DNA of 57,300 nucleotides, filler included, from Streblomastix strix (lineage: Eukaryota), in NCBI GenBank assembly GCA_008636045.1. It is 2 parts of 2 records of this genome, joined end to end, with 100 filler letters (N's around TTAATTAATTAA, not from the genome) between each part and the next. Parts side by side here need not be neighbours in the genome. Positions count along the whole stretch, not along the records: positions 1 to 28,631 come from SNRW01000119.1; 1 more part is not named here. The stretch is one strand, 5' to 3'. Positions 1 to 57,300 of the stretch are shown piece by piece (position 1 is the first letter of the stretch; each line of letters begins with the position of its first letter). A program made the translations under genes and the position numbers. The notes under the pieces are model-generated. The model searched no databases. It worked only from the letters and a program-made list of their open reading frames with translations, and had not been told where the DNA came from.

Positions 1-2881
<2,881 letters not shown>

Positions 2882-3241
2882 AGGCAAATATAATTTTATT
2901 TTAAATCGTACTCCTTATTGTCTGATTTATTCAATTGAGTTTAAATAAATATTATTTTCATTAACAATTTAATTATAAATTGCTTAGGAATACTAAATTG
3001 CGAATCAAATACTGTAGTTTCTATTTCGATTTTCTACATTTACACCAGTGCGGAGTATTTATTTGCGTAGTAAATCAACATATTTAATCAAATTATTAAT
3101 ATATTTACTAATATAGCTACATTTATACTAACTATGAGCAAAGATTTAAAACAAAAATATAAAATCACGTTTATATGCTAATATATAATAATTTATAGTA
3201 TAATTTTATCCCCCACTTACTTTCATAATTAATATTCTCAG

Positions 3242-6200
3242 ATGGAAAAAAAGAGACTTATAGTTGTCTAGGCGTGCAATAGATGTAGAATTAAGAAAAT
3301 AAAATGTAACGGCGAATCTTAGTGTCAACAATGTAGGTCTAAAGGATTAACTTGTGAATATGAGCATAATCAAAATTAAAGTAACACAGCAAATGTAAGT
3401 TAAAATCAATAATTACAGTTTATCACTTAATCATCATTAGCAGAATTTCCAATAAATTCTCAAGTTTCACCTTATTATGATACAATTATTGGATTTTTAG
3501 ATTTAGGATAATCGAAATACTTGTATTTATAAGTTTTTTGTTAATTTATTAATCCTTTCTTCAACTTTTATGGCAATGATATCTCATTTTTCTAATGTTT
3601 TCCATTCAAAGCCAAGAAATTGCTTCTCCAGCTGAAAAATAACGATATTAATACCAAATTTAATCATTATGAGCATATGATGTTACACTATTTTGATGCT
3701 TTGCATCTATAATTTTACACTTTGATAGCATTTGCTGCTAAAATACTTGGACATAATTAAATGATGTAACTAGCTGTGCGATAAGCTCGTGCATATGCAA
3801 GTGGATTATTTGATGTAGCTGGCAATATTGCTGAACACGAAACTCTTGTTTCTCGCCGTACTAAAAGAATTATAAAACCAATTGAATTTATAATGAAGGA
3901 TATTAATGAACCAGTAGAAAACAATTCTGCTTTCATTGAAATATTTGATGATTATTTTAATTAGAAGTAATTAATGAATAAATAGAATAATGTCTCAAAG
4001 CCTCCATTAGAAAAGTTAGATGATAAACAAAGTAAGAAAATCCCAAATATTGTATCCCAGACTGAACAATCAAATTTTTCTAATCAAACAAACAAATTAA
4101 ATGAGAATGAGACCAATGAAAATAGAGAATAGCTTCAAAGCATTGCATACTAATTTCATCAAATAATTTATGGATCTCCAAATTTGAGGTTTCTTGTTAG
4201 AGCACTGATAGTTAGTTCAGCCACAACGCATGCATTAAAACGATCACAGGCAGAAATAATGGAATCTGTCTTCGTACTCGAATATGAACATGGATTGTAC
4301 ATGCTGTCAAAGTTTTTCTTTCTCTTCCCCAATTCTCACAGATCACAGCAACTTTCTTCAATACTTTCTGATATTCATAATTCAAATTACTGCTAAGAAA
4401 TTAATAGAACTGACAATTTTCCATTTCATCAGATGATTATGCATCCTGAGCTTTTAAACAAATCTCCGTAGCATGACTTCACTGCACTTTCATTTATATA
4501 ATGGATTAATGAAATTCAACTTAACAATCCATGACAAACAGATTTAATAAATTAGTCGGATGAGAAAGACAATATATGTTAATAATAAGGAAATGAAAAT
4601 GAATAATAAGATTATTTGAATGAAAGAGAAAAATTAATAAATGAATCAACTGAAAAAGCTGTAGATGATTCGGAGATCCTTAAAAAGAATTCTCTATTGA
4701 AACGTGATAATTTTATATGCATAATTTCAAATCTTCTATCAACGTTATTTTCAATTAATTCATTACTTAAAGAAAAAGAGAAAAAGATTATTTCAATTCC
4801 AAGATCAAATATTTTAACAAATATAAATCAAATTAGAATAAATAAGTTAAGCGGAACAGATGATAATCTCTCACATCGAGATTTATTCGTTCTTGGTTCA
4901 TTAGAATTAAGAAAACTTTATTGTCCAAATTGCATTTAACATAATAATCAAAACGATTTCAATCATTTCAAACAAACTATAAATGCCGATTAAATATCGT
5001 TGAATATTGATGAAGATATAGAGGAATAAAATACAATAAATTGCATTAATAATAATATAAATAATGAAAATAATAGAATTGATTAATTAAGAAATATAAG
5101 ATTAGAAAATAATAGCAACCAAATGAAGAAAAATAGAAAAGATAAAATGCAAAATCCTTTCTTTGAAATTTTATTTATTTTGCATATGAAAGATATTATG
5201 AAGAATCAATAAAGAAAGAAAGAAAACTTTATTTTACTTCCTTTATAATTTTAATCTTCATAATAATCAAATAATATAAATATTTCTAGTAATAATTAAT
5301 AGAATCGAATTCTAAATGAAAAAAGCAAAACAAATGAATCTGAATCATCTTTTGGCTTGAGCACTACTTCATCATTTTAAATTCTGTTTCAGGATTTGAA
5401 TCGTGACATTATATTTAAATAAATAATTTAAGAAGCCTGGGAATAATTAATATTTGACTGTAATAACATGAAAGACGTTATTTTGAAATAAATTAAGAAT
5501 AAAAGGAACTGTCAATTCGTTGTTTAGAACAAAAATATGAAAGATAGCAAAGATAATTAGATAGAAATTGAAGTTGATGTATCTGATAACAAAAACAATA
5601 ATAATTAAAAATAAGATCGCACAAATATAAGCTTGAAATATATGGACTTATTTTTTCCTTCAGTCATTACTGCTAAAAAAGCGGTTTCAAGAATGATGAA
5701 AATTAATTAAAATATATCTTCTTTATTGACATAATTAGATCAATTTGAAGAGAAATAAGAGAAAAATTAATAAAAATAACAAATTAAAAAATTACGTACT
5801 AAATCAAGTAATTAGTAATTTATTCCACTATTATAAAAATCCCAGATAGTTAATTACATTCAGACACTTAAATTTAAAAAGATTTAAATAATTATTAGAA
5901 ATTTTATGAAAACATAATTTGTACATCCGTCTTTTCAAAATATAAACAAAAATAAAAAATAAGAGAAATAAAGTTTAATGATCAAAGATAAAGACTTTAA
6001 ATCAAATGATCTAGAAAATAATCTATAGAATGGAGATTAAGATTAAACTAACAATTATCATTCATTCATGGATAGTGTAGAATAAATAAGTTAATTATTG
6101 CCTGATCATTTTTTAAGTCATTTCTCAACATATTCAGTCAGAGCAGCATATAAAGCATTTTAATATTCGCTGAATGGAAGTTTGCTCAGATAGAGAATAC

Positions 6201-9200
6201 CTTCAGCACTCATTTCTCTTCATCTTCTCCTATTTGGATCAACACCATTAACCTTGGTTCTGTTTAGTCCATAATTATTATATCACATGTTTCCTTTTGA
6301 TCTTTAAATATTAAATCAAATTTAAACTGTTTCTTTGATTAGAACTCTCGCATATTCAGAAAATTTGCTTGTAAGAGGAGGAGCTATAAGGAAAAGATCT
6401 ATTGTAAGTTTGATATAAGAAAATGAAAGTGAAGATAATGATTTGTATGATGGTGAAGATGAAACAGTTTAAAATATAAAAGTGGAAAATGAATTAAATC
6501 AAATAGATATGGAAGAATAAAATGATTTAAATATTGAACTCGAATCAAAGAACTCACTCTCTGGTGGTTCAATTGAGTATGTTTAAGAATAATAAAATAA
6601 TAAAATAAATATGGGTGAGTAGAAATCTATTAATTCTCCATAATCTTCTCATTCTTATCCATAAAAATAAAAAATAAATAATAACAGTTAAAAACATAAA
6701 AAAGATAATGAATTTTCGCCCATAAATAATATTGAAGATTTTTATTATAATATTATTAACAAAAACATTTCTACAATAGAAATTAATGATAATACAAAAG
6801 AAAACAACATTAATAAATAGAATTATAAAAGAAAAGTGTTGGAAACAATTTCACTATTAGATATTTCAGATAATTTACAAAATTAAAATGAAATTAATAT
6901 TGAATCCCAAGAAGAGTAGATAAATCATAGAGGAAGATCATAAAAAGGAAAAAGGAAAGAAAATAATTTAAATTAAACATAAAATGTATTTAAATGTAGT
7001 TGTGGTGAAATAGCTGATGGAATTAATATAGATTTATCTTGTCTGATTAAACCACATATTATATTTAAATAAACATCAAATTAAAATGCATAATCTTCTG
7101 ATTCATCTTCAACTTCTCAGTCTATTTTTTCTTAACCTTAATTATCTTCTTCAATAAAACCATAACAGAATTAAGATCCTTCTTGCATTTATGAAACTGA
7201 ATTTGACTTTTCTTCATTCAATTAAAATTCATTTTTAAATTAAAATAATGATTCTGGTCTTGAATTCATCAGAAATATTCATTTGCTAGAATAGGAATAG
7301 AAACCAAAACAAAATGAACATTTTTCTTAATAACAATTTTCATCTTCGCTTACTTCTTAATAGTAATCTTTAGAGTCTAATACTCAATTTTCACCTTCAT
7401 AAGATGTACGAGAATAAATATAACGATCTATTTAATAATACTTCTAAAAACATGGAAAATAAAGTTGGAATCTTTCTAATAATATATTGGCTGATCGTCT
7501 ATTGTAATATGTGATAGAATTCATACTTAGCGAAATTAAAAGTCGAAATAACAATCCTAATGATAAAGAAACTGATCTTAAGATAAAAACTTCTCACGGA
7601 TCAACGAATTTTCATCCACAAGGAACAAAGGAAACATTATAAAAAGCTGCAGGCGAAATTGTTTCAATTTTCAAATAATTTATTTAAGAAAACAAAATAA
7701 ATTCTTCTTCCTCATTTTCTTAATCATAATAAACATCCTCTTCATCAGATTTAAATTCATAATTACAAATAACATCTAATTAACTTCCTCCATCATTTCA
7801 ACCTTAATCCCTTTTAATACCTCCTCAAGAATAATAATCATAATTCATATTATATGTACTTCTACATAACATTCTATGCTCTTTCATATTTGTTTTCTTA
7901 CATCATTATAACTCGTCTATTATTATTATGAACTCTAATATATAAATTATAAAGAAAATATTTGATTAATTTGGAGTGCTTTATTTTATTAATGGACCAG
8001 CTTGGCTTTATATTTTAGGATTATGTATAATGATTTATGGATTCATACTTTCAAAAGATTAATAAGATGAAGAAGAAGATATATTGGAAGAAAACGAATG
8101 TAAATCAAATAATATTGAAAAAGAAATAAATATTGAATAATTGAAGAATGATAAAATTAATGATAAAGAGTAATAAAAAACTCAAACAAATAAATCTTCG
8201 AATCCAAAAACAAAATAGAATAATTCTTCATCACATCATGTATACCGTATTCTTGATGACAAATTGCTTTATGATTCTTTTCGCTAATATTTCATTCTTC
8301 TACAAATTATGAGACATTTCAAAGATGATACTTAGATGAATGCTTTATTTTGCAAACCATTCAACTTCTTTGCAGATTTATTTGCTACTTATGATGCAAC
8401 TAGTTTTATAGATCGAGATTCTGCTACTTCTGGAGAATTAAAAGATTTCACCATTCAAACAATGGACAACCCAATGTATAAATTTTAATAATAATAATTT
8501 TCTAATATTTCTTCACCATCTTCTTTATAATTTGACTCAACATAAAACCATTTAATTACTTCACCTTCTCAATAATTTCCCTCATTCCTTCCCCCAATAT
8601 TCATTCAAACAGTGAAATTCTTTCTTTAACACTGTTCACATTTCCCTTCACCTAGATCTTCAATTCCTTCTGAACAACCTGACCAATAAACGTCATCTTT
8701 TTTAAAATAAGGAGATTATGTCTCCATTCATCTAAGCTCTTCAGAAGTATTTGATGATATTATTGAAATCAATGATGATTGTATAGATGGATCAAAGGGA
8801 AATGATAAATCTGGTTTGAAAGGGATGAAAGATTAATAATAAATTGGTAAAGTTAAAAGAAATAGAAGTTAGATTTTACTTTCTTCTTCACATTCAAGGT
8901 AAATTATGTAAAATGATTCAGAGGGTATTAAACGAATCCGTTTTAATAACGATGAAAATGATCAATAACAATCAAATATTATGAAAAATGATTCAAGATT
9001 GAATTTTGGAGAGTTGATCAATTAACATGTAGGAATAAGAAGGAATAATTTATAGAGAGGAAACATTACTCGGACTCAAGGAAGAGGATCAGGGAAGGGA
9101 AAAGGAAAAGGAAAAGGAAAAGGGAAAGGAAAAATAAATGAGGAATAAGATTAAACATTATTAAATGATAACTCACATGCTAATATTTAAGATAATAAAC

Positions 9201-9904
9201 TTAATTCTGTATAGAATGGATAAATAAGCATAAATTAATCATTTCCATCAGCTGAATCAAATAACGAATCTTAACATCCAAATTTAAATCCAAATTCAAT
9301 TTAGTTTTCATAATTCGGATAATATTAATAAGATTAATCTTAATTTTAATAATTACAACTTCCTGCAAATCTTCCAAATCTTCAATATTAATAAAGTTAA
9401 CAAAAAATGGATAATCCCATAATATCTTCTTCATCAGACACTTCATATTTTGAGTAGGATAATATTTAGAATTAAAACCATCAAAATTATGAAAATAATA
9501 AATAATTTAATAATGATGATTCAAACGATTTTCTTGATGAATATGATCAATATGACAGTAGAAATGATGCAATAGAATAGAATATTAATTAAGAAATTTA
9601 AAAATTTCCTTACTTATTTAATAATGGTCTTTCTCCTAGTTCTATAGATGGTTAGAATATTCCTGAGAATGACAACATTTTTGGAAATTTTGATCAATAC
9701 TCAACAATGGACATGTAATTTAATTCTGATTTTGATTTTAATGCATCATTTGATTAAAGAAGTGATTTTTGGAACAGATTAGGAACTTCTGATATTCTGA
9801 ATGGATTGGGAATACATCCAAATCTGGTAAACAATAATTTCTCAACAGAAGAATTTGCAAATCTTCTTGAATCATCCCTTGAAATATTTGGGACTAATTT
9901 ATGA
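3242..9904 (+). CDS. Large Zn(II)2Cys6 (Gal4-type binuclear cluster) transcription factor, ~2220 codons, with one in-frame TGA at 4532-4534
   Basis: N-terminus MEKKRLIVVQACNRCRIKKIKCNGESQCQQCRSKGLTCEY fits C-x2-C-x6-C-x5-C-x2-C-x6-C. A helical middle-region-like segment follows (LQFYTLIAFAAKILG...ARAYASGLFD). One frame runs to TGA 9902-9904, ending in an acidic/aromatic tail. Confidence 0.8.
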
Positions 9905-11467
9905 ATATGATATTATAACATATTATAATATATAATTGAAATATAAATAATAACGTTTTTTTGTGAATTATTAATTAATTTATTATTTTTACAAGAATTT
10001 TTTTTATCATTCAAATTTGATTTATTTTTGTTTATTAAATAAAAAATTAAAAAAATTCAACAATTTTTCTTCTTAACAGTTACTATTAATATTAAAATGA
10101 AATATTATGAGCTATTTTGAAATTAATTTGTTATTTAGCATCTATAAAATCAATTAAAAATTAGGGTTATTCTTTTATTACTGAAAAAGAATTAATCCAT
10201 ATTAATTTTATTTTCTTGAATTATTGGAGATCTTATTAACATAGTATAATTTTAAATAATAATTTTAATATAGTATGATTATAGTAATAAAATGTAATAA
10301 AATTTTTAAATAATTAATATATGATAAAATTTTTATTAAACAATTAATGGTCGAAAAAAGTAAAAATGAAGTGAAAAATAGTTAAATGAATCAATCCAAA
10401 AATAATACACAAATATCAAATATAAATAAATATGTTTAATACACCGGAACATATGAAAATAAAATTGGGAAAATTCAAATGATTTAGAAATAAGAAAAAT
10501 AAAATTGAGAAAATTAGAAAATTAATTAAATTGCAATAATAATAAATAATAATACAAATATTTGGTAATATATACAAAATTAATACAAATATAATTAAAT
10601 TAACATAAACTAAAAGTGCAAATCTATATAGTTCCTAAGAATTTTAAATTTAAAAATTTTAAAAAAATAAAATAAGTATCTTATGACAAATAGTCATTCA
10701 GTTTTGTTCAATTTTATCGTAATTAAATTTAAATAATATGTTAGTATAAATTTTAATAAATTTAAATTGCTTTGAATGTAATGTCTGCTTAAAAGTAAAT
10801 ATTAATAATTAAAATTAAAAATCAGCATAAAAATCAACTTCTGAATATTTAACTTCGTAAAAAATATTTGAATTAAAATAGCTAGACAAAGAGAGCATAA
10901 TTCTTACTAGAAACTGAAAGATTTACAAAGAAGAAATGAAGTACAAATGAAAGGATAACTTAATTGTAAAAAATAAACCGATCTTAACTATATATCAGGA
11001 TATATCAGTTATATTTTACATGTACAAAAAATATTATTTCCATTTTTTATATTTATTATTACATAAATGATTCTTGTAGTGAATTAAAATGATTATTCGA
11101 CTAAATCTATTTTCTGCACTCTTCTCAGTTCAAAAATTATACCTGTAATTATTTTATTATAGTTATATTTATTATCTAGCATATTTTTATTCTTCACTAT
11201 TTATATATCAAAAATATATGCAGAATAAACCTATTATAATTCTTAACAAATAAACAAGGCGTCAAACTCTAGCCTAATTGAATATATTCTAGATATTATA
11301 TGAATATTTTGTATTTGTCTGTATTTAACAAAATCCATTCATTTTTTGCCAATAAAATTGCTGATATCGAACTATTTATTGTATAATCTTTTTTCTTTAT
11401 TTATTACTCTTAAAATAATTGTTTAATATCTTTTTTCTTTTTTATTCTTTGAAAATAATTTCATAGA

Positions 11468-11896
11468 ATGACGGGTGATTTCTTTTTTTTATAAAAATTT
11501 TATTTTAAACAACATTTTTCAGTTTTTACACTTACCATTACACCAGGGGAACCTTATTTATCTTCTGTGCCACGTTTTTCGAGGCTTGAATTAACACGGG
11601 CAGTAATTCAACCACAGCCTGAAGGAGAAGCTACGCTTTACTTCATTAACAAGGCTTAGCATTATCCGTTATGCTTCTTATCGACAAATGGTATATAATA
11701 ACACCCAATCGATCTTATTTTCTCTGAGCAGTCTGAGTTAAAATTTGCTGTTTAAGGAACGGCTCATATAACCATTATTGGAACACTTAGCGATTAGCAC
11801 AGTGCACTTGAGATGGATCAACCAGAACAAGGCACAGATTTTTTGGAGCAATTACTTGCACAACTGAATCAATAGGAATTAGACCAATTACAATGA
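11468..11896 (+). CDS. Stand-alone nucleoplasmin-like (NPL; FKBP39/HD2-type) domain protein, one intron (11475-11522)
   Basis: MTVFTLTITPGEPY...LELTRAVI...ATLYFINKAQHYPLCFLSTNGIQQHPIDLIFSEQSELKFAVQGTAHITIIGTL follows the NPL beta-sandwich pattern. The intron is GT-AG and the stop is TGA. Confidence 0.7.
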
Positions 11897-11927
11897 AATA
11901 TCACAATTTGTAATTAATAAAATATAT

Positions 11928-12415
11928 ATCATTATTTGGATGAAATTAGATTGTAATCTAAGCATAAAAGAGAAAGAATTAGTTTACTTTCGATTTCTTT
12001 CGTTTCACATGCACTTTTTTGCATTATATACATGTGAATATCTTAATATTCAACCTTTGCCATCAGCAACTCATCAAATCATACTATCAGAATAACGAAA
12101 GAAAAAATGGAAATACTCGCCGTGCAGCGATATTCATATAGCTATATATATTATTGAACTCTGTAAATCCATTCTTATGATCATATTTTAATTCAAACAT
12201 TTAATCACGAATCTGTTCGTTTGTGAATTAGCTCTGAATATTTCTTGATAAAAAATGCCATCAGCACACCTACATTAATTGTATTATTATAATTTAATAT
12301 ATTTTCATATTATTGTTTTTATATCTCGACCTAATCACCCACAAACTTACTATTTATAAAACCATTCAATCGAGCTATTTTTTCTATAAATAATCTTTTT
12401 TAAATTTCTCAACTA
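11928..12415 (+). repeat. ~488-bp intergenic repeat, copy 1 (upstream of SLY1)
   Basis: Near-identical and collinear with 15383-15870. Confidence 0.9.
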
Positions 12416-12501
12416 GAATGTAAAATCATCTACGTATAATATTATTATTTTATTATTCCTTTTCATCTTTTTTTATTTTTCATAAAATACTATAATTAGA
12501 A

Positions 12502-15242
12502 ATGTTTTCTAGATTCTCTGTGAAAGTAAAATAAATAGGTATTTTTATTTCTTTTCTTTTTTTTAATATTGCGTTAATTCTATATAAATTTTTTTCAATT
12601 AGAGGCCTTAAAATCAATTTTGAGACTTAACAAAGATCCCTTGGAAGAAGCTAAAAAAGCCAATGCTGATGTCATTGAAATTTGGAAGGTGCTGATATAT
12701 GACTAATTTGCCAAGACAATTGTGTCCCCACTTCTGAGTACTAATTCACTTAGATCACTCGGTGTCACACTTCTTCTTGATCTCACTTCTAGACGCCAAC
12801 CTGTACCATCTGTTCCTGTTATTTATATATTCAAACCAACTGATGAGAATCTAAATCTAATTTATTAGGTTTGTTATTATTATTATTATTATTATTTAAT
12901 TTATTAAGTTATTTAAAATTAAATCCAGGATGCAAAAGAAAATCTTTATGATTATATGCATCTTAACTTCACTTCTAGCATTAGAACAGAAACACTTCAA
13001 TCATTTGCAGGTAAATGTGCTAAGGATCGAGTAGATTCAAAGATTGTCAAAGTTTATGAACACTTCCTGGACTTCGTTTCATATGAACATAATCTATTTA
13101 GTCTTTGGCATGAAAATAGCTTTAATAAATTGAACTCTTAGGATTGTATGATATAATATTTGTATTTAATACAGTTTAATTAATAATTTCATTGTTATAT
13201 TTGCATTTATTAGCCTCAAGGAGAGAATATATGCAGAAAACAGCTGCATAACTTGCAAATGTCTTATATACACTCGGAACAATGCCAATTATCAAATATT
13301 CAGAATCAGAGAATGCATAATATTTGTCTAAGTATCTTGCTGAAGCTCTTAGAAGTGAATCATCACCATTTTCAATTTTGTAGAAATAAGGAAGTTCATC
13401 AATTATTTCATCTTCATCATCTGCACCTCGCTTATCAAATGCATACACTCAAATGGCAATGCCTTCTTTCTAAGATTATGAAAGACCGCTTTTAATTATA
13501 ATTGAAAGATCTGCAGATATTGTAACAGCATTATAGCACCATTGGACATATATGGATTTAATCTCTGATTTATTAGATTATTAACCAGGAAGAATAAACT
13601 ATACTAAGAAAGTATAAACATAATCATCTTCATCATCTTCATCAACTACATCTCAAACTACTAAGCAACATTTTGATGTAAGTTTCGATGATGATTTCTT
13701 TTGGGTTGAGAACTTCAATGCTCCATTTGATACAATTGGACCACAAGTAACAAATTTAGTTTCTAAATATACAGTTGATGCAGAAAGAATTAAAGGATAA
13801 ATAATGAATGGAATTGGAGATGGAGAAAGTAATGAAGGAATGGGAATTGGTGGAGCCTTGGATCCACTTACAGTATTATCATTATATTATATATATATAT
13901 ATAATATATATTATATATATATTATTATATATTATATATATATTCTTTATTTGAATATATATTATTATATATTATTATATATTATTATATATTAATATAT
14001 ATTAATATATATTATATATATTATATATATATTATATTATATATTAATATATATTATATATATTATTTTATGTTATATATATATTATTATATATTATTAT
14101 ATATGAATATTTTATTTGATTAGGCTACAAAGAGTGTATTGGATAAACATGTGCTTATAGCAACATAACTAAATGAAATAGTAAAGAAAAGAAGCATTGA
14201 TATATACTCAGCATATGAAGAAGAACTTAGATCTGGGAATTCAAATGGAAGAATATTTGATATTCTCAATGCAGACAAAGCATATTCAGATTAAGCACCA
14301 TTAATTGAGAAAGAAGGCTAATAAAGCAGCAGTCCATAAGAATAACCAAATTAAGGAACACTTGCAGATATGATTAGGCTTCTTTCTGTTGCATATTTGA
14401 GTCCATAACCAGTTATATAGAGAAGTAACAGAGATGGAGAGAATGAATCATGGACATCTCAGATTGATGGAATGGAATAGAAATTGAAGAGAAATGGAGC
14501 TCCTTATATTCGTTCGTATGAGTATCTGAAGAGGTATTGTAATGGATGTATATATAAGAATATAAATATATTCAAAGTTGTTATTATACATATGAATATT
14601 ATTTATTATTTATTTTGTAACAATAAGATTTAAAAATAGAAATGCAGATAGACCTGAAAGCTCAGGTAAAATATTCAAGAATATGACAGAGGTAATAAAA
14701 TTATTTATTTTAGTATTCATTCATATTTTATTTACATATACATATATGAATTATTTATACAATAACAGTTATTTTCTTCGTCAATTAAATTGCCATATGT
14801 TGAAAGATTAGTTGAAGATGTTATGGATGCTAAATAGTCAGATCTTGCAGATAGTCTCATAACTATTGATCCAAAACAGGTATTTATATAATAATAAAAG
14901 ACAAATAATAATTATATATATTTATTTCATTTCACATATTCTATTCATATCAGAGTGAAATTCCAATCTCAAGTGCAGTCAGTCGTGATTCAACAATGAA
15001 AGTGAAAAGCAGACGTGCTATAGTATTTATCATTGGTGGAGCAACTATACACGAGTATCTGTTACTCGCAGACTACGCAAAGGTATTTTATACTTTTTCT
15101 TTTATAAAAGTTCAAATTCTATTACATAATTATATCAAACAATTGTTAGCGCACTTCAAGAGAGATTATTTTAGGAAGCACTGAAATATTAACTCCTTTA
15201 TCCTTCCTCTAGCAACTACAGCTTTTATAGCAATAGCAATGA
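12502..15242 (+). CDS. SLY1: Sec1/Munc18 family protein Sly1 (SCFD1), multi-exon
   Basis: Motifs WKVLIYDQFAKTIVSPLL...LRSLGVTLLL, RPLLIIIERSADIVTALQHHWTY and AIVFIIGGATIHEY...GSTEILTP. GT-AG introns include 12539-12602 and 13873-14123. Confidence 0.92.
13873..14123 (+). repeat. TA/TTA microsatellite-like SLY1 intron
   Basis: About 250 bp of almost pure A/T short repeats between a GT donor and an AG acceptor; the flanking exons join as DPLT|ATKSVLDKH. Confidence 0.8.
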
Positions 15243-15382
15243 AGTCTTTGCTTATTATAAAATATAAATGTCTTATAAAAATTACCAGATTAAAATAAAA
15301 AATTCAAATTTTATAAAAAAATTTTAAATAGACATTTATTGGTTGTAATTTTATTATTTTTATGTAAATAATTGAATTTTAA

Positions 15383-15870
15383 ATCATTATTTGGTTGAAA
15401 TTAGATTGTAATCTAAGCATAAAAGAGAAAGAATTAGTTTATTTTCGATTCTTTTTGTTTCACATTTACCTTTTTGCATTATATACATGAGAAAATATTA
15501 ATATTTAATTTTTGCCATCAGCAACTCATCAAATCATACTATCAGAATAACGAAAGAAAAAATGGAAATACTCACCGTGCAGCTATATTCATATAACTGT
15601 ATATATTATTGAACTCTGTAAATCCATTCTTATGATCATATTTTAATCCAAACATTTAATCACGAATCTGTTCGTTTGTGAATTAGCTCTGAATATTTCT
15701 TGATAAAAAATGCCATCAGCACACACACATCAATTGTATTATTATAATTTAATATTTTTTCATATTATTGTTTTTATATCTCGACCTAATCACCCACAAA
15801 CTTACTATTTATAAAACCATTCAATCGAGCTATTTTTTCTATAAATAATCTTTCTTAAATATCTCAACTA
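15383..15870 (+). repeat. ~488-bp intergenic repeat, copy 2 (upstream of UPF1)
   Basis: Near-identical to 11928-12415, same orientation. Confidence 0.9.
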
Positions 15871-15926
15871 AAATAAATTATTTTTGTGTAATTTATTTTT
15901 TTTTATATACTTGTAAATCATTCAGA

Positions 15927-18900
15927 ATGAACCCTGATCTGGAAGAGAACGTATCTATTGCGACAACGGACTATGATGACCTCGCAACACAAGATACGGA
16001 CAACTTCCGCATGATTGATGGTGATGAAGATGAAGATGAAACAGGAGCATGCAGGTTTGCTTCATTTCTATTTATTATATATTTATTTTATACTATATTA
16101 TGTTATTCAGTTACTGTGGTGTGAGATAACCCCAGTGCATTGTGCAATGCAAGATATGCAAGAAATGGTTTTGCAATGGAAAAGGTGGGAATAGTGGATC
16201 TCATATTATACTACATATGGTATGATCAAAACACAAAGAAATACAGCTCCATCCATCCAGTCCACTTGGTGATGCTAAACTTGAGTGCTATAATTGTGGG
16301 AATTGTAATTGTTTTGTCCTTGGATTCATATCTGCTAAAAGTGAATCTGTAGTTATTCTACTCTGTAGGTATATTACTGATTAATAGTCATTTGAATGAA
16401 TGATAATAATTTTCTTCTTTTATTTATTCTATTATTAAATGTAGAGATCATTTAGCAAGTGGGTCTAAGGATCCAAACTGGGATTTATCACAATGGGAAG
16501 CATTGATATAAGAAAGAGCATTTGTATCATGGCTTGTAGCTGTACCTGAGAAAGAAGATGAAGTTAAATGCAAATCTGTTTCTGTGTCAAAGATTGCTAG
16601 ATTAGAGGACATGTGGTAGAGAGCATCTGCTGTTGCTGCTGCAGAGAAAGATATTTCATCTTCAAGTTCTGGATCACGTAATACTCAATCTAATATTCCA
16701 GGAAGTATAATAAGTAAAGTTGGAGAATATGGATAATATGAAGATATGGGAGAACCAATTAAAGTACCATTACATTTCAGTACAAAGGATGATGATGATT
16801 ATTTCAATATATTTGCTCCTCTTATTGCACTTGAGGCTGAATATGACAGAAAGACAAAAGAAAGTCAAACAAGGAATGGAGTTAATGTCAGATGGGAAAA
16901 GGGACTCAATAAGAAAATGTAGGCTTGTTTCTTGTTCCCAAAAGAAGGATCTGATTTCAAACTACTTACTGGAGATGAATTGAAGTTGTCTCATGGTGAT
17001 ACTGGACGTAATGATGAGTTTCAATGCATTGGACATGTTATTAGGATGAATACTGCAAGTGTGATATTACTTAATAATAATAATATATATATATATATAT
17101 ATATTAATTTTACTTATTATTATTATTCTATAGGTGAAGAAATAAGTCTAGAATTACGTAGTAACCAAGGTATCAATACTCAAATAACTACAGATTATTC
17201 TGTCACATTTGTTTGGAAATCAACATCCTTTGATAGAATGACAAGTGCATTACATACATTTACTAATAATTAAGGATGTATGTCCCCTTTCTTAAGAGCA
17301 TTAATATTAGGAGATAAAATGTTGACTGCTGCTGTATCATAAGTATATTCAATGTCTATTCCATCAACATCTGGAGAAGGATAAAGTAGCAGTAGTTCAA
17401 ATATTAGTGGTTCTTTATCTCCTGATGAAGTAATACAAACAATTGAATAAGCTTATATGGAAGCAACTGGTTGGAAGATGCCTAAATTAAACTCAAAACT
17501 TTCTGCTCCTAATCTTCCTGAATTGAACCATTCTTAGAAGAATGCAGTGTAAAAGTATGCTCAAATACAAAAACATTGGTTATATTCTATTCTTTTTAAT
17601 ATATTTATTTTTAATTATTTTTAATCATTTTATTTGATATACTAATGATTAAAATAATTCATCATAAACCAAGTGTGCTCTAAAGACCAATTTCTCTGAT
17701 TCAAGGTCCACCAGGAACTGGGAAAACTGTGACATCAGCAACAATTGTGTATAATATGGTACAGCTCAGATAAGGATAGATACTTGTATGTGCACCTTCT
17801 AATGTAGCTGTTGATCATCTCACAGAAAAGATTGCAGTAACTGGAGTTCGTGTTGTGAGATTGTGCGCTAAAAGTAGAGAAGCTGTATAATCTTCTGTTG
17901 AGAAATATACATTGCATCGTTTGATGGAGACAATATAAACAACAGAAGCAGACAAATTTCGTAAGTTGCAAAGATTGAGAGACGAATATGGAGAATTAGA
18001 TGAATCAGATTAAAGATTATTTATTTAATTGAGATAAAGAATAGAAAAAGATATATTATCCAAATGTGATGTTATTTGCTGCACTGCTTGTGGTGCTGGT
18101 GATCCTCGTTTGTAGCATTTCAAGTTTGGTCTTGTATTGATGGATGAATCAACACAAGCAACAGAAGCAGAATGTTTGATATGTGCTGTTAAAGGAGCTA
18201 GACATCTTGTGCTTGTTGGAGATCATTGTTAGCTTGGCCCAGTTATAATGTGCAAGAAAGCATCTAAAGCAGGACTCACTCAATCTCTATTTGAACGTCT
18301 TGTATTCCTTGGGATAAGACCAATCAGATTACAAGTGTAGTATAGAATGCATCCTCAACTATCTACATTTCCATCAGTAATGTTCTATGAAGGTTCATTA
18401 TAGAATGGAGTTACAGCAGCAGAGAGAACAGTGAGATCAACAATTTAAGGAAGTAAAGATGGAGAACAAGAAAGAAATAAAGATGTATTTCCATGGCCCC
18501 AACCTGACTGTCCAATGATGTTTCTGAATTCAAATGCAATTGAGGAGATATCATCATCTGGGACTTCATATCTCAATAGAACTGAAGCTGAGAATGCAGA
18601 GAAGATTGTTACTCATTTATTGTAGAATGGAGTTAATCCAAATGCAATTGGAGTCATCGCTCCATATGAAGGATAATGCACTTATATTAGGGCTGTATTC
18701 TAGAGAGTAACTGGACTTGGAATTGGAGTTGGATAATAAATAGGAATAATAACAATAGGTGGATAATAAAGTGGGAAGAAAATGAGCTAATCATCTTCTA
18801 ATTCCAGAGGATTAACATCTGAAATGTATCATGAAGTAGAAATAGCGAGTGTTGATGCATTTCAAGGAAGAGAGAAAGATTATATTATTCTCAGTTGCGT

Positions 18901-20557
18901 CAGATCAAATGAAAAATAAGGAATTGGATTTCTCAATGATCCTCGAAGATTGAATGTTGCATTGACCAGAGCAAGACATGGATTAATTGTATTGGGGAAT
19001 GCAAGAGTACTGTCTAAAGAAGCTCTCTGGAATAATCTTCTTGTTCACTTCTAATAGCATCATTGCCTTGTAGAAGGATTCCTTAACAATCTGAGACCAG
19101 CAAATATTCATTTCCAACCTCCTCGCAAAATAGTTCCCTTTCTTCGTTATTTACCCCCAGAAACACTTGTTGATATTAAATAAGCTGGAGTAAGGACAGT
19201 TAGTGCAGCTGCAAGGTTCTAAGGAGGTATGTTGGGAATGACAGCTGTTACAACTAATGCTTCATTATTAGGATAATAATAATAAGGAAGAGATTGGAAT
19301 CAATAAATTGGATAATAAGGAAAGAATAAAGGAAAAGGGAAGAATAGAGGATTTGGAAAGGGAGATTAAGTAATAGATAATAATTAATAGAGAGGAATGG
19401 GTGTTGAATATCCAGGATCATCTTAGATGATTGGAGGAAGTTGGAATATGAATGATTCTAATTAATAGTCTTAATCTTCATCTTCTTCTTCTTCTTCTTC
19501 TTCTTCTTCAAATGAAGAATAAAATGAATAAAGAAACGATTAGTGGATTTCTTCCTAAGATTCTGTTGCAGCAGCTGCATTGGAAGCCATTTCAGTAGGA
19601 AGGGATAAAGCAAATGGGTTACATGCATCTCTTGGAAGTACAATGCCAATGAATATAACAAATTAAACACAAACTATGTCTGCTATATCTTTATTAACAC
19701 CTTGGATATAGACTCCAATAACTGGAATACCAAATAGTTAAAGTGGAATTGGAGGAAGAAGAATATACTAATCAAATAAATAGAATAAAAGAGGATAAGA
19801 TAATAAGAATATGGTTTATATTGGATCTGCATCATAAAATAAAGAATAATCATAATCATAGGCAGATTCAGATAAATTGAATGAGAAAACAACATCTCAT
19901 TAAGAAAAAGATGAAAATGAAGCTGACTGGGAAAAGGAAGTTGAATAAGAAAGAAAAGAGACTCCAAAAGATCAATAAGAAAAGATTTCTTCAAATCCTG
20001 AAGATAATTAGAAAGAGAAAGAGAAAGAAAAAGATCAATTGGATAAATAGAAAGAAGAAAGTGAAGAAGAAACAAAGAAATCAGAAGAAGAAGGAAAAGA
20101 GAAGAAGAAGAAGAAATTGAAGACAAAAGAAGGAAAAGAAAAGAAAGAGAAGAAAGAAAAGAAAGAGAAGAAGGAAAAGAAAGAAAAGAATAAAGAAAAG
20201 AAATAGAAAGATGATACAATAAAGACAAATGATGATGAATAAAAGATATTTGGTGCATCAGCAGAAATAATTACTTCATTGGATGGATAAACTGAAGTGG
20301 ACAGTCATTATCCTCCATTTACAAGTTTCTATGACATGGACTTCTCATTTGCTTAGAATTAACTTCCTATTTAATCTACATCCTAAACTTCTTCATCTTC
20401 TTCATCATCTTCTTCTTAATAATCATCAAATCCTTTACTTCATTCCGACTTTGGAAGTCTTCCTGACATTGATTTGGGGCCACTTGATAAACTTGAAGAT
20501 ATTGGAGGGAATCTAGATACAGATATTGGTAATGAATATGACTTCGGCATGGGATGA
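15927..20557 (+). CDS. UPF1: UPF1/NAM7 nonsense-mediated decay RNA helicase (5 exons) with an in-frame TGA at 16223-16225 and a long charged C-terminal tail
   Basis: CH domain (ACSYCG...KKWFCNG...[21 protein letters not shown]) and helicase motifs [55 protein letters not shown]. Introns are 16055-16110, 16369-16444, ~17059-17132 and 17555-17673. Confidence 0.95.
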
Positions 20558-21129
20558 TTTTAAGATTTGCAGTTTGACAGATTAATAACAACATATTAAA
20601 CCAATTTGTACTGGAACTGTGTAATTATTTCATTGCAACAAAGAGGATTGTAGCAAACTAAATCTTTCATGCAATACACTATACATCGGCATATACAGAT
20701 CTATATTGCTTGTACTTTCTGTTCAAATAAACAAGGAATTTATAGAGGTTTTATTTTTCTTGACCACAAATTATTATTATTTATTTATTAGTTTTAATAT
20801 GATATATTAGAGTACTAACATGTGAAAAAACTTTGGAATTAATTTTGTGGATAATATTTGATTTCAAGGTTTTTTCTTTCAAAATCAAATCATTTCGAAA
20901 TCATCTCTAAAATTTAATTTGTTACTCATATAATATTATTTAAATAATCAAAATTTTCAACAAATTCTTTGCAATCTCCTTCAAACCACCATTCAAAGAA
21001 AAAGAACGATTTTTTCAATAAATTTAATTGCAAAATCAAAAATATATTAAGTGTAATATAAGGAAATATTAAATATTTTGCATTTAACTTATTATATATT
21101 TAAAATTATTTTTTATTTATCTAGTATTG

Positions 21130-24100
21130 ATGCTATCAACAAAAACTTCTGGAAATCCTTGGATTGTGGTTGTTTGCTGTGACCACAGAATCCGCTCGGA
21201 GTTTGAAAAGGCTGTAGAAAGTGGAATAAAGCTTCGAGAGAAACTTATATCAGGCGCAAAATTAGTAAGTCAGGTATGAAATCACTATGATCCTAAATTT
21301 TTTGAAATATCATATTATTTTTTTTTGATAGGCTATCCAAAGCGATTCACCAGAAAATTAACATGTGCAGATTGAAGCATAGAAAGGAGCCATATCATTT
21401 GATACAATAATAGAATTGATGATAAAAAAGATCATTGATATTAAAGAAAACCGAGATGAACCTGAATAGATTGAAGTTGATGAAAAAGCTAAAGGTAAAG
21501 GATTGGATAAAAAAGATAAGAAAGGATTGAAAAAAGACGACAAAATATAACAAAAGAAAGAAGATAAACTGCAATTAAAGAAGGAAGATAAAACTTAACT
21601 TAAAAAAGATGAAAAATCTCCTGTAAAGAAAGATGATAAACCTCAACTGAAGAAAGATGATAAATAATCAGGAAAAAGAGAAGAAAGATCAAATTCTGCA
21701 ATAGGAAAATAAAAATCAACGAAAAATAAAGCAAATAAAGATGCTCTATAAGATTAAAAAGATTAGAATATGGAAAAACAATATTCAATGGATCCAGATG
21801 ATGCACCTGATATCCCATAATATCCGCAGAAATTCCTTCTTATAACAGGAATACCAGATGATTTATCTGCATTATTATAATTTCACACTAAGTTATAGGA
21901 ATATGATTTACGTGTTAATGCAATAATTAATATCAGATCTGTGCCTTTTATCCCAGATTCATTTATGAAGCTTCTCCTAAGATCATAAACTAAACTACTA
22001 TTTCCTTCACCTTAAATGCTTGGGATTAAATAACAAGAAATTGGATTGAGTAATCAAATTGTAGAAAAAGAAAAACAATCAAAAGTTAAAGACTAATAAA
22101 AACAATAATAAGTAAGTGTTGTAAAGAAGAAAGATAAAGATAAAGATAAAGAAAAAAAAGATTTTATATTTGAAGAAGGATTAGAATCTCTTGGTCCAAA
22201 CTTCAGTTATTAATTATCTAATGCAGGAATTACAGCAATGTAAGATGTTATTTAATAATAATAAATATTATATTAAAGAATATTAAATAATGATAATTAA
22301 TAAAATTCATTTGAACCTCCTCCAGATTTGGAAGTATTTAATGAACTTGAATAAACTGACATAAGTAGAACACATTTATCATTATTTGATTAAGTGTGTC
22401 TTGTAAGAAGAATATTAATTGATGGTCCAACTGCCATTTTAAGAGGAATAATTACAATTGAAATTCTAGGAGGAGTTCCATTTCATTTAAATATTCATGC
22501 TTAACTTCCTCCTGATCAAACATAAGTTAATTTATCTACAATTATATAAAACTAATCTTAATAATAACCAAGTATATAATAATCACCAATGGTATCTCCT
22601 AAAGGTGATCCTAAATAATCTAAGAAATAATAGACGTAACTTAGATCAGGATCTTCTCATGGGAGTACAACTGAATAAAAATAAGATATAATCGAATTAC
22701 CAGATGCATTTGCTCTTATTAGTTAATCCGCTCCTAAAATTCCAGATCTCCCAAAACCAACTCTTATTCCATTAACATACTCAAAAGCATAAGAATCATC
22801 TCCACTCAAAACAATTCAAAAAGAAATTCTCTTTCTGAATCCACCTCCATTATATCCATCTACATATCCAGGATAATCTCCTTATTCTACTTTAAGTCCT
22901 TATTCTCCAGATAATCATGAACCATCTTAATATACTTTAGCATCTGTTTCATCAAATTCATTTCATAATATAGAATAAATAGCAATTCAATTCTAAGGTT
23001 TAACTTCTACACTTCCTGATTCTCCTTATTCACTTCAAAAGATTACTCCAAATTAACCTGTATTATGGTCAATACCATAAAATAACTTCTTTATTCCACC
23101 TCCTATACTGTATATACCTAAGGATGGTATTACTATATTAAGAGAGATACATTTATCAATAGCTTAGATTGCTGCAAGATAAAGCTTATATTAATTATGG
23201 ATTGAAGGTGCTTCTGTAGAAAGCAATACAATTAATAATAAATAAGAAAATGAATAAAATGATTAAATAAATAATCTCGATAATTATTTAAGATCTTCTT
23301 TTGATTAATAATAAATCTTAAGTAAAGAGTAAAGACAGTCATTAATTTAATAAAGTAGAATAAATAGAGTAACTTGAGGAGTACCATATGAATAATATTT
23401 AGTTGTTTCAGATTATTCTAAATTACCTAAAAGTGATTAGAGAATGGCATAAAGACTTGAATAAATAAGATTAAGAGATCCAATTGCAAGATAAGAAAGA
23501 ATAAACAAAGATAAGAGAGATAAAGATGCATTAATTGCTGCATTAATTGCTGAAGAAGAATCATTACGTGCTGGTTTAGATTAGAAAGGAAAGAAGAAAG
23601 GATAAAATATATTAAATTAGAAAGATAAAGATAAAGATAAAGAATTGGAGAAATAAAAAGAATTGGAGAAATAGAAACAGAAATAATAATAATTAGAGAA
23701 AGAGAAGGATAAAGACGTTGAAATAATAAAAGAATAACAAACTGAGAAAGAGAAAACAAAAAAGAAAAGCAAATCACCTCCAAGAAAAGGAAAAGATGGA
23801 GAAAAATCACCAAATAGAGGAACATTAAGAAGAAGCATGAAAGATTAATAATAAGATTAATAATCACCAAATTGAGGAACATTAAGAAGAAGCATGAAAG
23901 ATTAATAATAAAATTAGTAATAAGAACAATCTCTTTTAGGAAGAACATCTTTGAATGATAAATTTGAATCTAAAAATGAATAAATAATATTTTAAGAATA
24001 AAGTGAAGATAAAAGTGAAAATGATTAAATAATATAAAATGAAGAAACTGGAGATGAAATTGATGAAGAGGAATTAATGAGAATTGAACTTATAAGAAGA

Positions 24101-27100
24101 AGAGCAGAAAATGCAATAGAAGAAAATTAGTTAGATGGTACATTAGCTGTAGATGCAAGAAGATATAAAAGAACATTGGATAGATTAGTTATAATAATAA
24201 ACCCAGAAGCTGCATTTGCAACTGCATTTGCTTCTAAAGCAGATTAATAAAAACAAAGAGATTCTATATTTGGAGTATAATAATAAGGAAGTAGTGGAAG
24301 TGGATAATAATAATAATCATAAGGAGATATAATACCAATAATACCTCAATTGCCTGCACATGGGTTTAATATTTGGTTTGGCTTATATTAAACTCCAATT
24401 AAACTAGATGATGATATTAATAAAGGAACAACATCAAGAACTGTAACTGCATAAGAAAGCAGAAGAAATACAGCAAATTCAATAAATAGAAAGAAATTTG
24501 GAAGAAGTTAAAGGCCAGATTCTTCATTATCTAACAGACCCCAAACAGCGAATTCATAGACATCTTAAACTCCATCTTTATAATCATTCACTTCTTAAAT
24601 ATAGAATAATAATAGATAAAATAATTTATAAAGAAAGTAAATATCTTCATCAAATAAAGCAATTAATTAATCTAATCTCTCTCTTGCAACTCTGGCTCAT
24701 AGTTCTTCACACACAAACAGTAATGAATAAGCAATATTACATTCAATTGATATTGGTCTTGTTGAATCTCTTATTCTTCATGCAATGATTGACTAAATAT
24801 AATTTGAAGCGTAACTTAGAGGAAAGGTTAAAGTTCAACAACGTAAAATATAAAAGAGACCCACTTCAAGTTCTTCATAGACTTAATCATCTATTAATCT
24901 AGTTCAGGGAAACAAAGATAGTTAAAATCCTCCTGTTAATTAAAGCGTTGAAAAAGTGAAAAAAGATCATAAAAAGGGTTAGGCAGAAAAGCGTCATTCA
25001 GATAAATAGGAAATAGAAGATTAGAAATCAGCAGAAGAAAATGCATAAGCTGAATTTGATGCTGCATTACTTGCTGAAGCAGAAGCATTGGAAGCAGCAA
25101 TTGTAGAAGCAGAGAATGAAAGAAATGAATAAATAGAATAATAAAGGAAAGAAGATGAACAAAGACTTTTAGAAGGAGCAATTGAATCTTCATTTAAAGA
25201 ACTTCTTCGTCTTGGAATAAATAAAGGGAAGAGAGATTTTATTGAAGAAAGATTTCAAGAATTCAAAAGAAGTCATCTTATTTAATAGTAATAGTCAATA
25301 TAATAAACAATTGTAGGATAATCAAAGAGCGAAGAACTAACTCAATTCAATTAACCACAATAAGATTTATAATAAAAATCTTATTCTTCTTCTATAGTGT
25401 AATAATTTTCATCAAATTAATAAGTTTCATAACTAATGCCTTAAATTACATAACCAACTTATGTATAATAACTTTCTCCACAAACTTAAATATCTCAATA
25501 ATTACAACTTAGAGCAATAAGTCAACCAGGAAAGTTGAAGAAAACATATTCTACGCTGTCCTCTAAACCAACTATGCAAGTTTAAAGAGCAAAAACAATG
25601 GATTAGGCATTTTAAGGATATCCAATTAAATAAATTGAAGTAAGAGCAAAAGGCCCAGTTTCACTTAGGGATTTCATTTTAAATAAATTAGGTATTATAG
25701 ATTTTGTTACGCCATAGGCTTAAATGTCTTTGAATTAGATATAATCATCTTCTTCAACCAAATTAACAAATGGATCTTAACCAGAACAAAATAAATTAGG
25801 AGAATAAGATAAAAAATAATTAGGAACTTAATAAGGATAATCATAAGTATAGAATAAAGGAGTTGATTTAGTTACTAAACAAAGCAATGAAAATACTATA
25901 GGTAAATTAAGATTATAAAATGAATAATAGCCAATTACATCAGCTAGAAATGACGACTCTTAAAAGAGTACATTTGTTTCGAAAGTAATTTCAGGAGATG
26001 GATATAATTCAGCTAGAAATGGTGGTAATCCAGCTTAAGTAGTGAAAAAGACTCCATTAATTGCATAACCATAATTAATGGGTGTCTTATCTAATTAATC
26101 TTAACTTAAATAAATTGGTTCTCCTCCAACACCTTATCCTCCTTTAAGAAGACCAGGAATGTTAAAAAGACAATAATCAACAATTGATACTAGTTCAAAG
26201 AATAAATTAAAAGGAATGACAAGAATGGATGATGCTATTAATGGTTAAAGTGTTTAGAATAGTACTGTTAACTTACAAGATATTGTTTAGTCCGTATCTG
26301 AAGAAGTTCGTAATCCTTCGCTATCATATTAATCTGCAAGTATTCAAGACCTAACAAAAGCTGCAAATAATGTTCTCAAAAGACCTCGATCTCATATAAA
26401 TCCTCAATTGATGTAACTTGTTTCTATTCATATTCGTACACTTGGGATAATACCATCTGTATTAACATTATCAACATAAACAACATTATCACTAATGTAT
26501 GGAACCTTGTTCATATCTCCTTCTTTTCAAATAGCTGGAACATAAGGATCAGGAAGTGGTGGATCAAATTAATAAGATTAAAAAGAATCTGGAGGAATTG
26601 GGTTTGCATTTCATTTTGGAGGGAGTGGAGCAAGTAATGAATAATTTAATATAATGTAATAGTATGCACCTCATATTCATATCATGTAGCATATGCTAGA
26701 TCTTCCTACTAAAGTACCAACTCTATGTCCTTAACCAGCTTCACCATCAGAATAAACTGCATTTATTCTTTCATTCTTAACACCAACACCATAAATTGTA
26801 ATTAATACACGATCTTAATCATTAAAAATTATACAAAGAGCTGAGTAATCATTAATAACATTATTAAATCAAGCGAATAATTCTGATAGTAGGGATCAAA
26901 AAGGAAAGAAACAATTTTCAGGTTAAGAATTTGATTTATCTAAATAATTATAAAAATCATAATTATCACATATGGAAAATATAGATGAATAAGAAGAGAA
27001 AGGATTGGAAAAGAATGATATTAATTAATAATTACAAAAATTATAAGGAAGTCCAAATTTTGATAGATCATAATCACCTGGAATTACATCATTACTCTCA

Positions 27101-28631
27101 CCAAATAGCCCATAAATAGATAGTCCACCAAGATAAATGGCAAGAAGATAAAGTATTGTATAAAGAAAGTAATAATAAGCATATTTTGAAAGAAATAAAT
27201 TAGCTATTGGTCAAAACTCCGATATATGCAAAGTAGTTTAGGAGCCTGTTGTCAAATTTTCAACAGTCAATACAGTTGTTGCATTTCCTACTGGTACTGT
27301 TGTAACATTATAATAAATGAAGAAATAATAACTTAATGAGAATGGATAACAACAACAATAATAATAATAATAATAATAATAATAAGGAGAAGGAGCAAAT
27401 GCTTCTACTGAAACATAACCTCAGTTACAACCTTCTCAAACATAAATGAGAAATGTATAAACAAGAATATTAGGAGCTCCAACTATTACTATTAATAATA
27501 TAATGCAAATGATTGGTTATCCAGTCTCAATTGGATAATTCTTTAATTAAGATCCATCAAAACTTCTTTCTTCACTTATACCACAGAATACTGGACTTCC
27601 TTCACATGCCCTATTTCCAATGATATTTCCACTTACTCTCCATATAGAATTATTTGTAAATGCTCTTTTTAGATTCTTCTTCCCATCATCTGCAAAAAGC
27701 ATAACAAAGGCCATGCAATCACTTGGATTAAATTCAAGTAAATAGAGTTCTTAAATGGGTAAAATGACTGGAATGGATGGAAGTACAATATCTCTTGTTG
27801 GAGGGATTAATAGGTAAAATACAACATTCACTTTCAATCGTAGTAGTAATTAAAGTGCATATAGCTCTAAATTATCATCTGCTATTATGAGTCCATCAGA
27901 TACTGCACTATCAAGTAGAGCAACAGATTCTAAATTAGTTAAATATGATACACAATCTGCTGCATCTAAATTATTAGTATAAATGCTGTTCTAAATGATT
28001 GGAGGTGGTCGTTAAGGGGATGATCATCAGTTGCTCTATGGAAATTATAGGACTTAGGGAATTATTTTTGATACATTCAGTTAAGTAAATTCTTCACTTT
28101 CATTTCATAAGATAGCAATTCAATATTTTAATGCTATTAAAGCAAGAGTATAATCATAATGGGTTGGATTATCTGATGTTGATTATAGTACAATTGTTAA
28201 CACGTAAAAGAATGGATAAAAACTCTCACTCCAATATAATCCTTTATTACCTTCTATTTCTCCATCTTTCTTATAGAGATATAGTGCATAACATTAAACA
28301 ATGTCTTCATTTAAAGATTCAATTATAGCTATGGTTAGTGCAATTCAATTAGCATAATAAGAATAGAAAACAACCACACTTGTGTAATAAAAACTATATC
28401 CAAACAGTACAAATCCAAACGATTTCTTAACCACTTTAGATGTTGAAGGCTCATTTGCTGAATCTAAGGATTTCTTTAGTAGAGTAGGAGATGAAGTATT
28501 AAGAGATGTTATGTCTGATGATGATTCACTATGTAGAATACTTGTATGCGCTTAATTCTCTGAAATGTTGGGATCAGAACCAGATTCTTCTGGGTTTCTA
28601 TACATTTCATCTAATGCACCAACTGGGGGAG
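21130..28631 (+). CDS. Very large SPAG17/PF6-like (axonemal central-pair) protein, 3'-truncated by the contig end, with an in-frame TGA at 23375-23377
   Basis: After intron 21274-21331, one frame runs to the gap. The N-terminal layout (IIELMIKKIIDIK, K/D/E-rich linker, DPDDAPD...KFLLITGIP...RVNAIINI) resembles SPAG17 as I recall it. The assignment is tentative. Confidence 0.6.
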
Positions 28632-28731
28632 NNNNNNNNNNNNNNNNNNNNNNNNNNNNNNNNNNNNNNNNNNNNTTAATTAATTAANNNNNNNNNNNNN
28701 NNNNNNNNNNNNNNNNNNNNNNNNNNNNNNN
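28632..28731. other. Artificial contig-joining linker (44 N + TTAATTAATTAA + 44 N)
   Basis: Symmetric N runs around a six-frame-stop 12-mer. Confidence 0.95.
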
Positions 28732-28858
28732 GGTTTTAGACTATTTGCAAATATTTTAATAATAAAAATGAAAATTTAATTAAAAATAGTAGATAAAAAT
28801 GTATAAAATAAAATCAATGCTTAAATTCAGATATATAGCAAACAGAGAAAAGTGAAGA
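28732..28858 (+). repeat. 127-bp terminal direct repeat of contig 2 (copy 1)
   Basis: Identical to 57174-57300. Confidence 0.97.
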
Positions 28859-29222
28859 AAAGACGAAGGCCATGCTACTGTGAATGTATAGTTTTTTAGC
28901 ATTATCATCTGCCATCACACTCATCGCTTGCTGCACAATTTGAAAAACAAGAAAAATTAAATATAAAGTCCGTTTATAATGTGCATTGATAGAATTGATT
29001 TGTTTATACAATCAATTTCATAAGTTAAGTCTCTTATCTTACTTGTGGATAAAATCGCAAAGCATCGATGAAGTGCGACAGATTCTCGTATGAGTCATTT
29101 TCTCGAACTTGCGAAAAAACTGCCGCGGGAGCTACGTAGAGCTGCACCGATGGAAGAACTACTAGGGCGGGCAGGACGTCCACTGTCCTAAAGCTATCGT
29201 CTGACTTGTTCAGCTGCTTCTT
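28732..29222 (-). pseudogene. CYFIP: 5' exons of a CYFIP/Sra1 pseudogene that continues across the contig junction into 57182-52133
   Basis: VDVLPALVVLPSVQ...YENLSHFIDALRFYPQ|QAMSVMAD...KLYIHSSMAF aligns with the CYFIP N-terminus. The ATG present in the paralogous copy (49418-49416) is AAG here. Confidence 0.7.
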
Positions 29223-29840
29223 ACATGTTTAAATCAGGAATAATCGACGATTATTAAATTAAAATTTTAAAAAAAAGTTAATAATAAAATATCATTATTT
29301 TGAAATATTTCTTAATTAATATTCATTTCATGAACATAATTAAGAATATAAATGTTCATTGAGAACTTTCATGCGAGATGTTGCTGAAATTTTGGCATTT
29401 GTTGTTCTTAGTGCATTGTTCTTACATTTGACTCTTCATATTTACATTCCTTATATATTCATGTGTCCAAAAGGATTCTTAAATTATTTATTAATTTTTG
29501 CATTCTTTGCATCATAAACGATAATTTTTTTAATTTATCTAAATTCTGCTATCAACATTCTTTTATTTTACTTATTTATTTCAAATTTGAATGTTATATT
29601 ATTTCGCCGATTTTAATCTAATAATTTTCAGATTAAATTCAATCATCCTATTCTTTATTACAAAAAATGAACATTTTCCATTAATCGTTAAATTACACAC
29701 GTATCATTTAGAACTTGTACATATTAATTATTCAAAGTTACGCCATTTATAATCGTCTAATCAATTTTACTTGTCTTTATTTGACATATTAATATTAGGT
29801 TACACTTTAATTATATTTTCATTATTATTTATATTTAAGA

Positions 29841-31366
29841 ATGAAAGAAGAGAAAGAGAAAGATTTAAAAATCGCATAAACAAAAATTGAAGAACAAGAA
29901 AAAGAAATTGCGAGACTTCAATCTCTACTAGTACATTCTTCAACATAATAATAACCGTAATAATAATAGTCAAGTATATAAGTAGTTTCAGTACCAACTG
30001 TTGATGAACAAGGCTATTAGTCATATCCAGCTGAACCACCTCCTTAATATCGACAAGCAATATATCAATAACATGCATATCAACAAAAGAAAATTCCTAA
30101 TTAGAATCAAATTTCAACAATTTCTTAAGTACCAATATATCAAACCATTCCTTCTAATACAATGTTAAATTCTGAAGCGATGAATGCAAAACTTAATCTT
30201 TTTTCTGGTGCACAATCTGGTATTATAAAAGAAATATATTTATTTAATTAAATAAACAATCAATTCTTAAATTTCTATAAATTTAATTTAATTTAATATT
30301 TTATCATAAGATTCAATTCCATATGCCGCTTAAATACCAAAAAGTCTTCTTTTTAAAGATGTTAAAGTTAAAGAAGATACTTTTACTTTGAATAATGACA
30401 ATAGAACTACAATTCTGTTCGATCCATTGATTAGTAAAGGAATAATTAAATTTGAAGTTTTGAACGTTAGTAGTTTAGATGGTTATTTCCTATTTATTTT
30501 TGTTTAAAATTGAATAAATAAATTCAAAAATATTTTTAATTTTCAAATTAATTCATTCTTTATAATATTTATGATTATTTATCCAATAAACAGCTGTTGG
30601 AATCGCGGACGAAACTGTGAAATATGGACGAAAGGAATTTCCTTCGGCAAGAGGTATATAATTATTTTATGATAAGGAATAAGATATATAATACAAATTA
30701 TTATCTTTTTATTCTATTAAAATAAATTTATTAGGATATGAGAATATTGTTAGATAACATCAGAAGTATGTTTATTATTCTAAAATTTATTTATTAACTC
30801 TAAAATATTTTATTTAAACTTATTTTTAATTATTTAGCGGTTGGATTGGTCATACTGGCGAATGGATTGAAGGAAATGCAAGGTTCTGGAATGCTGGAGA
30901 CCGTGTTGCATTGGAGGTTTGTATGAATAGAGATAGATTTATTTATTATTAATATATTTGAAAATGAATGAAATTAAGAATTTATTTAATTTTATTATTT
31001 TTATTATCAGATGGACATGGATTCAAGCCCGCGAACGTTGACATTCTTTGTCAATGATGAGGAGCAACCGAATTTTGTAACCAATATTCCTACTGCCGTC
31101 AGATTCTTTGTTTGACTAAACAAGAATTTATTAAATATAATTATATATTAATAATCATTTAAATAATTTTATATTATCATATTTATTTATTAATATTTAT
31201 TTAATAGGTATATCTCGAAGTAAAAGATTAAGCATTTAAAGTTCTGAAATTCGAAGCCTTGTCAGCTCCAACAGCAAAACATTCAACTGGGTCACGTGCT
31301 TGGGAATATGGAACAAAATGGGAGAAGTAAATGAAAGATTTAAGAGAAGAAGAAAATAAGAAATGA
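29841..31366 (+). CDS. Coiled-coil/Q-rich protein with SPRY/B30.2-like domain, paralog A (7 exons)
   Basis: TILFDPLISKGIIKFEV, VGIADET, GDRVALEMDMDSSPRTLTFFVNDEEQPNFVTNIPTAVRFF, GSRAWEYGTKW; GT-AG introns. Confidence 0.75.
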
Positions 31367-31553
31367 TATGATGCTGTTGGAAAGAATGTTTGATTCAATC
31401 TGATTGAAGAAGAATGATCCAGTTTTTGAATTCAACTCTTTAATAGTCAAATGTTGCATTTTTAAACTTTAGTCGTATTTAAAAAAATAAATTCTATTAT
31501 TATTAAATATTAACAATTTTTTATATTGAAAGTTGATTGATCTTGCATTTTTA

Positions 31554-32569
31554 TTGGGGATGTCAAATTGCCACAGGGGGTAAAGTGGGGCAGGGCAAAC
31601 CAGAAATGTGGGTCAGCCTAATATTCAATATAATACAAAAATAAATAGAATTTTTTTCTAAACTTAAAAAATATGAAGAAAAAAATGTGAGTTTATCTAT
31701 CTTCACTAACTACTGTTATTTAGTAGTTTATGAAATATAAAACGGCTTTAAATTAACCTAATTTGTATAAAATTAAATAGTATGTAGTAATATTGTTTTG
31801 ACTTGCTGATTAACGTGAAAATTTGTCTTGAAATTTTTAATAAAATCATATTTGGTGTATAGTCAGGAATATTTTGTTTTGATTTGCAAATTAAAATTCA
31901 AGTATTACTATATAAAAAAGAATTCAATAACTATTTTGAGTGTATAATTGTGAAAGTGTTGGTTAAATGAAAAAATTAAAAAATGCGCACTTTTTATCAG
32001 AAGTAAGTTAAATATCAACAATTATATTCAAATGTGCTAGCAAATATTCATATTAATTAAATAAAATATAGAGAATGGAATAATGAATATTGATATATCG
32101 TGAAACAAGTGGGGCAAGCTTTTAATTGGGGGAATCAGTATTTAATTGGGGGCAAAAATTTAATTGGGGGCAGAATTTTTTAATTGGGGGCAGCTGCCCC
32201 TTTTTATTTTTGTGACATTTATGGGCAATTAATCAAAAAATTAGTAATTAGAAAAGATTTAAAATAGTAATGAGCACATTTTTATACAATTTTGAAATAT
32301 AATGTTGGATTTCTCGTCTTAAAAAGAGCTTGCCCCACTTTGCCCCCAGTTAATTTATATTTTGAGCTAGAAATATATTTGATATCAATTATTATAAATA
32401 TAAATTAATGTGAATAATAAAATACTTTTAATATATTATTAACAAAATTTATAATCATGCTTAGAAGATTTTTTTTTATTTATTTTTTTATTTTTTTTAA
32501 CAAAGTGGGGCAAAAACAAAATCGGGGCAGGGTTTTTAAACGTAGGGCTTGCATTTCTGGAATCACCAA
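31554..32569 (+). mobile_element. Non-autonomous TIR DNA element (MITE-like) with TGGGGC subterminal repeats
   Basis: Imperfect TIRs TTGGGGATGTCAAA ... TCTGGAATCACCAA, many (T)GGGGC(A) motifs including four tandem TAATTGGGGG, and no ORF. No clean TSD was found. Confidence 0.65.
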
Positions 32570-33409
32570 TTTATTTATTTTCTGATACAGTAAAGAAATA
32601 CATTTGTTGAATTTTCACCAATATTGATTTGAAATTAATTTATATCAAGTTTTTCTTTCTGAAAAAAATAGATTTATTATTGAATGAAAGATAATCTTGG
32701 TAAACATGCAAGTACATTATAATCTAATAATAATAAAGATGAAAAAATGACTTAAAATGAAGAATTTAAGCTTGAAAATAATTCTTAAAATATTAGGGTT
32801 TCAAAACTTGATGTTGTTATTCCTTCATCAAATAGTAATTAATAATTGAATAAATAATTTAATATCGTCATAATAAAATAAAATTTTGATGATTTTAACA
32901 ACTAAATTTTAGAGGATGTATAATAATATTCAACAATTCCGCCTTTATTGAGTGATTGCCATCAACTATTTGAATTGATTCATCTGGCCATTCCCCAAAC
33001 AATGTCTACAATGGGGTGGCCATTAAGAAAAGCAAAAAAGAAAAGTAGAACAAGTTGAAAAATCCGGACTCACATCAGGAGATCCAGCAGAAAAAATGGG
33101 CGAAGTGTTGTTTAAAATATAAACTGGGTGAGAAGAGAACCAACAACAGAAACTCCCCTTAAACAAATGATATATAAGAGTAAAAAACAAAATAAATGAC
33201 TACGTAATTAAGCATAGAAGTACTCGCATCGAACTAAAAGATTAAAGTTAAATTAAAAAACGTTAATTAAACTAAACAATATAAAATATTAAAGTTAAAG
33301 CTGGTTAAAATGTTGAATAAAATGGTTAAAAATTAAATAAAATGGCCAAAAAGTAAAAAATATCTTTGCATCTAGTTTCAATTCTGTCTGCGAACTGCGT
33401 GAGCATATC

Positions 33410-33900
33410 CTTCCATGAATGATGCTGTATTTGTGAATGATTGTTTTAGTCATATGTTAGAATAAAATTTCTTCAGATAATTTACAAAATTTGAGTTATG
33501 GGCTGATAATGGAAGAAATTTCAGATCTTCTTATTTTTATCATCTACTTTTCTCCCCTTCATCATATATTTCAAAATTTGGCACTTTTTCCATGAATTTC
33601 TTCGGAGAAAAACACGGAAAAAGCAAGGCTGATTAATTCTTTGGATTATTTAGTAGATACCTGAGTAAACAGAAATGGGAATTTATTATTTAATCTGTTT
33701 TTGAATTATTTAGAAGGCTTATTAAATGGAAATTTATTCGTGGAAAAGAAGGTCAATTATATGATATTGAATTTTTCTTATATGATAGATTCGAGGGTGA
33801 CTTATCGGTAGGAAAATTGTTGATTGTAAAGTAGGAAGATTATCTATGTTTAAAAAAATTGATAATTTGATAATTGGATAGCTTTTTACAGATGAATTAA
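33410..33900 (+). pseudogene. Remnant of a Sola2-like DDD transposase
   Basis: MNDAVFV...ELWADNGRNFRSS...MNFFGEKHGKSKADQFFG matches the WSD..G..F and HGK..D motif order. The flanks are decayed. Confidence 0.5.
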
Positions 33901-35023
33901 TTGGATAGTAAGATTTGGAATGTAAAAATTAATAAGAAAAATGGAAAATAATAAGTAAAAAAGCACCAATTAAAAATATAAATGAAAAGAAAATATTTGG
34001 AGATAAAACGAAAGAGAAGTTGTTGAGCCGATTATCAAAATTAATGAAATGCAAATAATGAAAATAAAATATTTCATATCTTCTATATTTATTCCAATTA
34101 TAACTATAAAATTAATTGTAATTATCAATTTTATTCTTATCTTATATTTAATTTTAAGCTCGTATATACAGTATATTCCATTTATTCTATTCATTTAATT
34201 GTTATTATATCCTGATAAATATAAAATAAATAAATAAAATAGTTTTAAAACATCATAAAGATACAGAAAAAAATGTTTCACTCCTTTAAATTTGTTAGTA
34301 AAGAAATATTCACATATTTCTTCTTTTTGAACTGTTACTGCAACAAGTGATTTGGCTCATGACTATGAAAAAATATTAATAAATATAAAAAATAACAATA
34401 TTAATCACAGATTGAAAATTATTCACAAAAATAGTCTATTAAAATACTTATTTATATTTCATTAAATTGATTTTTTATATAATTATATTAATAATATATT
34501 TATTCACTCTATTATTATAATTTAAGATCTAAATAATTAATTATCTAAAAAAACGTTACAGTTTAATAGTTAATTGGGATGACAAACTTGAAAATTAAAA
34601 TTAGCTCTTCATTGTTTTTGTTTAATAAAATATTAAAAATTAAATTGAAATATTTTTGAATTTCGGATTTGTAATTATTAGAATTTAATCGTTATGTAAT
34701 ATTTTTGTTAAAAAAAATTGTTTCGGTTAAGTTAAATGTAAAAATAGCACAATTTATCATTTTTTTTCTTTAAAAAATAAATTGTCGATTGAGAACTTGT
34801 TAAAGTTTTAAACTTTTTGATAAATAGAAAATTAAAGAACAATACTGTTTTTATTTGAATAATTGTTATTTGAAAATATCTTAGCTGAATAACTAGTTAA
34901 GAATCCTAAATTAAAAATTTTAATAACAATTTGAAAACTTTCACATTGACTGAAAATTTGATATATTTCAATGTGTTAAAAATATTATTTATAAAAAATA
35001 AAAGCGTTTCGTATTGCAGCATG

Positions 35024-36265
35024 TAAGCCTGTTAAAAGGTGACATGGGTGACACGGAAAAAATGATCTGGATGTCACCCAATGTTGCTCATGTCACCTTA
35101 TTATAAAATAACAAAAAATAAAAATTATTAATAATATTATAAATTACTTTTATTTAATATAATTTGACATTAAAAATAGTAAAATATTGTATATATATAA
35201 AATTCAAACGAAAATATTCATATATTTAGTTCTAATTATGATAAAAAATATATAAATTTGACAAAAAATTTGTTCATACATTGAAGTGTAGCTAAATTAA
35301 AGAGTTTTTATTATATTGACATAATGCAATTTAAATATAAATAAAAATATAAGCATATTTAATTAAAATAGTATAAAAATATGATTTATAAACTTAAAAA
35401 CAATAGATTCAAAAATTGTTTGATTTGATTGTAATTCTATAATTAATATCAGATTATAACTATATATTCTAATAAACAAAAATAATAAAGTAGAATAGAT
35501 AATAAATAAATAAATTAAAATCAGATTAATTATTATTATGTTTCATGAGAAAATTCAATTATAACAGAAAATTTATTCAATTGCAGAATTCTTAATATGA
35601 AGCAAATAATTTTTAGTTAATATAATATAAATAAACCTATAATATTAATTTAAACAATATATATAGGTCACAATGAATTGGGTAGGGTGAGTGTTAAAGA
35701 ACAAATCCAAGATTTGGGAATAGAAGTATTCGACAGCCCCATGTTTTGAATAATAGTTGGTTGAATGACAAATGTAAAATGGTTATTGTCACATAAATTT
35801 CTTTTTTGATGTAATAAAAACAAACTGTACGCGGAGCCAGGCCTAGGGTTACATGGGTGACACGATTTATTGGGGTGACATGGGTGATATAGGTGACAGG
35901 TGACGTGTCACCCGTCACCCCGAAGAAAAGTATAATAATTAACATATATTAATATATATTTCTTTATTAAAATTAAATATGTACTATATTACAACATTTA
36001 TATTTAATATAATATTGCAGATATTGAAAAAAAAATTTTTTCTATTTGTTTGTATTTGAAATTTTTTTAAAATGTTCTAATTTGAATGATTTTATAATAT
36101 TATTTTGTAACATTATTTTTATTATTAACTTAAAAATTTGAATATATTGAAAAAATATTTTAAATTTTTTTATTGTTTTATTTGAGTTTTCAACTGTCAA
36201 AATGTCACCCTAATGTGACCTTGGCGGTCACCCTCGAAAGGATTTGTAACTTTTTTACAGCCTTA
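35024..36265 (+). mobile_element. hAT-type non-autonomous element (1242 bp)
   Basis: Perfect 8-bp TSD GCAGCATG (35016-35023 and 36266-36273), imperfect TIRs TAAGCCTGTTAAAAG / TAAGGCTGTAAAAAAG, and clusters of GTGAC/GTCAC motifs. Confidence 0.85.
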
Positions 36266-36623
36266 GCAGCATGATTATTATACCAGCATTTCCTGCTTGT
36301 TATTTGAATAGAGCCAATTCTCTTTTAATCAAATTATCATTCATCTATTTAGAATATCCACCTGCGATTTCTCCTTTTTCATGAGCATCTCAAGTAATGA
36401 ATTCACATTCCATTGATTTGATCTATTCTTTTACTGCAGATCTGTCTTAATATAAAGAAACCAATTTTATTGAATGATTCAATCTTTTATATTTTCACTC
36501 GTTATTCAATAGTGAATTGATGATTATAAATAATAACATGAACATGGCTTGAATAATAAGTACTGACAATAATTGTAAATTTAAATAAAAATAACTCTTT
36601 CATTCATACATCAGATTCTTCAT

Positions 36624-38700
36624 TCATTCGTCAGGCCAATCTTTTCCCCAACTCAAATCCTTATGATCCTGTCACTCCATGAGCAGATGAAGAAGAGTAT
36701 CTTTCAAATTTGGTTATTGTGAAGGAAAAATTTGATTAATAGATGCAATACTGGATGAATTAAGTGTGAATGAGAAAGAGATAAAGAAAAATGAATGAGA
36801 ATAATGAAGAAATAAGATATTAATATTAATATTCATTTTTATATAAAATAATAATAAATAATTAAAAGTACCTAGAAGCTAATAGCTTCAGGAATATTAA
36901 TAATTTAATATTTCTGTTCAACATCATCTACGAAGAAAACTAATCTTCTTGGTCTGCTTATCATGTTCACTTCAGCTCCTATTCTTTACCCACATATGAA
37001 TCCTTAATTAGAAACATAACTGATATAGTAAATTTAACCACTGAAAGAATTGAATGGAGAAAAAATGAAAGAAAATAAAATTGTTGAAATGAAGGAATAC
37101 ATATTATTAATTGAAATATAACAATTTATTAATAAAAATAATAAGTAAATTAATATTATAATTAATATTTATGAAATAAATAAAGAATATAAAATATACC
37201 TCATTCAATAGTTAACAGTCTACCCTGAATCTATAAAATAAAAATGAGGAATAAATAAAATAAAATAAAATACTGATATTAAATATTTTATTCATACTTC
37301 CATCTTCCCAAGGTGCTTTATTTGGTTTAAATAAAACAGAGGATTCTGCCATGCTTATAGCAGTATTAAATAGAGAATAAGTAGATAATAAAATAATAAA
37401 ATGATCTTATAAATAAATATTCATAATTATTATTCAATAAGTTCTCCATTCATAATTATTTATATATTCAAACGAAATATTTAGTTTACATCATGCTTCT
37501 CAAATTTTGATTCATAATATACAATTCCTTCTGATAATATTTGATTAGTTGAGATTGTACAAAACTCAACTGTATTATCATGAATAAATCTATTTTCATC
37601 CTTATGTCCAGGCATTCCACTTGGCACCTCAAGATTCACAGTTATTGGTTGTGGAGATGAAGTTACTGAAATAATTGGAATATAAATAAATAAATGAATT
37701 AATATTAATTAATTAATATTAATCATAATTTTCATTTAAAATAAATAAATAATAATAAAGAATGAAATAAGAAGAATATTTGATTAATAAAGTTTTAAAA
37801 ATAATTATTCAATATTAATGTTATTCAAATATAGATTTTCAAATAATAAACTTTATTATTGGATTTACTGAATTTTAGGAACTGGTTTTGGTTATTATTT
37901 TGATGAAGGTTTTGGAACAATCACACTTTGTTATATTTATGCTCCACGAATCACATGAGGTTATACAAAAGACATTTGTTGTAATGAAATCAGATTATAT
38001 GATTATTAAGTATTAGAAGGAATTGGAATTTGTTATTGAACTGGATCAGAAGGAGTTTGTGAAATGATTTAAGTCCTATCAGATTCAGGATCAATGCCAA
38101 TAATTGACTTCTCACTTGATACTGGAAATATGAAATTGATGTTTGTATCTTATATTGATACACTTTTATCCCGTCTCTGTATGGCTGCTTGTGCAGCAGA
38201 AGCAAGTGATCATATTTCTGGTGTGATTTAAGCAAGTGCTTAAGGACCTGTGAAGAATGGTAGTTTGAGCGCATCTGAAGCTGATATTCGATCATTCCTG
38301 TCAAAAGTTAGCATTTTAGATAGTAGCTCTCAGAGAAGGTCATTTTTCAGCTATGCTGGACGGTTGAACTTTTTGTTGAACATGAACCTGATTATTGATA
38401 GTATATTAAATAGAAGGATAAATGAGATAATTAGAATAAATAAATATGATCATTATATAATATTAACATTTAAATATCAGAATTATAAAAATAGGTTTAA
38501 TATGTTTATATAAATAAAGAATATAGAGAATTCAAAATCCAATAGCAAACAGTCTTCTTATCATCAATTATAAAAAATGAAGATTAAATAAATAAATAAA
38601 ATAAAATATTGATATTTCATATTTTATTCATACTTCCATCATCAAAAGGTCCTGTGTTTGGTTGAAATACAATAGATGAGTCAACGATGCCAATACCTGT
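36624..38700 (-). pseudogene. Decayed kinase-C-terminus + SPRY-like gene(s)
   Basis: DRNDRISASDALKLPFFTG (kinase C-lobe tail) and GQRIGAEVNMISRPRRLVFFVDDVEQ...NIPEAISF (SPRY-like), with frameshifts and damaged splice sites. Confidence 0.55.
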
Positions 38701-39104
38701 TTAAAATAATGAATAAAATAAAATTTAAAAAATTATAAATATAAAATTTTTATAAACACATATATTTTTATGTATAATAATAAATAAATAATTATAATTT
38801 TATGACTAGAAATTGTAATTCTTTTGCTAATTTAATTGAAGTTTCAGTTGTAGTATATTTAACTATTTCTCAAACTTATAAATTGTTTAATTATAATTTA
38901 TTAAATCAATTGTTTTAATAAATTTTAGTAAAAAATTAATTTTTTTGATCTCGATAGCGAAGACGTAAAACAATACATTTATTAATTAAATTTTAAATAT
39001 TTTAAATCATGGAATAGTAATTTGTGGATGAAGTTTACTAATCATACAAATGTCTGTGAAAATTATGATTGAAATTAGCTGAACTCATATACCAAAAAAA
39101 AACC

Positions 39105-39312
39105 AAATTTCATCGAAGGTAGGGAAATCAGATCTAGCTGCATCTATTAAAATGATATTTTCTAGAAGATCTTCCTCCTTGTCATTTAAATATTAAGGCC
39201 TACCGTTCTTTCCTGGCTCTCTCCCATCTTGTAAAGCGTGCTCAGCTCGATAATATTAGTATCTTGAAAGAGGCTTAACTTCTTTAGTTTTATTATCTTT
39301 CGATTTGTTCAT
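39105..39312 (-). pseudogene. N-terminal fragment of a CENP-B/pogo-like DNA-binding (transposase-like) protein
   Basis: SRYQYYRAEHALQDGREPGKNGRPQYLNDKEEDLLENII fits a GRP..L...EE..L pattern. Confidence 0.4.
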
Positions 39313-39488
39313 TCATTAATAAATAAAAATATAAAATACAGGGTGTCTATTAATGCCATCTGAGGTCTGGATACTAAGATCCAGAGGTAATTGATTTAAT
39401 TATATATTATAATTATATGTGTTAAGTGTCAATGATAATAAAAATATAAATGAAAAATTAAATTTATAACTTTAAAAAAAAAACCATA

Positions 39489-40536
39489 ATGGGCTAATTT
39501 ATAAAACTTTAGAGGATTGATTGGATCCGTTTTAGGTCCGTTGCGGAAGATTTTTTTCGTAGGGGTGAAGAATTCAATACTATATTCGACATTATGCGTG
39601 CTACATATGGTAAAATCAATCCAGAGAGAGATACCTTGTACCGGTGGGAACGCGTTTTAAATCGACGGGAAATATCGTATATTACACTATATCTCCTGGT
39701 GCATCATAAATTCCTGACCTATCAACTAAAATACTTCTATTAATTAAAGAAAATCCACACATTTCACTTAGACGACTGGCTGGCGTGCTAAATCACTCAA
39801 TTGCATCAATTGGAACCGCGATTGACAGGGACCTGCGAATGAAACGTGTGTCACTCAGGTGGATTCCACATATACTATCGCAAATGAATCTGGATGACCG
39901 TATGGAAACATGATATGAGCTACTGCCATTTCTAAGAAAAATGAAGAAAAATAATTATGTAGGGCTTGTAACGGGTGACGAATGTTGGTTATACTTAAAT
40001 CATCCAACAGATTCAGTATGGATTGGTGTAGATGAATAGACTCCAGAAAGAGCGAGAAAAGTGATAGGATCGCAAAAAGTAATGATAACGGTTTCTTGGG
40101 GCGCTGATGGGATCTGGCACATTCATGCTTTGCCTCATGGGAAATCAATGACTTCAGCCACATTCATCAATGATATATTAAGACCACTTTTTGGTAAAAT
40201 GCATGAGGGTATAGAACATCTTGATTAGGTGTACGTACACTTCGATAATGCAACCAGTCATAATGCAAAACTAACAACACAATATTTAAATGATAACAAA
40301 ATCATTCGAATAGCCCATCCTGCTTATTCCCCAGACCTATCTCCATCGGATTGCTTTCTATTTGGCTATATGAAAGGGAAACTGAAAGGGAATTCATTCA
40401 AAACAGCAGAAGAGGCTGTAGATGCAGCAAAAAAAACCTCTATGAAATTCCTCAATAAATGCTAAAATCATCATTCGACAACTGGTCTACCAGAGCACTC
40501 TACATGAATACTAATGGTGGGAAATACTATAAATGA
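39489..40536 (+). mobile_element. Decayed mariner (DD34D-type) transposase
   Basis: WIPHIL, VTGDECW, KVMITVSW, HFDNATSH and YSPDLSPSD motifs, with several frameshifts and one TGA. A possible left end TA|CAGGGTGTC lies at 39337. Confidence 0.88.
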
Positions 40537-41776
40537 TATATTAAATAAAACCATATGACAAAATGAAGATTTTGTGATGTTTTTATTTTCTATGTTTTTG
40601 GCCTAAAAGAGATTTTAATTTAAATATTCAATTTTAAATAAAATTATAAGTATAATTACAATTTGAATTTAGAAATTTACAAAATAATTCTTTAAAACAA
40701 ATAATTAATACCTGACTGTCATCGAAATGTGATTAATCAAGTTAACATTTATCCTATAGATGAATTAAAAAATAAAAATATTAATATTATGAACTCAAAA
40801 TAAATGTATAATTTCAAACGCTTCAATTTTTAAATTTTGTTCAAATATATAAAAAAATATATTTAATAATATTATTTAACTTAATTTTATATAGATTCGC
40901 GGACAAATTTTAGTAAAAAAAATTTAAATCGATATTTCACAAAAAATTTTTTGGATCTATTTTAATATCTATTTATTTTAATTATATAAAATAAATGTTA
41001 TTCTAAACAATATATTAATAAAATTATAAGTAAATATGAATTACGTGAAAAAAAAAGCAAAAAAAAAATTGATTTTCTATGACACCTGTTGCCGAAAATG
41101 CCGCATATTCTGCTCATTGTATCTGAAAATATTATGAAAAATATTTATAATAATATTAAATAGTAAAATTACTTGAAAGATACCAAAAGAGTAAGATTAT
41201 GAATTTTGCTCCTTTTTAAAGCGAAGGCAAACCGAATAATTTGCAAATTCAACTATTGTTTAAAAAATTATTTTAAATATTTTCAAATAAAAAAAAGACA
41301 TAGGTTGTTTGTTAATGAACACTCCCATTTGAACAGAAAACTAAAATTCTTAGGTATCTGATCTTTTAACCTGTTGATATTAATTCGTTTTATGGCTTTT
41401 TATTTCATTTAATAAATATTATTTCAAAATATGATTTTATTATATTTATTAAATTTTAGAAATTATTATTTAAAATTTAAAATATTAATTTTAGTAATTT
41501 TTAGCTAAATTAAAAGATAGATACCTTTAATTTTTAATATAAAAAATTAAATTTAATTAATAAGAATATAAAAATTTTATATACTAAATAGAAAAGTTAT
41601 CAACTTAATGCAAAACATGTGAATATTTGATAAATATAGAAATAAGAGTAAAAATTTTGATACCAAAATTGTTTTATATATATATTGTAGAATGAAATGT
41701 TTAGTATAATGAATTGTATTTTTTTTGGTGTAAAATTGAAATTTTAACTTTTACGACGTCACATTAATCGAAGACA

Positions 41777-42830
41777 TGGTCTATTTCATAATATAGCTGG
41801 CTGGAGAATCGAGAAATTATTATATAGATGAGAACCAGAACTTGACAAAAGTGCATGTGCTGCTGATTTGGCGACATTTTAACGCAAATCACTCTCGTAA
41901 ATTGAAGGTGATACAGTCACTTTTATAAAGAACCTTAAATTCCATCTTCTACCTAACACAATTTTCTGCGAAATATATCAATGTTCAGAGTCAATATTTA
42001 GTCGATTTACTAAAGAATAGCTCATGAAAAAAATGGAACTTGGAAAATAATCTCGTACGCTAACCAATGAGCAAGAAAATGAATTGATAATGTATTTGAC
42101 AATGGAGTGGCTTGAAGGTCAAATTTCAGTTTGATCAGAGATTACTCAATCAGGCGAGTGTATAAAACCTCTAATTGTTACCAAAAGCGACGTTACTGAT
42201 AAGGATTCATCACATTGAGGCATTGTTCAAAGCAACTGAGCTGTTGTATGCAGTTCAGGAACAGGAAATCTTAGTAGTGATCTGTTCGTTAGATGGCTAA
42301 AGGAGAGCTACTTCCCAGATCTTGATGGTAATAGAGTTGCAATAAAGCAAAGAAACGCATTAACAATTTAATTAACTGATAGCTGTGGAATTCATACGAC
42401 TGATGAAGTTAAGTAACTTCTTGGATAACGTAATGTGAAGATGATATCTTTTCTGGCTAATATCACTCAATTTTTCCAGCCTTTAGATTATCTTTTCCTT
42501 TTCCGTTCTAAAAAGAGCAATTATTTGATCACGTGGGTAGAAACAAAGCTCGTACTATCGCAAAACGTTCCAAATGCATTCGACTTTATTCAAAAACCCA
42601 CTTCCTTCAAAGTAACGTAAGCAGCATTCCGAATTGCTGAAATTGATTTTAATGTCGGTCGTGGTACAATTGTTGCTAAAATTTGTGTTTAAAGATTCGA
42701 TATTTAAATTAATAAATTAACTGCAGATAAAATTATGATATCAGGATTGAGGACAGCTCCTAAGCGAAAAAGTACGAAAAAGCCGATCGGAATCATCTGC
42801 ACTGACTGTTTGAAAAAAAAGAAATAAATA
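41777..42830 (+). pseudogene. Remnant of a pogo/Tigger-like DDE_1 transposase
   Basis: SRTLTNEQENEL, SGECIKPLIV, LFVRWLKESYFP, LITDSCGIH and ANITQFFQPLD, with an internal deletion and TGAs. Confidence 0.7.
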
Positions 42831-44830
42831 CGTTATATCACTTTATAATTCGCACAATATAAATAAACTATATGTTTTGAATTAAGCATTGAAACATTAA
42901 ATGTGTATATTTCTAAACTGCAGCTCCAAAAAAAATAATAGAAAACTTATCATATAATATTGTATATTACAATGTGCTAGAAGAAGTTAAAATATATTTC
43001 AATCAAAAAATTCAACATTTACCTTTGCTTGTTCTAATTATTTGATTAAATTATTAAAAATTATTTAAATATTAAATTGCTTGAAAAGGAAAAACTGATT
43101 CAAATTGCTTCGTATTGGGAGAAACTAAATAAATTATCGGTTATGTTTTACTTTATTGTCGAAGCGATTTACCTCGTTAATTATAGAGATACCGAAGTAA
43201 TTGATTCAAATATAATAAATTTTAAACATTTAAATATATTATCAAGAAACCTTTAATCAAAAGAAAAATATGACAATCAGAATGAAGCACTAATTATGAT
43301 ATAAAGTAAAAGTAACAGCATTTTTCGCATGAATCTTCAAATGTAAATAACCCAAGAACGTAATAGTCAGATGATGTAAATAAAATTTAATGAAGTTATA
43401 TGATAAACTGAGATCCATTCCTAGTTTTTAATAACAAACTTTTAAAATATTGGGTGAAAAATTCAAATTTTTATAATAATTTTATTATTAGTGTCCCTTA
43501 GATTGAAAAGTTTTAGAACAATTAAAATATATGTTTTAGTTGTTATCCAATAAGTGAATAAACTATTTTTTTTTGAAGCAATTGATGGAGAAAGAAAAGA
43601 ATTTTTAAAAATGACTGAAAATTTATCAAATAGGTCTAATTTATAAAGAAACAGAATTCAGCGTGAATATTGACTTGTAAAAAATAATGTTGAAGAATGA
43701 AATGTTTAACAAAATTAGTTCATCAATTCACTAATATACACTAAGTGTTTATTATTGAATGGAAATTTTCACGAAAAAAGATAATTCACTATAAAAGTAC
43801 GCAATAACTTTTAAGAATTAAATGATATTAAGTAGATAAGACTATTCTATAATAAAAAAGGTTAAGTGTAGTGAAATAATGAAAAGTTATTGGAAACTAA
43901 ATGAACCACTCAATGCCAAGTATCAGAAAATTGGACTTCATCGGGGTACATCACTTGGCATCGCATTACTCCAGTTCGTTCAAATGAAGTACACTACTCC
44001 AGTAACTAAGAACCCAATAGCGAAGATCAACAGATTGAAGAGAAAAGTGCTGAAATAGAAAGAAATTAATAAGAGTTATTAATTTGTAATCATAAATGAA
44101 CGTCAAAATAGTTTGTTATGTGTTATGATCAATAATAAATGTTCAATAACTTGAATTTTATTCATATTTCATATATTTTTAATTTCTGCTTTCACAGGTT
44201 AGTAGCAGTTGTTTCGTATATCAAATGAAATTAGTCACCTTGTATTTAATGAGAATTTATTGCATACGCCATCGATTATCTGCTGGTTGTCGAGTTTAAT
44301 TTCTCGATTCCATTGACTAGAAAAATTTTCAAATCAATCATATCATAAATTATTTCTTGATTCGTTATATTTTCTTGGTTTGAAAATATATTTAAATTTT
44401 GTTTTATTTATTAATTTACCTCAAAATATTAGAATTGAATCAAATTCAAATCTCGATCATAACTCTTTAACTATGTAATAAATTTGTAATTAATTTTTTA
44501 TTAATAAAAGAATTTAAAATTAAAACTCATTTTTTTCATAAATTTCAATTTCAATTTTATATTTAAGAGGTTATTTTAAATATTAATTTTCAAACATAAT
44601 TCATCCTTTTTATCGATATTTAAATAGTAAAGTTTAATTTATTTTTTACAATTTGGATATATTTAAATAGATTAATATAACTTTTATAAATTATTTTTAT
44701 ATTAATAACAATTTTGCATTTTTTGTTTTATAATTCTAATTTTTTTTTTAATTTTCTAATTGATTTTAAAGATATCCAATTTATTTTTTCATATTTCTTA
44801 TTTATTTATTTAAATTTGTATAGATAAATT

Positions 44831-46139
44831 ATGTCAACAAGATTGTACTCGCCATAGCCTTTCCTGTCACATCCTGACAACATAGTCAGAAACAGGTTAA
44901 CAATTTTCTTTTTTATTTTAATTTATCATTATTTCAAATCATTACTTTATTAGAGCCCTAAAGACACACCAAAAATATCTACCATTGAAAGACCCATTTA
45001 ACATTCATTAAACTTAGAAATAAGAAAATAAAGATTCATAATTTCAATCGAATGATGAAATTTCATCAGATTAATCATTAAATTCAGATAATGAAATCAA
45101 TGATTAGTTTCTATTATCCTCAAACTCAAAACATCAAAGAATTCCAAATTCAATCCAAGAATAACAACAAATGTCTGATGATTTATTTTAATAATAATCC
45201 TTTATTTCTCCAGAAAAAGACAATTCATAAAATAAATATCAATCAATTATTTCTTAATCTAATTCCTAATCTAAATAATAAAAACCATTTTAATCTTCAT
45301 CTTCACCATTTTCATCTCAATTAGGAATATAATCAAATTCTATTTCTGAATCTGAATCTGGACTGAAATTCGGATAACAATCAAATTTATTTGAATAAAA
45401 TCGAAATTCATTATTTGGATAATCAGAAGATTAATAATATTCTTCATCAACGCCAAAATAATCATCATTATTATAAAGATTGTCATCATTATCATCTTCT
45501 TCATCAAATAAAGAATCTAATAATATATTTAATCAAAATAACAAAACATCAAATAATATGAATTCAATTTCATTATCATAACCATAACAATAACAATAAC
45601 AATAAATTCCAATTTTTGCTTCACCTTCTCTTTATTAATAACATTCATCTTCTTCTTCATCTTCTTCTTCATCATCTCCATTATTATCAACTTCTAATAC
45701 TCATTCTATTTCATTAACTACAAATCAATTCAGTTCTCCATCAATATTCAATACTAAATCTTCTCTTAATTCAAATTCAAACTCAAATTAATTTAATCTA
45801 TCGAGTGAACCAAATAAAATGTCATTATTTGAATAGATTTTTAATTCTAATGAATAATCTAATTCAAAATCGCCAATTTCATTTCTATAATCAATGTATA
45901 TTAATAACAATTCTTATGATAATTCTCCTTCTAAATCAAAATTTAATCTTCTTTCAAAACTCTAAAATAATTAATCAAACGATAAATAATAATTATCTTT
46001 ATTTGAAAAGATAAAAAACGATTCAAAAGAAACAAATTCAAAAAACAATGAAAATTTGATTTTCACTTCATTTTCATCTTCATTCATAGAACTCGAATTT
46101 ATTCAGGTCTTTCACTCTTGGTTCAGGTTTCTGATTTGA
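44831..46139 (+). CDS. Ser/Gln/Asn-rich hypothetical protein (intron 44896-44953) overlapping the nitroreductase 3' end
   Basis: ATG at 44831, a phase-2 GT-AG intron, and a frame open to TGA 46137-46139. Confidence 0.55.
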
Positions 46140-46686
46140 ATATCCAACTGAGAATGCCAATCCAAATACATGATTCTCAGGAACGTTTATGATCTTTTTA
46201 ATGGCATCTTCCCATGCTAAACCAGGAAATCCTAACGGACATGTGCGTAGACCGACTTCCTGAGCTGCGAGCATTAAAGCCTGATATATAGATAGATATA
46301 TATTGTAATATTATAGTAGTTATAGTTAATAAAGATGTATATACCAAGCTCTGAATTCCTCCATTGATGGCTGAGTCAGCTGGTTGAGTCATTACTATAA
46401 CTGCTGGCGCTGAAAAGAATATCGGATCCTTTTCGTTGTATTTGAACTTGAACATTTCGGCGATTTCTTTGAAGTTGATTGTTTTTGGCGCATTTTGCAC
46501 AGTGACTTGCGAGATCTGATTGATCTTTTCTTTATTTGTTAAAATGTGATAATGAGTTAATTGTCTATTGCCACCTGTTGGTGCTTTCAACGCTGATTGT
46601 ACTATGTAAATCAGTTTTTCCCGTTCTACTGGCTTATCTTCATACTCTCGGGTCGACTGTCTCTCCTCTAAAAGCTGGCGAAACAT
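46080..46686 (-). CDS. Nitroreductase family flavoprotein (180 aa, one intron 46344-46281)
   Basis: ERQSTREY, ALKAPTGGNRQ, APAVIV and LMLAAQEVGLRTCPLG...FSVGY. The phase-0 GT-AG intron joins the two provided ORFs. Confidence 0.9.
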
Positions 46687-47052
46687 CTTTAAAATAAAAA
46701 TAAAAATTTCCAGCAATAAAATAGAGTAATTTAACAAATGGTTTGTATCATTTGATTTGATAATGTATAATAAGATGTTTAAAAAATTTATAACAGTTAG
46801 TACATTATGGTTTGAGAAATAAAATTAGAACAAGTTAAAAAGCTCTAGATCTCTATAAATAATTAACATTTTATATTGCAAGAATCACTTACAAGCATTG
46901 TTTAATCTTTCACAAACATTGAATAATTATAACAGTATATTTACAATAAAATTAAGTAACTAAAAAACAGATACTACTAATTAGTATGAAATGAATAGTG
47001 ACTGTTCATAAATGAAAAATAGAAAAAACTGAACGTACCAAACTGCTCATAT

Positions 47053-47739
47053 TCAGCGCCTGCGAATGAAAAGGTTTAGTATCGTTGCTTTTGCGTAGTT
47101 TGCATAATCCAAGATTTTACCATTATTTCCATTGTTTTTCATTTACGCTTCTATTTCTTCATTGGCTCCTTCTTCTTCCATTTATTCTTCAGTATTTCGA
47201 GCAAGTAATGGAAGTGGTTGGAAGGATGGTTTATAATCATTATTTCTCCCTTAATATAGATCTTTGAGGAACCAGTAGATGCAATTCAATCCATAAAAGA
47301 TCTCCTAATCTTACTCCTCGCCGATGCCTCCAGCTGTACTGAATGTAATGGACATCACTCTTCCATATCCATTATTAATAAGTTCTGTTTAATTTTATTC
47401 GTCTCCATATTCTTGAATCAGACTAAGACAATCTCTACTCCAGATTCTTATTTCTAATCTCTAATTATCTACATCTAAATCAATGCGGTTACCAAGTCTG
47501 AAAGTGACAAGTGCTGAGAGTGATCGAAGAAGAGTCGGAATTTAAGTAACTGATTTACAGGCAATGTTATCCCATATTTGATCTCTAAGATAGTAAAGAT
47601 AAGCTGAAATTTCAACAAGAGATGGTGTTGGTTCCGAATCTGATTATTTATTTTGTTTTCCTTGCTTGTTTTATGCGTATGAATCAGTGAATGTAATTAT
47701 GGCTCTTGCTGCATTTTAGATTTAATAGTCCGATTGCAT
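47053..47739 (-). CDS. Helical hypothetical protein of a lineage-expanded family (TAGGIGEEQD...QPLPLLAR...EEEGANEEIEAQ)
   Basis: 229-codon frame open under TAR=Gln and ending in TGA. The 5' end is uncertain. Confidence 0.65.
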
Positions 47740-48097
47740 TTTAGACTGATTCTTATATTATAAAAATATAATATGATATGATAAATATGATAATTATAAG
47801 TTAAAGAATAAAATTAAGGTTAAAATATATGTATTAAATAAGTAAGAAAGGCGGATTAAAGCTTTATTTAAAAATAAATTCTCAACATTTGCTGGAAATA
47901 TAGTATTATATTTATTCTGTGATTTATAAGAATTTAAGTTGTAAGTTTAATAAAGTTGAATAAAAAATTATTAAAATTATATTCAGTTTTCTGTATCACT
48001 TCCAAAAAGCAAAATTATATGAAATATTTTGAACGAGCAATTAAGAAGCGATAATTATTTAAAATAAATAAAATTTTTGAGATATAGTTATATATAT

Positions 48098-49071
48098 TTG
48101 GGGATGTCAACCCAACCACCCAGAGCCCGACCTACCCACTCAATCAATAAAAAACGACCCAAAATAAAAAAAATTTAAAATAAAACAAATTTTTTTAAAT
48201 GGTTCAGATTTGAATAATAATATATTAAATACATTTCAATGTTTATGTATAATATGTTTGTATACATTAAAACAATAAATATAGTTTCAATAAAAAAAAA
48301 TTTTTCTAAAAATTAGTACGGGTCGTCATGTGTAAACTCTTTTTCGCGCCCAGTTTATTGCATTATTAATATTAATTATTATAATTTTGCATAATTATAT
48401 CAATATCATATTTCTATCTTAATCATTTTATATATTATTATCTATCAGGCACGCAATTCAAGCTATAATCCAAATTTAGCTTAAAAAAAAACGACCCGAC
48501 CCGACCCGACCCGACCCAACCTAGTCTGCGTCATTCCAAATAAGAGTATTTACCACTGTTCTTCGAAAGATTTAATTTTAATACGTTTTATAAATAAATA
48601 TTTTAGTAAAATATGGATTCAAATTAGCCTCTATTAGCACTTTGGGTAAAATTTTAATCTCAACAGTATGTCCCTCAGCCAATATCTTTATCTTTAATTT
48701 TTATTTTATTTTTTAACTTTATATGTTTATTAACTTATTTGAATTAATTACAATTACCATTATGATACTGTTTGCATCAAACAAAATTATTTTTATTTTT
48801 TACCAATTCTTTTATGTATCACAAGTATTTTTTAATAAATAGCATATTTAATAATTTAATATATTTAAATTATCACTAAATAATAACATATATACATATA
48901 ATTCTGATTATTTGTTGATGCTATTTAGATTTTATTACTTTTTTTTCTTTTTTCAATTTTTTCAGCATAAAGAAAAACACTAATTTTGCAATATCATATA
49001 TTTATTCTTACCCACAGAACTTTGACAGACCCACCCATCCACAACCCTCTGGGTCAGTTTGGCATCCCCAA
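48098..49071 (-). mobile_element. Non-autonomous TIR element related to 31554-32569, in opposite orientation
   Basis: TIRs TTGGGGATGTCAA ... TTGGCATCCCCAA and (ACCCG)n repeats at ~48495-48520. It truncates CYFIP exon 2. Confidence 0.7.
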
Positions 49072-49418
49072 TATAGTTTTTACAGTTTTATCATCTGCCA
49101 AATCTGCCAACGCACTTATCGCTTGCTGTACAATCAGAAAAACAAGGAAAATTAAATATAAAGTCCGTTTACATTGTGCATCTGTGGAGTTGAATTGTTT
49201 ATATAATCTATTTCATAAGTTAAGTCCCTTATCTTACTTGTGGATAAAATCGCAAAGCATCGATAAAGCGCCACGGGTTCTAATATGAATCATTATCTCG
49301 AACTTGCGTCAGTAACGCCGCTGGAGCTACCTATGGCTGCACCGATGGGAGTGCTACTAGTGCGGGTAGGACGTTCACTGTCCTAAAGCTATCGTCTGAC
49401 TTGTTCAGCTGATTCATT
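49072..49418 (-). pseudogene. CYFIP: Second, truncated copy of the CYFIP 5' end
   Basis: MNQLNKSDDSFRTVNVLPALVALPSVQ...FIDALRFYPQ, homologous to 28900-29222 and ending at the MITE. Confidence 0.65.
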
Positions 49419-50036
49419 CATGATAAATTCAGGAATTAACGACGATTATTAAATTAAAATTTTAAAAAAAAATTAATTAATAAAATATCATTATTTTGAA
49501 ATATTTCTTAATTAATATTTATTTCATGAACATTATTAAGAATATAAATGTTCATCGTGAACTTCCATGCGAGATGTTGCTGAAATTTTGGCTTTTGCTG
49601 TTCTTAACGCATTGTACTTACTTTTGACTCGTCATATTTACATTCCTTATATATTCATGAGTCCAAAAGGATTCTTCAATTATTTATTAATTTTTGTATT
49701 CTTTGTTTCGTAAATGATATTTTTTTAAAATTATCAAAATTCTGCTATAAATATGCATTTATTTTACTTATTTATTGCAAATTTGTATGTTATTTTAGTT
49801 CGCCGATTTTAATCTAATAATTTTCAGATTAAATTCAATCATCCTATTCTTTAGTGCAAAAAATGAACTTTTTCCATTAATCCTTAATTTACTCGCTTAT
49901 CATTTAGATCTTGTGCATATTAATTATTCATAGTTACGCCATTTATAATCATCTAATCAATTTTACTTGTCTTTATTTGACATATTAATCTAAGATTACA
50001 CTTTAATTATATTTTCATTCTTATTTATTTTTAAGA

Positions 50037-51532
50037 ATGAAAAAAGAGAAAGAGAAAGATTTAAAAATCGCATAAACAAAAATTGAAGATCAAGAAAAAG
50101 AAATTGCGAAACTTCAATATCTACTTGCACATTCTTCAACATAATAATAACCGTAATAATAATAGTCAAGTATATAAGTAGTTTCAGTACCTACTATTGA
50201 TGAACAAGGCTATTTGTCATATCCAGCTGAACCACCTCCTTAATATCGACAAGCAATATATCAATAACAGGCATAATAACAAAATATAATTCCTAATTAA
50301 AATCAAATTCCAACAATTTCTTAAGTACCAATATATAAAACTTATCCTTCTAATACATTGTTAAATTCTGAAGCAATGAATGCAAAACTTAATCCTTTTT
50401 CTGGTGCACAATCTGGTATTATAAAAGAAATATATATTTAATTTAATAAACAATCAATTCTTAAATTTCTATAAATTTGTTTTAATTAGATATTTTATCT
50501 TCGTGTCCAATTGCGCATACTGCACAAATACCAAGTGAAGAAGATACTTAAGTTGATGGAGATACATTTACTTCGATTAGTGATAATAGTTCAACAATCC
50601 TCTTTGATCCTGTAATTAAGAAAGGAATTGTGAAATTTGAATTTCAGAGCATATACCACTTAAATGGTTATTTCCTATTTATTTTTATTGAAAATTGAAT
50701 AAATAATTTCAACTTTTTTATAAATTTTCATATAAATTCATTCTATATAATATTTATGATTATTTATCCAATAAACAGAAGTTGGAATCGCAGACAAAAC
50801 TGTGAAATATGAACGAAAGGATTTTCCTGATGAAAGAGGTATATAATATTTATTATTTGATTATGAATAAGATATAAAATACAAATTAAAATTATTATCT
50901 TTTTATTCTTTTATAATAATTTTATTAGGATAAGAGAAGATTGTTAGATATAATACATTGTATGTTTATTTTTCTTAAATTTATTATTTAATCTTTGATA
51001 CTTTTTATTTTAATTTATTTTTAATTAATTAGCGGTAAGATTGAACATATTGGTGATTTCATTGATGGAAATGCAAAGTTCTGGAATAATGAAGACCGTG
51101 TCACATTTGAGGTTTGTATGAATTGAGATGGATTTATTTATTATTAATATATTTGAAAATGAATGAAATTAAGTATTAATTTTATTTTATTATTTTTATT
51201 ATCAGATGGACATGGATTCAAGCCCGCGAACGTTGACATTCTTTGTCAATGATGAGGAGCTACCAAATTATGTTACTAACATCCCTGCTGCCGTCAGAGT
51301 TTGGGTAAGTGATTAAACAATTATTTATTTAAATATAATTATATATTAATAATCATTTATTCAATTTTATATTTTATCATATTTATTTATACTTATTTAA
51401 TAGGCATTTATGTTGTTTAAAAACGAATCATTCAAAGTATTAAAATTCGAAGCTCTTTCTGCTCCAACAGCAAAACACGGTGCAGGATCCCGTGCGTGAG
51501 AATATGGAACAAAATGGAAGAAAGATAAATGA
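50037..51532 (+). CDS. SPRY/B30.2-like domain protein, paralog B, with an in-frame TGA at 51497-51499 where paralog A has TGG
   Basis: Collinear with 29841-31366 with the same intron positions; the end reads GSRA*EYGTKWKKDK*. Confidence 0.7.
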
Positions 51533-52132
51533 AAGATTTAAGAGAAGATGAAAATAAGAAAAGATATTATGCTGTTAGAATGAATGTTTGATTCACTCTG
51601 ATTGATGAAGAATGATCCTGTTTTTGAATTTAACTCTTTAATAGTCAAATGTTGCATTTGTAAACTTTAGTCGTATTTAATAAAATAAATTCAAATATTA
51701 AAAGAGATGTACATTTTATAATTATATTGAAAGTTGATTGATCTTGCATTTTTATAACTCATATCTACAAATGTAAAAAGAATTAAAAAAAAATTATATT
51801 GTTAAAAGATAAAAAAAGTAAAATTTATTAGTGAATTAAAGAATATTGTAATTTGTATGTAAATGTATTTGACATATTATACATATCAATATTGAACATG
51901 AAATGAAATATAATGCAATACAATTTAATGAATTAATAAAAAAAAATTAATAAAAAAAGAAAATATTAAAAAAATTCTAACTTTAAATTCTCTTTTTTTA
52001 AATATATAAATATATCTATCTTATATTCTAAATTTATATGATCATATTACTAACTAAAGTTATCTCAATTATTAATATTTAATCAAATAATATATTCAAT
52101 TTTTTTATTTATATTCATATTCATATTTTGAT

Positions 52133-55100
52133 TCATTTATATATATAATTTGAATATCTCTTTGGTTGTTAGGATGATTGTAATTCATTATTTTAGAATT
52201 CGAATTATGGAGACGCATTGAAGTTCGAAATTTTGTTGTTATTGTTATTATTCATATCAGATGGACCAAGTTGAGATGTTTATTAGTTGTGAGAAGGTGC
52301 AGAAGTTTGCGGTTACTAAATATTAGGTATATCTTCAATTGCATATCTCTGCATCTATTAACGGAAAACACAAAATTCAACTAAAGGAGATTCATGTATT
52401 TCAATTAATTTATTAAAGTTTGGATTGAAGTCGAAGTTGTGCGTTATTTGATTCTATGGTTTTTGAACAGGTGGAATATCAGCAATAGCAACATCATCAC
52501 CTTATTTTGGTAGAAGTGCGGAATATTAATGAAAGAATAGAACCAATATTACATCAATTTTAAATGTATTCTGTGAATGTAGATCATGGAACTGATGAAT
52601 CAACCATTGATGAAGCATTCCATCCAGAAGATGTTCCACTTATTGAACCAAGAGAATTTTTAGTTATTGCATGGAGTGCAATTGAAACATTAAGAATTGA
52701 GAAGACATTTAGCATTAAATGTTGAAGTCTAAGTGCAAATGCAATATAACGCAATACATCAGCTTTTTGTCGTTTGCTTCAATACAAATCATCTTTTTCT
52801 TGCTTTGATATTCAAGCTAATGTTCGTGGTTATGCAACTGTCACTCTAACTTCGGTTATTCTTAATCCTGATCTCATATTAATTAGAAGACCTTATCCAT
52901 ATATATGAATCACTCAGCATAATCAAACAAAAACACAATCACCATTATCTGATCATAAATTGTCTCCATTGTCTTTGAATGAAACATCTTTCATAGCTCT
53001 TTGGAATCTGTAGTCTGATGGCAAATCATAAAAGAATTTCATCAATCATAGCATTTGCAAGTTCATAGATCATCAAAGGATCTTCCATCGACACAATATC
53101 TGTTGTTTATACCATCTCTCCAGATGAAAGACGCATTCCAACTTTTCATAATTCTGCTGCTAAACAAATCACATCTTTCTAACTTACACGAATTGCTTTT
53201 GCAAAAGTGAATTGTTAATGTTCATTCAATAATTATATGTTTTGAGATTGTGACATATTTCGAACTGCTTATCGTAGTCTTTACACAGCATAAGCAAATA
53301 GAGGTCTTTGAAGAATAATTGATGAATTCAATGCAGCAGGAGCTAATCTCAATTTACTTCCACTATTCATCAGTACTCATCCAACAACTTATTCTCTTTA
53401 TAATTCACAATCTGGATGTTGAAGTGGAATTCCATTTCAATGAAAACGAGATAAGAATCCAGGTATCTATGTCTGACTTGGATATGATGAACGAAAACTG
53501 TATCCAACAGATGCTGCATTCATACTCAATCCAATCGTATCTTCACTCGCAACTGCTTCATCAACAATAATCACAAATGATAAGATATTCCCAAGTCTTG
53601 TCATTAATGAACCTAATCTAGTATATCTCTGTTAATTATTTCTGAGCCCATTCCTTCTTTCATCATAAAATCTTCTATCTTCTTCACATCTTGCATCCAA
53701 AGCACTTGTGTTTCTAAATGCAAATGGAAGTGCAGTTATAAATAGCTCTTGAATCTTGTATTATTCCTTCAATTACATCTGGGAATAGATCGCACATGTT
53801 GGCAACAAGAATTCTTGGTTCATCTGGATCCTTCCAATGTAATAATACATTTATTGATTATAATTTGGATTACTAAAATGTTCTTATTCATCTCAACTTT
53901 ATTGACGAGCAGGTAATTGTTCTGCTGCATTTCCTTTCATAACTCTTCGAATAATATCAAATACTTCAAGATATCATGTTTCAACTAATTTCGCTGATTC
54001 GAATTTCTTATAATATCAATAGATGTTGTTAGGTAGGATGAATAGCAGTTATTGCACTCCTAATTTAGCTTCATTTTCAATCTTATCAAATAAATATCTC
54101 GACTTCAGTTGTCTCAATGCAGTATCTGCAGCTGCTGAATAAAGATCAAAGATCGCTAATAGTGTGTCTGTTTCAGATGGAAGATAGTTTAATGTATGTG
54201 TTGTTAATATACATGGCAATGAAGATTCAATTGGGAATTGAATGATATCTTCGAATGCTTTACCTCCTTCAATGAAGTCTTCTCGATACCACAATTGTCA
54301 TAAATCTCCAATAGTTCGAATGCAATCTTCAATATTCAATAAATGTGGGAATGCAAATAATCGAATCAACCATTCAAATAATATCTACTATTATTCTGGT
54401 TCAATATCAGCTGATGAGAACATTGATTTCAATAATGAAGGAGAACGAGGTGATGCAATGTTTGCAATGTTCGATTGAAGAATAAATAATTGTGTTGGAT
54501 GAATACGTGCACATTTAACACCAATCGCTGAAAGTGTGAATTCACGATCTTCTTTACCTTGAAGTGCTGGATCATGCGGGAATGACTCACCACCAGCCCA
54601 TGATGTTGATACTTCACGAATCTTAAGAACTTCTTAGAAGAATTGATTCTTTTTGTTTCGTTAACTTTTGTAAAGAAATCGACGAAGCATCAATTGCCAT
54701 AATTCTTAAACATCTCCAAATACTGCTCAATCAATTTCTCTTTTCACTTTAATGACATTCTTAAGCAGAAATTCTCTGAATTCAGTTATGTGCGTCACAA
54801 GTTTGCATAATCCTGTTTTTTCTTCAAATGATATGTTGTATCCAACACTCAATTCATACGCAGTTATCATACAGCCATCTTCATTTATCAATTTCTGATT
54901 CCGTTTCAAACTATTCATGTCCCAGCGAATATTTTTTTTTTGGTTTCTCACCTCCTTACATCGTTTAAGAAAGAAGAGCATCTTTGTTGATTGGAAATGC
55001 AAATTTCGTTGCAAGAAATTCCATATCGAATTATTTCATCTCTGATAAGATTCGGATAGCTTTTTTAAAGACTGATAAAATCATTTTATTGTCGGCTGTT

Positions 55101-57182
55101 ATTGCCTGATTATATTCAAATATAATTAATATGAAGAAAATGAAATTATATATTTAAATTTCAAAAATAATATTTATTAATATAAAAAATTTATATTAAA
55201 TTAAATTAATTATTAAATAATATTAAAATATTATTTTTTATTTTGCATACAAATTCATCTTTAGGTTTCAGACGCAATGCTTAACCATTTTAATCAATTC
55301 CAATTCCAAGACTCTGCTGATTGACTATATCATATAATATAATTAAAAATAAAATAAGATAAAAATAAATAAAAGCAAAATAATAAATTTAAGTAGATTT
55401 TACTTATAAAACATTTCTTTAATAATAATTTATTATTTCAATCATACTTTCACCTCCTTATCCAATCATTTGTGGATTGTTGAGTCTAACTCCATTTCGT
55501 TTTGATTCTGTACGAGTGCGAAGAATTGTTATTATTCTAAAGATTATAATTAAAAATATAAATATAAATATAAATATAAATATAAATATAAATATAAATA
55601 TAAATATAAATATAAATATAATTAATTAACATTAAATATTAATATATAATAATAATAATAATATTATTATATATTATATTATTTCATACCTTCCCATCGA
55701 AGAACAAACATATTCTCCATATACTGAAGCTGTTTCTGAAATATTCATCTTTTCTTTCTTATCACGAGATTTGTCTTCTGCATCATCCCAACTGAAATCT
55801 TTGCACTGATCAAAATAAAATATAAAAATAAATAATCGATTATTGCAAAATCAGTATAAATGAAATAATAAAATATAATAATATTTATTTATTTAAATTA
55901 TTTCAAACTTATCTCACAAGTTTCAAGGAGTTAATAAAGCATTAAAAGATTAATGGTACGTTTTGATTTTCATATAGAATTGTCTGAAATGAAAAAAAAA
56001 TATTAATAATTTAAAAAAAAATTATTATTTTTAAATAAGATTTATTTATTATTTTTATTTTTAGTAATCTTGTATTTAATTTATCATACTTTAATTAGAT
56101 CAAGATTCAATTCTCCTTTATGAAAAGTTGCCAGAACTCTTTTATTTTTATATTAGTTTATGTCTGGAACTTGACGACTATTGGAATTATGGATAAAACA
56201 AATATTGAAAAAAATTATTAATTAATAAATAAAAGAATTAGTTCAAATATTAAATTTATTATTTTGAAAATTAAATTATTTATATTGTAAACATTCTTTG
56301 CAACAACATCTTTTGCTCTGTAATACATTGTTAATCGATTTTTTCAGTGATCTTAATAAATAAATAAAATAAATAAAATTATTTATTTAAAAAATTTATA
56401 ATAAATATCAAAATAAATTATTTAATATTTTCTTCTTTGAATACTTTAATGGCGCCTTCAATCAAATACAATACAAGTCACATCACACGAATAAGCATAT
56501 ATTTCTCTTCCGGACTGAAGTATACATGACCATTATATAATTCTGCTGCTAACTTGCATAAGGCAACCATCCGAATATATCCTCTATATAAATATCAAAT
56601 AAATAATAAAATATGCTATAATATTAAATCAAAAATATTAATTGATAATCTATTAATAACATTCTGATAAATAAATATTATATATTTATACCCAGAAATT
56701 AAATGGAATGCTTTTCGATATGCGTTAATTATACAACTTTTATCAGCAAACAATTTTTGAAGTTCTAATGTTGACATATCTTGAATAGCATCTTGAGCGC
56801 TAGTTCTGAATTGATGCAAATAATAAAATGAATTGAAAATAATAGAATATTGATAAATAAATAAATAAATATTTGAATACGTAGAAGTTGTTCTCAAAAC
56901 TCGTTTCCGATGCGAGATTTCATTCGATGGTGATTCTTTTCGGTTGAATAGTTCGTTAAGGAGAAGAAGTTTATCCAATGTTTTCATATGTTAATAAAGG
57001 AAAGGTTCGGTGCAGATCGTCTGCATTGGGTCCATAACTGCCATGATTCATGTGATGTTCAGTAATGACTCAGAAAAACGAGATGTTAAATCTTTGAAGT
57101 TTATGAGTTTGTTCATTTCAGTCGTAAGCAGGTCCATTTAATGCGCATCAATTTAGGCCTAAACTTCTGGTCGGGTTTTAGA
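52133..57182 (-). pseudogene. CYFIP: CYFIP/Sra1/PIR121 (WAVE complex subunit) homolog, degenerate
   Basis: TEMNKLINF, YELSVGYNISFEEK and DL*QLWYRE...IQFPIESSLPCIL...AIFDLYSAAADTAL..LKSRYLFDKIENEA. It has many in-frame TGAs and frameshifts near 54935, 53035 and 52575. Confidence 0.85.
55553..55621 (+). repeat. (TAAATA)n hexamer microsatellite in a CYFIP intron
   Basis: About 11 tandem units visible. Confidence 0.85.
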
Positions 57183-57300
57183 CTATTTGCAAATATTTTA
57201 ATAATAAAAATGAAAATTTAATTAAAAATAGTAGATAAAAATGTATAAAATAAAATCAATGCTTAAATTCAGATATATAGCAAACAGAGAAAAGTGAAGA
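57174..57300 (+). repeat. 127-bp terminal direct repeat of contig 2 (copy 2)
   Basis: Identical to 28732-28858. Confidence 0.97.

Follow-up and report, generated by a model that had tools for sequence, protein, structure and literature searches.

GENES IN THE WINDOW

The window, the whole 57 300-nt stretch of Streblomastix strix DNA that we analysed, consists of two contigs joined by an artificial N-linker (28632–28731), whose flanks are not genomic neighbours. The organism is a protist of the termite gut, and the named proteins closest to those of the window are from oxymonads (S. strix and Monocercomonoides exilis). The left contig supplied a set of five genes, ~7700 codons in all, for codon counts. 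A Gln-rich frame, open at its 5′ end and with no Pfam match, occupies 2–2881 (+; 959 codons; a terminal TGA at 2879–2881 and none internally). It is followed by a Zn2Cys6-domain gene at 3242–9904 (+; Pfam Zn_clus, 4.6e-07), 2220 codons in one frame with a terminal TGA at 9902–9904. A SLY1/Sec1-family gene (12502–15242, +; Pfam Sec1), assembled with four introns shown by cDNA and four predicted ones, has ~656 codons, no internal TGA, and ends at TGA 15240–15242.

The gene for the RNA helicase UPF1/NAM7 (15927–20557, +) has five coding exons and 1434 codons, ends with TGA at 20555–20557, and matches UPF1_Zn_bind (3.6e-36), UPF1_1B and AAA_11/12 in Pfam. Its introns lie at 16055–16110, 16369–16444, 17059–17133 and 17555–17673 according to the cDNA contigs X2 and X3, three of the joints being seen in the contigs and the fourth deduced from breaks between aligned pieces. 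Last comes a large uncharacterised gene (21329–28631, +), open to the contig end, where it runs into the linker, its terminus lying outside the contig. The initial annotation called it SPAG17-like, a label without support from Pfam, which gave no match; the only relatives found were two S. strix hypothetical proteins (P0127 and P0128). The right contig, both ends of which carry an identical 127-nt sequence, contains a decayed CYFIP/Sra1 copy at 52590–57179 on the minus strand (Pfam FragX_IP, 5.6e-37).

Contigs from other sequencing runs (X1–X4) were compared with the window over 14500–19900, a range with one of the four internal TGAs described below, that at 16223. They are assembled contigs, not raw reads, so that minor alleles or partial editing would stay invisible in them. 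X1 to X3 come from one study; X1 is DNA, possibly from the same source as the window, and X2 and X3 were recognised as cDNA by their splicing. Among the X4 pieces listed none spans 16223 (there are 151 further pieces). Scans for related DNA gave 0 and 0 matches in two passes over a viral contig collection, and 0 followed by two chance bacterial matches (L001 and L002) in metagenome contigs. ARAGORN, run on the whole window, found no tRNA gene.

CODON MEANING AND TERMINATION

TAA and TAG encode Gln in this oxymonad, as the initial annotation had read them. At UPF1 columns conserved in at least 90% of homologues, Gln is the commonest residue for both TAA (4 of 11) and TAG (5 of 7). In contigs of other samples, TAA and CAA replace one another within the gene, as do CAG and TAG. 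The reading of TGA as the sole terminator of complete genes also held, all four genes with visible ends finishing on it (2879, 9902, 15240 and 20555). SLY1 shows TGA acting as a stop, its cDNA contigs containing no further stop in frame. Those contigs end at 15265 and 15278, 23 and 36 nt past the TGA, with the next in-frame TGA at ~15396; they come from one study and do not mark RNA ends.

Internal TGAs number four in the ~7700 codons of the left-contig genes (0.052%). Three of them (4532, 16223 and 23375) had been noticed previously, while the fourth, at 23873, had been overlooked. TGA stands at none of 33 Trp codons and replaces none of 63 Cys codons in the five genes; the caveat originally attached to the Trp reading, that conserved Trp sites are TGG, extends to all 15 Trp codons of UPF1 and all five of SLY1. 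Since A-ending codons predominate in the other purine boxes of these genes, the absence of TGA among the 33 Trp codons counts against Trp.

The evidence on the residue comes from two sites on the left contig, UPF1 16223 and the duplicate at 23873, both of them Arg. Arg codons make up 13% of the single-base neighbours of TGA, so that two Arg sites out of two would arise by chance with a probability of ~0.017. TAA is the commonest such neighbour (548 of 1558), but Gln stands at neither of the informative sites and was rejected. Selenocysteine was likewise rejected, the informative sites being Arg columns and not Cys columns.

THE INTERNAL TGA OF UPF1

The spliced UPF1 frame has a single internal TGA in its 1434 codons, at codon 81 (16223–16225, +) within the zinc-binding CH domain. 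The gene does stay open after this codon, as first described, but only once four introns are removed. Among 115 aligned homologues, mostly from plants, 114 have Arg in this column. Human UPF1 has Arg at the site and yeast UPF1 has Leu, and given the yeast residue the position may tolerate residues other than Arg.

That transcripts splice the TGAs out, named in the initial annotation as a refuting condition, was examined for UPF1. The DNA contig X1 has no difference from the window over 15824–16356, leaving the TGA unchanged. The X2 and X3 cDNA pieces run unbroken across 16108–16363, the span that includes the TGA, which rules out its removal by splicing. X2, a spliced contig from another sample, is 1.7% divergent from the window; no change at the TGA occurs among its differences in the 40 of 124 rows listed. 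The exon concerned has three differences in X2, two of which are among those listed, and six in X3, one of which is listed. From the listed differences, the TGA appears to be kept in the X2 cDNA.

Downstream of the TGA, the listed X2 differences fall in 21 codons, 17 of them synonymous and 4 non-synonymous (P = 2e-8 at a neutral expectation of 78% and 6e-6 at one of 68%). Because these differences are mostly synonymous, ribosomes likely translate UPF1 past the TGA. Re-initiation at the next Met, Met185, is countered by the interval between the TGA and that codon, where the listed differences are 5 synonymous and 0 non-synonymous (P 0.0005–0.003). UPF1 is the one gene of the window in which we found an internal UGA in a conserved reading frame under purifying selection. 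The data support TGA occurring both inside a live gene and as a terminator, and to that extent the dual sense/stop role first proposed for it stands, although not with the Trp meaning it was given.

INTERNAL TGAs IN THE OTHER GENES

The TGA of the Zn2Cys6 gene (4532–4534, +) is in frame, and no homologue aligned across it. Read with table 6, this frame contains a single TGA over its 2220 codons, the other two frames containing 43 and 124. Similarly, the large gene (21329–28630) has 2 over 2434 codons, and its other two frames have 25 and 96. With so many fewer TGAs than the alternative frames, neither open frame is a product of chance. Around 4532 the sole frame-keeping GT..AG candidate is 75% AT, and the best intron candidate around the first TGA of the large gene (23375–23377, +, in frame) is 80% AT, compared with 83–91% for the eight introns shown by cDNA. 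The open stretch that follows 23375 is 165 codons long, up to the second internal TGA at 23873, and not the thousands of bases once ascribed to every one of these sites. No homologue among 373 candidates spans 23375, and the two S. strix relatives stop short or fail to align across it.

The second TGA of the large gene lies in a tandem duplication with a period of 57 nt (23807–23917, +; 3 mismatches in 54 nt). AGA (Arg) at 23816–23818 in the first copy pairs with TGA at 23873–23875 in the second, this being one of the three mismatches between the copies. Six predicted fragments bounded by internal TGAs had no exact match in the protein collection.

A DECAYED COPY AS INTERNAL CONTROL

The CYFIP copy, whose nearest named homologue is from M. 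exilis (45%), carries 15 TGAs in frame over 955 mapped codons, with only one or two frame changes. Of the 12 TGAs that could be aligned, one lies opposite Arg, whereas 20 of its 49 Arg codons do (Fisher P = 0.044); the remaining TGAs lie opposite Trp, Gly, Ser and other residues, with one at a Trp column. The copy retains 232 of the 421 residues on which two homologues agree, and its replacements have a mean BLOSUM62 score of −0.20, while those of the two homologues average +0.33 and +0.53. The mixture of residues at its TGAs may be explained as decay of the copy. Since a decayed copy can hold 15 TGAs with few frameshifts, long open frames alone prove little, and the initial argument from frameshift-free genes is weakened to that degree. 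A mariner copy has a TGA together with frame changes, and a duplicated family on the right contig has one TGG/TGA pair.

INTERPRETATION

We lean modestly toward a code in which TGA is dual, Arg internally and stop at gene ends, with TAA and TAG as Gln and no dedicated stop codon. In UPF1, ribosomes would pass the internal TGA and insert Arg. We predict an eRF1 that recognises UGA alone and is efficient only close to the poly(A) tail; away from the tail, an Arg tRNA would outcompete it at UGA. That tRNA would have anticodon UCG or UCU and mispair at the first position, or else a mutated anticodon, UCA. The change would parallel that of Gln, UAR being to CAR as UGA is to CGA, and one rule, acceptance of U in place of C in the first position of the codon, could cover all three reassignments. 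To the wider statement, that a Streblomastix-like oxymonad has no dedicated stop, reads UAA/UAG as Gln and UGA as Arg internally, with stop only at gene ends, and that it is the first in Metamonada to do so, its UGA = Arg having arisen independently, we give an even chance.

A different account of the two Arg sites is that a mix of near-cognate tRNAs (Trp, Cys and Arg) decodes internal TGA with no single new meaning, nonsense changes being tolerated where one of these residues fits. Arg makes up 205 of the 295 Trp, Cys or Arg neighbours of TGA, so that under such a mix two Arg sites out of two would have a probability of ~0.48, and the Leu of yeast UPF1 at the site also favours tolerance. We nevertheless consider this account unlikely. 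At UGA, yeast incorporates Trp in 86% of cases, Cys in 7% and Arg in 7% (PMC4967479), and a mostly-Trp mix would place Trp in the UPF1 column that is otherwise almost invariably Arg; TGA is moreover absent from the Trp and Cys codons of all five genes. Trp as the settled meaning within genes and stop where they end, the scheme of tables 27/28, was the guess of the initial annotation. It has a known precedent at a similar frequency, and the TGG/TGA pair and the TGA at a CYFIP Trp column would suit it, but these cases are confined to decayed copies, and the Trp codon counts and both informative sites speak against it; we regard it as the least probable of the readings weighed here.

The decayed copies bear on plain table 6, under which every TGA is a stop, the internal ones having arisen by nonsense mutation in copies that are dead or redundant; the genome would be one with many decaying duplicates. 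The CYFIP copy, with its TGAs at mixed residues and little more than half of the shared residues kept, and the mariner copy fit this pattern, and it could still hold for the Zn2Cys6 gene and the large gene. It would, however, make three of five neighbouring genes dead while they keep frames of 1400–2400 codons, and UPF1, whose codon 81 is an internal TGA in a live gene, is spliced in two samples and varies mostly synonymously 3′ of the TGA. We judge plain table 6 distinctly improbable. Arg together with purifying selection could also be had without a new code if some transcripts were edited from U to C (UGA to CGA) or if a minor TGA-free allele were the source of the protein. Contigs drop minor variants, and the state of X3 at the site falls outside the differences listed; the X2 consensus, on the other hand, appears to keep T. 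We know of no U-to-C editing of such a kind in metamonads, and hold this explanation to be very improbable.

RELATION TO KNOWN CODES

Codes without a dedicated stop have been described from a few ciliates, trypanosomatids and one syndinean, with UGA as Trp. Tables 27/28, originally offered as the model for this genome, do resemble the dual Arg/stop reading in part: Condylostoma magnum and Parduczia sp. have UAR as Gln, UGA as both sense and stop, and essential genes that contain internal UGA and evolve under purifying selection (PMC4967479). There, UGA = Trp was established by mass spectrometry and ribosome profiling, whereas our case is built from sequence and gives Trp no support. The codes of tables 27/28 are further marked by termination that depends on nearness to the poly(A) tail and by 3′ UTRs of very small length. 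The nearest known code is instead a Gln/Gln/Arg code that Chen et al. 2023 (PMC10089648) claim for spirotrichs, among them the ciliates Uronychia setigera and Stylonychia lemnae: TAA/TAG as Gln, as here, and rare internal TGA at Arg columns, with a predicted reading equal to ours. In the present data Arg stands at 2 of 2 informative sites of the left-contig genes and at 1 of 12 in the decayed CYFIP copy. The ciliate claim came from a computational scan, its Arg without a protein-level test in the text concerned, while here there are two sites and selection on UPF1; in a metamonad, such a code would have arisen independently. UGA = Arg has so far been only a computational claim, in ciliates. 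In eukaryotes with the standard code, near-cognate read-through of UGA inserts Arg, Cys or Trp (bioRxiv 10.1101/2023.06.19.543857), Arg as here being one of the three; such read-through is weak and mostly Trp, whereas the TGA at UPF1 codon 81 would need efficient decoding.

For S. strix itself, Trznadel et al. 2026 (PMC13002328) give TAR = Gln, table 6, a code derived from tubulins, and the text on the code does not mention internal TGA; here TGA occurs in a live gene. A literature search confined to main texts turned up no oxymonad with a reported internal TGA; an earlier mention is possible. An independent metamonad case would test whether loss of UAR as stops predisposes to loss of UGA, and whether mis-pairing at the first codon position is a route of general importance. 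If the reading is true, a recoded stop sits in the gene of the nonsense-decay helicase UPF1 itself, which bears on how nonsense-mediated decay handles internal stops. Table 6 gene models of the lineage would then be split or truncated at TGA, which would affect the case for lost genes in oxymonads. The claim can be tested directly on single-cell transcriptomes that already exist. The usage of internal UGA, 0.052% here, compares with 0.042% in C. magnum and 0.120% in Parduczia (Swart et al. 2016, PMC4967479).

Internal and terminal TGA codons

The left contig carries five genes, all on the plus strand: a 5′-open Gln-rich frame, a Zn2Cys6 gene (3242-9904), SLY1 (12502-15242), UPF1 (15927-20557) and a large unnamed gene (21329-28631). 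The in-frame TGAs that the initial annotation reported at 4532, 16223 and 23375 are all present, and a fourth, which it overlooked, is at 23873. In the Zn2Cys6 and large genes, each of the two other frames on the strand contains between 25 and 124 TGAs, versus one or two in the coding frame. The internal frequency is four in ~7700 codons of five genes (0.052%); Swart et al. (PMC4967479) put internal UGA usage at 0.042% in C. magnum and 0.120% in Parduczia. TGA also closes all four genes with visible ends, as had been claimed. At SLY1 the following in-frame TGA lies 51 codons downstream, and neither cDNA contig reaches it: they end at 15265 and 15278, 23 and 36 nt past the stop codon, which is no more than a faint indication that 3′ UTRs are short. 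The internal TGAs are a real feature.

TAA and TAG as Gln

Codon counts in four genes are TAA 548, TAG 103, CAA 151 and CAG 29. Where UPF1 columns reach 90% conservation or more across 120 homologues, Gln is the residue most often opposite TAA (4/11), TAG (5/7) and CAA (9/10). These columns, together with TAA/CAA and CAG/TAG swaps between the window and contigs of other samples, bear out the earlier reading of both codons as Gln, which agrees with the code given for Streblomastix in PMC13002328.

The UPF1 TGA in DNA and transcripts

Four sequencing runs, all as assembled contigs, were compared with the window over 14500-19900; 40 of the 124 differences between runs and window are listed. The DNA run X1 has no differences over 15824-16356 and is possibly the source of the window itself. 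Over 16327-16458 it has two contigs, one identical to the window and one with six differences, which suggests two haplotypes. Runs X2 and X3 are cDNA, because their contigs skip the introns at GT..AG and open with a loose end that we take to be a template-switch adapter. They differ from the window at 51/3075 (1.7%) and 47/3082 (1.5%) letters, respectively. Both cross the TGA-bearing exon without a break, which rules out removal of the TGA by splicing.

The state of the TGA in cDNA rests on X2, for which two of three differences in this exon are listed (16186 and 16285; one of six for X3, whose private differences fall outside the listed rows). The listed X2 differences run in order up to 18238, each at least 43 letters from the piece end, and position 16223 is ~116 letters from that end, so a change there should appear among them. 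From this layout we infer that X2 keeps the TGA.

Splicing yields a UPF1 frame of 1434 codons whose sole internal TGA is codon 81 (16223-16225), within the zinc-binding domain and with conserved residues on either side. Downstream of it, X2 differences hit 21 codons, 17 synonymously and four non-synonymously, counted among 28 listed coding differences and leaving out 25 further X2 differences in the last exon (P = 2e-8 versus a neutral 78% non-synonymous; P = 6e-6 at 68%). If the TGA is common to the window and X2, selection acted after it arose. From the TGA up to Met185, the first Met after it, the listed differences are five synonymous and none non-synonymous, so re-initiation at that Met was rejected. 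Translation through the UPF1 TGA is likely.

A stop upstream of introns normally triggers nonsense-mediated decay. Three introns follow the TGA in UPF1, the nonsense-decay helicase's own gene; speculatively, this TGA could serve as a feedback sensor of read-through.

Residue at internal TGAs and alternative explanations

The UPF1 TGA column has Arg in 114 of 115 aligned homologues, mostly plants (5 of the 120 have no alignment there); human has Arg and yeast Leu. TGA 23873 is in a 57-nt tandem duplicate whose partner copy has AGA. Of the codons one base away from TGA, 13% are Arg codons, giving a chance of ~0.017 for Arg at both sites, or roughly 0.04 allowing for fast C-to-T change. Sites 4532 and 23375 aligned to no homologue in protein searches. 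On balance we lean towards a dual Arg/stop TGA. The initial annotation had proposed Trp, which we consider very unlikely: all 33 Trp codons are TGG despite the prevalence of A-ending codons elsewhere (AAA/AAG 432/129, GAA/GAG 348/69), and Arg is what the UPF1 column and the partner copy of 23873 have. Cys is likewise unlikely because all 63 Cys codons are TGY. Under mixed Trp/Cys/Arg read-through most TGA sites would also be expected at Arg positions, since 205 of the 295 Trp, Cys and Arg neighbours are Arg codons; the two sites do not tell it apart from Arg alone, and we hold it to be unlikely. Editing, or a hidden allele, is very improbable.

That the internal TGAs are nonsense in dead copies is a doubtful explanation, the UPF1 gene being spliced and having the 17:4 synonymous excess past its TGA. 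What speaks for it is the CYFIP/Sra1 copy on the minus strand (52590-57179), which seems to have nonsense TGAs in a long retained frame. Part of its exons was mapped, giving 16 TGAs in 955 codons, 15 of them without one at a frame change; a frame change is near 53030. For twelve TGAs each of the two close homologues has an aligned residue (KD, QG, RR, SG, NS, TS, VL, IP, WW, GG, SA and QM); Arg is found in 1/12, versus 20/49 where the copy has an Arg codon (P = 0.044). This copy retains 232/421 residues common to both homologues and has lost 8/50 invariant in five; the mean BLOSUM62 of replacements is -0.20, versus +0.33 and +0.53 for the homologues. Judged from these alignments the copy looks decayed, so plain nonsense mutation is the best reading of its TGAs; were it alive, Arg as a single meaning would fail. 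That it changes frame so seldom could reflect a scarcity of indels in this genome, or a frame held under relaxed selection. Since a dead gene can hold a 1.9-kb frame here, the long open frames first offered as evidence carry less weight for the Zn2Cys6 and large genes.

Proposed working and known codes

Read-through with Arg would work if eRF1 recognised only UGA and required a nearby poly(A) tail, UGA elsewhere in the message being decoded by an Arg tRNA. Poly(A)-proximity termination has been proposed for Condylostoma (PMC4967479). Arg is among the residues known to be inserted at UGA by read-through, via first-base wobble, although yeast Arg tRNAs are weak inducers (bioRxiv 10.1101/2023.06.19.543857), so one would expect the tRNA or the release factor to be altered. 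In its working such a code would resemble those of Condylostoma and karyorelicts, which are context-dependent, except in their defining trait, UGA as Trp, for which the genes here give no support. It would match the Gln/Gln/Arg code claimed for seven spirotrichs (Chen et al. 2023, PMC10089648). An oxymonad study of 2026, in its accessible part, gives TAR (TAA and TAG) as Gln only, from tubulins (PMC13002328), and our literature search, to which subscription papers and supplements were closed, turned up no description of oxymonad genes with an internal TGA. If true, the supergroup is new for a known sort of code.

Other features of the window

The window has a GC content of 26%, and an N-linker (28632-28731) joins its two contigs. 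Protein likeness points to an oxymonad: the closest named relative of CYFIP is a Monocercomonoides exilis protein (45%), and the other nearest named relatives are a pair of Streblomastix strix proteins (49% and 56%). Termite-gut runs are among those carrying this DNA.

A 549-nt repeat, 92% identical between copies, lies directly upstream of SLY1 (11909-12456) and UPF1 (15363-15906), and housekeeping genes may draw on it for their promoter, their first exon and an intron in the 5′ UTR. Leaders of the X2 and X3 cDNAs are similar to its start and joined to the UPF1 start codon.

Besides the CYFIP copy, the right contig contains transposase remnants and duplicated families. Its identical 127-nt ends (28732-28858 and 57174-57300) are probably an assembly overlap. 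A 2.6-kb multi-exon family has two copies, 86% identical (28907-31554 and 49102-51755). Indels are few over the opening 1.3 kb, and ~ten codons from the C-terminal end TGG in one copy pairs with TGA in the other, which counts against Arg. A mariner-type transposase remnant (~39450-40560, plus strand; Pfam Transposase_1, DDE_3) contains a single in-frame TGA, and its frame appears to change at either end.

Follow-up and report, generated by a model that had tools for sequence, protein, structure and literature searches.

The UPF1 gene of Streblomastix strix carries, at codon 81 and within the zinc-binding CH domain of its product, a fixed and unedited in-frame TGA that is likely read as arginine. 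The reading we favour, at a probability of roughly 0.6, is that UGA has two roles in this organism, that of a rare sense codon within genes and that of a stop at their ends, with UAA, UAG and UGA meaning Gln, Gln and Arg-or-stop, respectively; the UGA in UPF1 is likely Arg because such sense use of UGA is likely in the organism. The codon-81 TGA behaves like a regular element of the organism's genetic code, which the earlier note on this DNA had missed.

The window, i.e. the whole stretch of 57,300 nucleotides that was analysed, has a GC content of ~26% and short AT-rich GT-AG introns, and yields long frames only with TAA and TAG as Gln. Under genetic code table 6, for whose use in Streblomastix strix Keeling and Leander 2003 is reportedly the work cited, TGA is the sole stop. 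TAA and TAG occur as sense codons 651 times among the 7049 codons of four long frames, and one SNP in UPF1 is a synonymous TAA/CAA exchange. Reading of TAA/TAG as Gln, a termite gut habitat and AT-rich introns of ~ 55–120 nt have been described for this oxymonad (PMC1501061, PMC13002328), in agreement with the window, and a UPF1 fragment of 258 codons was noted in 2006 (PMC1501061). In the accessible portions of these descriptions, TAR=Gln is the only reassignment given (PMC1501061, PMC13002328); in those of the 2026 paper, the code was set from tubulins and the terms UGA, TGA and readthrough have no occurrences (PMC13002328). Literature searches, which covered titles and the beginnings of abstracts of freely accessible papers, returned no report of sense UGA in oxymonads.

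The UPF1 locus comprises the following features.

15927 to 20557, plus strand: UPF1 gene, five coding exons, 1434 codons, table 6 usage
15927-16054, 16111-16368, 16445-17058, 17134-17554 and 17674-20557, plus strand: UPF1 coding exons
16223 to 16225, plus strand: internal TGA, codon 81 of 1434, CH zinc-binding domain, predicted from the sequence to be likely Arg
16220 to 16246, plus strand: 27-nt GT..AG look-alike enclosing the codon-81 TGA, recognised in the sequence and absent from the cDNA joints
20555 to 20557, plus strand: terminal TGA of UPF1, the putative true stop, with the coding score falling from 0.55 to -0.18 across it

The spliced frame amounts to 1435 codons and has table 6 stops at codon 81 and at its end only, the helicase part being open under table 6 and no other code. 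Introns 1 and 2 are backed by cDNA joints; introns 3 and 4 were positioned on sequence alone. Both features of the UPF1 family are present: a CH zinc domain (E 7e-33 to the UPF1/NAM7 CH domains in PDB) and an SF1 helicase, with best matches of E 5e-267 in a mostly plant set and E 5e-189 among diverse representatives. C-R-D-H-L, spanning intron 2 (16366-16460, plus strand), forms the last of the zinc-ligand motifs in the CH domain; other UPF1s presumably have C-x3-C at this place, and His may act as a substitute for the last Cys. A C-terminal extension of ~450 residues with Q/G/E/K runs (19200-20557, plus strand) contains a short T-A-x-S-x-x-S-L-L-T-P-W-like motif in common with protein P0008, the best match among diverse representatives.

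Sequencing runs containing the window come from termite gut, and read contigs were placed on positions 15900-17050 only, a span that covers one of the four internal TGAs of the long frames. In the DNA run X1, a 533-nt contig displayed no differences from the window over 15900-16356, ruling out a base-call error at 16223-16225. The depth of this contig (16.2) was close to the summed depths of the two alleles in a neighbouring bubble (10.3 and 8), and the codon-81 TGA is therefore likely present on both X1 DNA haplotypes. Runs X2 and X3 each produced one contig of ~ 3.2–3.3 kb in which introns 1 and 2 were skipped at GT..AG; as these contigs were spliced and ended in an oligo that we take to be template-switch-like, they were treated as cDNA. 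They differed from each other in their SNP sets, carried no listed change at 16223-16225 (depth 55 and 24.5, respectively) and both kept 16220-16246. The premature-looking TGA inside the CH domain was thus confirmed both in DNA (one contig) and in spliced cDNA (two contigs), and it is not spliced out, removal through the 27-nt GT..AG span being rejected because that joint is absent from the cDNA.

X1 is possibly the window's own sample and so not independent, and X1–X3 belong to the same study, with X2 and X3 representing other haplotypes; the TGA at codon 81 is common to at least three, and likely four, haplotypes. Contigs also lose rare variants, and in exon 2 of X2 five of six differences were listed. 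Within these terms, the RNA-versus-DNA comparison proposed in the earlier note showed TGA in both of the two cDNA contigs, contrary to an edited codon as the majority state. Pieces of a 550-bp non-coding duplicate (11909-12456 and 15363-15906, 92% identical), whose copies lie directly upstream of a Sec1-like gene and of UPF1, matched the 5′ loose ends of both cDNA contigs, which suggests a 5′ UTR intron of UPF1 of ~490 nt (15437-15925) with variable donors.

The listed exonic variation among same-species records was exclusively synonymous. All 18 distinct listed exonic SNP sites of UPF1 leave the protein unchanged, whereas 21% would be expected to do so at random (p about 5e-13, transition bias ignored); per source, the synonymous fraction of listed changes was 10/10 in X2, 10/10 in X3, 2/2 in X1 and 3/3 in the near-identical records 13 and 18 of a further run, X4. 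Three of the sites precede the TGA, and ten follow it ahead of the next Met (codon 185). As changes both before the TGA and in codons 82-184 are synonymous only, both a decaying null allele and re-initiation at Met185 are excluded, and ribosomes must pass codon 81. We regard translation through the codon-81 UGA as very highly probable. Of the two routes proposed earlier, readthrough or editing, the former is supported by synonymous-only variation together with TGA in cDNA, and the latter is not supported as the majority state, both cDNA contigs keeping TGA.

The identity of the residue was approached through relatives of the gene. Record 17 of X4, a 151-nt contig (depth 2) from a relative, displayed 26 differences from the window, of which 18 were listed, spread over 15 codons, and the eight unlisted ones lie near the contig ends. 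In 14 of these 15 codons the listed change is synonymous, including CAG to TAA, so that the source is also an organism with TAA=Gln; the fifteenth is the codon in question, with CGT (Arg) opposite TGA. The flanks of codon 81 show a gap-free alignment with the CH domains of UPF1 from human and yeast, which have Arg and Leu, respectively, at the site, and the homolog pattern given in the earlier note is right. Among 150 diverse representatives, 88 proteins covered the position (R34 K29 L6 M4 I4 Y2 H2 S2 W1 N1 E1 Q1 V1), with R or K in 63 and Cys in none; among 120 mostly plant matches, Arg was present in 115 of 116 covering proteins. Metagenomic CH-domain loci had R20, K9 and I3 of 32, none of these 32 loci being more than 71% identical and none carrying TGA, and the three closest exon-2 fragments (72–78% identical, exon borders apparently in common) had K, R and R. 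Hydrophobic residues are tolerated as well, as the yeast Leu illustrates, and Arg partners do not prove the inserted residue, since the same pattern would follow from mutation of CGA or AGA to a tolerated nonsense codon; on sequence comparison, codon 81 is likely Arg. Lys stands at the site in several metagenomic UPF1 loci (L008–L015), six of these eight having in-frame stops under the standard code, which makes ciliates with altered codes their likely source.

Four internal TGAs were found in the 7049 codons of the four long frames, three of which were affected. Besides that in UPF1 (16223), they are as follows.

4532 to 4534, plus strand: internal TGA in a 2219-codon gene (3245-9904), followed by 1789 open codons, with the next in-frame ATG 197 codons on
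23375 to 23377, plus strand: internal TGA in a giant frame (from 21329 to 28630 or beyond), which an intron of 3n length could remove
23873 to 23875, plus strand: internal TGA in a tandem repeat of the giant frame, the preceding repeat copy having AGA (Arg) at 23816-23818

Eight candidate GT-AG spans of 3n length enclose the TGA at 23375, with a GC content of 0.23–0.26 as against 0.09–0.17 in the four UPF1 introns; within the limits of the script used, no 3n intron candidates spanned 4532 or 23873. In long intact frames, both internal TGA sites that could be aligned correspond to Arg, i.e. codon 81 of UPF1 and the repeat twin, and the exchanges that carry this evidence are TGA versus CGT in the relative and TGA versus AGA in the tandem repeat. 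Leave-one-out codon scores remained coding-like after the internal TGAs, at 0.24, 0.02 (UPF1), 0.40 and 0.51 in order of position and with that of UPF1 weak by itself, and fell to -0.43, -0.84 and -0.18 after three terminal TGAs (non-coding mean -0.32, sd 0.21). We consider it probable that UGA is bifunctional throughout this organism, as sense inside genes and as stop at their ends, and lean moderately towards Arg as the residue.

The 2219-codon gene carries a motif that we take to be Zn2Cys6-like. The giant frame (21329-28630, plus strand) has more than 2,430 codons and is rich in Q, K and S; none of 3900 candidates was a homolog of residues 560-900 of its product, the region of the TGA. The 127 bp following the N gaps (28632-28858) have an identical copy at the window's end (57174-57300), which suggests a scaffolding join, with the true end of the giant gene uncertain.

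Other TGAs occur outside the long frames. A 2.7-kb duplicate (28907-31554 and 49102-51755, 86% identical) comprises a repeated element and an intron-rich gene, presumably SPRY-like. In this multicopy paralog pair, a TGA at 51497 stands opposite TGG, 12 codons before the stop. In the other copy, a 2-nt deletion immediately ahead of the stop brings TAA directly behind the final codons that the two copies share, a possible hint that TAA serves as a stop close to a 3′ end. A multicopy pattern used to look for further DNA of this organism had no matches in metagenome contigs or in viral contigs, and no Pfam families were matched in six frames of 47701-57299. A frameshifted mariner-type transposase (39500-40500, plus strand; E 3e-20 to SETMAR) has a TGA at 39911 opposite Ser. 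A C-terminal kinase fragment (38150-38389, minus strand), followed by a SPRY-like part, has in-frame TGAs at 38330-38332 and 38210-38212, one of them opposite Ala in CDK16; this fragment may be a pseudogene or may hold further readthrough sites. As both elements look broken, their TGAs were judged uninformative; those opposite Ser and Ala may be pseudogene lesions and were counted against Arg all the same.

The foremost alternative keeps a context-dependent sense UGA across the genome but has it read as Trp, or as a mixture of Trp, Cys and Arg through near-cognate tRNAs, so that it survives at tolerant positions only, in the manner of the Q,Q,W code of Condylostoma and Parduczia. The TGG partner in the paralog pair fits this, as do the presence of L, M, I, Y or W at the UPF1 site in 17 of 88 homologs and the setting of the internal TGAs, three of four being in regions of poor conservation or low complexity. 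Trp is also the default readthrough residue, with 86% W, 7% C and 7% R at UGA in yeast (as quoted in accessible portions of PMC4967479), and in one study, as far as its accessible text goes, even overexpression of the Arg tRNA(UCU) did not lead to reading of UGA (PMC4748822); Arg would consequently need a special tRNA. Codon usage points the other way. Internal TGA makes up 0.057% of codons, next to 261 ordinary Arg codons, and TGG outnumbers it 28 to 4 despite a strong A-ending bias (AAA 432 vs AAG 129; TAA 548 vs TAG 103), a pattern unlike free use of UGA for Trp. UPF1 has 15 Trp codons, none of them TGA, W occupies the site in a single homolog of 88, and Trp at codon 81 would be the sole amino-acid change among the 15 codons compared with the relative. 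We consider insertion of Trp or of such a mixture unlikely. ARAGORN found no tRNA genes in the window.

A programmed partial readthrough specific to UPF1, linking the level of the protein to termination fidelity, appears more doubtful still. A TGA upstream of three introns makes an NMD target in a standard system, and here it is fixed, early in the mRNA, in the NMD helicase itself; such feedback could equally arise as a by-product of a changed code. Against a UPF1-specific device stand the internal TGAs in two unrelated genes, the plain CGT in the close relative and the lack of TGA in the 32 metagenomic loci. Downstream of the TGA there is no stable 3′ stem (z 0.41), and with U as the +4 base the context is the one that leaks least in yeast, according to the accessible part of PMC4748822. 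The proposal that readthrough efficiency might set the NMD level accordingly found no support. Editing of a minority of transcripts to CGA, AGA or TGG, as the source of all protein, is very improbable: a minor class could escape notice in contigs that drop rare variants, but both cDNA contigs carry TGA at appreciable depth and the listed RNA–DNA differences are all synonymous, as alleles would be. Selenocysteine was rejected on the absence of Cys, SECIS and 3′ fold, and its chance is smaller again. Sec machinery is described for oxymonads in the accessible portions of PMC6759080 and PMC10703272, and the codon lies in a Cys/His-rich domain; however, Cys occupies the site in 0/88, 0/116 and 0/32 homologs, seven weak Rfam matches (E up to 10) in 15300-21400 included no SECIS, with the proviso that divergent protist elements may escape the models, and shuffled sequences fold as well as the 3′ region does (z 0.10). 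An equally slight chance attaches to a null allele or pseudogene, or to a UPF1 without CH domain that results from re-initiation at Met185. One transition leads from CGA to TGA, which would suit a recent null allele as once suggested, but all 18 SNP sites are synonymous, ten of ten in codons 82-184 that would be untranslated under re-initiation, and TGA is present in all covering same-species haplotypes.

Under the preferred reading of UGA as Arg inside genes and stop at their ends, decoding could be achieved by an Arg tRNA with anticodon UCA, or with UCG and G:U pairing at the first codon position, in parallel to the step from CAR to UAR for Gln. By analogy with the proposal for Condylostoma (PMC4967479), such a tRNA would outcompete a weakened eRF1 at a distance from the mRNA 3′ end, and termination would win near the poly(A) tail. 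All three stop codons would in that case be variants of CAA, CAG and CGA with U in first position, and NMD would have to ignore internal UGA, including that in the mRNA of UPF1 itself. In its full form, to which we give about even odds, the proposal is a code without a dedicated stop, in which UAA/UAG mean Gln and position decides whether UGA is Arg or stop. It would have originated independently of ciliates by the same first-position C-to-U change for all three codons, in an organism with working NMD whose UPF1 can be produced only if an internal UGA is read.

The closest known counterparts, as given in the accessible portions of the papers cited, are spirotrich ciliates (Uronychia setigera, U. 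binucleata, Stylonychia lemnae, Sterkiella, Tetmemena, Paraurostyla and Uroleptopsis), for which a Q,Q,R code has been deduced by computation from TAA/TAG=Gln and internal TGA at Arg positions of homologs, as here (PMC10089648). They belong to a different supergroup; Streblomastix is likely on the side of Metamonada, implying an independent origin. TGA is far rarer here, with 4 internal against 651 TAA/TAG codons compared with 987 against 11,723 in U. setigera (PMC10089648, in part), and unlike in the spirotrich case, translation at one site is backed by cDNA and population variation. Condylostoma magnum and Parduczia (Q,Q,W) resemble the present organism in a rare sense UGA in essential genes under purifying selection and probably in UGA also ending genes; the share of sense UGA is 0.042–0.12% in these ciliates, a range that includes the value found here (PMC4967479, accessible portions). 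The residue likely differs, being Trp there, as shown by mass spectrometry and ribosome profiling (PMC4967479), and likely Arg here, going by aligned homologs. In Blastocrithidia (E,E,W, with UAA as stop) all three stop codons are likewise sense codons, and the loss of UPF1 and UPF2 beforehand is thought, in the accessible text of PMC12153298, to have eased the change. In contrast, UPF1 is kept here under purifying selection and itself carries an internal UGA.

If true, this reading would mean that a textbook table 6 organism holds a hidden bifunctional UGA, with gene models truncated or split at each such codon. It would be the first code without a dedicated stop in metamonads, as far as literature searches show, and an independent case of UGA=Arg, which is otherwise inferred only in ciliates. 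It would also bear on the idea, drawn from Blastocrithidia, that loss of NMD must precede the spread of internal stops, as in Streblomastix strix UPF1 is both conserved and a carrier of UGA.
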